Part shown: in pieces, positions 1 to 64,000 of the stretch
Layout of the letters: every line of letters starts with the position of its first letter
How positions within the stretch are numbered: the stretch's first letter is position 1
Assembly: GCA_026770705.1 (NCBI GenBank)
Contig: JANJGN010000021.1
Coordinates: 90,954,001-91,018,000 of the forward strand
Source of the DNA: Isurus oxyrinchus
Taxonomy: Eukaryota
Direction of reading: 5' to 3'
Length of the DNA stretch: 64,000 nucleotides
Notes under the pieces: model-generated
Database searches by the model: none
Seen by the model: only the letters and a program-made list of their open reading frames with translations
Told to the model about the DNA's origin: nothing
Translations under genes and position numbers: made by a program

Positions 1-50
1 TTCTATGATATTCCTTAAAGCAGTGCCTGTGTACTTCACTTATTTTTCAG

Positions 51-213
51 ATACTCATCCATTCCATCAGTTCCTATTTTGTTGTTAACTACACAGAAGA
101 CGCTACCTTTCAAGTGCAGAAGCTGTTTACTTGCATTTGTCTAATAATTTACAATGAACTTTTTCCTGTATTCATGGATTCACTCTGTTTCATTCACATT
201 GTACTTTTCTCAG
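51..213 (+). CDS. Candidate upstream exon of the micro-exon gene (possible hydrophobic leader MDSLCFIHIVLFS, ATG at 174, ending in phase 1)
   Basis: Acceptor TATTTTTCAG ends at 50 and donor CAG|GTGAGT is at 213/214. The frame is open from 51 to 213 and ends in phase 1, matching the downstream micro-exons. It could instead be a recursive splice site. Confidence 0.4.
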
Positions 214-539
214 GTGAGTGAAATACTCACCGGTTTGATAACATAAAAACGGCATTCCAATCTTGCATCGAGGTGCATTTCATGTGTATAACTTACCCTG
301 TCAGTTGTCAAGGCTTTTCCAGTAACTCTAAGTTACGTTGCATTTTTTTCATCTTTATTCTTTTCTTCTCACCTTAATCTGGGATATATTTCGGAGAAAT
401 TGATTTTTCTTTCTAATTTAAGCAACACCAGGAATGAATAAATGCATTTCAATTATGCCTAAAGTGAAACATTTACGTCTGCTGCAGAAAGATGAGGTAA
501 ATATTGGACTTTATCAAAATATCAATTCCTGTGACAGTT

Positions 540-1150
540 TTGCGTTCCATACTGGTTTCACAAGCAAACAGTTGTATGCTGGACTAAAAGGCCTTGCCAG
601 TGTGGTCAGTTGTATGCTCTGGAGGGGCCAAAGGCATCAGAAAGCTTAAACAGGAGGTAAGAATATCCAAGGATATCATAAGCATTTTATCACATTATCT
701 TCGGTACAATTTACACTGAGGCCCTTGTGTGTAAGCAGCAAAATAATGTGCCTTCATGAGTACAGAAATAGGAGTAAGGTACAAGGTAATGTGTGGCTGG
801 AGAGGCCGTGCAGGAAAAATCCTATTTACTCTGGGGAAGGTGGGACCTGTACAAGCCAAATACGTTGCAAGTCAGCAAAGCCAGGACTTAATAAAACAGC
901 GTCAATCTTCGAAAAGATTGTTCAGGATGGATTAAAATAGCTTGTAGGGGGATCAGGCCCTGAGTGCAGATTCTAAGGGTGAGCAACAATGCTGCAAATT
1001 GAAAACAGGAATTTAGTAACTGTGTGTGGAAGCCAAAGGCATTAAAAGCAATAAAATGGATGACGAAGACGTTTGAAGTGCTTAATGGCATATGTATCAA
1101 CGCAAGGTGCCTCGTGAAGAAGTCAGATGTAATGAGGGTGCAGGTCGTTA
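540..1150 (+). mobile_element. Decayed CR1 LINE, start of ORF2 (APE endonuclease)
   Basis: LNGICINARCLVKKSDVMR at about 1081 resembles the CR1 ORF2 N-terminus (LxCxYxNARSxxNKxDEL). Confidence 0.5.
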
Positions 1151-1624
1151 TCTGTGAGGGTTCTTGGTCTTATGCAACTAACTATGTAAATATTCACCTA
1201 TTTAATATAAACTTGCCTTTTGATGCACTAAATATGTAGGCAATAAGAGATATATGTTTATAAAATATCAGGAAACATTTGCTAAATAACAAAATAAAAT
1301 ACTTAACAATGTTAGTTAGCTTCCTTACTGGTGCAACACGATTTAGCCTTGGGTGCAGGTAGACATGTGGGCCTCCCCTTGCTGCCACTTCGAATTCAGC
1401 AATCTCTTTGTTTTACCATTCAAAGCTGGGCATGCAGTCTCTCTCTTGTCTTCGACGGTCTTCAATTTTACCTTTTGAGCAAATTGCTGTTCAGCTGCTG
1501 TCTTAATCCGTTATTGTGCACTGCCCGTACTCATGATCAGTGGTCTTACCAGATTCGATCAGTAATTGTGTGATCAGTCTCTATTCGGTTTCCTAGAGTG
1601 ACAGTTTTTCTGAGATTCTTTGAG

Positions 1625-2745
1625 GTTATGCTGTTGTTTAAAAAAAGGAGTATGGAAAAGATAATTTGGATTACAGGCAAGTCAGGTAACGTCGCTAGTT
1701 GATAATATATTGTCAAAATGAAAAGTAGAACAAAAAATCATTTAGAAAGACTACACATCATGAATATCATTAAGCTCGTGCCTGACTATCTGATTGAATA
1801 TGATGCCGGAATTTTACGGCGCCGGTGCCGTAAAATGTAATGAGCCATTCAAAACTCCATTGACTTAGGCAGGACCATAAATTCTTGCTGTCATAAAATG
1901 AAGTACAAGGAGTATCGATTAAAGTCGTACTTCTGATGTTGTCCAATTGGATTTAGCAATGTCTTTCACAAGGTCCCAGATGGGAGGCTGGTAACTGAAA
2001 TGTAACAACCCGTGGGAATCAAAGAAAATTGGCTGGTTGGATCCAAAATTAACTCAGCGAAGAAAAGCAACTATAATGTTCAATTATTATTTTTTTTATA
2101 ACTGGACGGTTGTTTCCAGTGGAGTTATGTAGGGAGCAGCATTTCCTTGCACTACGTGGTATTTGTCAATGGTTAATCAGATTAATTAGCACTTAAAAAT
2201 TAACCAACAAACTGGTTAAAAGACATGCGACATCATTTATTTTATTTGTTTACGCACAGATTATGAGATCAAAGAGTTTGTGCTAGAACAATATCCATCT
2301 CTCGTTAGGCCACAGCTGGAGTACTGCACACACTTCTGGTCACGACATTGCATGAATGATGCGATTTTTGCAAAAGGGTACAAAGGACGTTGAGGGAAAA
2401 ACCCAGTAAAGTAGAAATTCATCTCTGAGGAAAGATTCCATCATTTGGGGTTGTTTCCTTTGGAACTTAGGAGACTGGGAGGAGATCTTTTTGAAGTTTA
2501 TGAAACATTGAGGCACCTAGTTGGAGTGGAATGAAAGGATATATGCCCGTTAGGATGGAGGTCAATAACCAGTGGACTTAAAATTCATTTGATTATAAGG
2601 AGAGCTGAAGGGGAGTAGAGACAAAATAATTTCGTCTAGAAGGCAATTATTGTCTTGAATCATGAAAGATTGATAGAAGTGAAACGCCTCACTGCATTTA
2701 CAAAACATTTAGAAAACCACTTAAAGCCACATAAATGGAACGGGA
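1625..2745 (+). mobile_element. Decayed CR1 LINE, RT to 3' region
   Basis: DNA for DVVxLDxxxxFxKVPxGRL at about 1935-1990 and LVRPQLEYCxxFWS at about 2301-2343. Confidence 0.75.
1805..1899. mobile_element. Short palindromic MITE-like insertion inside CR1
   Basis: ATTTTACGGC(1811-1820) and GCCGTAAAAT(1827-1836) form a perfect hairpin; the end resembles the GGCCxGAATTTT MITE ends seen elsewhere in the window. Confidence 0.4.
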
Positions 2746-2831
2746 GCAAAAACTCGCTACTTAGAACGTGCTTAATAACTGAAAGTGCCCAAGATTGACG
2801 TTCTGCATCAATTTCATTTTACTGTCCAGTC

Positions 2832-3190
2832 ACCATATCCCTTGATTCCTGCAGAGAACAAAATATCTACCGATCTCTGTCATTAAACGCACTCAACTAT
2901 AGATCATCCAAAACACAGTGGAACAGACAAATACAGAGACACACATATATGTAAGTGGAAAAATGCCTCGGCATCTCATTTTAGAACCAGCACGATGTTT
3001 CCTCTGGCTGGCGGTCTAGGACAAGCGGTCACAACCGCAGGATACGTGTTAAGCCATTTAGGGTTGAGATGAGGAGAAACCTCTTCACTCAGAGGGTGGT
3101 GAACCTGTGGAACTCGCTACCAAGAAGGCAAGAAGGTTGTGGAGGCCAACTCACTGAATACATTTAAGAAGGAAATAGATAGATTGCTAG
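2832..3190. mobile_element. Two CR1 3' fragments in opposite orientation (about 2832-2980 minus; 2993-3190 plus)
   Basis: CCATATCCCTTGATTCC (minus 3' end) and GAGATGAGGAGAAACCTCTTCACTCAGAGGGTGGTGAACCTGTGGAAC (EMRRNxFTQRVVNLWN). Confidence 0.7.
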
Positions 3191-3199
3191 GTGGGGGAG

Positions 3200-6100
3200 T
3201 CGGTGGCAGCTATGGTGGAATGTGGTAATGCTGGCGCCCAGTCATGGGGTCTAGCATCCAAGGTTGCGCACAAGTCGGAGAGCTGTTTACTGCCGATCTG
3301 TAAGTCTATTATAAGAAGGAATTCCATCTGCAAAAACCATAGATTGACCTACCAATCAACTTCGATCTCTTTCATCATGTGAACCATTTATTTCTACCTG
3401 CCAGCCATCTCGTATCATCCTTCTATCATAAAAATAAGCCACTGATGCCGCATCAAGCCCAAAAGCTGCTCATTTCGGAAGACCATGAGACATCTGCTCC
3501 CCACGTGGGCCTATGACAGCGGGTAGAAGCCGGCTAGCCCCATTCGGTGATAAATCTCCATATACTTCTCCGGGCTGCTGTCACAAAAAATTAGGTCTTT
3601 CTCCCTCCAGAGCACCAAAGTGCCTGAATGGTGTTTGCTGAGGAGGTACGCAAACCTGGGGTCTTCTTGACAACACTTCTCCAGTGTCATAAAGGGGTCA
3701 ACAACATTCTCCCCTCTGCCAAAGTGAGTGGAAAACGCCAGACTCTCGTGAGGGCCATGCAGGTCGGTGCTTTGTGAGTATTTGGACATGAACTTTCGAA
3801 ACCTACCTACCACCACCCACTCACCCAAGCCCAACACCAAGTTTCAAGCTTGGCTGCAATACCATCAGGTGGCGTGTTTCTCGTACATCTGATGACACCT
3901 GGAAGCTGCTGAGTGCCACAATGTCACTTTATTGACACAAGGCTGCTGCCAGAATGGTCTATATATTGAGAGCACTGAAAGAATTACCACATGCCTCCAC
4001 AAGAGAAGAAGATGCAGGATGCCAGAGTAAGGGCAAGGGCCAGTGGAAGTTTCCCCAAAGTAGCCCTACTCATGATCATGATGGAAGAAGAATTAGGTCT
4101 ACCAGAGCACCCAAGCCATATCAAGCTGACCGTGAGACTGAAGCCTCCATTGCAGTGGTACTGCTTCCCATCCTGTTTTGGGGTAGGCGACAGTAACAGG
4201 ACAGGATGATAGTTTGTCATAAATTCCAAGTTGCGGATAGGTGCATGAGATGCAACGAGCTCTGAATGCTTAAAACTCCATTTTCCTTCTTTTCCATTTT
4301 CTCCTTAGATGTGCCAGCGGACCACCGATGACATATTTGGGGTCCTCCATCCCTTCTGATGTGGAGGGGACAGCACAGGGTGCAACAACACATCTTCACT
4401 CTCACCTCTGCAACCACAGATATTACAATCCCAATGCGATGCACGTGAGAATAGCTAAGGAGCCGCAGCCACGAGTCCTGAGGCAACTGCCAGAGGCTTT
4501 GACAGCCGTGGCCATTGACAGTCAGAGAAGTCTAGCAGAATGCTGAGCCTCAGGCTAATGATGGTGCATTGCAATTATCTCTAAGACAAAAGAGGCTAAA
4601 AGCTCAGCGTGAGGTGCGTGAAGGTCTGGTGGAGATTCCAGAAAGTATATGGGCCCTGACAAGGATAGTGGTCCATCCAGGCCATTAGGGATGGGATCTC
4701 TCTTTCTCTCCTCTGCGATTTCAGTCTTCACAATTGGGAGATTGATTACTTGCAAGGCGACTCAGTATACCCATGAGGCTGGGGCTGCGTGCAGATGTGC
4801 ATGTCATCGTCTTGTCCCTGAGCTGAAGACAGCAGTACCACGATGAAAAACTGGGAATGCACCTAGGTTCTCCACCAGACCCTCGATCTTCTCAGGTCAG
4901 CATGGCAAGCACTCATGACAGCAGATGAGTTACAGCAGTTTGCACCTGGCGGCTCCTGTCAGGGCGCTGTGACATTGCCAGCTATTACATTAAATTTCTA
5001 CCTGTGATACCACTGCCTCGGTTTTTCTGGTAGTACAGGAGGCTGCTGCGGCTGTTAAGGAGCTCAACAATATGCCAGTGCCCTCAGGGCCCCAGGCTAC
5101 AAGACGACTGGCCAAGGCCACACCAGGCAATTGGGCAATTTGGTCAGAGCACAATAAAAAGGAGCAGGAATAAACCATCTGGCCATCGTGCCTGCTGCGC
5201 CATTCCATACGGCCATACCTTATCGTGGGCTAAACTCGATTTTTCCACCCATTCTCCATATCCCTTGATTCCACAGGAAACCAACCTTTGGCTATCCCAA
5301 AGGATTAAACCTGTCTGCACCACAACTGGCAACGAATAGGAGACACCATGTCTGAGCACTCGGAAATGAATACAGAAATCACCGTAAATGAACATGGAAA
5401 TCATGGGTGTAGGATGACTGATTGTGTGAAATGCGTGCTGGTTGGCTTCTTTTCGTTAGTGTCACATTATTTTTATTACTATCACATTGATCTGACGGGG
5501 GCCGCAGTCCGATGTTTTTGGTGGAGGTTAGAAGCCAGGAGTTACTGGGGGTTGAACATGGCAGATTTTATTGATTGGAGGAGCCTTCACCAAAGCACAA
5601 TGAGCTGATTGGCTGATCATCTGAGCTCTCAAAAAACGTTAGCGGTCTAATGAGCCTGTAAGGAAAAATGTACTTGGATCAGAGAGCATGAAAAACGTTA
5701 TAGCATGAGAACTTCCCGTGCTTCCTTGGCATGGGAATCTTGAGGAACTCTAAGAGATAGAGCAAGCTGGGTTGGAAACTGTAGCTTGTCTTTAGCTTCC
5801 TTATCAGCATCCTCATCTAACAAAGGCTCGTGGACCGGATGTTTTCCACAACAAAGGCCTTCTCGGTTTGTAGCGCCAGGGTGTCCAAGGTGCAGAAGAT
5901 GAGCACAATCTGGGAGACCCATGATGGTGCATTAAGAAGCCACCCAAATGGCCCAGGGATGTAATTCAGTTTGATCAGATTGATTGTCCAGTGGTCTTCT
6001 GGATCACTTTTTATCTCTCTTCTGCCTTAAGCTGTGATTTCCTCCCGATTTCATGAACCATCTCCTTGTGATAAACCCTGTTGCAGAGTATCAACACTGA

Positions 6101-7010
6101 GAGGCACGCTGGGAGAAGGGATAAAAATCAGAGCTTTAAGAAAGTACATGTCATCACTGCTGCCAATGTAATCAGCACATGACTGCAATAACCAGTAGCA
6201 GTGGTCACAGACCAGTTGAATATTAAAGGAGTGAAATCCCTTCCAGTTGATGGAGGTCCCTGACTGGCCCGCAGGAGAACTGCTGGCAACATGCATGCAG
6301 TCAATTATTCCTTGCATTTGGGGAAACCAGTTATTGCTCAAATGGCTCCCATTCTGGCTCTCCTGGTATGACTGCCAACATCAGTTGTAAATTTGGTGCA
6401 TTGGTTGGCCTGCCTGAATAAAAATTTGTTCACACCTAGAAGAATTTCCAATGGAATGGTCGATGTCAATAGCAGCAGCGTCCTTACGATGCAGTATGGT
6501 GACTTTGCGAATGGGGCCTGAAGGGTCAAGAACAGCAATTCACTTTCTGACAGATATTTTCCAAACGGCCCTGTCACGAGGCATTATTCATCCAGCGTAC
6601 CTAATAATTCATAACTTACCACCTTCCCACCTTCCAAAGCAACTTCTTCTGATCTCAACTTCTTCCATCCAAGGTCTTCTGTCTTTCTAAACGCATATGC
6701 ACATTCAAATGCAGTCCCACTGTGGCGAATAAAACTTTTCTGAGCCTACAACCCCACCATGCTCCAACCCACCATGAGCCCCACTAGTGGCCCAAAAGGT
6801 TCAGTGCAGTTTGTAATATTGCTCACCGTTGCCTTGGAACGACTTTAATTGGCCTTAAACAGATGGCCAGCGGTGTTAGAATTTTGTGTTCCAAACCTTG
6901 TATTGCAATCAAGTAGGACGATGGCGTCCTTGAATTCAATGGCATCATACACAATTTTTCAATTCGCCCGCTTCTACAGCTGTCTTTTTATGCATTATGA
7001 AATTTCACGC
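3200..7010. mobile_element. Decayed autonomous PIF/Harbinger transposon: Myb/SANT gene (+) converging on a DDE transposase (-)
   Basis: Minus 6051-6341 reads FPQMQGIIDCMHVA...NWKGFHSFNIQLVCD...GSSDD (HARBI1-like DDE motifs). Plus about 3535-3723 reads AEEVRKPGVFLTTLLQCHKGVNNILPSAK|GTGAGT (trihelix QCRKRxNDL-like). Frameshifted, with stops. Confidence 0.8.
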
Positions 7011-7445
7011 GTTATATATGCTGAGCTGCAAGATTGTGCTTGTAGCCCTCTATTGATTGCTTCTGGTATCCTTAATCTTTACCTTAGATGCAGCTGTCTT
7101 AAATGAATTATGCTCTTTGCCAAAGCAAGTTTTTTGCAAACAAGTTTAAACAATTTATCGCCAGTGTGATATTTATTGTCAGTGTTTTCTGATCTCAATT
7201 TTCCTTCTTTACGTAATGTGATACATTTGTGTCCATTGTTTAACTTTCTCTCAATCAATTGGAACAGTTAGACACTATTCATGGCATCCAAATGTTACAA
7301 TTATAGGTACTTCTGGGATTTCACCATATAAGCTTTATGCGCTCCCGTAAAAATAAATTAACGGAAAATGCCTCAATATAATTATGGAGTAAATCTTAAT
7401 CGTTGCTAAAATACACTAACAAAGAGTTTTGATTTGACTTTCCAG

Positions 7446-7481
7446 ATATTGACCAACTGAGAAAATGTCTGAAATATACAG
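7446..7481 (+). CDS. Coiled-coil micro-exon A1, 36 nt, (D)IDQLRKCLKYT
   Basis: TTTGACTTTCCAG|atattgac...tatacag|GTGAGA; phase 1-1, no stop, hydrophobic residues at 2, 5 and 9. Confidence 0.75.
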
Positions 7482-7654
7482 GTGAGAAACAAAAGAATCG
7501 TTTTTTAAGTTAACTGAGCATTTATGCTGCGAAGCTGCACTGATTCATTGAAGACTTCATTTGTACGTATCACCTATACTTAAATCATGCAAGCTAGTCA
7601 AAAAAGTGAAAATGACATAATAGGGACAAAACGTTTGGTAGACAAAGCTAGTTT

Positions 7655-8975
7655 GGTTTTGATCTTCCAGAATTCCCTAGATTGTAGAACTATCTGTGGG
7701 ATGGGAGTAGAAAATGTAAACCTGCTATTCAAGAAAGAAGGGAAAGGGGCAATCGGAAATTGCAGGTTTTTTAGCCAGCCACCAGTCGCAATGGGCTCAA
7801 ACCTGCAATTGGTAACTTAATAATGTGGCACGTAGAAAAACAGAATATTATTGGACAGGGATAACACGGGTTTACGGAAGGGAAATCATGCTAAGCAAGT
7901 CTATTAGGCTTGATATAATGTAAGCAATAAAGTGAATGAGGGAGGTTTCGTGTGTTTCTATTTTCAAAAATGTAAATATCCGATAAATTGACATACACAA
8001 GAGATTATTACAAAAGAAATGTCCCATGTGCTTGTGATTAACAGCTGGAATGAGGAGCGGTTAAGGGACAAAGAAAATAGAGTTGACAACTGGTAATGAG
8101 CAGGGTGCTGTAAAGTTTGGCGCTTGAGTCTCAGCATTTACAATCTGTGTCAGAGAGTTAGATCAGAGGCTGGGTAGTAATGTTTCCAACTTACTGATAC
8201 TACAAAGTTGGGTGGGGAAAAACAACATTGAAGATGTCATGAACAAGATTCAAAATGAATTAGACAGGCAAATTAATGGGCAAGAAGGTGAGAGTTGTGA
8301 TATAATGCCGAGGAATGTGTTGATATCCACTTTGGAAGGAAAGAGAAAAGCCAAATAAGCAGGTAAATCGTGGGAAACAGGAAAATGTTTGTACACAGAA
8401 AGGGCCGGTGTCCTCGGCCACGAATCACAGAAAGTTAACGTGCGGGTAGAGTAAGCAATTCATAAAACATATCACATGTTAACATTTAATAAGACAACGG
8501 GATACAAAACAAAAGGGATTGTACTGCAAATATGCATGGACTTGTGCGACCACACCTAGAGTTCTCTGTAATTTTTGATTTACTAAGCTAGTGTAGAAAA
8601 TTCTTCCCTTGGACGAAATGCATCATATGGCATTGCAATGATACCAGAGATTAATGAAAAGTCCAATGAGGAAAAATGAGTAGAAAAAAATTACCTTTTT
8701 TAGAGTCTGGAGATTCAAGGCGTTGTTTCAATAAAACATATAAAATCCTTCAGGAAACATTTGGAATCCTCCACCGCAGTGACTTGTAGTGAGCACCGTT
8801 GAGTATATTCAAGTCATCAGTGGACAATGTTTGAATAATAGTGGATTCAAGGAATATGAAAAAGGTGCAACAAGTGCAGCTGAAGTAGAAGAGCAACTAC
8901 GATCAAGCTGAATTTCGCAGCAGACTCAAGTTTCGATTGACTTCCTGATGATCCTATTTCTTATGTTTTTGTATT
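7655..8975 (+). mobile_element. Decayed CR1 LINE, RT plus 3' tail
   Basis: IFQNSLD...ENVNLLFKKEG (ORF 7587), CGACCACACCTAGAG (RPHLE), 3' tail TCCTATTTCTTATGTT. Confidence 0.8.
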
Positions 8976-9204
8976 CCAAATCGCAATTTTATTCTACTAT
9001 TGCTGGCAACACGTAGACAGATGACCTAACAAGCTTAAGGTTTTTTATTAGCTATGCTTCACGTTATCCTTTGGTAAACAACAAATGTTCCTCTCCACAT
9101 AGAATAGGGGCTAACTTCAGCACATTTTTCTGAAACCGCTAATTATGTTTCAACGGTACAAAGCACATTACTTACTGATCTCAAGGAGAAAGACATTATT
9201 TTCT

Positions 9205-9500
9205 CTTCATGGGTGGTTGGCTTTGGGGGAAAAGCCAGTATTGGCCTCCTATCCCCAGTTGCCCTTGAGAATGTTGTGGCATGTAGTCTTCCTGAACAGT
9301 TGCAGTCTATCTGGAAGAAGTACACGCACTGCAATTATAAAGGGAATTCCTGGATTTTGAAAGAGCTGCAATGAAGAAACGGTACAGTTACAAGTTGGGA
9401 TGTTCTGTGGATTCAAGCGGAAATTGAAGGCGGTGGTACCTCCATGCGTTTGCTGCCCTCGTCCTTCTAGGGTGTAGAAACCGTGGGTTTGCTGCTGAGA
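9205..9500 (-). mobile_element. 3' end of the second LINE family (CR1/L2 group)
   Basis: Reverse-complement similarity to the 3' end of the 47055-48570 element. Confidence 0.6.
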
Positions 9501-9796
9501 TTGTATGTGCATTGGTTTTAATTTCCCAGAATTCCCTGGTATCTGGAAAGGCCCTATAATCTTGAGAAATGGCGAATGTAATTCCTCTGTTCAACATAGG
9601 AGGGAGAGGAAAGTAGAAAGCTACAAGCCAGGTACCTAACACCTGTCTAGAGAAAACGAAGGAATAAAAGAGGGCATAGAGGGGCACTTAGCAATGCTCA
9701 ATGCAATCAAACAGAATTAACCTGCTTTTGCGAATGTTTGCCTCATGCATTATGGATGGAATTTTATAATAGGGTAGAATTTGGGGAATAGATTAA

Positions 9797-10425
9797 GGCC
9801 TGAATCTTAAGTTCTTCGGGCGGGTGCGATAGCTGGGTCTGGAAGTGGATGCAAAAAGCGCATCCATCCGCAATTGCCCCGGCACGCACATTTCACGCTG
9901 GCTGGCCCACTAACGGGCAGCCAGCGTGAAACGCGCATGGCGAAAGCCTCGGTGCTGCGGTGGGGGGAGCGGGAAAGGGGGAAGACAGGGTTGGGGTGGA
10001 GTGGTGCAGGAAGAGGGCAGGCGCCAACAAAAGTGAAGGTACAGTTAGGTGCTCCTAGCGAGCTCCCTGAAGGCAGACAGCTGCTGTGGAGCTACATCAG
10101 AGAGCTGCAGACCTGAACAGATTAAATGACAAGAAAGAAATGCAGCACCTTCAAGCACCTGAGGGCAGAACTCAGAAACCATCTGTCCCCAGATATCTTT
10201 TTCTTCTGATATTTCACCCTGGACATTTCATCCCTGCCTTGATGGAGGTTTCAGCGAAATTAAAGGCCGCCAAGCCCGTCCACCAACTGTAAAATCGATT
10301 TCAATTGCTTCCTTATTCGTCTTAATTGCGAAATAAAGTGCGAGGGCGCGATGACATCGGGACGGGCACCCGACATCATCTCACACGATTTCACGGATTG
10401 GGCACACGTGCATAAAATTCTGGCC
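9797..10425. mobile_element. Harbinger-type MITE, copy 1
   Basis: TIR GGCCTGAATCTT / AAAATTCTGGCC with TAA on both sides (3-bp TSD typical of PIF/Harbinger). Confidence 0.8.
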
Positions 10426-10874
10426 TAATTGTTGGTAAATGTGATGTTGTCCACTTGGAAGGAACAATGGAAAAGTCAACGTTATTTAAATCGAGAAAAA
10501 CTTAACAACTCTCTAGGAGGGTGGGATCTTCGTGTCCTGGTACACGAATCACAAAATGTTAGCCCACAGGAACAGCCAGTGTATGTGCATTGGTTTTAAT
10601 TTCCCAGAATTCCCTGATATCTGGAAAGGCCCTATAATCTTGAGAAATGGCGAATGTAATTCCTCTGTTCAACATAGGAGGGAGAGGAAAGTAGAAAGCT
10701 ACAGGCCAGGTACCTAACACCTGTCTAGAGAAAACGAAGGAATAAAAGAGGGCATAGAGAGGCAGTTAGTAATGCTCAGTGCAATCAAACAGAATTAACC
10801 TGCTTTTGTGAATGTTTGCCTAACACATTATGGATGGAATTTTATAATAGGGTGGAATTTGGGGAATAGATTAA

Positions 10875-11530
10875 GGCCTGAATCTTGCGTTCTTCGGGCG
10901 GGCGCGATGGCCGGGTCTGGAAGTGGATGCAAAAAGCGCATCCATCCGCAATTGCCCTGGCACGCACATTTCACACTGGCTGGCCAACTAACGGGCAGCC
11001 AGCGTGAAACACGCATGGAGAAAGCCTCGGTGCTGCGGTGGGGGCAGCAGGAAAAGGGGAAGACGGGGTTGGGGTGGAGGGGTGCGGGAAGAAGGCAGGC
11101 GCCAACAAAAGTGAAGGTACAGTTAGATGCTTCTAGCGAGCTCCCTGAAGGCAGACAGCTGCTGCGGAGCTCCGTCAGAGAGCTGCAGTCCTGGACAGAT
11201 TAAATGACAAGAAAAGAATGCACGAAACTGTGTCTATGCAGCACATTCAAGCACCTGAGGGCAGAACTCAGAAACCATCAGTCCCCAGATATCTTTTTCT
11301 TCTTATATTTCACCCCGGACATTTCATCCCTGCCTTCATGGAGGTTTCAGCGAAATGTAAAGGCCGCTAAGCCCGTCCACCAACTGTAAAATCGATTTCA
11401 ATTGCCTCCTGATTGGTCTTAATTGCGAAATAACGTGCGAGGGCGCAATGTCATCGGGACGGGCACCCGACATCATCTCACACAATTTCACGTGTCATCA
11501 GATCGGACTCACGTGCATAAAATTCTGGCC
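10875..11530. mobile_element. Harbinger-type MITE, copy 2 (created by the duplication)
   Basis: Same TIRs, same TAA TSD and same flanks as copy 1. Confidence 0.8.
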
Positions 11531-12325
11531 TAATTGTTGGTAAATATGAAGTTGTCCACTTGGAAGGAACGATAGAAAGGTCAACGTTATTTAAATCGAG
11601 AAAAACTTAAGAATTCTCTAGGAGGGTGCGATCTTCGTGTCCTGGTACACGAATCACAAAATGTTAGCTCACAGGAACAGCCAGTGATGTTGCCGTTTAT
11701 TGTAAGGGGAATGGTAGACAACAATAGCTAAGTGTTGCTACAATTGTAGAGGGCATTGGTAAGAGCAGATCTATAGTCCTGTGTGCAGTTTCGGTCTCTT
11801 TATTTAAGAAAGGGTATAATTGCATTAGAAGCAGTTCAGAGAACGTTCACTCAACTGTTTTCCTGCATGATGGTGTATTTTATAGGGAAAGAGTGGACAG
11901 GTAAAGGCTGCATCCATTGGGTTTAGAAGAATGAGACGTTATCTTACTGAAACATATCAGATCCTGAGGAAGTTGACAGGATGGATGCTGAAACGATGTT
12001 TCCCCTTATGGGAGAGACTGGAGGTAGAGGGCACAGATTAAAAATAAGGAGCCTCCCGTTTAAGACCCAGATGAGGGGAATCCATTTCTCTCTCAGGAGG
12101 CCGTGAGCCTGTGCAATCATGTTCCAGAGAGAGTGTTGATCGCAGCGTAATTCAATATTTTTAAGGCAGTTGCATAGGTTCTTCACTAAGAGGACAGTCA
12201 AAAGGTGCAGGGAGAAAAATGGAGTTGCGGCCACAATCAGATCAGCCATGATCTTATCAAATGGTGCAACATGCTCGAGGGGCTGAATGATCTATTCCTG
12301 TTCATAGTCCATATGGTCATACAAT
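11531..12325 (+). mobile_element. CR1 LINE 3' portion
   Basis: LEAVQRTFT-like DNA at about 11825 and CR1 3' UTR CAGATCAGCCATGATCTTATCAAATGG...GCTCGAGGGGCTGAATG. Confidence 0.8.
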
Positions 12326-12759
12326 CATATAATAGGCGCTGTTAATTGAAGCTTGGAGGATTGTTGCAGTGCATATGATAAACACTGCTGCAACTGTGTG
12401 CGGTGGTACAGTGCATGTTTTAGTTGATGATTTCCGATGAAACGGTCTGTTTTGTCATGGATTTTGTTGAGCTTTTTGAGTGCTATTGCAATTGCAATCA
12501 GCCAAGCAAGTGAACAGTATTCCATCTCACTGCTGACTTACAAAAGTTCTAGACATAATCTTGTTGGCAATTCTGGCTGAATATGGTTGCGAATGCTTTA
12601 TCCTTGTCTTTTGTACTGCTGTGCTGTGCTTCCCCATCATTGAGGTTGGAAAGGTGTATGGGACCTCTTCCACAGGTGCATTCTTTAATTACCCACCACT
12701 ATTCCCGACCGGGTGGGACATTCGATGATGTGTCTGACTTAAATAAGTCCTCATGTGAC

Positions 12760-13900
12760 AGTTGCATCCAAAACTCTTGCAAATACTTCGTCGGTTGGAA
12801 AACGTTCCAAAGATGATTATCCATCCATTAAGCAACCCACTGAATTTCAGTCTCAATTAAAAAAGGTATTGGTAGAATAAATCCACTATTGTCCCTTCTC
12901 CAACAGGTAGCCAAAGTGAAGAGTGTTGTTAATATTTTGATTCAATGACCAACCGTCAAAGATCTGCTAGACCTACGCAAAATATGAGTTAAATGTATGC
13001 ATTCAAACTGATTAATGAGAATTTCCTCAGTTCCCTTAACATTTTGATTGTTATATAATTCAATTCTGGTGGACAATAGTACAAGATGATATTATGGCAG
13101 GCCTGCTAATGTCAAACCACTTATTCAAATTTAAAGTAATTTAATAATTTCACATGGATTTGATGATTTATGCCTAGGATTCAGGGAGATGATAATGAAA
13201 AAAAGTCGAGGCAGTTAACAAATACCTCATTGTACAGCAGATCATTTATTATTATTATTTCATGGGATCTGGAAGTCACTGGCAAGGCCAGTATTTGTTG
13301 CCCATCCCTAATTGCTATTGAACTTAAGGGCTCACAAGGGCATTTCAGAGGAGAGTTAAGAGTCAACCAGATCGCTGGAGTCACATGTATGCCAGGTAAG
13401 GATAGCAGATTTCCTTCTCTGAAGGGCATTACTTAACCGGATGCCACCATTATTGATGTTATTTCCAGATACATTTACTGAATGCTGAATTCCACCATGG
13501 GATTTTCAATTGTGTCCCCAAAGGATTAGTTTGGGGTTTGGGGTTGATAGTCCAGTGACGTTGCCAAGACCACCCCTGCCTTTTATTAAAGGATGTGACG
13601 GGAGAAAATATGTCATAACTTTTTTTTTCGTAATGACTCACAGACTAGGATTCAATACCTGCTATTTCATTTCTCGGTAAAATATTGGAGTTAATTGAAT
13701 TGGAATTACCAAGAATTGGGGGAACAAAATATCTAATCAGCAGATTTGATCAAGGATTTTTAGAGCTTGATAAAATTTATATTTTCAAAGAGGAGCTGAA
13801 AGGTTGAACAATTGCAGCCAACTTGATTCATTAGTAAACAATGAAAATATTGCTGAAAGCCAGGAAACAAATTTAACATGTAAACGATATTTTTCTTACT
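12760..13900 (+). mobile_element. Possible highly decayed hAT-like transposase relic, split by a SINE
   Basis: SILVDNSTR at about 13060-13086 resembles the hAT first-Asp motif (SIxxDESTD); coding-like GKILELIELELPRIGGTKY at about 13676. Motif-level similarity only. Confidence 0.3.
13250..13580 (-). mobile_element. tRNA-headed SINE with a LINE-related 3' tail
   Basis: Minus-strand head ...GTCACTGGACTATCAACC...GGGGACAC...AAATCCCATGGTGGAATT; the tail matches the second LINE family; a related copy lies at about 41385-41770. Confidence 0.6.
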
Positions 13901-14460
13901 GAAAAGTTTGGGTGGCTAGCATAGAACTAGGTCCCCGTTGTGTTACTTTAATTTACGATACATAAATAATCATCTGATTAGAGTAAATGATGAAGCAATA
14001 TCAAAATTGGCTCGTTTCACCTCCGTGAGTATCCCGTCTAATATTCAGGTCATGTTTAAGTTTATTTTAAATGGAGCTGGAGCCTTCTTTCCAACACATC
14101 AAATCTTCCATTCTACGAATTTCAATCGAAAGGGAAATCGGACCGGACATAAATCCAGTTTTGCACATGATGTTGCACGCTCCCCTGTAGAAGAACTGAT
14201 TAAAATTTCTTCACATATTTCTCATTGGAAGGAATCAAAATGCGAAACTAGAGATGCATTCATCAACATGTGTTGCTTTCTTCAGTCTATAATTTACTTG
14301 TTAAAAATGCCAATGTATTACTATATGCAGCACCTTGTCAAAAGATTACTATAATCATTCTTACCCCAAATGCTGAAAGTTTATAGACTTTGTTTGGCCA
14401 ACCGATTAATATATCATAGCGACTCTGTTTTAATAAAATAATGTTATATATACTACACAG

Positions 14461-14487
14461 AAGAAGCGTTCAGTGATAAAGAAAGGG
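14461..14487 (+). pseudogene. Micro-exon B1, 27 nt, (E)EAFSDKER, with inactivated donor (ATAAGT)
   Basis: TACTACACAG|aagaagcgttcagtgataaagaaaggg|ATAAGT. Same length, phase and pattern as the other B exons; the donor differs from GTAAGT only at +1. Confidence 0.5.
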
Positions 14488-15297
14488 ATAAGTGCACGAA
14501 CAGAAGCTTTTGAAAATATGATCAATAGGAACTGCTCTCAGCTCATATGTTTGCTTTTAAATTGATTGATGTTAGCCATGTCTGCCTCAGTGCTGATTTA
14601 ACCTTCTGTTCCCATTCATACAAATTATTACAACTACAATAGCCTGTTAAAAATAATTTATGATTAGGTAATATTAGATAAAAAAAAAGGTAATAGCATT
14701 CAGACAAAACAAAACTCGACAGATCTGCATAATGATAACGTGGGTGATTTTAAACCACACCCCCACCCCCTTTCTCTCGTTCTTTCATTCGTCCTTTCCT
14801 TAACTTATACTTGACTGCTGCTGAACGGGAGGCGTGTTGCCGTTTTCTCCTTGCAATTATTAGGGAAAACGCAAGAATGCCAAATTTCAAACGATCACAG
14901 CAATATGTACCACAGAAGAAAGCGCTGCTAATTATTTGACAAGTGGACTGTGATAGTCTGAGGCGTGTCCATGGAGATAACAGTGGGAAATGACAGGCTT
15001 CCCAAACTCCTACGTAATTCAACAAAATGCACAAAGGCACAAATTCCTTTGAGAACAGTTCACTTAATATGAATATATGTTGCGCCTAGCAACTGTAAAA
15101 GAGTCACGTTATGTTGATCGTAAAGTGGTTTTTATGGTACCTAATACCTATATATATACATCCAAAGTCAAAATACACTTTCCAGATGAAGCAGGTTAAA
15201 GTGCTCCCTTTCCCTATATACTTGAAGATTCTGATATTTTCACGTTCTATTAGACTCGCCTCTCCTATAAGAGTCGTTTGGTAGTACAGAATGTAAG

Positions 15298-18200
15298 TAT
15301 TGCTGACAAAGGAGTAACGTCAAAGCTTTTTGCCTTGCACTCACCAGACACTCATCAGGTTGGGCGAGATGTTGCAACCAGTCTTGAGCAAACTTTCCAT
15401 ATAAGCAGTGAAGGATTCTTTCTAAATTACCAAGACCATACAGAACTTGCATATCGATAACTATGTTGTATCCATGTGCTCCTTTGACATTCCAAGCCTA
15501 GTCACCAATTTTCCATTAAGGAAGAAGTATATTTTTGCTCTGCAACACTGTATCATTGGGATCTAGATCCCCCACTATTCCGGGAATCAGAATTCATTGA
15601 ACTTATGAACTCGGCAACTTGCACAGTTGAGTTCAACCTCAATAACACCATGCATGCCCAAATAGATGATGTTGCCATGGAATCTGCTCCAATCCGGCTC
15701 TCGCAAATATCTTTCTTGGTTTCCAAGAAAACGATGGAATGACACCAAAACTCCTATCCCTCACATATTTTTCATATTTGAATGATATGTTCGGTATATT
15801 TAAATCCAAAGCTGCATGTGATAATATCCATGCGTGCCATAATATGCTCCATGGTGCGTTCAAATTCATCTTTGCAATTGAGGAACAGCATAAGACATAG
15901 GAGCAGAAATTAGGCCATTCGGCCCATCGAGTCTTCTCCGCAATCCAATCATGGCTGATAAGTTCCTCAACCCCATTCTCCCCGTAACCTTTGATCCCCT
16001 TACCAATCAAGAAACTATCTATGTTGGTCTTATATACTCTCAATGACGTGGCCTACACAGCCTTCTGTGGCAATGAATTCCATAGATTCACCACTCTCTA
16101 GCTAAAGAAGTTTCTCCTCATCTCTGTTCCAAAAGGTCTTCCCTTTATTCTGAGGCTGTGCCCTCGGGTCTAGTCTCACCTACTAATGGAAATATCTTCC
16201 CCACGTCCACTCTATCCAGGCCTTTCAGTATTCTGTAAGTTTCAATCAGAACCCCCCTCATCCTTCTAAACTCCATCGAGTATAGACCCAGAGTCCTCAA
16301 ACGTTCCTCATATGTTAAGCCTTTCATTCCAGGGATCGTTCTCGTGAGAGGTCCAGAATATCTTTCCTGAGATACGGGGACCATAATTGCTCACAATATT
16401 CTAAATGTGGTCTGACCAGAGCCTTATAAACCCTCAGCAGCTTATCCCTGCTTTTATATTCTAGTCCTCTCGAAATAAATGCCAACATTGCATTTGCCTT
16501 CCTAATTACCGACTCAACCTGCAAGTTAACCTTAAGAGAATTTTGGACCAGGACTCCCAAGTCCCTTTGCACTCAAAATTTCTGAATTCTATCCCCATTT
16601 AGAAAATAGTCTATGCCTCTATTCTTCCAACCAAAGTGCATGACCTCACAGTTCCCCACGTTGTATTCTATCTGCTACTTCTTTGCCCATTCTCCTAACC
16701 TGTCCAAATCCTTCTGCAGCCTCTCCGCCTCCTCAATACTATTTGTCCCTCCACCTATCTTTGTATCATCTGCAAACTTAGCCAAGGTGCCCTCAGTTCC
16801 TTCATCTAGATCATTAATGTATAAAGTGAAAAGTTGTGGTACCAACACTGACCCCTGTGGAACTCCACTAGTCACTGGCCAGCATCCTGAGAAGGTCCCG
16901 CTTATCCCCGCTCTCTGCCACCTCCTAGACAGTCAATCTTCTATCCATGCTTGCATCTTACCTCTAACACCATGGTCTCTTATCTTAGTGAGCAGCCTTC
17001 TGTGCAGCAACTTGTCAAAGGCCTTCAGAACTCCAAGTAGATAACAATCATTGGCTCTAATTTGTCTAACCTATTCGTTACCTCCTCAAAATTCGAGCAG
17101 ATTTGTCAGGCGTGACCTCCTCTTGATGGAACCATGCTGCCTTTTCTCTATTTTGCCATACACTTCCAAGTATTCTGAAATCCCATCCTTAATACTGGAC
17201 TCTAAAATCTTACCAACGACCGAGGTCAGTGTAATCGGCCTGTAATTTCCCGTATTTTACCTCACTCCCTTCTTAGACAGTGGGGTTACCTTAGTGATTT
17301 TCCAGTCCTCTAGGGCCTTCCCTGACTCCAGTGATTCCTGAAAGATCATCACTAACGCCTCCACTATCACTTCAGCTATCTCCTTCAGAACTCTGGAGTG
17401 CAATCCATCTGGTGCATGTGATTAATCCACCTTCAGATCTTTCAGTTTTCCTAGCACCTTCTCCGTGGTAATGAACACCATACTGACCACTGCTCCACGA
17501 CTCTCTTGAACTTTGGATGTTACTCGTGTCTTCCACCGTGAAGACTGATGCAAAGTACCTATTCAGTTTCTCCGCCATTTCTCTGTTCCCTACTCCTTCT
17601 CCAGAGTCATTTTCCAGCTGCCCAGTTTCCACTTTTGCCTCTCTCTTACCCTTTATATATCTGAAAAAAACTACTGCAATCTTCTTTTATATTACTGGCT
17701 AGTTTACCGTCATATTTAATCTTCTCCCTCCTTATTTCTTTTTCGGTTGTCCTCTGTTGGTCCTTGTAGTTTTCCCAATCCCCTGGTTTCCCACGGCTCT
17801 TTGCTGCATTTTATGCTTTCTTTTTAGCTTTTATGCTATCCCTGACTTCCCTTGTCAGCCATCGTTGCCTCGTCCTCCCTTTAGTATTCTTCTTCTTCCT
17901 AGGTATGAATTTTTGCTGTGCCTCCCAAATTACTCCCAGAAACTCCTGCCATTGCTTTTCCACTGTCTTTCCTGCTAGGCTCATCTCCGAGTCAATTCTG
18001 GCCAGCTCCTAACTCATGCCTCTGTGGTTGCCTTTATTGAACTGTATTACCATTACATCTGATTCCAGCTTTTTCCTCTCAAATTGCAGAGTAAATTCTA
18101 TCATAATATGGTCACTTCCTCCGAAGGGTTCTTTCACCTTAAGCTCCCTTATCAAATCTGCCTTATTACACATCACTAAATCTAGAATTGCCTGTTCTGT

Positions 18201-19834
18201 AGTGGGCTCCACCACAAGCTGCTCCAAAAAGCCATCTTGTAGACATTTCATAAATTCCTTTCCTTGGGATCCACTGCCAACTTGATTTTCCCAGTCTACC
18301 TGCATATTGAAATCCCCCATGATCACTGCAACCTTACCTTTCTTACATGCCTTTCCTATCTCCTGGTGTATCTTGAGCCCACATCCTGACTACTGTTTAG
18401 AGGCCTGTACCTAACTCCTATTATGTTTTTTTTTAACCTTTGCGATTCCTCTACTCTATCCACACAGATTCCATATCATCTGACCCTACGTCATTTCTTG
18501 CTATCGATTTAATTTCATTTCATACTAAGAAAACAACCCCACCCTCTCTGCCAATCTGCATATTTTTCGATAGGATGTATATCCTTGGAATTTTAGCTCC
18601 CAGTCCTGATCCCCTTGCAGCTACGTCTCTGTGATGCCCACCAATCATAACTGCCAATTTCAATCTGCGCCACAAGCTCGTTTACCTTATTTCGTATACT
18701 GCTTGCATTCAGATGCAACATGAACCCCCTTTCCTTGACTTACTAGTTGAGAAACCTGCCAGCGGGTTCTCCACCATGGCCTACCGCAAGCCTACGTTCA
18801 CTGGTCAATATTGGGATTCGTACAGTTCCGCACACTATAAGATTGGTTTCTTTGGAAACTTTGTAAATAGGGTCCGAGCCATTTCTCAAATTTCAATCTT
18901 CCTGTTGAAATAGGGCTTTTCAAAGACATCCTGCTGGAAATTGGCTACACTGATCAGCTCATTTCCTGCTGTATATCATACATCTCATGAACAGGCTTAA
19001 AGCCGTCACTTTCAGCCCTGAAAACTGTCCAGTCTATCTCAGATTACCATGGAAGGGCAAGGTAACTCAAATAAATTAGCAACACGTGAAGCTAACTGTC
19101 TCACGCTGCTGTATGCAATAGCAGCATGAGTGGTATTCACTATTAGCAGAATGCTGCCATCAAGCCAAAAATACATTCTGCATATCACACAAATGAGTTA
19201 TGTGGTACATGAATTTCCGTGCCACTGTGTCTGTAGGTCGAATGTTCCAAAGACTGGCAGATCATATAAAAATGCATGTACCAGCCACTTACCACGGGTG
19301 AAAATTGTACCCAACGAGATCGTATTTACAAAATTCAAAACACAATGACCAACATTAGAAGTGATTCTGCAATTGGGAAACATTTGCTAAATAATCCTCA
19401 ACGTGCAATAAATTATGATGACAACCAATTCACGATTGTCAGTCATGCTTGCACTGTGGCACTTTTGCGTGTACTGGAAGCTATGTGCACACAGGGCCAG
19501 TTCTTTGCAAGCAGAAAGAACATGTGCAAACATTGCACCTTTTTTAGCTAAACAAAATAAACGTCAGCCATTCGCTGACTCACTCCTCACGGTAATGCTT
19601 TGGTCAATCAGCGTCAAGCTGCCAGGCTTAAATTTCATATGATGTTTGGCAGTTAACTGTCAGTCATCATCAATTGTTGCATTAATCATGGCAACGCCTT
19701 GCCAGCTTGCCACCTAATCAGCACTCCCTTCACATACAGAATAAATTGTTGTTCTCTTTACATTTGGTGTTCTTGTTAAGTGGCCTGATAAGTGCAAGCT
19801 GTAAAGCTTTGTCATGTCTCTTTTTTCAGCAATA
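15298..19834 (+). mobile_element. Penelope-like element (RT plus GIY-YIG region), interrupted by CR1, with inverted terminal repeat
   Basis: MCSFDIPSLVTNFPL; QIDDVAMES...ALANIFLGF; PFLDLLVEK...YRKPTFTGQY; SDSAIGKHLLNNP. 15298-15348 is the reverse complement of 19784-19834. Confidence 0.85.
15889..18721 (-). mobile_element. Relatively young CR1 LINE (APE endonuclease, RT, 3' tail), 5'-truncated and pseudogenised
   Basis: IMGDFNMQVDWE...AILDLV...GGSDH; TSGVPQGSVLVPQLFTLYINDL...KFADDTK; LVRPHLEYCEQLWSPYL; starts with the (CATAAGA) tail on +. Confidence 0.95.
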
Positions 19835-19859
19835 TTTTCCAGTAATCTTTTAAATAGAT

Positions 19860-21005
19860 TTCTAACCACTTACTCACCTTGCAAGTTTGATGCCTCAATT
19901 GTCGTCAACTATCAATATGAAAGGTGCCCATTCTAGATCAATTGCCATGGCAAGGGAAAGCTTCGCAAACATTTGATCAACATGTTAAGCAAGCAGTTTA
20001 AATCTGCTACTATGGAGCAGATATTCTAGTAGTGCCGTTAATCTGAAAGGACACTGCTCCTACTACACAATCGTACAACTCATTGCATGAATTACAGTGG
20101 TGGTGTGATCCCAGGTATGTAGGCTATATGTCCCAATGAAGGGCTGATCGAATCAATAGGCATGTTGCTTCACTTGCTTGTAATAGGTAAAGCACAACCT
20201 GTACTCCATCTTGCTGCACTTGCAAAACACCAAGCCAAACACACAATATTAGATGTGATTCCAAAAGCAGGCATATTTGCTGAATAATTGCGCTAATAAC
20301 TATTCTAACAACCAATCTAAAATAATCAGTCGGTCTCGTAACATGGCTTACTTTAAGTGACATTTATTCATAAGCAGGGAACAATTCACTGCAAACAAGA
20401 GGAATATGTTCAAGCATTACACCATAGTTTTTAATTACCCAGGAACTGTTCCCCTTTGTTTTTACAAAGACAATGTCTCGGACGATTGGAGCCGGCTTGC
20501 CAACCAATAAGCACCCTTTTTTTTCCTACCGTTTAAATTGACCTGATCATTTGAAATTTTGTATTCTTGATTATCTCCTGTTGAATACCAGATAAAAGAA
20601 ATATATTTCGCTTTTTAGCAATGTTAAAGTTCTCTGCTACACCGTTTTTTTTTCTTTTGTTATTCCTTTCTGTTTCCTTCCTTTTCCTTTCTGAGGTGTA
20701 TTTCTCTTTTCTTATTTCCATTCTTACTTTCTTGTCCGAGAGCATGTGTTAGTCCTTGTGACATGTTTCAATTTAGTTTACACTTTTCTGACAATGGGCT
20801 GACAATATTTTTTCCATAACGTTTGATCAATCATAAGAACCTTATATAGCCCCAATCAGGAAAGGCGTTACTCCACCAACACAATTGTACAATTTAATAT
20901 ATAATTTACAGTGCCAGCGTCATGCCAGGTATGTCGGCCACATGTCCTAGTGAAGGGCTAATCAAATCAATTGACGTGTTGCTTCAGTTGTTTGTAATAA
21001 CCAAA
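19860..21005 (+). mobile_element. Further decayed Penelope-like fragments (about 19860-20630 and 20860-21005)
   Basis: Repeats the 3' part of the upstream PLE (GAAAGGTGCCCATT...TTGCCATGGCAAGGG; CCAGGTATGTAGGC; ATTAGATGTGATTC). Confidence 0.65.
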
Positions 21006-21817
21006 GTGCTCTTTAAAAATAGAAGATGAATCTCAATTACAGAAGTGTAGCACGTACAGAATTTTCCTGTTGCATCAACACCATTTTTTCCAAAATTAAT
21101 TTAGGTAGGGCAAGTACTAAATCTTATTGCAATTAATTAAAGCTGATTACAAAGTACGTGCCATATGTGTGTGAAAAAATAATCTGGATCAAATTAAAGT
21201 TTACATAGAGCAAAGCATGATGGGGATGCATTTCTCCAGCACCCACGGCAAAACATTCTGAAATTAAATTAATTATTTATTTCTCACATACTGTCCGAAA
21301 TTTCCTTATTCGATTTTTCCTACGCATGAACATTTAGATTAACTGGAAATGCTTTGCGAATTGACGAATTTGGAGGTAACCGATAACCCAAGGAGGGCAC
21401 TAGCAAACAAACAGCTTCACAGTTATATTCAAATCAGTTACATGAATGATGTGGCCTGAAGTATTATATTCGATATGCTCATTTTCCCCAGCTTCTGAGG
21501 CATTTTTTTATCCCAAGATATCTGCTTAAGTTTTCATGTTGTAAAATAAGACAACCACATGGACATTTCTATTGGCTGAACAAATTTCACTGCTTACGCA
21601 GAGATCAGTGCTGTTAGAGAGATACAAAGTTCTTCGTAGGTATGGCTTGTCTTCCCCACACCAAAGGTGTGATCGTGCATACATTAAACTGCTGCTGCAA
21701 ATTTAGGGATATGAGATGATACCGCTGAAACAAATCTCCTTTTATCGATCTCCTGCCATAACGTTCGGACACAAAGCAGCAATATTAAGATTAATTTTAA
21801 TAGCTGTTGCTTTTCAG

Positions 21818-21853
21818 AACTAAATACTGTGAAACAAGCTCTACAAAAGACAC
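21818..21853 (+). CDS. Coiled-coil micro-exon A2, 36 nt, (E)LNTVKQALQKT
   Basis: GTTGCTTTTCAG|aactaaat...aagacac|GTGAGT; phase 1-1, open, L2/V5/L9. Confidence 0.8.
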
Positions 21854-22207
21854 GTGAGTAAAGGCGTGTCTGGGTTAACTAAAATGTTTGAATTAAAATA
21901 CAATTAGATTGCGCTGCACCTGTGAAAGATTTCAGGATTCTCTTTTTGAGCGAAGAAATGCAGAGATAATTCAGTTTAAAAAATGTAAACAAAAATCGGC
22001 AGGTTAAGTCTGAATTGATGGGGAGATACTTAGGCACCTTTTGCAGATTCAGAACAATCTCTACTTGTCAGTGCAACAGTTCACCATAACTAGTTTTTGG
22101 ACACCATATCCAGATACTTTCTGGGGTTTCAAGACTTGTATGGTTTTTAAAATGTATTCTTAACAACTAAAGCTTTTTGCATGTTTTGTGCTATTTGTTT
22201 ACCTCAG

Positions 22208-22237
22208 TAGAAGAAAACCTGAAACAAAGAGAGAAAG
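22208..22237 (+). CDS. Coiled-coil micro-exon B2, 30 nt (L)EENLKQREK, or 27 nt from 22211 (Q)ENLKQREK
   Basis: TTTGTTTACCTCAG|TAG|aagaaaac...gagaaag|GTATAT; NAGNAG acceptor, phase 1-1. Confidence 0.75.
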
Positions 22238-22969
22238 GTATATGTTCGCAAAATGTTACGATTCCTAAGTTTCAAAATTGTATTTAATTGCTGCTACTTA
22301 TGAATGCTTCCATAAAAATGATTATTATTTCATTTGGAGCTGATGCATAAAGAAGTTTTAGAAGCAATCCAATGTTTATTTTTTTGTCGTGCAGCAACTC
22401 TCTACCTTTGGTCGATCACTCTGGTTTTCACGCCATTGATTGCAGATGTCACTCTAACTTCTTCCTTCCTATGCTTTTCTTTCTATGGCGTTTCTGTATT
22501 CATTTGCAAATATTTCTCTTATAGATGACCAGTGACAATTGTTGTACAAGCTGCATATCCGTATTCGCAAAAGAAACTTTATCAATTACTTTAGAGAGTG
22601 GTTGATGCATGCAAGCGAATTCTCTCCTGACCCAAATTACATGGGCTTTGTGCAACACTCATTTGTGAAAATAGCAACTTGGGAAGGGTTACCGCCAGTA
22701 ATGTAGTGTATCTGAACACCATCACAGAATGACCAATTAAATAATAATTCTCACAATGTTATCACTTTGTTGTCTTTGGCTGTGCTTTAAAAGGAGCTCC
22801 CCGATGCTCAATTGGCGTTCATTTTCACCTTGTTCCGAATAATATGAAAGCTCAGGTTTTTCTTCAATTAGATTTTGTCAGTTGCTTGACAATTTAGGCC
22901 CGAGCAACATCATAACTGATATAACTATTATACTTTGTGCAATGAGAGAAAGAATATTTTCATTTATGA

Positions 22970-23220
22970 GGAAACTTTCATAACCATTGAATGTTCCAAC
23001 ACACTGTCCAGCAAATGAGCATTTTGTAAAGTTTACTCAATTTTGCAATCTAGGAAGAACGGCCGGTGGAAGTTCCTACACTTTGTGAAGGCTGCACAAT
23101 CATTGTTTTGTGGTGCTAATTGAGGAATGATATTGGCTAGGACACCACGGATAACTCCTCTGCTATCCCAAGGTGCCATAGAACCCTTCACACGGGGCCC
23201 CGACTTTAAGGTCCCAAGGG
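22970..23220 (-). mobile_element. DeuSINE-like SINE fragment
   Basis: ATATTGGCTAGGACACCACGGATAACTCCTCTGCT is the reverse complement of the conserved central motif also seen at about 52555-52600. Confidence 0.5.
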
Positions 23221-23685
23221 AAATAGGGATCATTGTTCGTCATATTGCTATTGTTATGAGTACTATTATTGAAACATCCGTTATATTTCTAATGCAGAAA
23301 ATATATTTTTTGGGTGGTTTCGACCCAACTCGATGATAATTGTTTTTATTATCACCTCCATTGTAAAGCAGACTTGCTATATGCGTCAAAGTATGAGCAA
23401 TATAATGGTCATCTTTACTTTTTTGTTTTGCCCAAGGAAAAACATGACTGAAAGCCAGTTAGCATAGTCAGATACGGGGAACATTATACTACTTTCGAAA
23501 GAAAGAATTGAACATGTTATAACATATGCATTAACATGTAGACTACGACCATTTCTTAGAGTAACTACTGAGCTATCTATGGTAAATGACTCATCAGAGT
23601 GGAAAATTACAACTGTTATTAATTGTTAAGCGCAATGGATTATACCGTATCTAAGCCAAAAGTAACAATACACTAATATTCACAG

Positions 23686-23727
23686 ACATCTTGAAACCTC
23701 GAAGAAATGTCCCCACACAAACATCCG
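23686..23727 (+). CDS. Candidate micro-exon, 42 nt, (D)ILKPRRNVPTQTS (Pro-containing, A slot)
   Basis: CACTAATATTCACAG|acatcttg...acatccg|GTAAGA; phase 1-1, open, strong donor but weak pyrimidine tract. Confidence 0.5.
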
Positions 23728-24754
23728 GTAAGATGTTTACCTACCTGAATGATATAATCCGATTACATGTTTATGAAACGTTGCTAAGTTTGCATTCAAT
23801 TATTTCACAGACTCGCATTGTGACAATCGAATTGTACAGCACCTTAAGTGGACCAGCCACGCACATCTAGAGGCTGGTTCCTCTGCAGTGAGCAATTCAT
23901 TCTCTAATGCACCAGAACCTTTCCATTATGTGCAAGACAGAAGTGGTGGAATTATTACCACTTGCCTGAAAGAATATAACTCCAACAATACTCAAAACTC
24001 TCCACACCATCCAGAACAAAGCAACCCGCTCGATTGAAATTTTACCCAGCAACTGAAACAATCAATGCCCCCACCAGAGCTGCAAAGTTACAACTTTTGT
24101 TGGGGGCCATCTACAAGACGCAATGCAACAAATCTCGAAGCATCAGGTGATCCCAGAAACCTGGCTGCAGAATTCCGTAACAAATATCAGGGATGGAAGA
24201 AGCTTAAAGTCTATGCTGGCTTTATTGGTAGTATTATAAAACAAGGTAGGACATAGCAGAACTGACTCCAGTCAAATTAAGGCCCAAAGACCCCCGTACC
24301 ATCTTCTATCAAGAACCTGCCAGTCCAGCCAACAAACCAATGCCACACCCGCCGACACACCTGGGTGAATGTCTCACACAATTCATACAGGCAGGCAGAC
24401 ATTAGACAGAAATTTGCTTGGATGATTGCGGCTACAAAAATACTAAACTAGTGAAGCACCAGGGTATCCAACCCTGGTCCTGGAGAGCTCCAATCCAGTT
24501 AGTCTTTTCAGTCACCTGTTTCTAAAGATTGGGAATACACATCGGTTATCATTCAATGAAGCAAGTAATCAGTTCAATTAAGAGAACCCTGGTCCTTAGC
24601 AGCTGAATTTACAGATGTTCCCAATCATATTTTGGCCCCAAATGATCTTTAAATTACTTAATTTAACAAATCATCAGCTTAATTGATCACAATGCAATTT
24701 ATCCAAGTCTTAGGTTAGTGATTTAATGATGACTTCTACAACCTGCTGGACTGA

Positions 24755-25200
24755 GGCTCTCCAGGAGCAGTGTTCGCGATATACACCATCTCAGATAAAA
24801 CAATTCACTTCATTGGCACCCCATTCGCCAACTTAAGCAGTTACTCCTTCCACCACGTTTGCACAATAGTAGCAGTGTGTAACATACATAATATGCAATG
24901 CAGCAACTGGCCTCGACAGTACCTTCCAAAGCTGCGACCTCTGCAACCTAGAAGGGCAAGGACAACAGACACATGATAACACCACCACCCCCAAGTTTCC
25001 CTACGAGCCAGACACCATGCTGACCTGGAACTATATAGCACGTTCATTCACTGTTAGGTCATTAAAATCCTGGAACTCTCTTCCCAGAGGCAGTTGACAG
25101 CGTGGGAGTACCTACACCAGATCGACTGCAGCTGTTCAAGAAAGTAGTTCACCAATACCTTCTCAAGGACAATTATTGGACAAACAGTGCTGGCCTTACA
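24755..25200 (+). mobile_element. 3' part of the second LINE family (CR1/L2 group)
   Basis: Collinear with 48100-48560 (ACCTAGAAGGGCAAGGACA...; CCTTCTCAAGG); a smaller piece lies at about 23900-24140. Confidence 0.7.
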
Positions 25201-25219
25201 GCATGTAAGCTCAAGTAAA

Positions 25220-28200
25220 AAGTAGCAATTCTGGAGAGGTTCCCGACTTATTCACCACGATTTCAATGTTACCGGAAATGGGTCGGCTGTAAAAGTCTGA
25301 AGCACACCTGCCATCAATTAAATATCAATCAATACGATTAATCAGGCAATTGAACTAAATTTTAAACAGCCTGTGCGCAAGCAGCCGTGAATCAGGTCAG
25401 GCTTCTGTCTGATGAGATTAACCGGGGCAAAGGCCCAGAGTAATGTGATAGAGCATGGAGTTAAGAGCCTGCTGCTAAGATTGTAGCATGGTCTCGTGCT
25501 CTTCTTTTACTCACAACTTTTGCCAACTGTTTGATACATCCTTTGTTAATTTTCAGAGGCTCAGAACCGAGAGAGCCTCTGTCAGAGTGGGCTTTCATAA
25601 AGCTCGACACAGAAATCCTCATTAAGCCAAATGGATATTGTACATCAGGTGGGAGATTCTTCTGCAAGATAGGGGAGATGAGAATGATGGAAAGGATTCC
25701 AACTGGCCAGAGACAGTAGCAACATGTCTGCCATCAACCACGACCGGGTAGATGCTGAAGCAGCTGAAATCCAGGTTCACGGCCATCGTCATCAGAGGGG
25801 ATGCAACAACCCCGACTGGAAGCGCAGACCAACAGCTTTCCATCTACAAGTAGATGAAAGAAAACAGTATAGAAGAAGATTTCACCTTTTACAAGCAGCT
25901 GTCACTTCATTGTGCGAGATGGGTTCTGCAGAGATATGATCAATCTGCTTTAAGGGATACCAAATGCCCGTTGTATTGAAAGTAACTGTGACTCTTAAAT
26001 TCGAGGCGTCAGCATCCGTACAAGGGCCTATAAAAGATCTTTCTGAAGTCCAGGTCAGCTGCCCACCACTGCACAGGCACTTTATTTAGGAGACTGCAGG
26101 CCTTTATGAAGCGAGCTACAGGCGAGGGGAGCTAAGCAAAGAGGGGTAGAGGCTTTGGGCCAGTTTGGTTTCCCAAGTGCACTGGACCCATGTGGGAACA
26201 GGGCACCTAGGAGAAAGTCAGAGACCTTTATGGATTAGAGGGTTCCCTTGCTACATCTACAGATCAACTGGGGTCAACAGCCATATGTCCTACAGTCAGC
26301 TGCACTGTATTCTAGGAGTTGTATGATAATTACATTCCCCCAGTTTCCAAGGCTTTCATGGCCCGCCACCACTGCCCACCAACAAATGGATAGCTGGCAA
26401 GTGGGTGAATAGGGGTAGATATTGAAAAGCTGGCTTATGACGCTACCCAGATATTGAAGAATCCTTGCAGAAGACAGCTATGATACCAGCAATGCTGCCA
26501 CAAGGGCAATTATCGAGAGGAATGCATAATGTCATGCCATTGAGGGTATTCGTGCCTGGACTGGTCTGCAGGATTCCTGTAACCTTCTCTGGCTCATGTC
26601 TCATTGGGCATAATCACCTGCTGTGTTTTTCACAACTTTGCCCTTTTGTGGGTTGAGGCCATGGAGAGCATGCACGGTCACATTGAGGTTTCCGAAGATG
26701 ACTGTAATAGAGATTCTGAGGAGAACCCTAACGAAAGTCAGAGCCATGTGAAAGAGCAGGCAGGACATGAAGGTCTTGGTGCTGGGGGCCAAGGAATGCC
26801 GTGATCCTGCGGTGCTTCCCCTAGGTTTTCTACTTCTCCTGAAACATCACGGGGAAACCAGATCAAGAGTGCAAGCCAGCAACTCAGTAGCCCATCAGTA
26901 CATTTTCTGTGGTCTCTCCATTCTAAATATCTCAATGACATCCAATGCTCAAGAAGAACATTTCGTAGCTCTGCTGCCCTATGGCCTCCCTCGCATTTAA
27001 AAATGACAAACAATCACATAGTGGGAAACGACAATATAAACGAGTGCAACTGGGCAATGGAGCACACAAGCTGAACATTTACATATAACTTGTGATGTCA
27101 CCTTTAAGTTTGAAGTGTTTTCCACATGTCTTTTTTTTCTCGAGTACTATGTCATGGTGTTCTGCCCTCACTGTTATCAGCACCGAAGTGGGGGCGTGGG
27201 AGGAGGTGGTGTAGTGTTTGCATATGGCATAGAGGCTGGAATCCAGGCAAGTGGACACTTTGCAAAAGGCCTTTTGAAACCTGAAGAGGACTGAAATTAT
27301 ATGGTAGGTAAACTATTTAAATGAGTTCAAATATTGGAACAAATAAAAATAATCCACAGTGAGGAAGCAAGTGATATTGCTCGAAGAGAAACAAAGAAGA
27401 CCCGTTTGAATTGAATCTGGAGAAATTACAAGAACTTACAATGTCATAGATCAAGCCAAGCAAGTTTATGAGAATATTTTGTGTGAAGATAAAAAGCGTC
27501 GCAATAACGTCCATGAAACAGCTAGAAGAGATTTTGATCAGAGGACAAATGAGTTGTACCTGCACAAAGATAGTATTTGGGCCTTATCATCTTGAAATGA
27601 GAATTTGCCACGTTTGAGTTCGGAAAATTAGCTTGAGGATGGAATTACAGCTGCAGCTAACGAAAAGGACGAGATTGATGCTGTGGACTTAAATGAGACA
27701 CTATTCGTAGAGATAAACACAGGAATAAGAGCAAAAAGAAACGCAGGTGTTGGGTTATGATAATTATATGATGTTTGAATCCTGCTAATCCTGTTTGCTA
27801 CATGCATTGATTTTTGTTTTGGTTGAATTGTAAAATTTTATGTGTAGTAGTGAAACAAAATGAAAACATTAACCTATTTGTTAGAAGATTTTGAGATTAT
27901 GTTCTTGAAAATAAATTGATAAGATATTGAAAAAACCTCACTGTTGTGAAGCATTATTTTTCCGAGGGACAAATGTGCAACGAAATCGGACACTTACCTG
28001 AAGTTGAGTTGGTAAGTCGCAGTTGGGGATCACCAGTTCCCAGCCGACCTTGGGATTTCAGCACATGTGTTGGCCAAGAAATGGCTGCTTATGCGCAGTT
28101 CAGTATTTTCCTAGTTCAGGCCTTCTGCACATGCACTGGCCAGGAATTGGCTGCACTTACGCAGTTTGTGTTTTTTCTTTCTTCAGGCAGGGAACTGGAT

Positions 28201-30900
28201 CTGTGCAGGAGCGCAGAAGGAAAGGGAGCAAGGAGGTGAAACGGGGTGATACTTCAAGGCAGTGACTGGAACTGGAGAGCCATTAGAGGGAAGGGAAGGA
28301 GCATGACACAGGGATGTGGACAGGGCAAAGGCCCAAACCAAACAAAAAGGACCCAAAAGAGAGTTTGGGATAGAAAGAGGTCCCAGAAGCAAGTACCAAA
28401 GAGGGACAAAGGCAGGGAATAGTGATAGATCCTATTTTATCAGGAAAAAGAACAAAAGCAAAGTAAAAGACTCCAAGTTAAAGAAGGAGCTGCGAGAAGC
28501 TGACTTGAAGCAAAGCGGGATCGAGGGAATTCCAGAAGATCCAAGAAGGAAGCCAAAGATTGGGACGCCATATTGCCGCTAATGAGGGTAACAGGGCGCT
28601 TATGAAGCAGCGGCGTTCAGTTTCACATGGCCGAAGATCTGGACGTCTGCTTGGAAGATGAAGCTTGAGTGCCCTCGGAGACCCAGAAGGCTAGAGTGAA
28701 ATGCTGATTTGGATGCTCGTTGAACTGTCCAACTGGGAGAGACATTTGGAGAGAATTCAAAGGCAAGTTCTTCAAATGAGGAGATTTGAAACCCTCGTTC
28801 CAATTTCAGTGAAACAGGTTAGCTCAAGAGACAGCAAGTGTCTAGGTGAGTTGTTAAGAAATCCGTAGGATCTGAATTGGTCGCATTTGCCATTTACTTT
28901 GGAGTGTGTTGTGCCTGACCACAATTCGCAGTTGCTTCAGATGTACCACGTACTTACCCTGAAAATTACAGTGTGAGGAAAATATAGTGAATTGCTTTAT
29001 TTTTCCGGAATTGGTATGTGTCTGTAAAGAGAATGCAGGGGTGAAGGAATAGCGAATGCTTGAATCATTTTTTTTCTGATTGTATTGAGATCTTTTCACC
29101 TTTTTGTCTGGTGTAATATAATTAATCTTTCTTTTTTAATGTTTTATTCTTTGTGTCAAAAGTTCATGAGCAGATTCCTGTGAATTTGTTCAAGAAGTTT
29201 CCTCCACGATTTCAAAACAAATTTAGGATCTATCAGTCCAGGTTCCCCTCTGGAACCTGACTTGTCAAGTAGAAACATCACCTGGGTTCGTAGCACTTTG
29301 TACATCTTTTGCACTGTCAATGCCATGCTAGGTTCATTGACAGTTTCTGGACTTGTAGATCTGAGCACAGTCTCGGAAACACTTAATTAAGCCTCTGAAT
29401 CTGTCTCTCCATGAAGTCATCAATCTCTCGATGGAGAGACACACATCCTGACAAGATGGAGATAGCAGCTCTCATGACCTCGAGGGGCTCCTGGGCTGAA
29501 CATGTCATGGCCACCATGCAATCTGGAATTTCTGCCAGATCGCCACTAACCTCCATTTGGTCATCTGGTATGAGTGAGCTGACGGAACTTTCCAGAGGCT
29601 CACCCCCTGCCTTGGGACCAGCAGTTTCCTGGTGTCCCATACCCCTCTAAGATTCAAAGTCCTATGAAATCACAGCTTCTGATGATTGTACAGTGCTCCA
29701 CCCAGTTATTACAACTGGCTACGCAAACACAGCAAGCTGCCTATAACTGAGCTGATGCAACCTGCTGAACAAAGATAGGACAATGCACTCTCTGAGGTCC
29801 GCTGCTCCCCCTCAGTGAACAATGGTGTGTCCTCAGGATCGTAGGACAACCTGGATGAGAAGTTGCGTGATGGATAAAAATAATGCTGAGAGCATATTTA
29901 CAATGAGTAGCCGAACAGTAACAGTCAAACACGGGGCATATCACGAGGGGAACGAAGGTGGAGATACAGAGGGTACGCGACTTAAACCATCATCCCGTCC
30001 CTACCAAATTTCTACACACCCGTTGCCGAAATTGGGTCCCCTTCATTCCATGACCAAGCACCATCCTTCCTCTGCCAACGAACTGGGCTTGAACATGCTA
30101 TCATCATAACGATGAGGTCCGCTAGATTCGGCACTCCACCACCACACTTTTTCTAAGACATGTGTACATCACTAGCTGATTTCTGCTTGCCCATAGCTAC
30201 CTTCCTGAAGTGCTGCATTCCATGTCGTGTAAGTACACCCAAAGTGCTGTTAAGGAGTTCCAAGATTTTGACCCAATGACAGTAAAGGAACGGTGATACA
30301 GTTCCAACTCAAGATGACGTGTGATTTGGTGTCCAACTGGCAAGTGATTGTTAGGGAGAGTTCACAGCCGTTGTTTTCCTTCTGTTGTAAAGATAAATAC
30401 ACATTGATCAATCTAAAATATGAATGGATCATGCAGGTTTTATCACCTCTGATCATGCAGCACTGCATTTGCGGCACGGCTCATCTCCCAAGTGCCCATC
30501 ACAGCCAACATGCGCTCGTCACTGACAGACTTGCTGGAAGACAATAGTGCTGTGAAAATGTTGTTTTGACAACAGGCAATTCCTCTTATATGCCTAAACA
30601 CACATTGCAGACACAGCCCAAACACACCAAGTACATAGTCTCCCCTAGTTATAAGTTCTCATTGTCATGTTGGTTCCTCAATCGCCTCTGCTGAGTATAG
30701 AAGGTCACCCATGCTCGGCCGAACACTGTAGCCAGTTCCTGCTCATGCGTGCCCGAGTACTGACCACGGCTGTCAGATCTTCCGGGTTTTTCCTATTATA
30801 TGAGGTTTCCTCATGCCATTTCACTGGGAGGGAAACTCCCCCCGTTCCCTGACGGCCTGGAGGACGGCACACAGGGATTCATGTGAACCGTGGGACCATG
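25220..30900. mobile_element. Second decayed PIF/Harbinger: transposase (+, about 25780-26800) converging on a Myb/SANT gene (-, about 30870-29300), split by an LTR element
   Basis: PVVLKVTVTLKFEASASVQGPIKDL (HARBI1-like PVAVKVTAALNFYATGSFQ), GFP, KSWLMT, CLDWSAG; minus-strand TAVVSTRARMSRNWLQC at about 30770-30720. Confidence 0.7.
27330..29295 (+). mobile_element. Truncated LTR retrotransposon (Gypsy-like): internal 3' remnant plus LTR at about 27974-29295
   Basis: Purine-rich PPT-like GAGGGACAAA precedes TG at 27974; the LTR ends in ...GGGTTCGTAGCA; purine-rich U3 with two repeats of about 68 bp at 28060-28190; interrupts the Harbinger element. Confidence 0.55.
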
Positions 30901-31277
30901 CCTGTATTCTAATCTGGCATCGCTGCACTATGGCATACGCTAATAAAGGATATGTCAGCCTTTCCATTCTGTGCCAAGCCCTTCAGCCGCAACATTACCT
31001 GGACCCGCACAGCGCAATATTCATCCTCGACAAAGACCTGACGCTAATTTTGCAGTTTCCTGTGTCTCTCCACGTCTTGCCCTCGTCCACCCGTCTTCAA
31101 ATTGCCGACCAGCACATCATAGAAGTCAGCTGCCGGGAGTGGGTGTCAGCGAAGGTTTCGCCCGCTTCCACTCCGCCTGCGGGACAACACAGCGACCGCA
31201 TACTTCAGCCCATCTCTCAACTACATTTCCGCCCAACTTCAGCAATTTAAAGTACGATTGATGCCATAAAAAGACAG

Positions 31278-32062
31278 CGAGTGGAATTTTATGGTCCCTC
31301 CCGCCAGAAGTCAATAGATTTGCATGGGAAACTTTTGCTTTCCCACCAGAGTCAATGAAGCTTTGAATGGTTCGTCTCGTTTTAAGGACCCGTCCCCGCC
31401 CCCAAGATGCTGGACAATTCCGCACATTGAGTTAAATTTTATGCTGCTATGCCAGAGTGCTTGAACCAAGTAAGGGCTCCTAAAATCCAAAAGGTGTGCT
31501 TCCCACCGCCTACACGCCCAACACAAATCTATCTGAAATTTGACGTGGTTGGGGGAGGCACCCTTAGCCCCACCAGCTTTGAGTCTATTAGGGTCCTTGA
31601 TTGATAATTTAGTGGCCTCCTCCCACCATCCCAGAATTTAACCCGGGTTCGGAAGTGGCCACGGCTATGTGAAATGCCCGGCAACGTTACCTGGACACAT
31701 CTCCCCCTTTAAACCATCCCGTGGTTCTTCGACTTGGCCACTTATACCCGCCTGACCCCGTAACCACCCTTCACCGAGACACCCAATCCCAATTTCTGGG
31801 CCCCTCACCAGGGAATGGCCATCACTCCAGCAGTGGTCGACACTGCCGGTGGCACAACTGGGACTGCTAAAGCCTCGGCAATCCGATTGACCGTTAGTTG
31901 CCTTAGCTGGGAATTTCTATTGAGATTGTACGGATGTCTCGCAACAAAGCAATCAAACCTGTCTCCGGAATTAAATGCTGTGGGACAGTCATCTGGATGG
32001 TGGGACAGTTCGCCCCCCACTTAGGAGAGCCAGGAACACGGAGCCCCTTAAAATCCCACTCG
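31278..32062. mobile_element. MITE with 14-bp TIRs
   Basis: CGAGTGGAATTTTA ... TAAAATCCCACTCG (one mismatch). Confidence 0.7.
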
Positions 32063-33279
32063 ATTATAGCAGGATTGAAAAATATCTGTGGGCGAAATTA
32101 GTGCTGGTTTCTACAGTGCTTACAACGAGCACAGACTTACAGGGACAGGGACAAAGTCATTCAGGTTCAGGGCGTTTCAACAAACTGTCAACCTGATAAA
32201 TAAGATTAACATGCAACACAAATGTCACATCGATTGTAGAGATTGCAAACTTTCTTGACAAGTAGATTATTGCGGAAAAGTACAAAGGAAATAATTATTG
32301 CAATGGGCCTGAATTCTTGCTTATGGCCACCTTGAATAGAATTTGAAATCTGAAGAAGGAAGAACCTAAGATGAAGGTATAGAGAAGTTAAATTGATGAA
32401 TGACCCTAATGACACAATGAGAGCAAAAGTCAAATCCCTTTTGAGTAGTTTAAACTAACCGTGGGAGTGAAACAACTTGTTCAGGTGAAACATCCGTCTC
32501 ATTTTACGGTCGGAAATCGGCCCCGCTGCTCTCTCAACTATAGGTAAAATATGACGTGATAAGGTCGCGCCGGCAAAACTAGACGGCAGCCTCTAAAATT
32601 ACTGTAGGCGAGTCGGCACCGAAATTAGAAGCACGCCCGCCATTTTTAAAACACTAATTAACCTGAAATTAAGCTTATTGAAGGGACACTTGAACGCAAT
32701 TTCTTGCTCCCTCTGCCTCCGAGATCGGATGAAAAAAAACATGGGAGTGCTTTACAGCGGTTATAACGAGGCTGCACAAGGTTAGAAGAAAATGTCTGCC
32801 ATCGAGACCCTGGTTGCATATATGGGCGGGTGGAAGTCGCAGTTGGTTTGATTTTGAGAGCCCCCAATTCACCTCCCACCCACCACCACCGCCCACTTCC
32901 CCCCTCCACCGCCCCCACCCCCATACACACACACAAACGCACACAAAAGTACATTGAGCCCCCGACTACCGGGTGATAAATACTGCTGCTGGTGTGGAAA
33001 TCAGATTCAACGAGAATGTAGAACGGAGATCGTTGGATAGAAATTAATGTTTTAATCGGTGGATAAAGGGTCTCCTGCCACTCCTTTTCATGTTCAGACT
33101 GAAACTAAATTTTATCAACTGCATTTTTTTCTGATAATATTTTGACTTCATCTGTTTCATTGCAGCAAGTGACGTGCTTCGAATACAATTCAGTAAAGTA
33201 TCAAATTGATGTATTAATATCTGATCAGCTACGATTATTAGGAATGAAATTTCCAAGCTTCATCTACACTGGTAATATG

Positions 33280-33885
33280 TTAGAATTGTAAAACGATACA
33301 GCACAGAAGGCATCCACTCGACACATTGTACGGATACCTGTTCATTCCCTTAATCCATTTTTCCATCTCCCCTGCTCTTTTCCTGTCGCCTTCTAAAAAT
33401 TCCCATCGAGAATTTATCCGGAGACATTTTGCAAGCTACGAACATTTTAGTCCGTGCTATCCAGAATCCTATAACTCAATTTGTAAAGAACTCTTTCCTC
33501 GTGTCACTCCCCGTTCATTTCCTAATCGTCCCAAATCGATGTTTTCTGGCGATCGACACTCTTGTCGATCGAAACAATTTATTCTTAACTATCCTATCAA
33601 ATAATTTCATTATTTTAAATAGCTTCACCATTTCTCCTAAACCCTTTCCGGTACCTCCTACAATATTTTTATATTCTTCATAAAGTGCAGTGGCCGTAAT
33701 TGAACACAACACTTCAGCTGAGGCCTGACCAATGTTTTAGAACGTTTTAGCTTAACTCTGTTGTGTACACTATTCCTCTAGTAATGCAGACAAAGCTGTC
33801 AGATGCTACATAACAGATTTATCGAATGATATCACCGCCTTCATAAGTTTTGTACATAACAGGTGTCTCTGTTTCTGTATTTCTT
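33280..33885 (-). mobile_element. Decayed CR1 3' end
   Basis: Minus ORF GLGEMVKLFKIMKLFDRIVKNKLF; plus-strand ACTTCAGCTGAGGCCTGACCAATG (LVRPQL). Confidence 0.7.
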
Positions 33886-35146
33886 TAAAATTGCATCAGT
33901 TGGTTTGAATGTAAGATGTTGCTCATCATAAAACGGCAGATGAATTGCCCTAAATGAGGAAAATTGCTGACGATGCAATGTTGTTTTGCTGACTGGTCAT
34001 TTGATGCCACTGGAGACAATGTCAAACTAAGTGTTAGACAATCGGCACACGGCGTGTTTCCTTGTTGATTACATTTGCTATCTTGACTTGTTTTGATCAT
34101 GAGGAAAATTCGACATGGGCGGAACGATAAATTGACATTAATTGATCAGCAATCCATTTTACGTTCAGACTCAGTGACGTTATCACGAAGTCGTCTCCAA
34201 CCTGCCCACTGCTGAATAATTTGTACAAATCCAATTAGCAGATTTAAGAACTAATTTATTCATTCGGGGGTTCTGCACGGACATTAGCATGCCACCCTCT
34301 TCGCAATTCCTTTGAAAAGAAAATTATCAGGTGGCAGTGAGCATGGAAGCGCAAGCCATTTTTATGCATTATATGGTAATACAGTAATATGGTAATAATA
34401 ATATGGCAAAGAACAATTTTTATATTGATCATGTATTATCAATTACCCGCAAGAGTTCCCTCTGCCGCCTCTCCTCATGCGGATTTGCAGATCACTATAC
34501 CACAGTCTAAGTGGAAAATCGACCCCCAACAAGTGAACGAAATACATTGTTCATTTTTGAGCTGAAACAGCAATTTCTTAAGGATTAACCTAAAAGAGTT
34601 CACTAATTAGATGCACCTGATCCTACTTACTGTCACAGGCAGATGTTCATTTTTTCCGCATTTTCTAATTCTGAACCTCAACAGCGATCCTGTTTTGCAT
34701 TTCCCTGGCTGTCCGAAGTCATTGATTAGCAGTGCCCCTCTTGTTGAGGCACTGAAGCCCGGAGTGTCTTCAGGTTTTTCTCTTGCCAGGCGGTGTAATC
34801 TGAGAATCGTATACAACCCTAATTTTGCACCCTTTCCTGAACTGCAATCTACTGTCTTCAATGGAGAGAAACATTCGGAAGAGTGTAACATCAGCGTGGC
34901 ACATGATAACGTCAGGGTCCGAGCGTCAGGTTAGATTAACGTGCCTATAGAAATGACAGAAAACTTTGTTTTAAAGCAATCAGAAAAAAAATGAAATATT
35001 CATACGTGCAAAACTGCAGAGCAGGACCTATTAAGTGACACAGTTAGCAATAATACGTTGCTTGTTAGCATAATATTGCAGCAGTGATTTTAAGACACAT
35101 AAATATTGGCTACCACGTGTGACCAATTTATTTACTTTATTTGTAG

Positions 35147-35170
35147 TAAATAAGATCGCTCAAGTGAAAG
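35147..35170 (+). CDS. Coiled-coil micro-exon (B slot), 24 nt, (V)NKIAQVK
   Basis: TTTACTTTATTTGTAG|taaataagatcgctcaagtgaaag|GTAATA; phase 1-1, open. Confidence 0.65.
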
Positions 35171-36889
35171 GTAATATAGATATTCTGCTTAAATTATTTA
35201 CCAACAACTACTGAAAAAGCAATCAGTTCAGGCAGTTATTCAATGAACAAGTAGGTCGTAAAGATACTGCAGCCACGAAACATGGGAGTATATAAAATGT
35301 ATATATTTGTGCATGTGTTTGTGTGCCCACACAATACAGTTCGAATTAAAGTTAAATTACGCTAACTGTTATCTAACATTGTGTAAATTGACAAATGCAT
35401 TAACAATTTGAGTAATCGATGTGCATTAGTGATTAAAATGTTGTCTCACTTAAACGTTATGGAATAGGAAAGATGTAACTTAAGGCTCATTGTTCGAAAA
35501 CGTTGAAAAGTAAGTTGATGTACCTGATCCCGCAACCAACTCTTTTCAGTGTCACTTATATTTAAATGTTTCACTTGCAATCATAATGATGCACAGCAGC
35601 TAGACTGTTTGAAACAGTGGGGAATGACATCGTACCTGTATAGCGGCTAAGCGATCATTTTAACCGAACACTTCGAGCAGCAATGACTGTTCAGATCGGC
35701 CTTCCCTTTTACAATCTGCCTGATTCTCCTTCCCATTGGCGTTCCATTGATTTTTTTTTTCTCTCTGAATGCAAAAGCATGTGTGTACCAGGCGGATTAA
35801 AGGACTTATGATAGTGCCGGAAACTGAGTTGAGGTAAAATATCAGCGATGGTCTCGCTGCCACGAAACTATCATATTTTTCATACTAAGCTTATGGCTGT
35901 GAGTGTGGATGGTTCTGTCTGTGTGACTGATTTAATTAATTGTTACTACAAGATTGAAATTATCAACAGGATTAGGTGTAAAACTGACTTTTGAACTGAA
36001 GATGGATAAGCGTGGATGAGGGTTCCACAGATAGGGAGAGAAAAAAATTTGCATTTGTAGAAGTGAAGGGGTTTTTTTGAAATCGATGGTGTAATGTTTA
36101 CGAATAATAAGATAAATGAGGCAAAGCAATACTTTGTTGTTCCCGAAAGTGCTGTAATGATGACATGAATTTTTTTTTATATTATGGAAAAAGTAACTTT
36201 TTAAAGACATGTAGAATAATAGGATTTTACGCATTAAAGAGAGAAAAAAGCTGCATAAAGAAAGATGGAAGGCTATGTGGGGGTGGCGATGTAAAATCTT
36301 GAGATGTACACCGGGTGAAGCAGCCTTGAAGAAAATCCTCTAGCCACTCTGAAGAAATGCTGCTCCAGTAGCTAATGTTTGGTTAATAAAAAGCCTTTGG
36401 GATTCCACTGTTGTTTGGGTGCGTGTGGTAACTTTCCTGGTTTGCTTATTTATTATCTATATTATCTTTATTATTTATAGCTGTGTTGATTTTATAGCAG
36501 TAAAATAGGCCAATGTCAGTGATGTCAGTGTGAGAGCAAGATGGAGATTTAAAATGGTAAGCCACAGTAAACTGGGCAACCTGCTGACAAACAGAACAGA
36601 GCTGTTCCGAAAAGTAGCTGAAAGAGAATGTCCGTGTACGAGATGAATAAGTGTTTCATATATCCCACATAAATACAAGCATATGTAGGAACCGTAGTGT
36701 CATTCACAGCAACACTATTTATTTGAAAGGACTGAGATGAATTAAAAGAGATTTGATTAAAAAAGAGAACAAGTTCAATCAAGCAGAGAATCGTGGATGA
36801 AGAAAGAAGTTGGGACCCCTGAGGCGTCCAGGTTGGGAGGGGCGTGGGGCGTGGAGGTATGTTGGGGTGGTTAGTGTGTGGGTGGGAGA

Positions 36890-37135
36890 TGCACAGCAAT
36901 TGCCCGTTCAATGTTTTCTTCACCTGTGGGATTGCTACTCTCTGCTCTGCTCCACTAATTATTATGTAATTTAATGTCACACATCTTCCTCTCTGTAACG
37001 CATGTTTCAAATGATTCATTTTATTTACCCTCTCCCAATTTCAGATATATAAAAACTATTTCATTACTAACATTCTCCATTTCGGACCAAAGGTCACGAC
37101 CTGAAACATTAACTCTGTTCTCTCTCTACAGCGGC
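36890..37135 (+). mobile_element. Penelope-type terminal-repeat fragment with a decayed hammerhead-like motif
   Basis: CGGACCAAAGGTCACGACCTGAAACATTAACTCTGTT at about 37083-37119, related to 38054-38090. Confidence 0.5.
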
Positions 37136-37476
37136 CGTGTATGTGCACTGTGTAGTTCCACTATTTTCTGGGCTAACGTCAGACACAATTCCTTGTAGTT
37201 TCAATTCTCTAACAATGTGCCAATGACATTCCTCTTTCCCGCCGATCGCATCCCTCAGCTCATCCACTTTGAACGTACAAATAAGCAAAATCCTTCCAAA
37301 TGCATTAACCCATCAAGCATTTGTGCGCGAAACTTACGATAAAGATGAAGTGTTTAAAGACATTAGAAGGGCGAAATTTCTGATGATAATTTTTATTATT
37401 ATCTCCATGTGCTCATGAATCAAAACACTCTAATGTATGCAAGGGCTGACATGACTTCCTGTGTGTTTGTTTACAG

Positions 37477-37503
37477 ACCTACAGAAAGTGCGTACAAAAT
37501 TAG
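37477..37503 (+). CDS. Coiled-coil micro-exon A3, 27 nt, (D)LQKVRTKL
   Basis: GTGTTTGTTTACAG|acctacag...aaattag|GTAGGT; phase 1-1, open. Confidence 0.75.
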   Translation, partial: TYRKCVQN

Positions 37504-37999
37504 GTAGGTTTAAGTTCCATTAAAAAACGAGTGCTGTGAAGTGCCTTGTACTCATTTGGAGTTTTGTCTTTGAATTCTGATCATTGACTAGCTGAATGCA
37601 GTACATAAAATGAAGTCGAGCTAGATCTTTGGAGTATTAGGCATCTCGAGGTTTCAATTTCCTTGCTGCAAAGGTAATAAAAAAAGAATAATGAAAGACC
37701 ATACCAACCTCTCTACCGCATCTGTCTTTCTACATTGCAGACATTGAAAATTTGCAGGCAGCGAAACAAAAACTACCACTTAATAGCACAAGGAGATCAT
37801 TGGTCAAATGCCATTTTCTCTTTTCTCTTCCTTGATCTCTTAATAATCATTCACTTATTTTGGAAAAGCTATTATGAATTCTGCGACCATATTTGCTTCT
37901 GTTACGGCATTAATAGTCACAATTTTCTCCTGGTGTTAGATATTTAGGAGGTGATAAAGATATTTGACTTGAATACCTGTCATAGTTCATTTAAATAAT

Positions 38000-38184
38000 A
38001 ACAGAATTATTTGGAAAAACTCAGCAGGTCTGGCAGCATCAGCAGAGAACCTTCTGTTGAAGGGTCATGAGGACTCGAAACGTCAACTTTGTTCTTCTCC
38101 GCCGATGCTGCCAGACCTACTGAGTTTTTCCAGTTAATTCTGTTCTTGTTTTGGATTTCCAGCATCCGCAGTTTTTTGTTTTTA
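38000..38184 (+). mobile_element. Fold-back short retroelement (PLE-derived) with a 14-bp TSD and hammerhead-like loop
   Basis: Inverted arms 38001-38049 and 38095-38143; TSD TTCATTTAAATAAT at 37986-37999 and 38185-38198. Confidence 0.85.
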
Positions 38185-38299
38185 TTCATTTAAATAATGG
38201 TGTCTATGTGCATGAGCTGTTTCGAAGTTATTTTGAAACAATTTTGACATGCCCTTGAAATGCTACAACTGAGAAAAAAAAAACTTACTGATATAAATG

Positions 38300-39420
38300 C
38301 ATAGAATCATAGAATGGCCACAGCAATGAGGGAGACGATTCTTACAGTTGTGTGGACGCCAGCACTCTGAAAGAGCAAGTAAGCGAACCCCAGACTCCAA
38401 AACCTCTGCTGCCTCCCTGATACTTTATTTTCCTCAGTTGTTCATCCAATTTCCCATTGAAAGCCACGATTGAATTTCTATTTACCAGATGCTCACATTC
38501 CAGATCCTAAATAATGACTAATTTTAAAATAAATGTTTTTGTCTGGTCGCCGCTGTTTCTTTGCAATTCACCTTAAATGAGTTTCCTTTGGTTCTCCACC
38601 CTTCTGCCGGTGCAAACAATCCACATCTTTCTACAATACCTAGAACGCTCGATGATTTAAACACCTCTATCAAATCTCGCCATAAGCTTTTGTTCTCTAA
38701 GGAAAAGAATGCCAGCTTCTACAAACCATCTGAAACTAGCAATCTAACTGAAGGCTCTCACACCTAAAGCATTCCCATGAAACCTTCCTGCAACCGTTCT
38801 AAAATGTTCAGAACTTTTTTAAGTGTGGAGCAAAACCTGGGCCAAGGTCATGGCTGAAATTGAGCAAGAGTTTGATTTCTGCTCTATGTCTCTCTATGTG
38901 AGTCCAGGATCCTGTATGCCCTTTCTCAACCTGCGCTGCCACCTAGAGTGATTTATCTGCAGGCACTGTCAGGCCTCTCTATGTCTTGGCTCCCTTTGGA
39001 ATGTTATTCTCTGTTTTATGTTATCTCTCCTTCCGCACATCAAATTTTATAACTTCATACTTGTCTGCATTAAACTTCATCCGCCACGTGTCCGTCCATT
39101 CAACCAATTTTCCAGTGTAATTTGGAACACCCTCCGTTGCACATGTCACAATATTTCCAAGTTTTCAGTCATCAGCAAATGTGGAAATTATACTCTATAG
39201 GCCCATTTCTGGGACAATAACAAATATCAAGAAAAGCATTTGGATTCACATAGACCCATGGAAATCCTCAATGTGATCCTTCCTCGGGTCCAAAGAGCAA
39301 CTATTCATGCTACTCCCTGCTTCCCTCCAAACAACATTGTTTTTATTCCTTCTGCTGCTTTTTGTTTCATTTTGTAGGCTTTGACCTTGATGGAAATTCT
39401 ATTATATCCTGCGTAAAATC
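38300..39420 (-). mobile_element. Decayed CR1 LINE, RT to 3' end
   Basis: CATAGAATCATAGAAT tail; TCATCAGCAAAT (FADD reverse complement) at about 39170. Confidence 0.7.
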
Positions 39421-40010
39421 TCTAAAGTTCTTCTAACATACGAAGTAAATGGATATGTTGAATTGGATGTATTACAATTTTGAGACAGAAGAGCCTTCAG
39501 TTAGTGTTTGAACTAAACATGCAGCTGGAAATAATTGGTGCAATGCAGAAAATAATCTCGTTATTTCACAGAGCGAAGTACAAAAAAAACTGCAGTATAT
39601 GCCAATGACGCGAGATCCATCCCTCTATCGGCAGAGGTAGAATGCTGGGGATGCCTATTCGCCTTACTCCACGATGCAATTGTGGTCTAAACCATTGATT
39701 AAGTGAAATTCGAATAACGAGGACGCTACATGGAAGGAGAATCATGGCGGAGCACAATGTGCCACTGATGGAATTAGGGTAGGAGAGACATGTTTCAATT
39801 CTGGAGAACTGGAAACATGGAATTTTCCGCCCATTATAAGGTGCAGCAATGGAAAGGAGTATCTGGAAGGGCAAATATAGGATAACTGTTCGCTTTAACA
39901 GTTTTATGAGTAAACACACAAGCTTTGAAATAAGTTATTTTTTTCAGTTTTTGATATACTTCTTACAAGCAACATATTAAGAGTAGTGTTATTGTTATTG
40001 CTTCTTGCAG

Positions 40011-40037
40011 AAGACCAGCTGAAGCAAAAAACGGATG
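40011..40037 (+). CDS. Coiled-coil micro-exon B3, 27 nt, (E)DQLKQKTD
   Basis: TTATTGCTTCTTGCAG|aagaccag...acggatg|GTAAGA; phase 1-1; similar to B2 (ENLKQRE vs DQLKQKT). Confidence 0.8.
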
Positions 40038-40689
40038 GTAAGAATTGTTCGGGATAATATTACTTTTCCCAATGCTTCCGGCCTTCTACTGCCCTAAGGT
40101 TAAATTATTGATGTCTCTTCCATAAGGCTGTACTTTGTGTATACTGGCAATTTTATCCCTGATTGAGCCCCTCTGTGTTTTGTTGTGTCTAACAGCTGGA
40201 AGCAAGATTACTTTGCTCACTATCTACCTTTTGCACTTACTTTAGAGCTGTCGAAATTCATGTTAGGTGGGAGTGCAAAAGAGACAGCATCACGTCAGCC
40301 ACTCGTTATGCGCCTCACCCAATATCAATTTTTTGCAGCTATGTACACAGCGGGCATATAATGGGAAGAAATTGCAGTACCTTTCATGTTATGCTGCTGC
40401 CCTAGGCGAGTTTTCTTCACACAATTTCTTCAAGGTTTACCGATTCAGTTAATATTATTTACTTGACGAATAGATGCCAAAACCATTACACCGTGGCAAC
40501 CGTCAGTGCTGCATGTGTGTCCAGACAAACGTCTGTTGGAAGGTTAGCACCACAGAGACTTGACTATCCAATGGAGCATTGGTGAATGACGTATTGGTAT
40601 CACTTTAAAAGGGAAGAACTACAATGACGTAGATAAATGAACTTATCGAGTTGTATTCGCTATTTAAGCAATTGAAGTAGTGAAGCCTC

Positions 40690-41350
40690 GAATCAAGAGT
40701 GGACCTTTGCCCCATCCAGAAAAGAAAACAAAATAAATCCAATCTGACTAATCATTGCCCATCAGTCTATGATTACCAGTCAGTAAGCCAATGGATGGCG
40801 TCAGTCAAATTACCATCAAGCAGCAATTAATCAGCAATAACCTCCTCACCAATTCTCAGATCAGCTCCAGCCAGGACAATTCTGCTCCTGACATCTTTGC
40901 AGCCCTGGTCTAAACATGAACACGAAATACCTGAATTCCCAGAAGCAAATTAGCTTCACTACCCTAAATATCATGCAGCAGTTGAAGGGGCATTGCAGCA
41001 AGGAACTCTTGCATAATTAAAGTCAATGGGAATTCTGGGAACTCTCTATTGCTTGGAATCATAATTAGCAGAAAAGAGGATGGTTGTAGTTGTTCAGGGC
41101 CAATCTTCCCAGCTCTAAAACAACGAGCACAACCCCACAGGATGGTTTTCTTAGCTCTGTCATCTTCAGAGGCTTCACTAAGGACACTTCTTCTGACTAA
41201 GGTCAGAATCGGGATGCTCACAGATGATTGCACATATTCAATAGCATTCACAGCACCGCAGAGACTGAGGAACTACATGCCTACTTTGAGAAAGGTCTGG
41301 ACAAGATTCAAGCTCCGGCCGTTAAGTGGCAAGTCCTATTCACGCAGCAA
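40690..41350 (+). mobile_element. Decayed RT fragment of the second LINE family
   Basis: Collinear with 47150-47790 (AGCAATAACCTCCTCACC; GGGATGCTCACAGATGATTGCACA = MxxDDCT). Confidence 0.7.
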
Positions 41351-42299
41351 AAACATAGGCCATGTCAATCTTTTCTCAACTTCCGTTCATGAGACGTGGG
41401 TTTCGCTGGCAAGATCTGCATTTGTTGCTCATCTCTAATTACCATTGAACTTGATAGTCCATTTCAGAGGTCAGTTTGAAGTCAGTCACATTTCTATGGA
41501 TCTGGATGCACATTTAGACCTGACCAAGTGAATACATCAGATTTTCTTCCATTAAGGAAATGAGTGGACCAAATTGGTTTTTATGGTTTTTATGGTATTC
41601 CAATTTCATGCATCATTAGCAAGACTAGTTCTCAATTCTGGATATATATTTTTGAATTAAATAATCAAATTCCTTCCAATAAGCAAAAAATTGAGCTCTC
41701 TATCCTCAACGTTTAATAGCATTGCCACTGCTGAATCCAAGACAATGAACATCTTGAGGGTGAAATGTTTGCCGGAGTCCACATTAACCCTTGCAATAGA
41801 TGTAGAGTCTGTGGTGTGGAAAAATAGAACGTCTGGTGATAAGAATAATTGAAAAGGGTATTTTATTGCCATTAATTTTAGGAGCAGGTTATCAGGAGCT
41901 TTGTACATTCCTTCGCTCCCATAGATAGTCTAATGGCTGCCAGAGTGCATGGATTTTAGGAAGTGGTTGAGACAACTGTTCTTACTATCAGGAATAACAT
42001 TACTACAGTTAAACCTGGCATCAGGGTCTTCTAAGCATTGTGCACAGATAGCTTTATATATTATACATACAAAACAAAATGCACTAGCACAAGATAATAC
42101 CGTCCAAAGTCATCATAATATGACTTTTTGGTCTGGGCTTCGTAGGCTCTCGTTGGGTAAGCATTATTAAAGCAGAAAAAGGCACTTCTCAAGCATTAGT
42201 TTAGCTAAGATGAGTGCAAGCTCTTTCTCCAGCCTTCCATTACAAAATCACCAACCACAGAATTTACAAGTTCCAGATGGAAGTCTTTCATTAAGTAGA

Positions 42300-45150
42300 A
42301 GTAGCAGTGATCGTGACCATACTCAAGAAGAGAGACACATCAGGCTGCATCAATTCCAGAGGAGGCCCCCTGCTGTCTGCCACAAAGAAGATAATCACAA
42401 TGGTCCTATTCAATCGCCTCCCCGAGGTTCCCGCCAATCAAGTGACACCAGAGATTTAGGCCAAATCTTTCTTTTCCCAGAGGAAAAGATGTAGTCAGAA
42501 GATGTGCCAGGGTACCCCCTCTCAACACCATCCACTCCCGGATTTGCCCAAACACAGGTGCAATTACCCTGCAATTGGAAACCTCCAAGGCTCCGATTTG
42601 AAATTGGAGACCTTGGATGGTTCCAACTTACTTAGCAGAATAGTTACTCAGGAAAAGTTTGAAGAAATTGAAAACACTTTTAGCTTCTGTGTAATTGAGC
42701 TATTTAGCCACCCCACCCCCAAAATTACCCACTTACACCCGACTGCACCCGATCCCAGCTTCTAACCCTCATTCTGCGGACGATCCCCGACTGTGCGACC
42801 CGCCCCTCACATTCGACTACACCGCCACCCGCGTATATCATACCAGCCCCCCACCCGGAGCCCCAGAATCCTGACTACACAGGCCAAGCCCAGGACTATG
42901 CCCCCATCCCCCGAATATACAGTCATCCTAGACCCCCACTGGCCTGCCAAGTATACCCCCTCAGCCATCGACTACCCTGCAATCCTCACTCCAGACTACC
43001 CCCCAATTCTGGTAAATCCCAGACTCTCCAGACCAACAGACTATACCACAGACTCCGAATATACAATCATCACAGACCCCCGCTGACCACTCCACTACAA
43101 CCCCTCAGCCTTCGACTACCCATCAGTCCTCACTCCAGACTACCCCCAACCCCCATAAACCCCGACTCTCGTGACAACCTCATTATCCCCCAAGCCCCCA
43201 AAACACGCCCGAACACCCAATCTCCTGACAACCCCTGGACCAGCCGACTGCCGCACACTCCAAACCATGCTAACGCCCCAGCCCCTCGACACACCCTTGA
43301 CCACCCATTTCCCCCCTACCCTCGGACCCAAGACCAGCGGACTAGCCTACCCCCACCCCGAGGTGTCATTAAATCCCCGACTAAACTCCTCACCCCTCAG
43401 CTGCCTCCTCAATCAGAGAGCTCCCCACACAGACACACGCCAGTTGCCACCCAATCACGATCACCCTGCACACCCCAACAACTACCCCACCTTCCCCGAC
43501 TTCCCAGCCCCGACCACAATCATCTGACCCCAGCCTCACCAATCAGATCACCCAAAAACCCCAATCCTGTGTTGCGCTGCCCCTAACTAGCTTTCGTATC
43601 TCCCTAGCTTGTCAAAGTAGACGGGACAGTTAAACCTACCAGTGTGTGGCAGCCAGGGCCGTAAAAGGGTGCATGGCTTCGTTTCTCCAAACAGCAATAT
43701 TCCACAATGCGCAGCAGGGCTTTATCGGAATTCTAAGCGTGAGATTGCCAATCCGGCGTGACTGCCATTCCATGGGAGATTTCGCTTATGGCCTTCACTG
43801 TGAGGCAAATGCAAGATAAATGCAAGGAACAGTATCAAAAGTAAATGACCTTTTTCCAATAAACGAAAACCTTGACTCTGTGAACCATGAAGGTTTATGG
43901 AGAGCCCTTCTAAAATATTGTTGCCATTAAATATCTGTCACTATCCTGTGCCTTCCCCACGATAACATGCAATAGGTGACCCTCAGCAATGGAACCAGCA
44001 CAGACCTTGTTTAATTGAAGACTGGGGCCAAGCATGTTTGTGTCATCATACATCCAGTAATACTGTACCTTACCTCCAGCACATTATCAACACGTGCGGA
44101 TATAAACTACATAACTGCACAACTTTCATCACCTTCAATCGAAAAAGCTAAATTTAGTCAATAGTAGGGGTTAAATTTCAGTATGGCAGTTGATGCTTTT
44201 GTATGTGCTTTCTCTAAAAGTGTGCTTCATGTGATTGTCGACACCTTTTCCAAAGCATCTGAGAAAATTGACTTTTCACTAAAAACGGAAAACGAGGCTT
44301 CTCCTCCAACAAGCTCCCACAGCACAGTGCCTTCCCTCAATGATCAATATCAATGGTGAGCTTCTAGAAAATGTGAACGAATTTTCCCAATCTTGGGAGC
44401 TTCCACTCAACGAAGATAGACGTGGCTGACAAAATTCCTCATCCTCTCCAAGGTGACAGCTAAGCCTTCGGCCAAAATGATGAAATGCATATTTGAGGGC
44501 CAGATTCTAAAACTCAGGGCTAAGGGGATAGTTTATTGGACAGCTGTGATCCCCATACTCCTAAATGATGTAGGATCTTGAAAAGAGCGACTCTTGGAGG
44601 CACATCAGCGCAATGGAAGAGTACCACCAGCAGTGCCTTCGCATGCTTTCCCAAATCCAGTGGCAAAATAGGAGGTCCAACAACAATGTCATCTTCCGAG
44701 CCAACGTGCCTAACATCAAGTGCTTCACCGGTCAAAGCCAACTCGCCTGGACAGAACATGTCATTCACTTTCCAGACAAAAGTCACCCGAAGGAGTCCCC
44801 AGGTGAACAGCAGAAATGCATTAGGAAAGTCACCAAAACATTCCTGAAGAGAACAAACATCCCCGCCTGGAAGCCCCTGGAGTGTGACAGATGAAAATAA
44901 AGAAGGATCATTCTGGAAGATACGAAACACATCGGACACTTTGATGGGAGCAAGCAGGGGCGAAGCCAAGGCATTAGAGATAACTCACAAACCTCCAAAT
45001 ACCCTGATCTATCGATACTTCAAGCACCACCTGCCTCACATGAGGCAGCGTATGCAGATCGCAAATTGCACTTCATATCCGTCTCAGAACCCATGGAATC
45101 AAACTGGAAGCAAGTCATCCTCGATCCCTAGAGATTGTCTAAGAAGGAAA
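42300..45150 (+). mobile_element. Decayed RTE-clade LINE interrupted by an insertion of about 1.3 kb
   Basis: LLSATKKIITMVLFNRLP; MAFTVRQMQDKCKEQ; HDNMQxVTLSNG...KTGAKHVCV; LEEYHQQCLRMLSQIQWQNRRSN; C-terminal CPHC/CRS-like zinc-finger remnant. Confidence 0.8.
42710..43565. repeat. C-rich degenerate minisatellite inside a MITE-like insertion
   Basis: Recurrent CCCGACTAC/CCAGACTACCCC units; a higher-order repeat of about 144 bp at 42911 and 43055. Confidence 0.75.
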
Positions 45151-45749
45151 GGTAGCGGGTTTGGGCTTCGAGAGAAAAATATTATAGATACAAGCCCCTG
45201 GCATGCTCCGATGTAGTGATGGGTGAATCAACGCATAAGAGAGCATCAATATGCAACAATATATGACTATATACATCAATATGAATTATTTTTTCTTCTT
45301 CACAGCAACTGACATTTTTCTTGGTCTACCCCTCACTCAATACCCTCACTCCACTCCAACTACCGACCTCTGGCACCCATGTTACCATGCTCCAACACCA
45401 TAACATCCTATTTTATTCTTAATACCATGTGGAGCTGAAAGCACCCACAACTCAGCATCAGTTGATGCAGAACACAATAAGAGGATGAGGGGGCTATTTT
45501 ATTCTTAGTCGTTCTGTGTGCACGTTGGCGTATAAATGCATTTCCCCCGTCATATGCCTCCAATTTCTGACTTATTTTTACTCCAGTGCAGTTTTTTTTT
45601 ATCCACGGAACATGGTGCTGCACAGGTGGTGGTGAAAGATAAAGTGACTTAGACACTTGAACTGCTTAAGGTTGCTAAGGGACATGTTTTAGAATATGGA
45701 GTTATCTGTATTTAGAGTTGATGAAGCAATCGAACCTGAAGTGTAGTGA

Positions 45750-48730
45750 TGAAGTTGAGAGTAGAAGACTTTGGAAACACTGCCCATAATTTTCCAAACT
45801 CCCACAGAGTCAGGGGTAGTGCCAGAGTGCTGAAGAATCATTCAGAAAATTATGTAATGATAAGCCCAGAAGTCCAATCAACGAGGTGGGGAAGCTTATA
45901 GAAATGATCATTTGGGGCAAAATTAAAAATCGCTTAAATATATGCGGGGTGATTAATGACAACCAGCACAGGTTTTTTTTAAGGAAATGTCTTGTTTAAA
46001 TAACTTTCTGGAACGTTATGATGAGGTAACCAGAATAGCTGTTGAGGGTAATGCTGTTGATGTGATGTACGTCGACTTCCAGAAGGCATTTTATGAAGTG
46101 CTGCACAGCAGATATGGGGGAAAAATTATAACTCGTGGAATAAATGAGACTTTACCAATGTTGATACGAAATTGGCTCAGTGACAGGAAAAGCGAAGTAG
46201 CGATGTTTTTTTCAGACTACAAGAAGGTATGTAATGGTGGGCTCAGGGGGCTGGTGTCAGCACTTTTGTTCTTCCTGATATATATTAATGACATATTGGT
46301 GTAAAGGGCACAATTTCAGAATTTGCGATTGATACAAAATTTGAAAAAATTGTGAAATGCGCTAGTAGTATAAAACCTCAAAGGACATACACAACTTGGT
46401 GTAATGCGCAGGCGAGTGGCAGATGGCATTTACTGCGCAAAGGTGTGATTTTGATACGAAGGACATGGAGAGACAATAGAAAATGAAGGGTAAAATGTTA
46501 ATCAGGGAGCTGAAGCAGGGAGTCCTGCGTATAAGGTCGGATAAATCATTTAAGATGGCAGGACATGCTGAGGGGACAGTTAATAAGCATACCACATCAT
46601 AGGCTTTACTGCTATGGGCATAGCATATAAAAACAAGGAAGTAATGTTCTTATAGAAAAACTGTTAGACCTCAAATTAAGTACTGCATCCAGTTTGGGAT
46701 ACACAAATTCAGGGCAAATGTGAAGGCATTAGAGTGAAATTGTCCAAAGAATGTTAAACTTCAGTTAAGTAGGTGAATTAGAGAATTTGAGACTGCTCTC
46801 CATGAAGAGATTAAAAGGAAATTTGATAAAAGTATTCAAAAGCATGAGCGAATGAGCGGATTGGAGAGATTAGGTAGGAAAACATGTTCCCATTGACAGA
46901 TAGATCAAGAACAAGAGGAGCTCATTTTGGGCAATTAACAAGAAAAGCAATAACGACTTGATAGAAAACTGTTTTCACATATGATTAGGATCTGGAACAT
47001 ATTGCCTGAGACTGTGGTGCAGGTGGGGTTAAGGGGACATTACATCGTAATGTAGGCAATAGTACTGAAGACTTGGGCTCCAGAACTTGCTGTGCCCCTA
47101 ACCAAGCTGCTGTAGTACAGCTACAACACTGGCATCAACACGCCTTTGTGGAAAGTTGCCCAGGTATTTCCTGTACACAGAAATCAGGGCAAATCCAAAC
47201 CATCCAATTACCGCCCAATCAGTTTACTCTCGATCATGACTAAAGTAATGGAACAGGCCATCAACAGTGCTATCAAGCGGCACTTGCTTAGCAATAACCT
47301 GCTCACTGACATACAGTTTGGGTTCTGCCAGGGCCACTCAGCTCCTCACCTCATTACAGCCTTGGTTCAAACATGGACAAAAGAGCTGAGATCAAAGTGT
47401 CTGCCCTTGGCATCAAGGCAGCAATTGACTAAATTTGGCATCAAGGAGTCCCAGCAAAACTGGAGTCAATGGGAATCAGGGGGGAAACTCTCAGCTGATT
47501 GGAGCCATACCTAACACAAAGGAAAATGGTTGTGGTTGTTGGAGATTAGTCATTTCAGCGCCAGGACATCACCATAGTAGTTTCCCAGGTTAGTGTTCTC
47601 GGTCCAACCATCTTCAGCTGCTTCATCAATGACCTTCCTTCATCATAAGGTCAAGGTGGGGTTGTTTGCTGAAGATTGCACAATGTTCAGCACCATTCAC
47701 GACTCCTCAGATACTGAAACAGTCCATGTCCAAATGCAGCAAGACCTGGACAATATCTAGGTTTGTGCTGACAAGTGGCAAGTAACATTCACGCCACACA
47801 AGCGTCAGGCATTGACTATCTCCAACAAGGGAAAATCTAACCATCACCTCCTGAGGTTCAATTGCATTACCATCAGTGAATCCCCCACTATCAACATACT
47901 GTGAGTTACCATTGACCAGAAGCTGAACTGGGCCAGCCACATAAAGTGGCTACAAGAGAGGGTCAGAGTTTAGGAATCGTGTGACGAGTGAATCATCTCC
48001 TGATTCCCCAAATCCTGCCCATCATCTACAAGGCACAAGTCAGGAATGTCAAGGAATATCCTCCAATTGGCTGGATAAGTGCAGCTCCCATAACACTCAA
48101 GAAGCTTGATGCCACCCAGGCCAAAGCAGCTCAGTTGATTGGCAACTCCTCTACAAACATTCATTCCCTCCAGCACTGACGCAGAGTAGCAGCAGAGTGT
48201 ACCATCTACCAGATACACTGTCGAAATTCACCAAGGCTCCATCGACAGCACTTTCCAAACGCAAGGCCACTACCACCTAGAAGGACTAGGGCAGCAGACA
48301 GATGGGAACACCATCACTTGGAAGTTCCCCTCCCCCAAGTTATTCACCATCATGATTTGGAAATACATCACTGTTTCTTCACTGTCGCTGGGCCAAAATT
48401 CTGGAACTCCCTTCCTGTTGAGAAATGTTGAACATTGGGTGTATCTACACCACATGGACTGCAGTAGTTCAAGAAGCCAGCTCATCATCACCTTCTCAAG
48501 GGCAACTAGGAATGGACAATTAATGCTGACCCAACCACCGAAGCCCACACCCCATGAATGAATAAAAACTGACAAAAAGGTGAGTTGAATTTTTATCTGA
48601 AAAGAAATAATGTGCAGGGCTACGTAGAGAAGGGTGGGATGTAGAAAGTAAATTGCTTTAACAGAGATCCAGTGCAAACACGACTGGCAGAATGCCCCCC
48701 ATCTGTGCTGTAACAATGGCCTGATACTAT
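45750..48730 (+). mobile_element. Decayed CR1 LINE RT (45750-47030, 3' end resuming at about 48575-48730)
   Basis: KSCLNNFLERYDEVT...VDVMYVDFQKAFYEV...IRNWLSDRK...FLIYINDI. Confidence 0.85.
47055..48570 (+). mobile_element. Second LINE family (CR1/L2 group), RT to 3' end, nested in CR1
   Basis: WKVAQVFPVHRNQGKSKPSNYRPISLLSIMTKVME...QFGFCQGHSAPHLITALVQTW; PTIFSCFINDLP; tail CCCATGAATGAATAAAAA. Confidence 0.9.
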
Positions 48731-50147
48731 AATTTATTTTATTCGCTCTCTCTCTCTCTCTCCATCTCAATCCTCCGTGAACCTTATTTCTCCTCAGCCA
48801 TGTTTTATCCGGTGCCCATCTAACTGTCACATGACTATGAAGAGGACTTTGGTTCGAATTCAGTTAGAGAAATAATCTATTCACCTTTAATTGGCCCCTT
48901 CTTTCCCAAAAGTGATGACGATCTGCGCCCCTTCCTCCTCTATCATTTCATCAGCCATGTATTAACCCGTGTTTTCCTTTATTTTCTATACTTGCGTTCA
49001 TGTGACACTGGGTTAAACTCATAGAAAATCATCTTATAGGTTCTGCTTTTTAGTTTCCTCCTTAACTCTTGTGACACTGATTTCAGTACCTCAATATTCA
49101 ACGTTGTGATTAAGTGACCATCTTTGACCTAATAATGCAACCACACACTGCTGATTTGCTAAATATCCGGAGAGTTCCATGGTAAGCATGTAAATCGATA
49201 TAATTTAAGGAATTTCATCACTTTTCATAGGCACAAACTAGTTAGCTTTCTTAGTTAAAATGGATTTCAGGTCTTCCTAGAAAGCAAACACATTATTGGC
49301 ACCATTTCAGGTGGAAATGCATCCTACTCAGGTAGTGAATATAGAGAAATCCAGGCAAATCTCCCATTCCTTCTTAATTCCTTGGGGTGAATATTTGTGC
49401 TTCAACAGTGTTCAGTCTTCGCCAAAACCAACATGGGTAGCAGAATCTCAGAATTGATTGAGCAAGGAATCGAAATAGTAAGTAAGGGAGAATGATCACA
49501 TTTGAAAATATATGGCGGCTTTGCAACACAGCATATTAATAAAAATAAGAATATCTACACGCAAGGGAGAAGTTAAAGTACGTAACTCAAAAAACTTGCC
49601 ATTTTACTAAATACTGGAATAGCAAAAAGGAAATGGAAGATTGAGAATAAAGAAGCTAGGTGGCCATTGGAAGGTTTATTCAAATTAATTAGAGGATCTT
49701 ATTTTAATCACATTCTCCCTTTACCGATTTTTATTAACAAGTCAAACTAACGTTTCTGAAATTATTTAATTTTAATCTCATAATTCATTTAAGTTTTCAA
49801 GCTAATTTTATTTTTCTTGTAGATACCTGTGCTGATCTGTTGTTTGTAATATCTTGTCTCTGTGTGTGTGTTTTTTTTTTGCTGAGATATTGTGGTAATG
49901 GGAAAAAACTGCAGAATTTCTCGAAACCATTATTAAACAATCTTGAAAGAAGGCCTATTTGTGAAGGAATACTTTCCATTTAAGTCAAATCACATGAATG
50001 TTTTAATAATGAGCAGAACCAATAGAGCAATCAATGAAAAAGAGAACAAAAATATTTGATTCTCTGTAATGTTCATGTATTACAATGAAAGCCAAATGTA
50101 GATATAATCCCAGAATTTAAAACAATATACATATTCTCTATTTCCAG

Positions 50148-50171
50148 AATTGAACAAATGTCAAGAAACAG
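50148..50171 (+). CDS. Coiled-coil micro-exon A4, 24 nt, (E)LNKCQET
   Basis: TTCTCTATTTCCAG|aattgaacaaatgtcaagaaacag|GTGAGG; phase 1-1. Confidence 0.8.
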
Positions 50172-50999
50172 GTGAGGAAATCTTTCATATCAGGGTTATT
50201 ACGAGTATATCGATTCTGACCAATTTTGTAGACCAAACGTTAGAAGGTTTGATTTTCATGAGTTTCAAGACTTAAATTTTTGGCAATATAAGCTTTGTTG
50301 TAACCTGAACCCCTTCGTGGTAATAATTACATAATACTCACAATTTAATCCTTTATGAAACTAACAATAACATATGCTGCACAGAAATTCGGAACTCACG
50401 TAAAATGGATCATTTGGATCAACTGATCGTTATACACGTAGTCTGTTATTCGGTTCCATTAATTAGAGGTAAGGCGCCTGATCGATGTTTTTTTTTAACT
50501 AAGAGTAACATTATTTTCTCAAGATGCAATTAATAAATTCGCAAACAAATTGCAAATCTCGTCGACTCGATTGATCAAGTGAGTTATGGGTTACCATTCC
50601 TATGGTGACGCATGCCGCCAAACTTGATAATAGAGGCTCCTAAAATTGAAAAAAATTGTTCATTTTTTTCCAAAGTATTGAATCATGCTATTTCCAGAAA
50701 ACCACTTAGAATTCAAATGATTGACTTGTAATTGTAACACATTATGTTACACTGTGGCGTTTGTTCGGTTGTCTTTGGGAGACACGGGGGCACTTTGCAT
50801 GTCTGGATCAATTTTTGAGACACCATTAAATTCCGGTAAGTTGAGAGATAATTGCCTGTAAGAGGCTCCTTACTGAGCCAATTGTGTCGAGCTGGCCCTG
50901 CCCCAAATTAAATTGGGGACGAAGTCCTGACTGCAGAATAGGAAGTGAGAACTCCCGCACAATTGTCCCCACCTGCCCACACCATACACTCCTGACCAA

Positions 51000-52165
51000 T
51001 CTGGCAACATGCCCACGCTGATAGTCTCCACTAAATTCAACTCTCTGGCTTCAAGGACTTAACCAATTCGCTTTTGAAAGTTATTATTGAATATGTTTGT
51101 AGTCGCAATTTTGAACAGTGCAATCCAGATCACAACAACTCACTCTGTTAAAAAAAATCCTCACGTTTTTTTTTTATTTTTCTCTAGTTCTTTTTGTTAT
51201 GTGCTAAAAATATGTCCTCTGGTACCCACGATTTCCGTTTCGAAAACAGCTTTGGTTCAATTAATTTATCAAACCCGTTGACCATTTGTAACATCTCGAT
51301 CAAATTTCCCATTAATATTATCACCTCTAAAGAGAAAACTTACAGCGCCTCGGGTCTTTCTACAAAACTAAACTTTGCCAGCTCTGTTCCCATGCTAGTC
51401 AAATGCTGCTGTCCCAACTCGAAGGCTTTGATTTCCTCCCTAAATTCTGGGTCAGAGGCTGAACACAATACTTCAGCTGAGGCCTAGCCAATTTTATACA
51501 AAGTTTTACAATAATTTTCAGTCTTTGACACACTATCCCCCTATTACTCAATCTAAAGAACTCATAGACATTTTATAAAAGCTGTCTCAAACTCTTCTGC
51601 CATTTTCAAAGCTGAGCTCAGGTCTTGGATTTCCTGCACCAAATTTTCTTTAAAATTATACTACCTACTTCATGATGTCCCTCATCATACCTTACAAACA
51701 TATTGTATGACTTCACACTTACCTGAGGTAAATATCATCTAGATTGTGATTTCCATTTCACCAATTAGCTTAATATCAATCCCTGGCAACACCACCATTG
51801 TTTACATCCCTCCAAATAGAAATAAAAACTTCCTACTACGCTACTCTCCACATTTGTTTCTTCAACCAATTCATTGGCTGTGCTGTCATTCTCTATTTAC
51901 TCCCATTCGTTCAAATTTTGCTTTAACATCTATTGTGTGCTAATTTTTCAAACATATTTGAACATCCCTACATATAAACCTCAGTTTCCTCAAAAAAGCT
52001 TCATAATACTTCATCAAAGAAGGTGAATTAAACAGAGTCTGTCTTTAACAATTTGCTACTGATAAATTTGATCTGGATTATTTTCTCTAAAATTTTCCCT
52101 CCACCGGCCATAGGTTGTCTGGTTAATAATTGCCAGGTTCATGCCTTTCTCTTCCTTTGAAAAAT
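51000..52165 (-). mobile_element. Decayed CR1 LINE
   Basis: CAATACTTCAGCTGAGGCCTAGCCAAT (LxRPQLKY reverse complement); TTAACCAATTCGCTTTTGAAAG 3' region. Confidence 0.7.
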
Positions 52166-52199
52166 TGCATTCAGTTTATGCTCATTTAGCCCTCTATAA

Positions 52200-52750
52200 T
52201 GAGGGAGTATGGCACTGTCGGAGGGTCAGTACTGAAGGAACGCTGCACTTTCAGTCAGTACCCAGGATGAACTGCACTGTCGCAGTTAGAGCATTGAGAG
52301 AGACCTGCATGGTTCGAGGTCAGCACTCAGGGAGCGCTGCACTGTTGAGAGGGATGTTGTAAAGGGGCACTAGAATGTCGGAGGTCAGTACTGACAGAAT
52401 GTTGCACTGACGGAGGATCAGTACTGAGGGGTTGCAGCACTGTCAGAGTGTCTATTTCATTCATTTAATCAGGTGTCCATCATAAATAACTAAATAATAT
52501 GAAAATTGTTTTGCATAAGGTTTACTATGAATGTCCCCACGGAAAATATTGGAAGCAGAGCACGGGGAGTTTTCCTTGTGGCGAATATTAATCCCTCAAC
52601 AGTATTACTCAGGAGCGAGATTAATTGGTCATGTTAGTAAGATCTTGATGCTTGTACATTTGCTGCTGGTTTTCATACCAAAGCCAGTGTTTGGAAATTG
52701 GTTTGGAACGCCCTGAGGTCATGAAAGGCATTGTTGAAAGGGAGAGTCTA
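52200..52750 (+). repeat. Satellite of about 33 bp (CAGTACTGAGGGAGTGCTGCACTGTCGGAGGGT-like) followed by a DeuSINE-like 3' half
   Basis: About 7 degenerate units at 52200-52450; GAGCACGGGGAGTT...CGAATATTAATCCCTCAAC and tail TTTGGAACGCCCTGAGGTCATGAAAGGC. Confidence 0.7.
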
Positions 52751-53361
52751 TTTTTCCAACATTGCTTTACTACATCACTAAGGAGTGCTGTGTTGAAATT
52801 ATAGCGCCCTTACTTTCCCCAGCATGTCTCAGCACTCCGTTTCAGATCAGCTCACCCACTACAGAATGAGACATGGGAAGAATCTGCGGTGTACCCTGGA
52901 AGGAGGAATGAGTGGTTCGGTGGGTTGGGGTGAGCGGGCGACTCGCCCCCTCTACAATGAGTCAGCATGAAGCCCACAGACTCCGCCCCCAGTAGCCCCA
53001 CAGCAATGAAGCGCTGTGGGGTTCATTAGCAAAAACCGAGTAGCACTTCAGCATCCTATATTGTAGAACGGTACCTGCAGACTGGATGAGCTTATTGATC
53101 CCGAATGGGGCGCAAGTCCTTCCCCGATTGGCTGGAAGCTGCATCAGTCCCCGAAGCGCCAGGAGGATATCAATGGCAACTGCCAGACTACAGCTGATGA
53201 GAGGAGATGAAGGTCAATGTTTTATTGAATGGGGAAGCTGGATCGAGGGGTCGAATGGCCCACTCCTGATTCTGTTTCTTATGTTCTAGGAAACTCGTTA
53301 TCTATTTTACCCGGTCCAATATAATTACTGCATCTTACTTTTAGTGCTACCTATGCACTAC

Positions 53362-53413
53362 CCCCTCTTCTCATAATGACCCATGCACCCCTCTTCTCAT
53401 AATGACCCATGCA
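53362..53413. repeat. Perfect 26-bp tandem duplication
   Basis: CCCCTCTTCTCATAATGACCCATGCA x2. Confidence 0.95.
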
Positions 53414-53917
53414 GGTTTATCATTTAGTATGGCAGCCATGCACTGCTCTTCCAAACGAAGATGTAATTTAGGATCCTTCATCGATGCTGATAATCATTTT
53501 ACTACAATTTTGCTATATATCTGCTGAGCGGGATTACATGGTGCTTTGGGTCCTACTAACCCTGAAGCAACCACAGAAACGTCGATTTGCGCCTTTCATA
53601 CAGAGGTGATGGTCAGAAAGGATATATTCTGTGCATATTTCAAGGTATTCAACAAAGCTTTTTCCTTTGATACACATCATAGATGGATTGATCATGAAAA
53701 AGAAAAACGTTTTAAGGAGACAATGCCTATGCTTATCTGACCTTCTGCAAAAGATCCTGGAGACTGCCATGGTGGGCACACTTGTTTACCAAATAACAAA
53801 ATATACTGTTTTGATCCTGGAGCATTTTAGTTAATTGGTTGCTGCGGCTGGTTTTAGATTTGTAATGGTAGATGTTGTACAAAGCTGCCTGGTTTAAAAC
53901 TAGTGGAGTCATCGTTC

Positions 53918-54552
53918 AGGTCCTGAATTTTTCTGATGGGGTCTCACTTCCTGCCATACAAGAAGTCAGTGAGGAATACATTGGATGGGCATTAAATAAC
54001 TGCAGGCGGGACTCCCGCCCCTTGCTCGGGAGGAAGTCCGGCTGTGGAGAGCTACTGGTCAATCTGAATGGCCAGCAGCTCTCCAGTTCCTGCAGCAATC
54101 ACTCTGCAGAGGGCAGAAAAGACATGCAAGAGGACGTTGTAGCCTAAGTCCGGGCACCGCAGGCCCAGCTAAATTCGAGAGGTCCCCAGACCAGGGTAGG
54201 GAAGGCCTGGGGGCACGAAGGGGACGATTGGGTTTCAGGGGAGAGGCCTGACGGAGAGGAGGTCCGGTGGCCACCGGGCCTTAAGTGAGGGAGCCGGACT
54301 TCAGGTGGGGGCATCTGCTGGTGGCGCCACCCGCCCTTCCGGCCAAGATGTAACTGTTCTTTTTCAGGTTTGCCCCTCGGAAGTTCAATCCTCCTGCTAG
54401 GCTATTAATTGGAGCAAGGGCCTGAGGCCCTACCCGTCCCAGCGTGATATCGCTATGTGGTTGGGGCAGATGGGAACCGGGAAGGAATCCCATCCTTTCA
54501 ATTTCAGACCCCGCCTAAAACCCTGCGGTAGGGGAGCGTAGAATTCTGGCCC
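53918..54552. mobile_element. GC-rich Harbinger-type MITE
   Basis: GGTCCTGAATTTT ... AGAATTCTGGCCC termini, same TIR family as 9797-10425. Confidence 0.65.
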
Positions 54553-54848
54553 GTGGTGCAAGGTATGTGTACAAATTGTTACCAGGGGGATAATGACAAA
54601 TTATTTAGATGTTGAACTGAATCTAACCACTGATTGTGTCGCTCATTAGTAGATTCTGGCATTTCATGTTTTGAGTCAGCGAGATACCTATTTCCACGAC
54701 AGCGTGAAACTTCCGACGCAGCTAATATTATAGAATCTGGTGGAAGACACAGGTCATGGAAGATTTCTATCTCCTAGACCTAGCTGAAAGAACACTTTTT
54801 CTTGCTTTCATTGTCTTTCTTTTGAAAGTATGTATTTCTTACTTATAG

Positions 54849-54875
54849 AGAATCGTATGTTTCAAAAACAGACAG
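54849..54875 (+). CDS. Coiled-coil micro-exon B4, 27 nt, (E)NRMFQKQT
   Basis: TATTTCTTACTTATAG|agaatcgt...cagacag|GTAAGA; phase 1-1. Confidence 0.8.
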
Positions 54876-56116
54876 GTAAGAACATAAAATATTTCGATGA
54901 AAAAGAAGACAGTCCTTTTAATAAACTGTATGATCTCTTAAGAAACCTCCTCTAAAGATATGAAAAATCTAATGGGAAAAAAACGGCTTCTGCAATATTT
55001 CACCTCTTTCTACAACTTTTACCTCACCATTTGTTTGAACTGTTCTGGTAACTGAATGCAATTAATTACAGGTTAGTTTTCATTGTTTTTAATTCACACC
55101 ATTCCATAAATTCTTATTATTGTAAGACACAATATTTTTGCCTTGCATGTAGTCGTTAGATTTCAAATCATCACTCCAGATTCACCTAAATAGAACAATT
55201 TATAATACCCGAGAAATATTGCTAATTAAGAGTTAAAAGTCTGATAACTCAGGGCGTGTGTTTTAGGTTCTGTTGAGCATGAATTAAATGAAAGTTATAT
55301 GATTTAGCACATTGAAACATTCAAAATATACACCACGTGGGCGGCTTAATGCTGTAAGGCTCAACCATAGTGCATGTTAACCTGATATAAGTGGAATCTT
55401 GAATCACCTGATCGCGCCTTGATACTTTCTGAGACCGATATAACAGAAGAGGTGCATCCCAAACTATTATTCTAGAGTTTTGTTGGAAGGTGTTGAGGGA
55501 TTAAAGTAGGAAATCAAACATTTCGCCTCAAGGTCCCTTTCAAATGAAAGTCTAATCTGTAACCAACCTTGAAACCTGTGGTTTACGAAATGGATCTTCA
55601 AGAAGCAGCAGTGACACTTCTGAGGATAAGAGTAATGTCCAGTAACTGAATGGCGAGCAAAACATCTAACTCGAATCAATCAGAAACTGTATCGAACATT
55701 TGAAATCAATACGTTCCAAGGTTTTGATCATATGTCCAGAAAGCAAAATATTCACCAAAATGTTGTGTAACAGCGTGTAAAAAAAGCGGGTAAATTTCAG
55801 ACAATACCCTTGGATCTTGAACGTGAGTGAAGAGGGAGAGAACAATGAATGTGGTCACAAGGTTGTGAAACTACATTTTCCGATTTTCATCCTGGTATAT
55901 CAAGCATATAAATATCTGGCAGAACATCTTAGTTATATTTTCCGCTATGCCCCCACCTCCAACACTGGCTAACAGCCGGGTGAGAGTGTAAAGTTTAATC
56001 CTGTAACACAGCCAGAAAAATGTGTGATAAACTCTTCAGGCAGACCCGTGCCCAAACGATCAAAATGTGAACATGAGGCTAAACAGCATTTTTATCTTTG
56101 TTTGTTTGTTCCACAG

Positions 56117-56143
56117 AACTAGAAAATCATATTAAAATGTCAG
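56117..56143 (+). CDS. Coiled-coil micro-exon A5, 27 nt, (E)LENHIKMS
   Basis: TTTGTTTGTTCCACAG|aactagaa...aatgtcag|GTTTGT; phase 1-1. Confidence 0.75.
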
Positions 56144-57380
56144 GTTTGTGACATCGCCCTTATGTGATATATATGCCAGGAATATGTTAGAACACTAGTT
56201 AAATGCATAGATCGTTAAACGCTTTGCTTTTCTAAAGAAAGAAAGGTGGCGCAGCTTATAGGGTTAAACGAAAATCATTATAATGTATCATTTATTACAG
56301 TTTTACTACCCAAATAATTATTGGCTTAACATTGCTCTGCACCTACACAGGATATGAATTCCTACACAACAATAACGTCAGCTGGTCCATTCTGTCCAGT
56401 ATTGATTTGGCTGTCCTTATCAACTGAAAAGGCAGGTGATTAGTTTAACATCGGCTGCCTGAGCAAGCGAACGAAAAATATGCAAACATTTTCCCACTAG
56501 CCGAGCCTCACGTTTGTGGGAGATGAACCCGGGTTGCTGTTAATTGCCTTGAAGGTTGACTTACCTCCCTCAGCAACATGAAGTTCCACCTCAGATAGCC
56601 GCCAACTAATTAGAGGTCACTAGCTCTCCAGTGACTGCAGTGCCACCAGCAGCGGTGGCTATTAGTGAAACTGCAGAAAGAATTGTGGGATGGAGATACT
56701 GCTTTGTAAGTCAGATGTTATCGCCAGGTCCAGAAATATAAGACTCTTAGGAGGAGGAAAGGTGAGACCATAGTTGGCGAGAGGGGATGTGGGGGGTATT
56801 TTTCTGTGCGCTGTTAGAAAAGCCAGGTGAATGGAAGGCATCTGTCAACTGTGATGGGCCCATGGGACCCGGCTCCCATTGAAAGTTGCCTCTTTGGAGG
56901 CTTAGTCTTGACCTGTGCTGCAGCTTCTTAAGCCCCATGTCGTTTTATGCCCACACACACATCCCCACCGCATCACACTACCTACTCCATCCTCAAACCC
57001 CCCCCCCCCCCCCACCATCCTGACCTATCAACCCGCTGCAAAGTGCACTAAAATGCAGCCCATGTTTGTAACCATCAAATCAGTAACTGGTTAATTCTCA
57101 CATTTCGGTACTGAATGCAGCTGGGGCAGGTAGAAAGGAATAACGATAAACAGCATGAGAACATCTGGGTCGGTGAAGGGAAATTAATACAGGGACCCCT
57201 GCTCTGAGTGAATGAATATAATCTTGGTACGAAGAGTAGGCACCTTTGTAATGAATTATTAGATGCCTTTAGTGACCGTCAATGATTGAAGGTAAATAGC
57301 AATTACATGGAACTTGACTGAGAGAGAGGGAGGCCGCACCGAATGACACACAGGCAGATAGCCACACAGATATATGAACA

Positions 57381-57552
57381 TAAAAACAGAAAATGCTGGA
57401 AAAGCTCAATAAGCCTGGCAGCATCTGTGAGGCGGGAAAAAGCTTCAGGTCAAGAACTTGAAAAGACTGTTTCGTTTTTACACGGATGCTGTCTGACTGC
57501 TGGTGCATTTCCAGCAATTCCTGTCTGTGTTTCAGATTTCCAGCATTCAGCA
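57381..57552. mobile_element. Older copy of the fold-back PLE-derived element
   Basis: ACAGAAAATGCTGGAAAAGCTC...GGCAGCATCTGTG / CACGGATGCTGTC...TTTCCAGCAATTCCTGT arms. Confidence 0.7.
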
Positions 57553-58632
57553 TTTGCGTTATGTTGGTACATAGACATTATGGGAGGCATCACGAAAAGA
57601 GTTTACTGCTATTTTTTTTTTAATTTCTGTGCGATCATTGCTCCATTGCATTTTGGAGCTTGTTGCTGCTTTCCTGAGGAGAAATGCTAATAGCACCAAA
57701 ATATGTCTGAGTAAATACGTAGAATTAGCCCTGGAACCATATTGGCATGAATTTCACGTTTCCCCGCCAGTGGGTTTTTGGGCTGGGGTGGGAGCGTGAA
57801 ATAGCAGGAATGGGCAGGAATGGGCACTGGTTTCCCAGCCGCTCTGACCTCTGAACGATTTTACAGTGAGGCGGGTGATAGCTCGGATGGGCCTCCCGCC
57901 CTTGACCGATTTGAGGCCCTTGAGTGGCCAATTATTGAACATTTAATGGCTGTTTAACCCCCAGCCTGAATGATTTTCCGGGCTTCGGCGATACTCAAAA
58001 ATGATCCGGTTTACATCTCGGGCAGGATGAGCAGGGGCACTTCCACCCAAAGCCCCCTTCCAACTTTGGTTGCTCCCCCGCCCCACCTCCTCTCCACCAC
58101 TTAAGGCCAGGTGGACCTCACTCCTTCCACAGGACTCTCTCCCGAAAGTCCTCTCCCAATCCTCCACTATCCATACCCACAGGCTGCCTCTCCCCTCCTC
58201 GTGTACAACCAATTCACGCTCATCAGAGAGCGAAATGGTTACGGGGGCAGGCAGTGCCGATGCCCCCCAACGATCCCTGGCCCTTCGAGTGGTGGGACAG
58301 GATCCGAGATATCCCAACCATTATACTCTGGTACTATTGGTATTCAGAACAAAGTGCTATCAGGGAGTCGGCAGTCATGTGTGGCTTTTTGATGCATTGG
58401 AGATTCTGGAAGCGAAGAATATTGATAAGATCATTTGAAACTGACTTGGGACACCATTTTTCATGGAACTAGCACCGCAATTAAAGGAAATCAAAGAAAA
58501 ATGCATCGTTGTGTGCTCCACGATGATTAAAAGTGATAGACTATGCCCCTAGCTATTTTTGCCACGTTGAAAAGAAGATATTCCTGTATGGCCCTTCCCC
58601 TTTAGATCAAATTAATTTGTGTATTTTTACAG

Positions 58633-58659
58633 ACAAACAGATTGAAATCAAAGACAAAG
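58633..58659 (+). CDS. Coiled-coil micro-exon B5, 27 nt, (D)KQIEIKDK
   Basis: GTGTATTTTTACAG|acaaacag...gacaaag|GTAACA; phase 1-1. Confidence 0.75.
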
Positions 58660-58959
58660 GTAACATCCTGCAGAAGAAAACGTGATTCTAAATATTCAAT
58701 GCTCTGTACTTTAAATTAAAACCACGTTTAACTCCTTAATTTCTTATGTGGGTTCGCGATGATTTTCTGAAACAAGGGGGAAGGTCATACAGTATTTGCT
58801 AATGAGTCATGATTGAAATGGAGGAAAGTGGGACATCTATTATGATGTTACATTTGGGTGAGGCTGGCCCTATGTGACGAACAAGTCACTTTTCACTGTA
58901 TAATGGGCAAATACATTAATGGTTTAAATGACAGAAGATAATTAGGAGGTATTCAAAAA

Positions 58960-60770
58960 AAAGGTACAGTGTTACAAAAGTCTAAATAACAAGAGTTGAA
59001 CTTGCCAAAAAAGGCAGCCATGGAGAATGGAGAGATAAGAGGTAACAGGAAACTGAAAGAAACCTTGCAAAAATGCAAAGGAAAAGAAACATGGATCTTG
59101 GCAACAGTCAAATATGCAAAAAAGCAACGGGCCAAAAATCAGTGTAAAGAAAGTTGCAAGGGAGGTGACCATCAATACAAATATGTTTTATATTCACCTT
59201 AGCAAAAACAGAGGGTGGTTGATGGGTGGTAACAAGGCAATGGCGGACATATTGAGCAATTGCTCTGCGACAGTATTTATAGCAGGTGCAGAAACCCCAT
59301 GCCACATATTCAAGGTAGAACTAAAATTGAATCAAAGGCAGGGCAGCAAGGAAAAATAACTTAGGCAAGGTAACAGTATTGGAGAAATCAGTGGCACTAA
59401 AGAGCGACATATCACCGTAACCAGATAACCTCTATTGTAGTGTTGTAAAGGAATTAGGCAAGAACATGTCAGATGCCATAACTGTAATTATCCAAAGGTT
59501 CTCAACTGGCAACCAATTCCTTAGTTTCGATAATTATGTATGCCAGCCCACTATTTATGAAAGCTAACAGAGGGAAACCAGCCAACTATAAATCAGCTAA
59601 AATGAAATCTGTGGCCAGGAAACTGCTAAAATTTGGAATTAATGATAGGGTGACAGCACAGTTTGACAATCTGAAAATGATCAGAGAGAGCCAGCATGGA
59701 CTTTAAAATTGCAATTCCTAACATGAATAAAACTTTTGAAGATGTGACTAAAATTGTGAACAGGGCAATGCCAGGGGACATTGTTTTCCTGGAATTACAG
59801 AAGGTTCTAGAGAAAGCCCCACAGACGAAATTGTCAGATGAAGTTGACTTTCGTGCAATTGAAGGCAAATTATTGACCTGTATAGGCAATTTGCCAAGCA
59901 GAAGGAGACAAAAAGCGGTGGAGAATCGACAGTAAGCATTCACTCAATTTATTAATGACTTTGATGATGGCATGCACAGCCACACATAACAACCTGCAGA
60001 GGGCGTGGGGAGAGTCAATAGTTTAAATACTATAGTGTAAAATTACAAAGGAATATGGATAAGCAAAACTGCACCACACGGATATCAATGCAGGAAATTA
60101 TAGACCTAAAAAGGTGAGAATAATGAAGACCAAGAAACTGGAGACTATAAAACATATGAAGGCCCCGATGCATATATCTTTCAAATGTTAAGGACAGAAA
60201 CAGAAAATGAGGAGCAAGGTTAATCTTAATATACAGAAAATTATATACAGAAAATTATCATGCAACAGTGTAGAAGTCATGCTTCAACTGTACGAAGCTG
60301 TTGTGGGACCACACCTCAAACAGTAGGGACATTTGAATCCTACACCATAGGAAGGTTATGTTGGCTTTGCAGGGAGCGAGGCGCAAATTTATTGGAATTG
60401 TGCCCAAACTCCAGGCATTAAGTTAGCAAGAGAGAATGAACAAACTAGGGTAGCATTCCCTGGAATTTGGAAGGTAAATTAGTCATTTGATTGAACTTTT
60501 GAAGAAAAGAAGAGGAGCAGATACGGAAGACTGGGAGAAACTACTTTATCTCGTTGGAAATCAATGACTAGTAAGCATAACTTTGGCGTTGGAGCCAGGT
60601 CGTCCTTGAGTGAATTAAGAAACATCTCTTCACGCAAAAGGGTGGGAGAAGCTTGGAACACTATTCCAAATATCGATTGATGGAGATTTGTTAGGAAGAA
60701 ATATTTGGTAAAGGTGCATATATCAGGTAGCTTACAGTTCAGCGATATATCACCAAATAGCGGAACAGTC
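58960..60770 (+). mobile_element. Decayed CR1 LINE
   Basis: FEDVTKIVNRAMPGDIVFLELQKVLEKAP; GGACCACACCTC (xPHL); CTTCACGCAAAAGGGTGG. Confidence 0.75.
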
Positions 60771-61449
60771 TATCATACCTGAAGAAAGCTTGAATCAATT
60801 TGCTTACATGACGCTTGGTGCAGTTGTCAAAAAAATGTAAGTGGCAAGAGAGCGTTCTGTCAGAAGTGACAATGAACACTTTCTTGTTTGTATCCATGTG
60901 GTCACTCTTCCAGTTCCTGTCCCAATGTCACCAATGTGTTCGCTTCTTCACTCAATAACTGCGATGCATCTGCCATCAGAAAACGTATGATTTTCAAAGT
61001 TAATTGGCAACACTTGGAAGGCTGCAAGGACATTTCATCCTGAAGTGCCCACAATTATTGCTGACAATCATGCTTTGTTTCTGGAGATTTATTGCACTGC
61101 GATTTGTGCCCCCATTTTTCCCTATACTCAATCCATTATACAGGGAATGTTGACAGTAGCAACACTATAATTTCCTGCTTCAATGTCATAACAATAGAAA
61201 CAGCAGCACAGTGAGCATCTCGTTCAATTTAAGTAGGTTGAAAAGCACATTTAAATAGATCGCATATTAGAGCTCCAATATATCGTTAATCAGTGCATCA
61301 TCAGGGTGACAAATAAAGGACGCCTCTTACTGGCAAGTTGCTTGATCAATAAAGATCCTGCTATAAATCAAAAGTCGCCTCCGGCTATTTGCAAATAATT
61401 GCAATGCCTCATAACAATTACGGGTATCCAAGAATCATTGATGTGCTTG

Positions 61450-62278
61450 CTAATGGAAAATCAACATGAACTCATTAACTGTATCTGTCAAAAGTTCAAG
61501 ATTAGGGTTATCTGTCAAAGCAGTTGATATTTGGTTCCAACATTCCACCGACTTTTGCATCAGTTTGGAATCAATGTATAGAGTGTCCAGTTGAGAGTAG
61601 ACGTAGCCTAATTGAACAGATTGTTGGCCATCCTGTTTGCTGCTGCCTTCATCTGATTCATAAGGGCTGTCGCATTTAAAGTTCTTATTATCTTTCATTA
61701 ATTTTGACAAAATGTATTCCTTCTGTAAACCTGTCAAATGTTCCATTTTCCTGAATATTTTTTCACTTGAAAGAGATTTTTCTGAGACTTCATCCGCCCA
61801 TATAGATCCTAGCGAGTATTGAACTGGAGTTCTATCGACGCAGTGGATAGCTAGCATCCATGCCTCTGAGCCAGAAAGTCCAGGTTCAGGTCCCGCTCCA
61901 GGACCTTATGGCCACAGAAGGTGTACTCATAAAACGGGTAGCCAAGTTTCTTATCAATCTGTAAATTCTTCAAAGAGCCTCCTGGGCACCCATGCTTGAT
62001 GTGGAGTGATGGCCATTAAGCCATAGCCTCTGGTGAAAGACTCGCGACCTATTCCAGGAAGCTAGTTATGAAAACAAGCAGAAGAACATCCTTTGTCTAC
62101 CTTAGGCATCATTAGAGGCATGAAAGCCAATAACTAAGTATTGAGCTTCAATGATCTGGATATCACTGTCATATAATGCACGACCTATATCTAGGTTTGA
62201 TACCGCTCGTTTTGTGTAAGTAATGAACAGAAATGCCCATGGGTATCGTTTCAGAATCGTCCTTCTATGGTACTGCAG
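61450..62278 (-). pseudogene. Unidentified coding relic (168 codons after SINE removal)
   Basis: LQYHRRTILKRYPWAFLFITYTKRAVSNLDIGRALYDSDIQIIEAQY|SLGSIWADEVSEK...NEFMLIFH is continuous in frame once 61815-62136 (SINE plus one TSD) is removed. Confidence 0.45.
61823..62136 (+). mobile_element. tRNA-derived SINE with TSD
   Basis: Box A-like GACGCAGTGG, box B-like GGTTCAGGTCCC; TSD AGTATTGA at 61815-61822 and 62137-62144. Confidence 0.75.
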
Positions 62279-62775
62279 TTATCAATGTTAAATTCAACCC
62301 TGGGCAAATTGTCATCACTTGATCGACCTAATGCCTAACAGCTCGTCAATATATAATCACAGCTATTTTAGTGAAATCTACAAGGGCAGTAGAAATTTTT
62401 ATTTAAATTAATCTGTAGAACACATGTTTTGTATCCTTGCATTGTCGCTAAAGAAATAAGTCTGGGGCTTCAATCGCCACAATTATAAGACACTGAATGC
62501 AGATGCACATTTCCAAGACACTAGTGAGAACCTCAGGCATGGAAAATGTCATGAACAGTCACCATAACTGTTATATTGAAATACGGATTAAATTAGTTGG
62601 ATTTTCGAGATGTAACGTTAAAGGGCTATGTAGTGACTGCATATCACGAAAGTTCTCAAGATTTGTTTTTTGAACCCATAAGATCTGCAAGTCAAAAGTC
62701 GTATTTTAAATCACAGTGGAATCTATAGTTTTATCACATTGATTACTCGACAGTCGTTCGCTTCCTCTTTTTCAG

Positions 62776-62811
62776 AAAAAGCAGAATTGACTAAAATGCT
62801 ACAAATTTCAG
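62776..62811 (+). CDS. Coiled-coil micro-exon A6, 36 nt, (E)KAELTKMLQIS
   Basis: CTTCCTCTTTTTCAG|aaaaagca...aatttcag|GTAAAT; phase 1-1, L5/L9. Confidence 0.8.
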
Positions 62812-63589
62812 GTAAATGCATTGCAAGGGTGTAGAATTTCACCTTGCGCTGTAGCACAAGATCGATGGCACCATATGATCTGCCCCTTGTGTGCTCTGCC
62901 CAATCTCATGTTCCATTCACTTCAACTGAATTCAATGAGTGATGGGGCGTCCCATGAAATTCCACCGTATGGCCCTAAGCCCAAAGACGATTTGCTAATG
63001 AGAAAAATCGCTTTAAGGAGAACTGTAGACAGCGATGCTGTAGCATAATGCATGCTGCAAAATGTAAACTGAAATTTTAATTATACAATTGTTCAAATTA
63101 ATTAAAAGCAACAGAAAAACAGAGTTGAACTGATATTAAAAATAATTCATGTATATAGCGAGACACGTGTCGAGCAAGCATAGGTTATGCAGCTTTTGCC
63201 TATGGGAATTGGCACTGAAATTGTTGTTTAATTTCAGTTTAAGTTTTGCAGCATGCATTATGGTACAGCATCGCATAATATTTGACATGGGTTCATAAGC
63301 CATACGAGGATTAATATTTTTAAAGGCATGAAAGTACATAAATGCTTTTTGAACACATACATTTCAATTTAGAATGGCGCCCAAAGAATAGTGAAAAACA
63401 TTGCTGCATGAAATTTGACGTTAAAGATGCTTCTAAGGATTTATTCCTAATGACCTTCAGTGATGACAATTTATTTTACGAACAGCATATCAGATTCAAC
63501 CTTGAGGACTATTTGTTTGGTGGCAGTATGGTGTCGGGCTAAAGATGAAACAAGGAATGTAATGTTGATCAGAGTCATAAAACATGACC

Positions 63590-64000
63590 GTTCTCTGGTT
63601 ACATTCTAACAATGCTACTGCTCGAGATGTTTTACGCATTGGAGTTCAAAAGAATGAGAGGTGATCTAAATGAAACATATAAGACCGTAAAGGAAATTCT
63701 TAGGGTGGATACCGGAAAGGCATTACCTCTTGTGGGTAAGACTAGAACTGGGGAACAGAGTTTAAAATAAGAGATCTCCCTTTTAAGGAGGAAGTTAGGA
63801 GATTTTACTTGCCCTCTATCAGGGTCGTTAGCCTGTGGAATTTTCTCTCCCAGGATGCAGTGGAGGCTTGGTCATTCAATTTATTCAAGACTAAGTTAGA
63901 AAGGTTTTTGATAGGCAAGAGATTGAAGGGTTATGGGGGCAGATAGGAAAGAGGATTTGAAACTACAATCAGATCGGCCATGATCTTATCAAATGGTGGA
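63590..64000 (+). mobile_element. CR1 LINE 3' end (runs off the window)
   Basis: LEFKRMRGDLNETYK; CAATCAGATCGGCCATGATCTTATCAAATGG. Confidence 0.85.

Follow-up and report, generated by a model that had tools for sequence, protein, structure and literature searches.

Thirteen short segments in a 64,000-nucleotide stretch of Isurus oxyrinchus DNA (GCA_026770705.1, contig JANJGN010000021.1, positions 90,954,001 to 91,018,000; here, the window) are likely genuine exons that belong to the 5′ third of a single giant shark gene. We consider it probable that this gene covers about 430 kb and that its phase-1 micro-exons, at least 115 in number, encode a predicted cytosolic protein some 1,300 residues long, made up of a coiled-coil rod with a C-terminal B30.2 domain. 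The gene is predicted to be far larger than the window, which lies wholly inside it and is overrun at both ends.

The preliminary description proposed these segments as a cartilaginous-fish coiled-coil gene. We found all 13 at the proposed starts on the plus strand, each after an AG. Their lengths are multiples of 3 that add up to 390 nt, and all read in phase 1 without stops to the proposed translations. GT donors follow 12 of the 13, the exception being 14461 (ATAAGT). The AT-rich setting was also as described (flanks 61 to 70% AT), and none of the 13 overlapped a repeat in a self-BLAST of 714 kb. An Rfam scan of the window gave no matches.

An excess of similar candidates on the minus strand or in shuffled sequence had been named as grounds for refutation, and we ran both controls, in which the plus strand stood far above both. 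We scored candidates with a model of splice sites and codons whose whole training set was 60 exons that lie beyond the window and match a catshark protein. At a score of at least 10, the window held nine candidates on the plus strand, all of them among the 13 segments, and none on the minus strand; 20 local shuffles gave a mean of 0.15 and a maximum of 1. At a score of at least 8, there were 11 candidates on the plus strand versus 2 on the minus strand. Across the whole region the counts were 137 and 4, the former taking in most of the 60 training exons. The weaker-scoring segments (54849, 56117, 23686, and 14461) occupy expected slots in the alternation of exon classes A and B described below (for 14461, this was judged by inspection). 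Two of them, 54849 and 56117, are additionally supported by their match to a duplicated block. We did not accept the unlisted candidates 25557, 28209, and 28810 (scores 6.5 to 8.1) as exons because the minus strand reaches the same score range. That the segments are chance AG...GT stretches of AT-rich intron is a reading to which weak candidates (score 6 to 9) on both strands and the below-background score of 23686 lend something. For the set, it is refuted by the strand and shuffle counts and by the orthology, block duplication, and register alternation, and we give it next to no credence; it is conceivable for single weak exons.

Table 1. Exons of the window and outlying parts of the gene (window positions unless marked as contig positions).
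Feature	Position	Strand	Class	Score	Remarks
Likely 5′ UTR (leader) exon, 63 nt	contig 90918713-90918775	+			contains in-frame stop
First coding exon, 132 nt	ATG at contig 90920233	+			conserved ATG
11 upstream micro-exons	contig 90928107-90953832	+
Micro-exon, 36 nt	7446..7481	+	A	13.2
Micro-exon, 27 nt	14461..14487	+	B		no GT; fills B slot between two A exons; left out of 115-exon model
Micro-exon, 36 nt	21818..21853	+	A	13.9
Micro-exon, 30 or 27 nt	22208..22237, alternative start 22211	+	B	13.5 and 14.1
Micro-exon, 42 nt	23686..23727	+		-2.0	contains Pro; strong donor; weakest of 13
Micro-exon, 24 nt	35147..35170	+	B	13.0	block match
Micro-exon, 27 nt	37477..37503	+	A	18.8
Micro-exon, 27 nt	40011..40037	+	B	26.9
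Micro-exon, 24 nt	50148..50171	+	A	14.3
Micro-exon, 27 nt	54849..54875	+	B	8.7	block match
Micro-exon, 27 nt	56117..56143	+	A	4.7	weak donor GTTTGT; block match
Micro-exon, 27 nt	58633..58659	+	B	23.3
Micro-exon, 36 nt	62776..62811	+	A	16.7
92 downstream micro-exons	contig 91018439-91344259	+
Terminal B30.2 exon	contig 91348264-91348784	+

Exon 14461 is found in one copy only in the genome, and with its ATAAGT donor it is likely dead, skipped, polymorphic, or altered by an assembly base error. A near-copy of exon 21818 lies 74 kb upstream of the window, in the decayed paralogue A′. A tandem acceptor (CAG/TAG) gives the two lengths of exon 22208, and the frame is kept either way. Exon 23686, the positional counterpart of an exon at +127508 (signed positions are relative to the window), likely acts as a hinge. 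We found that 35147 opens a block of 12 exons whose duplicate lies at +136763 to +163112 and that 62776 resembles exons of a paralogue at 89.7 Mb of the same contig and of catshark XP_038672306.1.

Beyond the window, the micro-exon chain spans -26 kb to +390 kb, and the final exon encodes a B30.2/SPRY domain. Conservation among three copies starts at the ATG of the first coding exon, and translation likely starts there, downstream of the stop-containing leader exon. The 115 exons comprise 72 of 27 nt, 27 of 36 nt, 10 of 24 nt, 3 of 21 nt, and 3 of other lengths. This model used a score threshold of 9, retained training exons under it, added 23686, 54849, and 56117, and omitted 14461; we dropped 154341, 212514, 213121, 285580, and 329314 by hand (one lies in a repeat, and the others are weak or lack catshark support). 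Likely further exons at 64641, 126253, and 176454 stand outside the count. Motif scans for Ig, TM, RING, B-box, lectin, fibrinogen, and P-loop sequences over 464 to 714 kb matched the B30.2 exon alone, and scans of nonrepeat sequence for longer exons gave no domain exon. A scan of the flanks for Ig, TM, and B30.2 exons had been proposed; it yielded the B30.2 exon downstream, which has no Pfam PRY match, and no Ig or TM exon upstream.

We found that the micro-exons fall into two classes, by a rule written after the exons were seen. Class A exons (8, 9, or 12 aa) are hydrophobic at positions 2, 5, and 9, and class B exons (mostly 9 aa) are hydrophobic at position 4. The classes alternate at a frequency of 0.84, which 0 of 5,000 shuffles reached (0.50 expected). 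The periodic power was 0.61, versus 0.39 ± 0.04 (maximum, 0.51) in 300 shuffles of exon order. Among A+B pairs, 39 of 42 are 21, 18, or 17 aa long, which suggests that the pair is the building unit, its lengths corresponding to three heptads, a stutter, and a stammer. The claim that any subset of exons can be skipped in frame is true for frame only, because the coiled-coil stripe is preserved by A+B pairs and becomes weaker when one exon is skipped. Junction power was 0.664 in the native order and 0.523 after one skip (P = 0.0006); in contrast, two skips left it at 0.630 (P = 0.42). The lengths of eight window exons and of four that lie shortly downstream agree one by one with those of the block at +136.8 to +163.1 kb (12 of 12), and this was the best nonself offset (score 117; next, 101; mean, -19). 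Between the block copies, second codon positions have changed least (0.37, versus 0.52 and 0.58). These data suggest that the rod grew by duplication of exon pairs and of larger blocks.

The expectation that annotation would miss the gene was largely borne out: public models of related sharks hold fragments only. In catshark XP_038671249.1 (945 aa), 62 of the 71 exons from +144 kb on are colinear, with 380 of 522 residues identical (73%), and 47 of 61 neighboring exons abut with exactly one split-codon residue. This model looks 5′ truncated because its start Met falls inside the counterpart of micro-exon +144438. Other RefSeq relatives are XP_072329362.1, XP_069775418-428 (Narcine, "golgin A6-like"), and XP_078422387.1 (basking shark, 175 aa), whose B30.2 domain is 93% identical to that of our gene. 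All of these are orthologous or close paralogous fragments with automatic names (A33-like, TRIM39-like, or TRIM58-like among relatives); each is partial, and none contains the window exons or the ATG exon. The public models of S. torazame and Narcine relatives stop without B30.2. Among eight family proteins, the 13 window peptides had no clear one-to-one orthologue (best BLOSUM scores, 15 to 29), and a weak protein search with the ATG exon gave three candidates, none at an E value of ≤10. Where relatives have several RefSeq isoform models, these mostly differ by one unit of 6 to 12 aa, in at least three cases within rod exons, which means that pairs are not the only units skipped. A monomer structure prediction for the catshark orthologue gave long helices, short linkers, and a beta-sandwich (pLDDT 65.9, pTM 0.29).

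A search of sequencing runs with the B30.2 exon returned no matching run recorded as RNA. For four runs guessed to be RNA, contigs were compared with window positions 21700 to 40300 by 31-letter words, a length that most exons do not reach; they showed no exon-exon joint, no cover in the bins of 21818, 22208, and 37477, and mostly repeat signal. Half-megabase coding genes can stay largely invisible in shark genomes because aligners and indexes use words longer than most of their exons. Titles and abstract openings on shark microexon coiled coils or elasmobranch PRY-SPRY families gave no description of such a gene. The gene lists behind PMC12841164 could contain fragments of it.

The gene is one of four same-strand copies at 90.37 to 91.35 Mb of the contig. 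Its contig carries 31 of 33 MHC class I matches, the nearest at 93.6 Mb, and over 100 SPRY matches at 82 to 118 Mb. In a quick maximum-likelihood B30.2 tree (36 rows, midpoint root), the 14 family rows stood apart from BTN and TRIM rows on a branch of length 1.11 (SH-aLRT, 100). All named members of this clade are cartilaginous-fish proteins, and tandem paralogues occur on the MHC chromosome.

The window exons might be real yet separate or silent, as a 5′ transcript ending before B30.2 or as a recently abandoned duplicated block; the expressed B30.2 protein would then start farther downstream, where the catshark model has its start. Public models do cover only +144 kb onward, or less, the ATG exon found no protein match in its weak search, and 14461 lacks a GT. 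Decay also occurs at this locus, since the neighboring copies A and A′ carry decayed B30.2 exons. Nonetheless, GT donors survive at 12 of the 13 window exons and every frame there is still open, although the block copies have diverged to 32% amino acid identity. The alternation runs on through the window and downstream with few breaks, and neither another copy of the ATG exon nor a B30.2 remnant lies between -34 kb and +394 kb. We therefore regard this reading as unlikely.

A membrane BG or butyrophilin protein, in which the micro-exons encode the cytoplasmic tail and the signal, Ig, and TM exons are either located farther upstream or diverged beyond recognition, is much less likely again. Its tail would have the layout given for butyrophilin and BG proteins, micro-exon heptads followed by B30.2 (excerpts of PMC4046983 and PMC8813856); the ATG exon runs from phase 1 to phase 1 and is open upstream of the ATG; and the locus is on the MHC contig. 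Against this, Pfam found no Ig or TM match in 146 of the 159 low-repeat plus-strand ORFs of ≥60 aa at -130 to -25 kb (the other 13 lie downstream of the ATG exon), and the nearest butyrophilin IgC exon is 4.7 Mb away, downstream, at 95.6 Mb. Three-copy conservation begins at the ATG, Pfam scans of five B30.2 family proteins gave SPRY alone, and the B30.2 domain groups apart from BTN rows.

In the single-gene reading that we prefer, the protein would begin with a short acidic Tyr-bearing head, continue as a coiled-coil rod, segmented and about 1,100 residues long, and end in a B30.2 binding domain. Loss of an exon pair by skipping would make the rod shorter with its register kept, and loss of a single exon would introduce a kink or hinge. 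The rod could conceivably self-associate and hold B30.2 heads about 160 nm (1,100 × 0.148 nm) from the Tyr-bearing head, although we lean slightly against it. By analogy, the protein may be a long cytoplasmic tether or adaptor that resembles a BG/butyrophilin tail minus its membrane anchor. More speculatively, alongside TRIMs and butyrophilins, the family may form a third, undescribed branch of the MHC-linked B30.2 proteins in cartilaginous fishes, made of anchorless giant rods with more than a hundred micro-exons and a two-letter register code in which splicing sets length (by pairs) and hinges (by single exons). If so, it would be a splice-programmable molecular ruler with an immune-type binding head. 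The A/B alternation ties exon boundaries to coiled-coil geometry and predicts which skips are tolerated. The gene adds an MHC-adjacent B30.2 family, here seen only in cartilaginous fishes, and bears on how common micro-exon and B30.2 parts gave rise to the architectures of TRIM, butyrophilin, and BG proteins.

The preliminary suggestion of a BG/butyrophilin-like gene holds for the terminal B30.2 exon and for the MHC class I and butyrophilin IgC exons on the same contig. Membership itself is not supported, given that the upstream scans gave no Ig or TM exon, that translation likely starts at an ATG after a stop-containing exon, and that the B30.2 domain lies outside the BTN/TRIM group; we do not assign the gene to the BG, butyrophilin, or TRIM family because our scans turned up neither Ig nor TM nor RING exons. 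Chicken-type BG proteins are disulfide-linked dimers at the cell surface. As described in excerpts of PMC4046983 and PMC8813856, chicken BG proteins have a single IgV plus TM, no B30.2, and 13 to 36 exons that encode a heptad apiece and measure 21 or sometimes 24 nt, and the zipper protein derived from the BG tail regulates actin-myosin. On that account, the shark gene shares with chicken BG a long predicted coiled coil of many tiny exons, a one-orientation tandem array, copy turnover, and MHC linkage. It differs in that no Ig or TM was found, B30.2 is present, and its exons number 115 or more and are mostly 27 and 36 nt and paired, with few of 21 nt. Like butyrophilins, it has heptad exons and then a terminal B30.2 exon. 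Unlike BTN and BTNL proteins as portrayed in parts of PMC12841164 and PMC8813856, it shows no IgV or IgC upstream and, by genomic motif scan, no hydrophobic phase-1 exon for a signal peptide or TM segment; its heptad region is about 1,100 aa, whereas that of BTN is short. Its B30.2 domain, on a long separate branch without a PRY match, is also unlike theirs.

With TRIM-B30.2 proteins it shares a predicted cytosolic location and a predicted coiled coil plus B30.2, but the locus and family proteins that we scanned have no N-terminal RING or B-box, and the micro-exon rod and separate B30.2 clade are unlike TRIM. Enterophilin-1 is a mammalian cytosolic protein with an extended leucine zipper plus B30.2 and no membrane anchor. 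It interacts with SNX1, according to an excerpt of PMC13749957. By its architecture, enterophilin-1 would be the closest functional analogue of the shark protein.

The micro-exons of the window likely belong to a real gene. We scanned 714 kb of the window and its flanks and found a chain of micro-exons on the + strand from -25.9 kb to +390.2 kb, opened by an ATG exon and closed by a B30.2 exon (see the table). Between -34 and +394 kb we found no second ATG exon or B30.2 remnant. The ATG exon has further copies at 90.416 and 90.858 Mb of the contig, in which the ATG and first residues are kept; in two copies it is preceded by an exon of 63 nt whose frame contains a stop, namely in this gene and, as read by eye, in copy A, an upstream paralogue. 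The modelled gene has 115 micro-exons, some of them kept, dropped or added by hand, at a median spacing of 2.4 kb. Most measure 27 nt (72 exons) or 36 nt (27 exons); 10 measure 24 nt and the rest have other lengths. The modelled gene as a whole gives 1,316 codons with no internal stop, and the codon split at the exon joint encodes E or D in 80 of 115 cases.

Coordinates of features. Values without a contig are in window numbering run into the flanks (contig position = 90954000 + coordinate); C21 is the contig that holds the window.
Feature	Position	Strand	Remarks
Probable first coding exon, 132 nt	-33.8 kb	+	ATG and 39 codons up to a phase-1 donor
Donor of 14461 exon	14488-14493	+	ATAAGT in place of GTAAGT; otherwise well-formed class B
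LINE fragment	18012-18389	-	endonuclease/reverse-transcriptase Pfam matches, taken together with 47116-47511
LINE fragment	47116-47511	+	as for 18012-18389
Short repeat	38052-38185		very high depth in 4/4 mapped runs; likely an abundant SINE
Terminal exon, SPRY/B30.2 domain	394264-394784	+	phase 1; closes the micro-exon chain
Copy A	C21 90.416-90.829 Mb (~413 kb)	as this gene	many intact-looking micro-exons; B30.2 decayed
Copy A'	C21 90.858-90.891 Mb (~33 kb)	as this gene	decayed, B30.2 included
Further copy, 3' exons	C21 90.37-90.39 Mb	as this gene	in the series directly upstream of this gene; B30.2 not found here

When we re-read the 13 segments of the preliminary description, all had the AG acceptors, lengths of 24 to 42 nt (sum, 390) and open phase-1 frames claimed for them; the AT-rich flanks outside repeats and the count of 12 GT donors also held. 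The tandem acceptor at 22208 yields an exon of 30 or 27 nt. An AT donor like that of the 14461 exon also occurs in copy A', 84 kb upstream of the window. Using an independent model of splice sites and amino acids, trained on 60 exons that all lie outside the window, we found 9 candidates at score 10 on the + strand and 0 on the - strand, and shuffles averaged 0.15 (n = 20). Four of the 13 exons score weaker in this model. We found no public protein containing the window's exons in searches that were weak, and what supports these predicted exons comes from within the gene. Eight of them and four exons shortly after the window form a repeat of a block of 12 exons that spans +136.8 to +163.1 kb, with an identical series of lengths. 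Because splice sites are intact despite 32% amino acid identity between the blocks, long selection as coding exons is suggested; the least change is at second codon positions. Catshark protein XP_038671249.1 covers most of the downstream block.

The exons fall into two register classes, with hydrophobic residues at positions 2, 5 and 9 (class A) or 4 (class B). Under this rule, which was set post hoc, the classes alternate at 0.84 versus 0.50 expected (reached in 0/5000 shuffles). A class-free test concurred: periodic power was 0.61 in native exon order versus 0.39 ± 0.04 (maximum, 0.51) in 300 shuffles. An A+B pair measures 21, 18 or 17 residues in 39 of 42 pairs, which by arithmetic is +0, +4 or +3 relative to heptads, and lone exons of 9, 12 and 8 residues give +2, +5 and +1. 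Among heptad discontinuities, insertions of 3 or 4 residues are the best understood; strain is greatest with 2 or 6 residues, and insertions of 1 or 5 are also harder to accommodate than 3 or 4 (PMC4786415).

It had been proposed that any subset of exons can be skipped in frame. The frame is indeed preserved, all lengths being multiples of 3, but the register is not: one simulated skip lowered junction periodicity from 0.664 to 0.523 (P = 0.0006, optimistic, with the n = 104 junctions overlapping), and two brought it back to 0.630. Counting against a strict pair rule, single-unit differences occur between RefSeq isoform models of relatives; part of these fall in linkers, but at least three affect exons of the rod. 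Single skips probably occur, since isoforms in those models differ mostly by single units of 6 to 12 aa (a model-level comparison). Each would add a hinge to the rod.

We retrieved XP_038671249.1 with the B30.2 exon; it has 945 aa, and SPRY is its only domain. From +144 kb on, 62 of 71 exons are colinear with it (73% identity), and 47 of 61 neighbouring placed exons abut with one split-codon residue between them. The model begins within a micro-exon, at a point downstream of the window. More members stand under automatic names in S. torazame, Narcine, Chiloscyllium, Hemiscyllium, Rhincodon, Cetorhinus and Callorhinchus. As far as named members go, the family is limited to cartilaginous fishes; two further proteins (P0046 and P0052) also score as family. 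AlphaFold predicts long helices for the catshark protein, with low-confidence linkers between them and a beta-sandwich head that matches B30.2 structures of TRIM and BTN. The predicted architecture is likely a cytosolic, self-associating rod with B30.2 heads. Such a rod could, as a tentative suggestion, act as a long tether or adaptor. The short acidic head at the opposite end of the predicted protein from B30.2 carries a YINI motif, possibly a phosphotyrosine SH2 site by resemblance, which has His in copy A'.

The three upstream copies fall in C21:90366001-90891000. The decayed B30.2 of copy A lies 126 kb upstream of the window, and this copy may encode a headless rod. Identity between copy A and this gene is 65% over 27 exon pairs, and third codon positions change most (0.33 versus 0.22 and 0.19). 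GC donors occur in family exons at C21:90716358, 90729938, 91259246, 90368007 and 90371806, and exon 90716358 shares its GC donor with its counterpart, 91259246. Of the close B30.2 paralogues, one is at C21:89.72 Mb and the others occupy five places on a second contig, C34; micro-exons precede B30.2 in all three whose flanks were examined (C21:89.72 Mb and two on C34). The 20-Mb C34 holds five same-clade B30.2 exons at 2.7-7.5 Mb and C2-set Ig matches at 16.4-16.5 Mb. C21 carries 31 of 33 MHC class I matches and >100 SPRY matches, and butyrophilin IgC exons cluster on it from 95.6 Mb onwards. One 845-aa open frame at C21:66132994-66134184 (-), far outside the main class I cluster, contains matches to both the alpha-1 and the alpha-2 domain of MHC class I; this unusual arrangement may reflect a retrocopy or an intron that is read through. 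SPRY exons at C21:112486000-112548000 are near-identical, one per ~5.5 kb, a young tandem amplification.

Within the literature covered, the family and its alternating exon code appear undescribed; family fragments are already in RefSeq as automatic models. The suggested BG/butyrophilin membership did not hold up: we found no Ig or TM exon in the sequence scanned, the B30.2 of the family separates on a long branch in a quick, midpoint-rooted tree (SH-aLRT, 100), and the exons, unlike those of the BG tail, are not one-heptad units. No RING or B-box was found in a scan of the locus and family proteins. By architecture, enterophilin-1 is probably the closest analogue of the product. We propose that the product works like the BG/butyrophilin cytoplasmic tail (PMC4046983, PMC8813856, PMC12841164).

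Follow-up and report, generated by a model that had tools for sequence, protein, structure and literature searches.

The 64,000 nucleotides of shark DNA analysed here (the window; 1..64000, + strand) are the interior of one gene, which spans 430 kb in the shark MHC region and contains at least 122 micro-exons, all in phase 1: 11 upstream of the window, 14 inside it and 97 downstream. We hold, with fair rather than high confidence, that the product of this gene is soluble and at least some 1,370 residues long, and that in it an N-terminal peptide is followed by a jointed coiled-coil rod and a C-terminal B30.2 domain, the latter likely a dimeric ligand-binding tip. A short peptide would lead into the rod encoded by the micro-exons, and the rod would likely hold out the B30.2 domain, for which both the dimer and the ligand are proposed. 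The product would be comparable to a butyrophilin tail that has neither ectodomain nor membrane anchor.

Gene structure and orthologues

The 122 micro-exons include 71 of 27 nt, 28 of 36 nt, 12 of 24 nt and four of 21 nt. With phase 1/1 and a length divisible by three in every exon, the reading frame would be kept after any duplication or loss. The tally was reached by removing three weak chain members (290597, 385930 and 377724) and adding nine exons by rescue. It is likely a floor, judging from the exon chain, because several orthologue stretches have no exon that we found in this genome. At the 5' end, a 63-nt exon carries an in-frame stop and lacks an ATG in both paralogues; its conservation suggests that it is likely the untranslated exon joined to the start exon. 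A protein search with the start exon as query returned no match.

The span from the start exon to the B30.2 exon is covered by no single database model, and its halves are represented by models from two catshark species that overlap by about 110 residues. The Scyliorhinus torazame orthologue (P0014) chained exon by exon onto the genome with 60 members, including 56 micro-exons from -26 kb on. The S. canicula orthologue (P0002) gave 70 chain members, and its terminal B30.2 domain is that of this gene, with 65% identity. Exon order is largely the same here and in the two catsharks over more than 110 exons. For one orthologue stretch of about 47 residues, we did not find the counterpart exon in this genome.

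The same contig (C21) carries MHC class II alpha genes at 79.7 and 80.8 Mb, a PPP1R11-family gene at 91.88 Mb and class I genes mostly at 93.9–100.3 Mb. The gene thus lies between MHC class II and class I, 0.5 Mb from the PPP1R11-family framework gene. A single gene of 740 kb was ruled out by a stop-riddled B30.2 remnant at about -126 kb and by two distinct start exons, one at -537.5 kb and the other at -33.8 kb.

Micro-exons in the window

The sequence-only reading of the window had named 12 exons, and all of them are present on the plus strand, in phase 1/1, with lengths of 24, 27 or 36 nt. Eleven were recovered by a de novo splice scan and the exon at 14461 by alignment to the orthologue (Table 1). 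With a strict filter that was picked after the exons had been seen (A-rich; 24, 27 or 36 nt), the scan gave 10 candidates on the plus strand versus none on the minus strand in the window, and 63 versus none over the gene. Across lengths of 18–45 nt, the scan histogram peaked at 27 nt (35 candidates), 36 nt (19) and 24 nt (9), with five or fewer at every other length. All 14 window exons were matched in order by the catshark RefSeq model XP_072329363, with 102 of 138 residues identical (74%).

Table 1 Exons of the gene; positions are those of the window unless preceded by C21
Feature	Position	Strand	Length	Remarks
Likely 5'UTR exon	C21 90918713-90918775		63 nt	Upstream of window
Start exon	C21 90920219-90920350			Upstream of window
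11 micro-exons	Within 26 kb before window			Upstream of window
A-type micro-exon	7446..7481	+	36 nt	Splice scan, catshark model
B-type micro-exon	14461..14487	+	27 nt	Donor AT not GT; orthologue alignment, catshark model
A-type micro-exon	21818..21853	+	36 nt	Splice scan, catshark model
B-type micro-exon	22211..22237	+	27 nt	Tandem acceptor; 30-nt form from 22208 possible
Linker exon with proline	23686..23727	+	42 nt	Predicted helix break; missed by sequence-only reading
Micro-exon	33166..33192	+	27 nt	Weak donor; 9/9 residues as in catshark; missed by sequence-only reading
B-type micro-exon	35147..35170	+	24 nt	Splice scan, catshark model
A-type micro-exon	37477..37503	+	27 nt	Splice scan, catshark model
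B-type micro-exon	40011..40037	+	27 nt	Splice scan, catshark model
A-type micro-exon	50148..50171	+	24 nt	Splice scan, catshark model
B-type micro-exon	54849..54875	+	27 nt	Splice scan, catshark model
A-type micro-exon	56117..56143	+	27 nt	Splice scan, catshark model
B-type micro-exon	58633..58659	+	27 nt	Splice scan, catshark model
A-type micro-exon	62776..62811	+	36 nt	Splice scan, catshark model
97 micro-exons	Window end to C21 ~91344260			Downstream of window
Terminal B30.2 exon	C21 91348264-91348784			Downstream of window

In this assembly, the exon at 14461 is followed by ATAAGT instead of a GT donor, so it may be skipped here, through either a real change or an assembly error. Base 14488 was covered by one of two DNA runs from a relative that is about 97% alike. 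Over 14300–23900, these two DNA runs were found, together with two RNA-guessed runs that had no cover over the exons. Among the runs checked, we saw no RNA read or contig joining any window exon; three RNA-guessed runs contain parts of the B30.2 stretch, where contigs were sparse and one run covered the intron too.

Other scan candidates were rejected. A 36-nt candidate with a good donor (28810-28845) is not in the orthologue chain and lies within a low-copy repeat shared with -159.9 kb, and further candidates (40246, 44323, 44776, 56400 and others) are missing from that chain.

Two exon classes and the predicted coiled-coil register

The window had been read as six two-exon modules in strict alternation. 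Two classes do alternate, but not strictly: from first to last the window exons run A B A B x y B A B A B A B A, because the 42-nt and 27-nt exons that the earlier reading missed sit between its second and third B exons. Additional exons of this kind, which that reading had itself named as counter-evidence, are part of the orthologue model. Downstream of the window, 75 of 96 neighbouring steps switch class (p=1e-4), and a label-free comparison found more similarity at lag 2 than at lag 1, both for all 122 exons (p=0.0002) and, likewise, for the 97 downstream. Similarity within classes (A–A, 0.28; B–B, 0.85) exceeds that between them (A–B, -0.73), as had been predicted, although this comparison is circular in that the labels were drawn from the same residues. 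Among 924 splits, the A/B split ranks 2, the top two being the best split and its mirror.

A pair of 36 and 27 nt had been equated with exactly three heptads. The a/d pattern is indeed continuous, but only two of the five complete A-to-B pairs in the window reach this length (21, 21, 18, 17 and 18 aa); the partner of the sixth A exon lies beyond the window, at 64439. Over the gene, A and B together gave 21 aa in 19 of 48 pairs and 18 aa in 16. Hydrophobic residues recur with a period that peaks at 3.48–3.52 in this gene and both orthologues. At proline-free junctions, the register was kept in 57 of 99 and shifted by a stutter in 16 (p=0.0002), while 26 require other shifts. Polar residues predominate at two of the six core positions of the 21-aa unit, where hydrophobic ones account for 30% and 14%. 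Such polar positions, along with the 26 off-register junctions, may make the coil locally unstable.

The register may be written into the exons themselves. The first residue would take heptad position g in A exons and e in B exons; a 12+9 pair would then come back into register exactly and a 9+9 pair would add one stutter; selection on the coil likely favoured A and B staying together. The splice consensus contributes as well: exons end in G in 101 of 122 cases and start with A in 94, making the split codon Glu or Asp (84 of 122) and thereby placing an acid at the e/g salt-bridge positions. Linker exons with Pro or Gly are likely hinges. An AlphaFold model of P0014 (single sequence, mean pLDDT 64) showed long helices with interruptions at residues 246-257, 433-451 and 534-550; the interruption at 246-257 corresponds to the window's 42-nt exon.

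Duplication and rod length

Growth by duplication of exon pairs, as the sequence-only reading had suggested, is a real mode of this family, but the pair is not the sole unit, as blocks of five to six exons and whole genes were duplicated too. In a C34 paralogue, a 13.5-kb unit with one strong A36+B27 pair is tripled, with copies 92-94% identical, and a catshark orthologue has two near-identical 21-aa pairs where this gene has one. Recent triplications were observed in paralogues. Within this gene, two internal duplications were significant, one spanning a 6-exon block at lag 22 and the other a 5-exon core at the odd lag of 7 (p=0.003 each). The introns, said to have lost visible similarity, indeed share none around the exons in the window. 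For 26 paralogous exon pairs, picked by similarity and hence with a ratio biased down, dN/dS was 0.24 (bootstrap 0.16-0.38).

One alternative, unlikely in our judgement but deserving real weight, is that rod length is nearly neutral: unequal crossing-over in a 5-Gb genome rich in repeats would let frame-safe micro-exons accrue, with selection purging only register breaks. Lengths in the family do vary, from some 220 aa in chimaera to over 1,300 aa, and the triplications in paralogues, the 47 or so orthologue residues without an exon here and the seemingly dead donor all fit such drift. The exon order largely shared with two catsharks and the 74% identity in the window argue against it.

The B30.2 domain and the search for head domains

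The terminal exon matched Pfam SPRY (3.5e-11), with PRY not detected. In a B30.2 tree, the family forms a chondrichthyan clade (100/99) whose sister is a teleost TRIM, a placement that is possibly due to long-branch attraction. Five shark BTN B30.2 domains fall elsewhere (87/87), mixed with a RING protein, in a tree whose backbone is weakly settled.

The rod could instead be mainly cytoskeletal, a tropomyosin-like or trafficking scaffold without immune sensing, which we regard as rather improbable. A soluble BG tail ('zipper protein') is reported to displace tropomyosin or affect actin-myosin (PMC5938342, PMC8813856), and enterophilin-1/SNX1 to change EGFR surface levels (PMC13749957). In the upstream paralogue, the coil exons are retained and appear to be under purifying selection, whereas the B30.2 is riddled with stops. 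Here, by contrast, the B30.2 domain is intact, at the catshark identity given above, and over 100 exons of this type surround the gene on the MHC contig.

Overlooked 5' exons would make the gene a true membrane butyrophilin or a TRIM, an alternative that we consider very unlikely. The best PDB match of the B30.2 domain is human BTN3A1 (8e-23, residues 4-163), true shark BTN tails are built of the same 27-nt phase-1 exons, and no RNA 5' end was seen in the runs checked. However, an in-frame stop lies upstream of the ATG in two paralogues, and the searches made for head domains point the same way. In tblastn over 1.06 Mb, Ig, RING, B-box and PYRIN gave no match except a separate RING gene 64 kb beyond the B30.2 exon, BTN Ig domains gave none, and that downstream RING gene was the sole match of three TRIM N-termini. 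None of the 21 BTN IgC matches listed falls within 89.5-91.5 Mb, and the PF22705 matches on C21 among the best candidates lie at 95.6-113.9 Mb. A scan for TM-like phase-1 exons found none over 91 kb upstream of the start exon; the same scan caught the TM exon in four of five true butyrophilin loci. In ray, catshark, skate and chimaera, the family's RefSeq models have only SPRY/PRY in Pfam. The RING and B-box Pfam families were absent from 13 proteins (P0002, P0014, P0018, P0027, P0030, P0031, P0053, P0023, P0180, P0047, P0175, P0172 and P0177), and the TRIM coiled coil PF25600 had no match in P0002 or P0014.

Relation to known systems

This family is the butyrophilin/BG heptad-exon design in a new form. 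It shares with butyrophilins (BTN/BTNL) a heptad tail of phase-1 micro-exons, a single terminal B30.2 exon and MHC linkage, but in the searches made it had neither an IgV/IgC ectodomain nor a TM exon. Elsewhere on C21, at 107.59 Mb, a true shark butyrophilin has a TM segment, nine 27-nt phase-1 tail exons and a B30.2; for only one of these nine did the likeness to an exon of this gene exceed that of shuffles (p=0.006, uncorrected).

Like chicken BG, the gene lies in the MHC region, with copy-number variation and a long coiled-coil tail of many split-codon micro-exons; unlike it, it keeps an intact B30.2, which BG lacks, and showed no IgV or TM segment like those of BG in the searches made. In the alleles described in PMC5938342, the BG tail has 27-37 exons of 21 nt, with the first codon at e and the fourth at a. 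The contrast first drawn with the one-heptad BG exon was therefore overstated, as B exons share that register (PMC5938342) and the shark butyrophilin tail also consists of 27-nt exons; the difference in exon size stands, only 4 of 122 exons here being 21 nt.

With TRIM proteins that carry B30.2 (TRIM39, TRIM21, 'zinc-binding protein A33-like') the gene shares a coil joined to a C-terminal B30.2, likely solubility and a position near a PPP1R11-family gene, but the searches made gave this family no RING, B-box or TRIM_CC Pfam match, and the B30.2 domain is the apparent source from which its TRIM-type database names were transferred. Among rodent intestinal proteins, the enterophilins, which combine a leucine zipper with B30.2, are soluble and reach about 30 heptads; they are far shorter and mammalian, and the likeness is one of architecture. 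Long proteins such as P0051, P0061, P0092, P0093 and their kin also run from a 1,000-2,600-aa coil to PRY-SPRY without Ig or RING. They form their own B30.2 clade (99/98), several start with a stretch that by eye is signal-peptide-like, and they are likely convergent.

Because annotation breaks these genes into pieces under misleading names (A33-like, TRIM39-like, golgin-like, trichohyalin-like), a sizeable family next to the class I framework genes of the shark MHC goes unrecognised. One member is listed, uncommented, in the shark MHC paper that we checked, whose main text contains none of the terms BTN, TRIM and B30.2. We found no description of the family in a literature search that covered few subscription journals and parts of the sources. 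The gene offers a clean example from nature of exon structure that maps onto coiled-coil register, and a paralogue adds a recent instance of a duplicated pair. If its product is a soluble B30.2 carrier, it bears on the origin of BTN, BG and TRIM by swaps of head, coil and B30.2 modules in an ancestral MHC. A bolder picture, which we put forward as improbable, is a dedicated MHC-linked family of soluble 'orphan' B30.2 proteins that cartilaginous fishes would have retained from before the chimaera-shark split, with adjustable rods of up to about 170 nm and a heptad register written in two exon classes. Its coils would pair with membrane-butyrophilin tails or with B30.2-less paralogues, giving or withholding the sensing domain in trans, an arrangement that PMC8813856 leaves open for chicken BG.

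Exon skipping in relatives

Skipping had been expected to remove A and B together. In four family genes (ray, catshark and chimaera), RefSeq isoforms differ by internal deletions of 12, 11, 23, 8, 8, 6, 9, 9, 9 and 7 aa, so that none of the ten is 17, 18 or 21 aa; these come from automatic models, from which the borders were read, and most look like linker exons. The relatives' gene models skip exons singly. A pure array of two-exon modules with its length tuned by skipping of pairs, for which the alternation and register statistics and the triplicated pair in a paralogue speak, is hardly probable given these deletions, the linker exons and the 5-6-exon block duplications. The 23-aa deletion is not coil-like.

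Two exon classes alternate along the gene

A de novo scan for short open exons in phase 1/1 recovered 11 of the 12 window exons listed by the sequence-only reading, and orthologue alignment recovered the twelfth (14461–14487); that observation as a whole holds in part. In its strict form the scan, whose splice weights were approximate values and whose filter was fixed after the exons had been seen, returned 10 candidates on the plus strand of the window and none on the minus strand, and 63 versus 0 across the gene, with exon-length peaks at 27, 36 and 24 nt. The twelfth exon has an ATAAGT donor at window position 14488, and the only nearby in-frame fallback, a GC donor 6 nt on, is very weak. 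One possible explanation is an exon loss specific to the species or allele; another is an assembly error.

The window holds 14 micro-exons, in which 102 of 138 residues are identical to catshark. Two of these, lying between the second and third B exons, break the proposed alternation of A and B exons. The RefSeq models XP_038671249 of S. canicula (945 aa) and XP_072329363 of S. torazame (730 aa) match the 3′ and 5′ halves of the gene, and a chaining procedure suited to micro-exons yielded ordered chains of 70 and 60 members, respectively.

Gene-wide alternation was confirmed by a label-free test, in which an exon resembled the next but one more than its direct neighbour. This applied to the full set of 122 exons and to the 97 that follow the window (P = 0.0002 for protein and for DNA in each case), as well as to the 14 window exons (protein, P = 0.043; DNA, P = 0.014). 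When downstream exons were classed by the window exons originally described, the class switched at 75 of 96 steps (P = 1e-4). The suggested three-heptad length of a pair (21 aa) fits 19 of 48 A-to-B pairs, the remainder summing to 18 aa (16), 17 aa (5) or other lengths (8). Hydrophobic residues occupy positions 2, 5 and 9 in 70, 93 and 78% of 12-residue A exons and position 4 in 94% of 9-residue B exons; therefore, A starts at heptad position g and B at e. Register was kept at 57 of 99 proline-free junctions, with 16 stutter-type and 26 other junctions (P = 0.0002); a proline exon is involved in 22 more. The hydrophobic period is 3.5. A single-sequence prediction for an orthologue (pTM 0.23) suggests long helices with low-confidence breaks at linkers; a helix rises 0.15 nm per residue.

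Duplication by pairs, blocks and whole genes

Duplication of exon pairs does occur in the family, as had been proposed. On C34, another contig with related genes, a 13.5-kb unit is tripled with its introns (92–94% identical), and each copy carries one strong 36 + 27-nt pair; weak extra exon candidates are not common to all three. Similarly, a near-identical 21-aa pair is found twice in the catshark orthologue and once at the same place in this gene. Within this gene, by contrast, two internal repeats reach significance: one is a 6-exon block and the other a 5-exon core at lag 7 (P = 0.003 for either, under a null preserving exon class and length). For the core, flanking DNA is also similar, at a spacing of 20 kb. 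Duplication thus took in pairs, larger blocks and whole genes alike. Four further related B30.2 exons lie on C34, besides the one downstream of the tripled unit.

The idea that exons are skipped as A + B pairs found no support in relatives. For four genes of the family (two from ray, one from catshark and one from chimaera), 21 isoform models were aligned; these are automatic models, in which skipped exons are mostly linker-like and borders are as modelled rather than read from DNA. In them, none of ten internal deletions (12, 11, 23, 8, 8, 6, 9, 9, 9 and 7 aa) measured 17, 18 or 21 aa. The earlier interpretation thus stands in part, retaining alternating classes and pair duplication, but neither a sole pair unit nor paired skipping.

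No exon was found in the intronic tandem duplication of the window, which also has two short intronic inverted repeats.

Gene extent and predicted protein

Micro-exons occur across most of the span from 600 kb upstream to 400 kb downstream. Recurring start exons, together with a B30.2 at −126 kb that is full of stops, divide this span into tandem paralogues rather than one gene; the downstream paralogue, which contains the window, extends from about −35.3 to +394.8 kb. Its 122 micro-exons, counted after 3 weak chain members were dropped and 9 rescued ones added, have lengths of 27 nt (71 exons), 36 nt (28), 24 nt (12) or other values (11), and together encode 1,157 aa without a stop. The terminal exon encodes a B30.2 domain (Pfam SPRY, 3.5e-11) with BTN3A1 as best PDB match.

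A 63-nt exon 1.4 kb 5′ of the start exon, to which we infer that it joins, is also conserved ahead of the upstream paralogue's start exon; neither copy contains an ATG, and each has an in-frame stop. Further upstream, searches for Ig, RING, B-box and PYRIN sequences gave no match and a scan for TM exons no candidate, the same TM scan having succeeded at four of five true butyrophilins. These features of the sequence suggest that the protein is likely to be soluble. An acidic tyrosine motif in the N-terminal peptide is conserved both in catshark and in the upstream paralogue, and may resemble an SH2 docking site.

The upstream paralogue has coil exons that look conserved (dN/dS 0.24 versus this gene), yet its B30.2 is stop-riddled; judged by its sequence, it may be a BG-like rod without B30.2. 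Between the two genes lies a decayed third start-exon copy with a few A-type exons, likely a partial duplicate. Past the 3′ exons of a further upstream paralogue, no B30.2 was found.

Features of the gene and its surroundings (C21, contig of the window, G000:C21:90954001-91018000; G000, the 4.98-Gb Isurus oxyrinchus assembly; L handles, stretches around or beyond the window; kb positions beyond the window are extrapolated window coordinates)
Feature	Position	Size or content	Remark
Tandem duplication	window 9502-11690	1.1 kb, 92-96% identical	intronic
Proline linker exon	23686	42 nt	missed by the sequence-only reading
Exon	33166	27 nt	missed by the sequence-only reading
Inverted repeat	window 37993-38151	57 nt, 88%	intronic
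Inverted repeat	window 63032-63274	45 nt, 93%	intronic; 220 nt past last window exon
Start exon	-33.8 kb	132 nt	ATG in good context
N-terminal peptide	L037:6233-6265		acidic tyrosine motif
Terminal exon	+394.3 kb	B30.2	
RING-finger reading frame	L060:4554-5192		64 kb past B30.2 exon
Decayed start-exon copy	96 to 74 kb before window (L031-L033)	start exon, few A-type exons	
Upstream tandem paralogue	537.5 to 125 kb before window (L107 to L028)		
Multi-exon block, three copies	-494, -474, -454 kb	roughly 20 kb	in upstream paralogue
3′ exons of further paralogue	600 to 563 kb upstream (L101-L104)		
Short paralogue	C21:89.67-89.72 Mb (L095-L100)	50 kb	intact B30.2
Tripled unit	G000:C34:7421500-7462500 (L141-L145)	13.5 kb	upstream of related B30.2
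MHC class II alpha	C21 79.7, 80.8 Mb		
PPP1R11-family exon	C21 91.88 Mb		
MHC class I	C21 93.9-100.3 Mb		17 of 19 matches
Butyrophilin IgC exons	C21 95.6-113.9 Mb		
True butyrophilin	G000:C21:107.59-107.62 Mb (L128-L130)	IgC, 120-nt TM exon, nine 27-nt phase-1 tail exons, B30.2	

Family placement and MHC neighbourhood

In B30.2 trees, the shark, ray, skate and chimaera proteins form one clade (support 100/100 with 11 rows and 100/99 with 9 rows) on a long stem, outside which five shark butyrophilin B30.2s fall; the clade's tentative sister is one teleost TRIM, itself retrieved by similarity. The closest database B30.2 is that of the basking shark, which makes a lamniform source likely. Compared with the known families (PMC5938342, PMC8813856, PMC12841164 and PMC13749957), the gene belongs to none of BTN, BG and TRIM. 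Because a true shark butyrophilin has tail exons of 27 nt in phase 1, an origin as a headless butyrophilin is plausible. The gene probably works like an enormously extended butyrophilin/BG tail tipped by B30.2. Literature listings, with subscription journals mostly outside their scope, contained no description of the family, and a term search of the main text of PMC10751288 found none of butyrophilin, BTN, TRIM, B30.2, zinc-binding or coiled. In the catshark MHC gene table of its supplement, the family member LOC119975528 stands in a plus-strand run of large loci, just before NRM, DHX16 and PPP1R11. Past the terminal exon in the shark, the RING-finger reading frame lies on the same strand and belongs to a separate gene.
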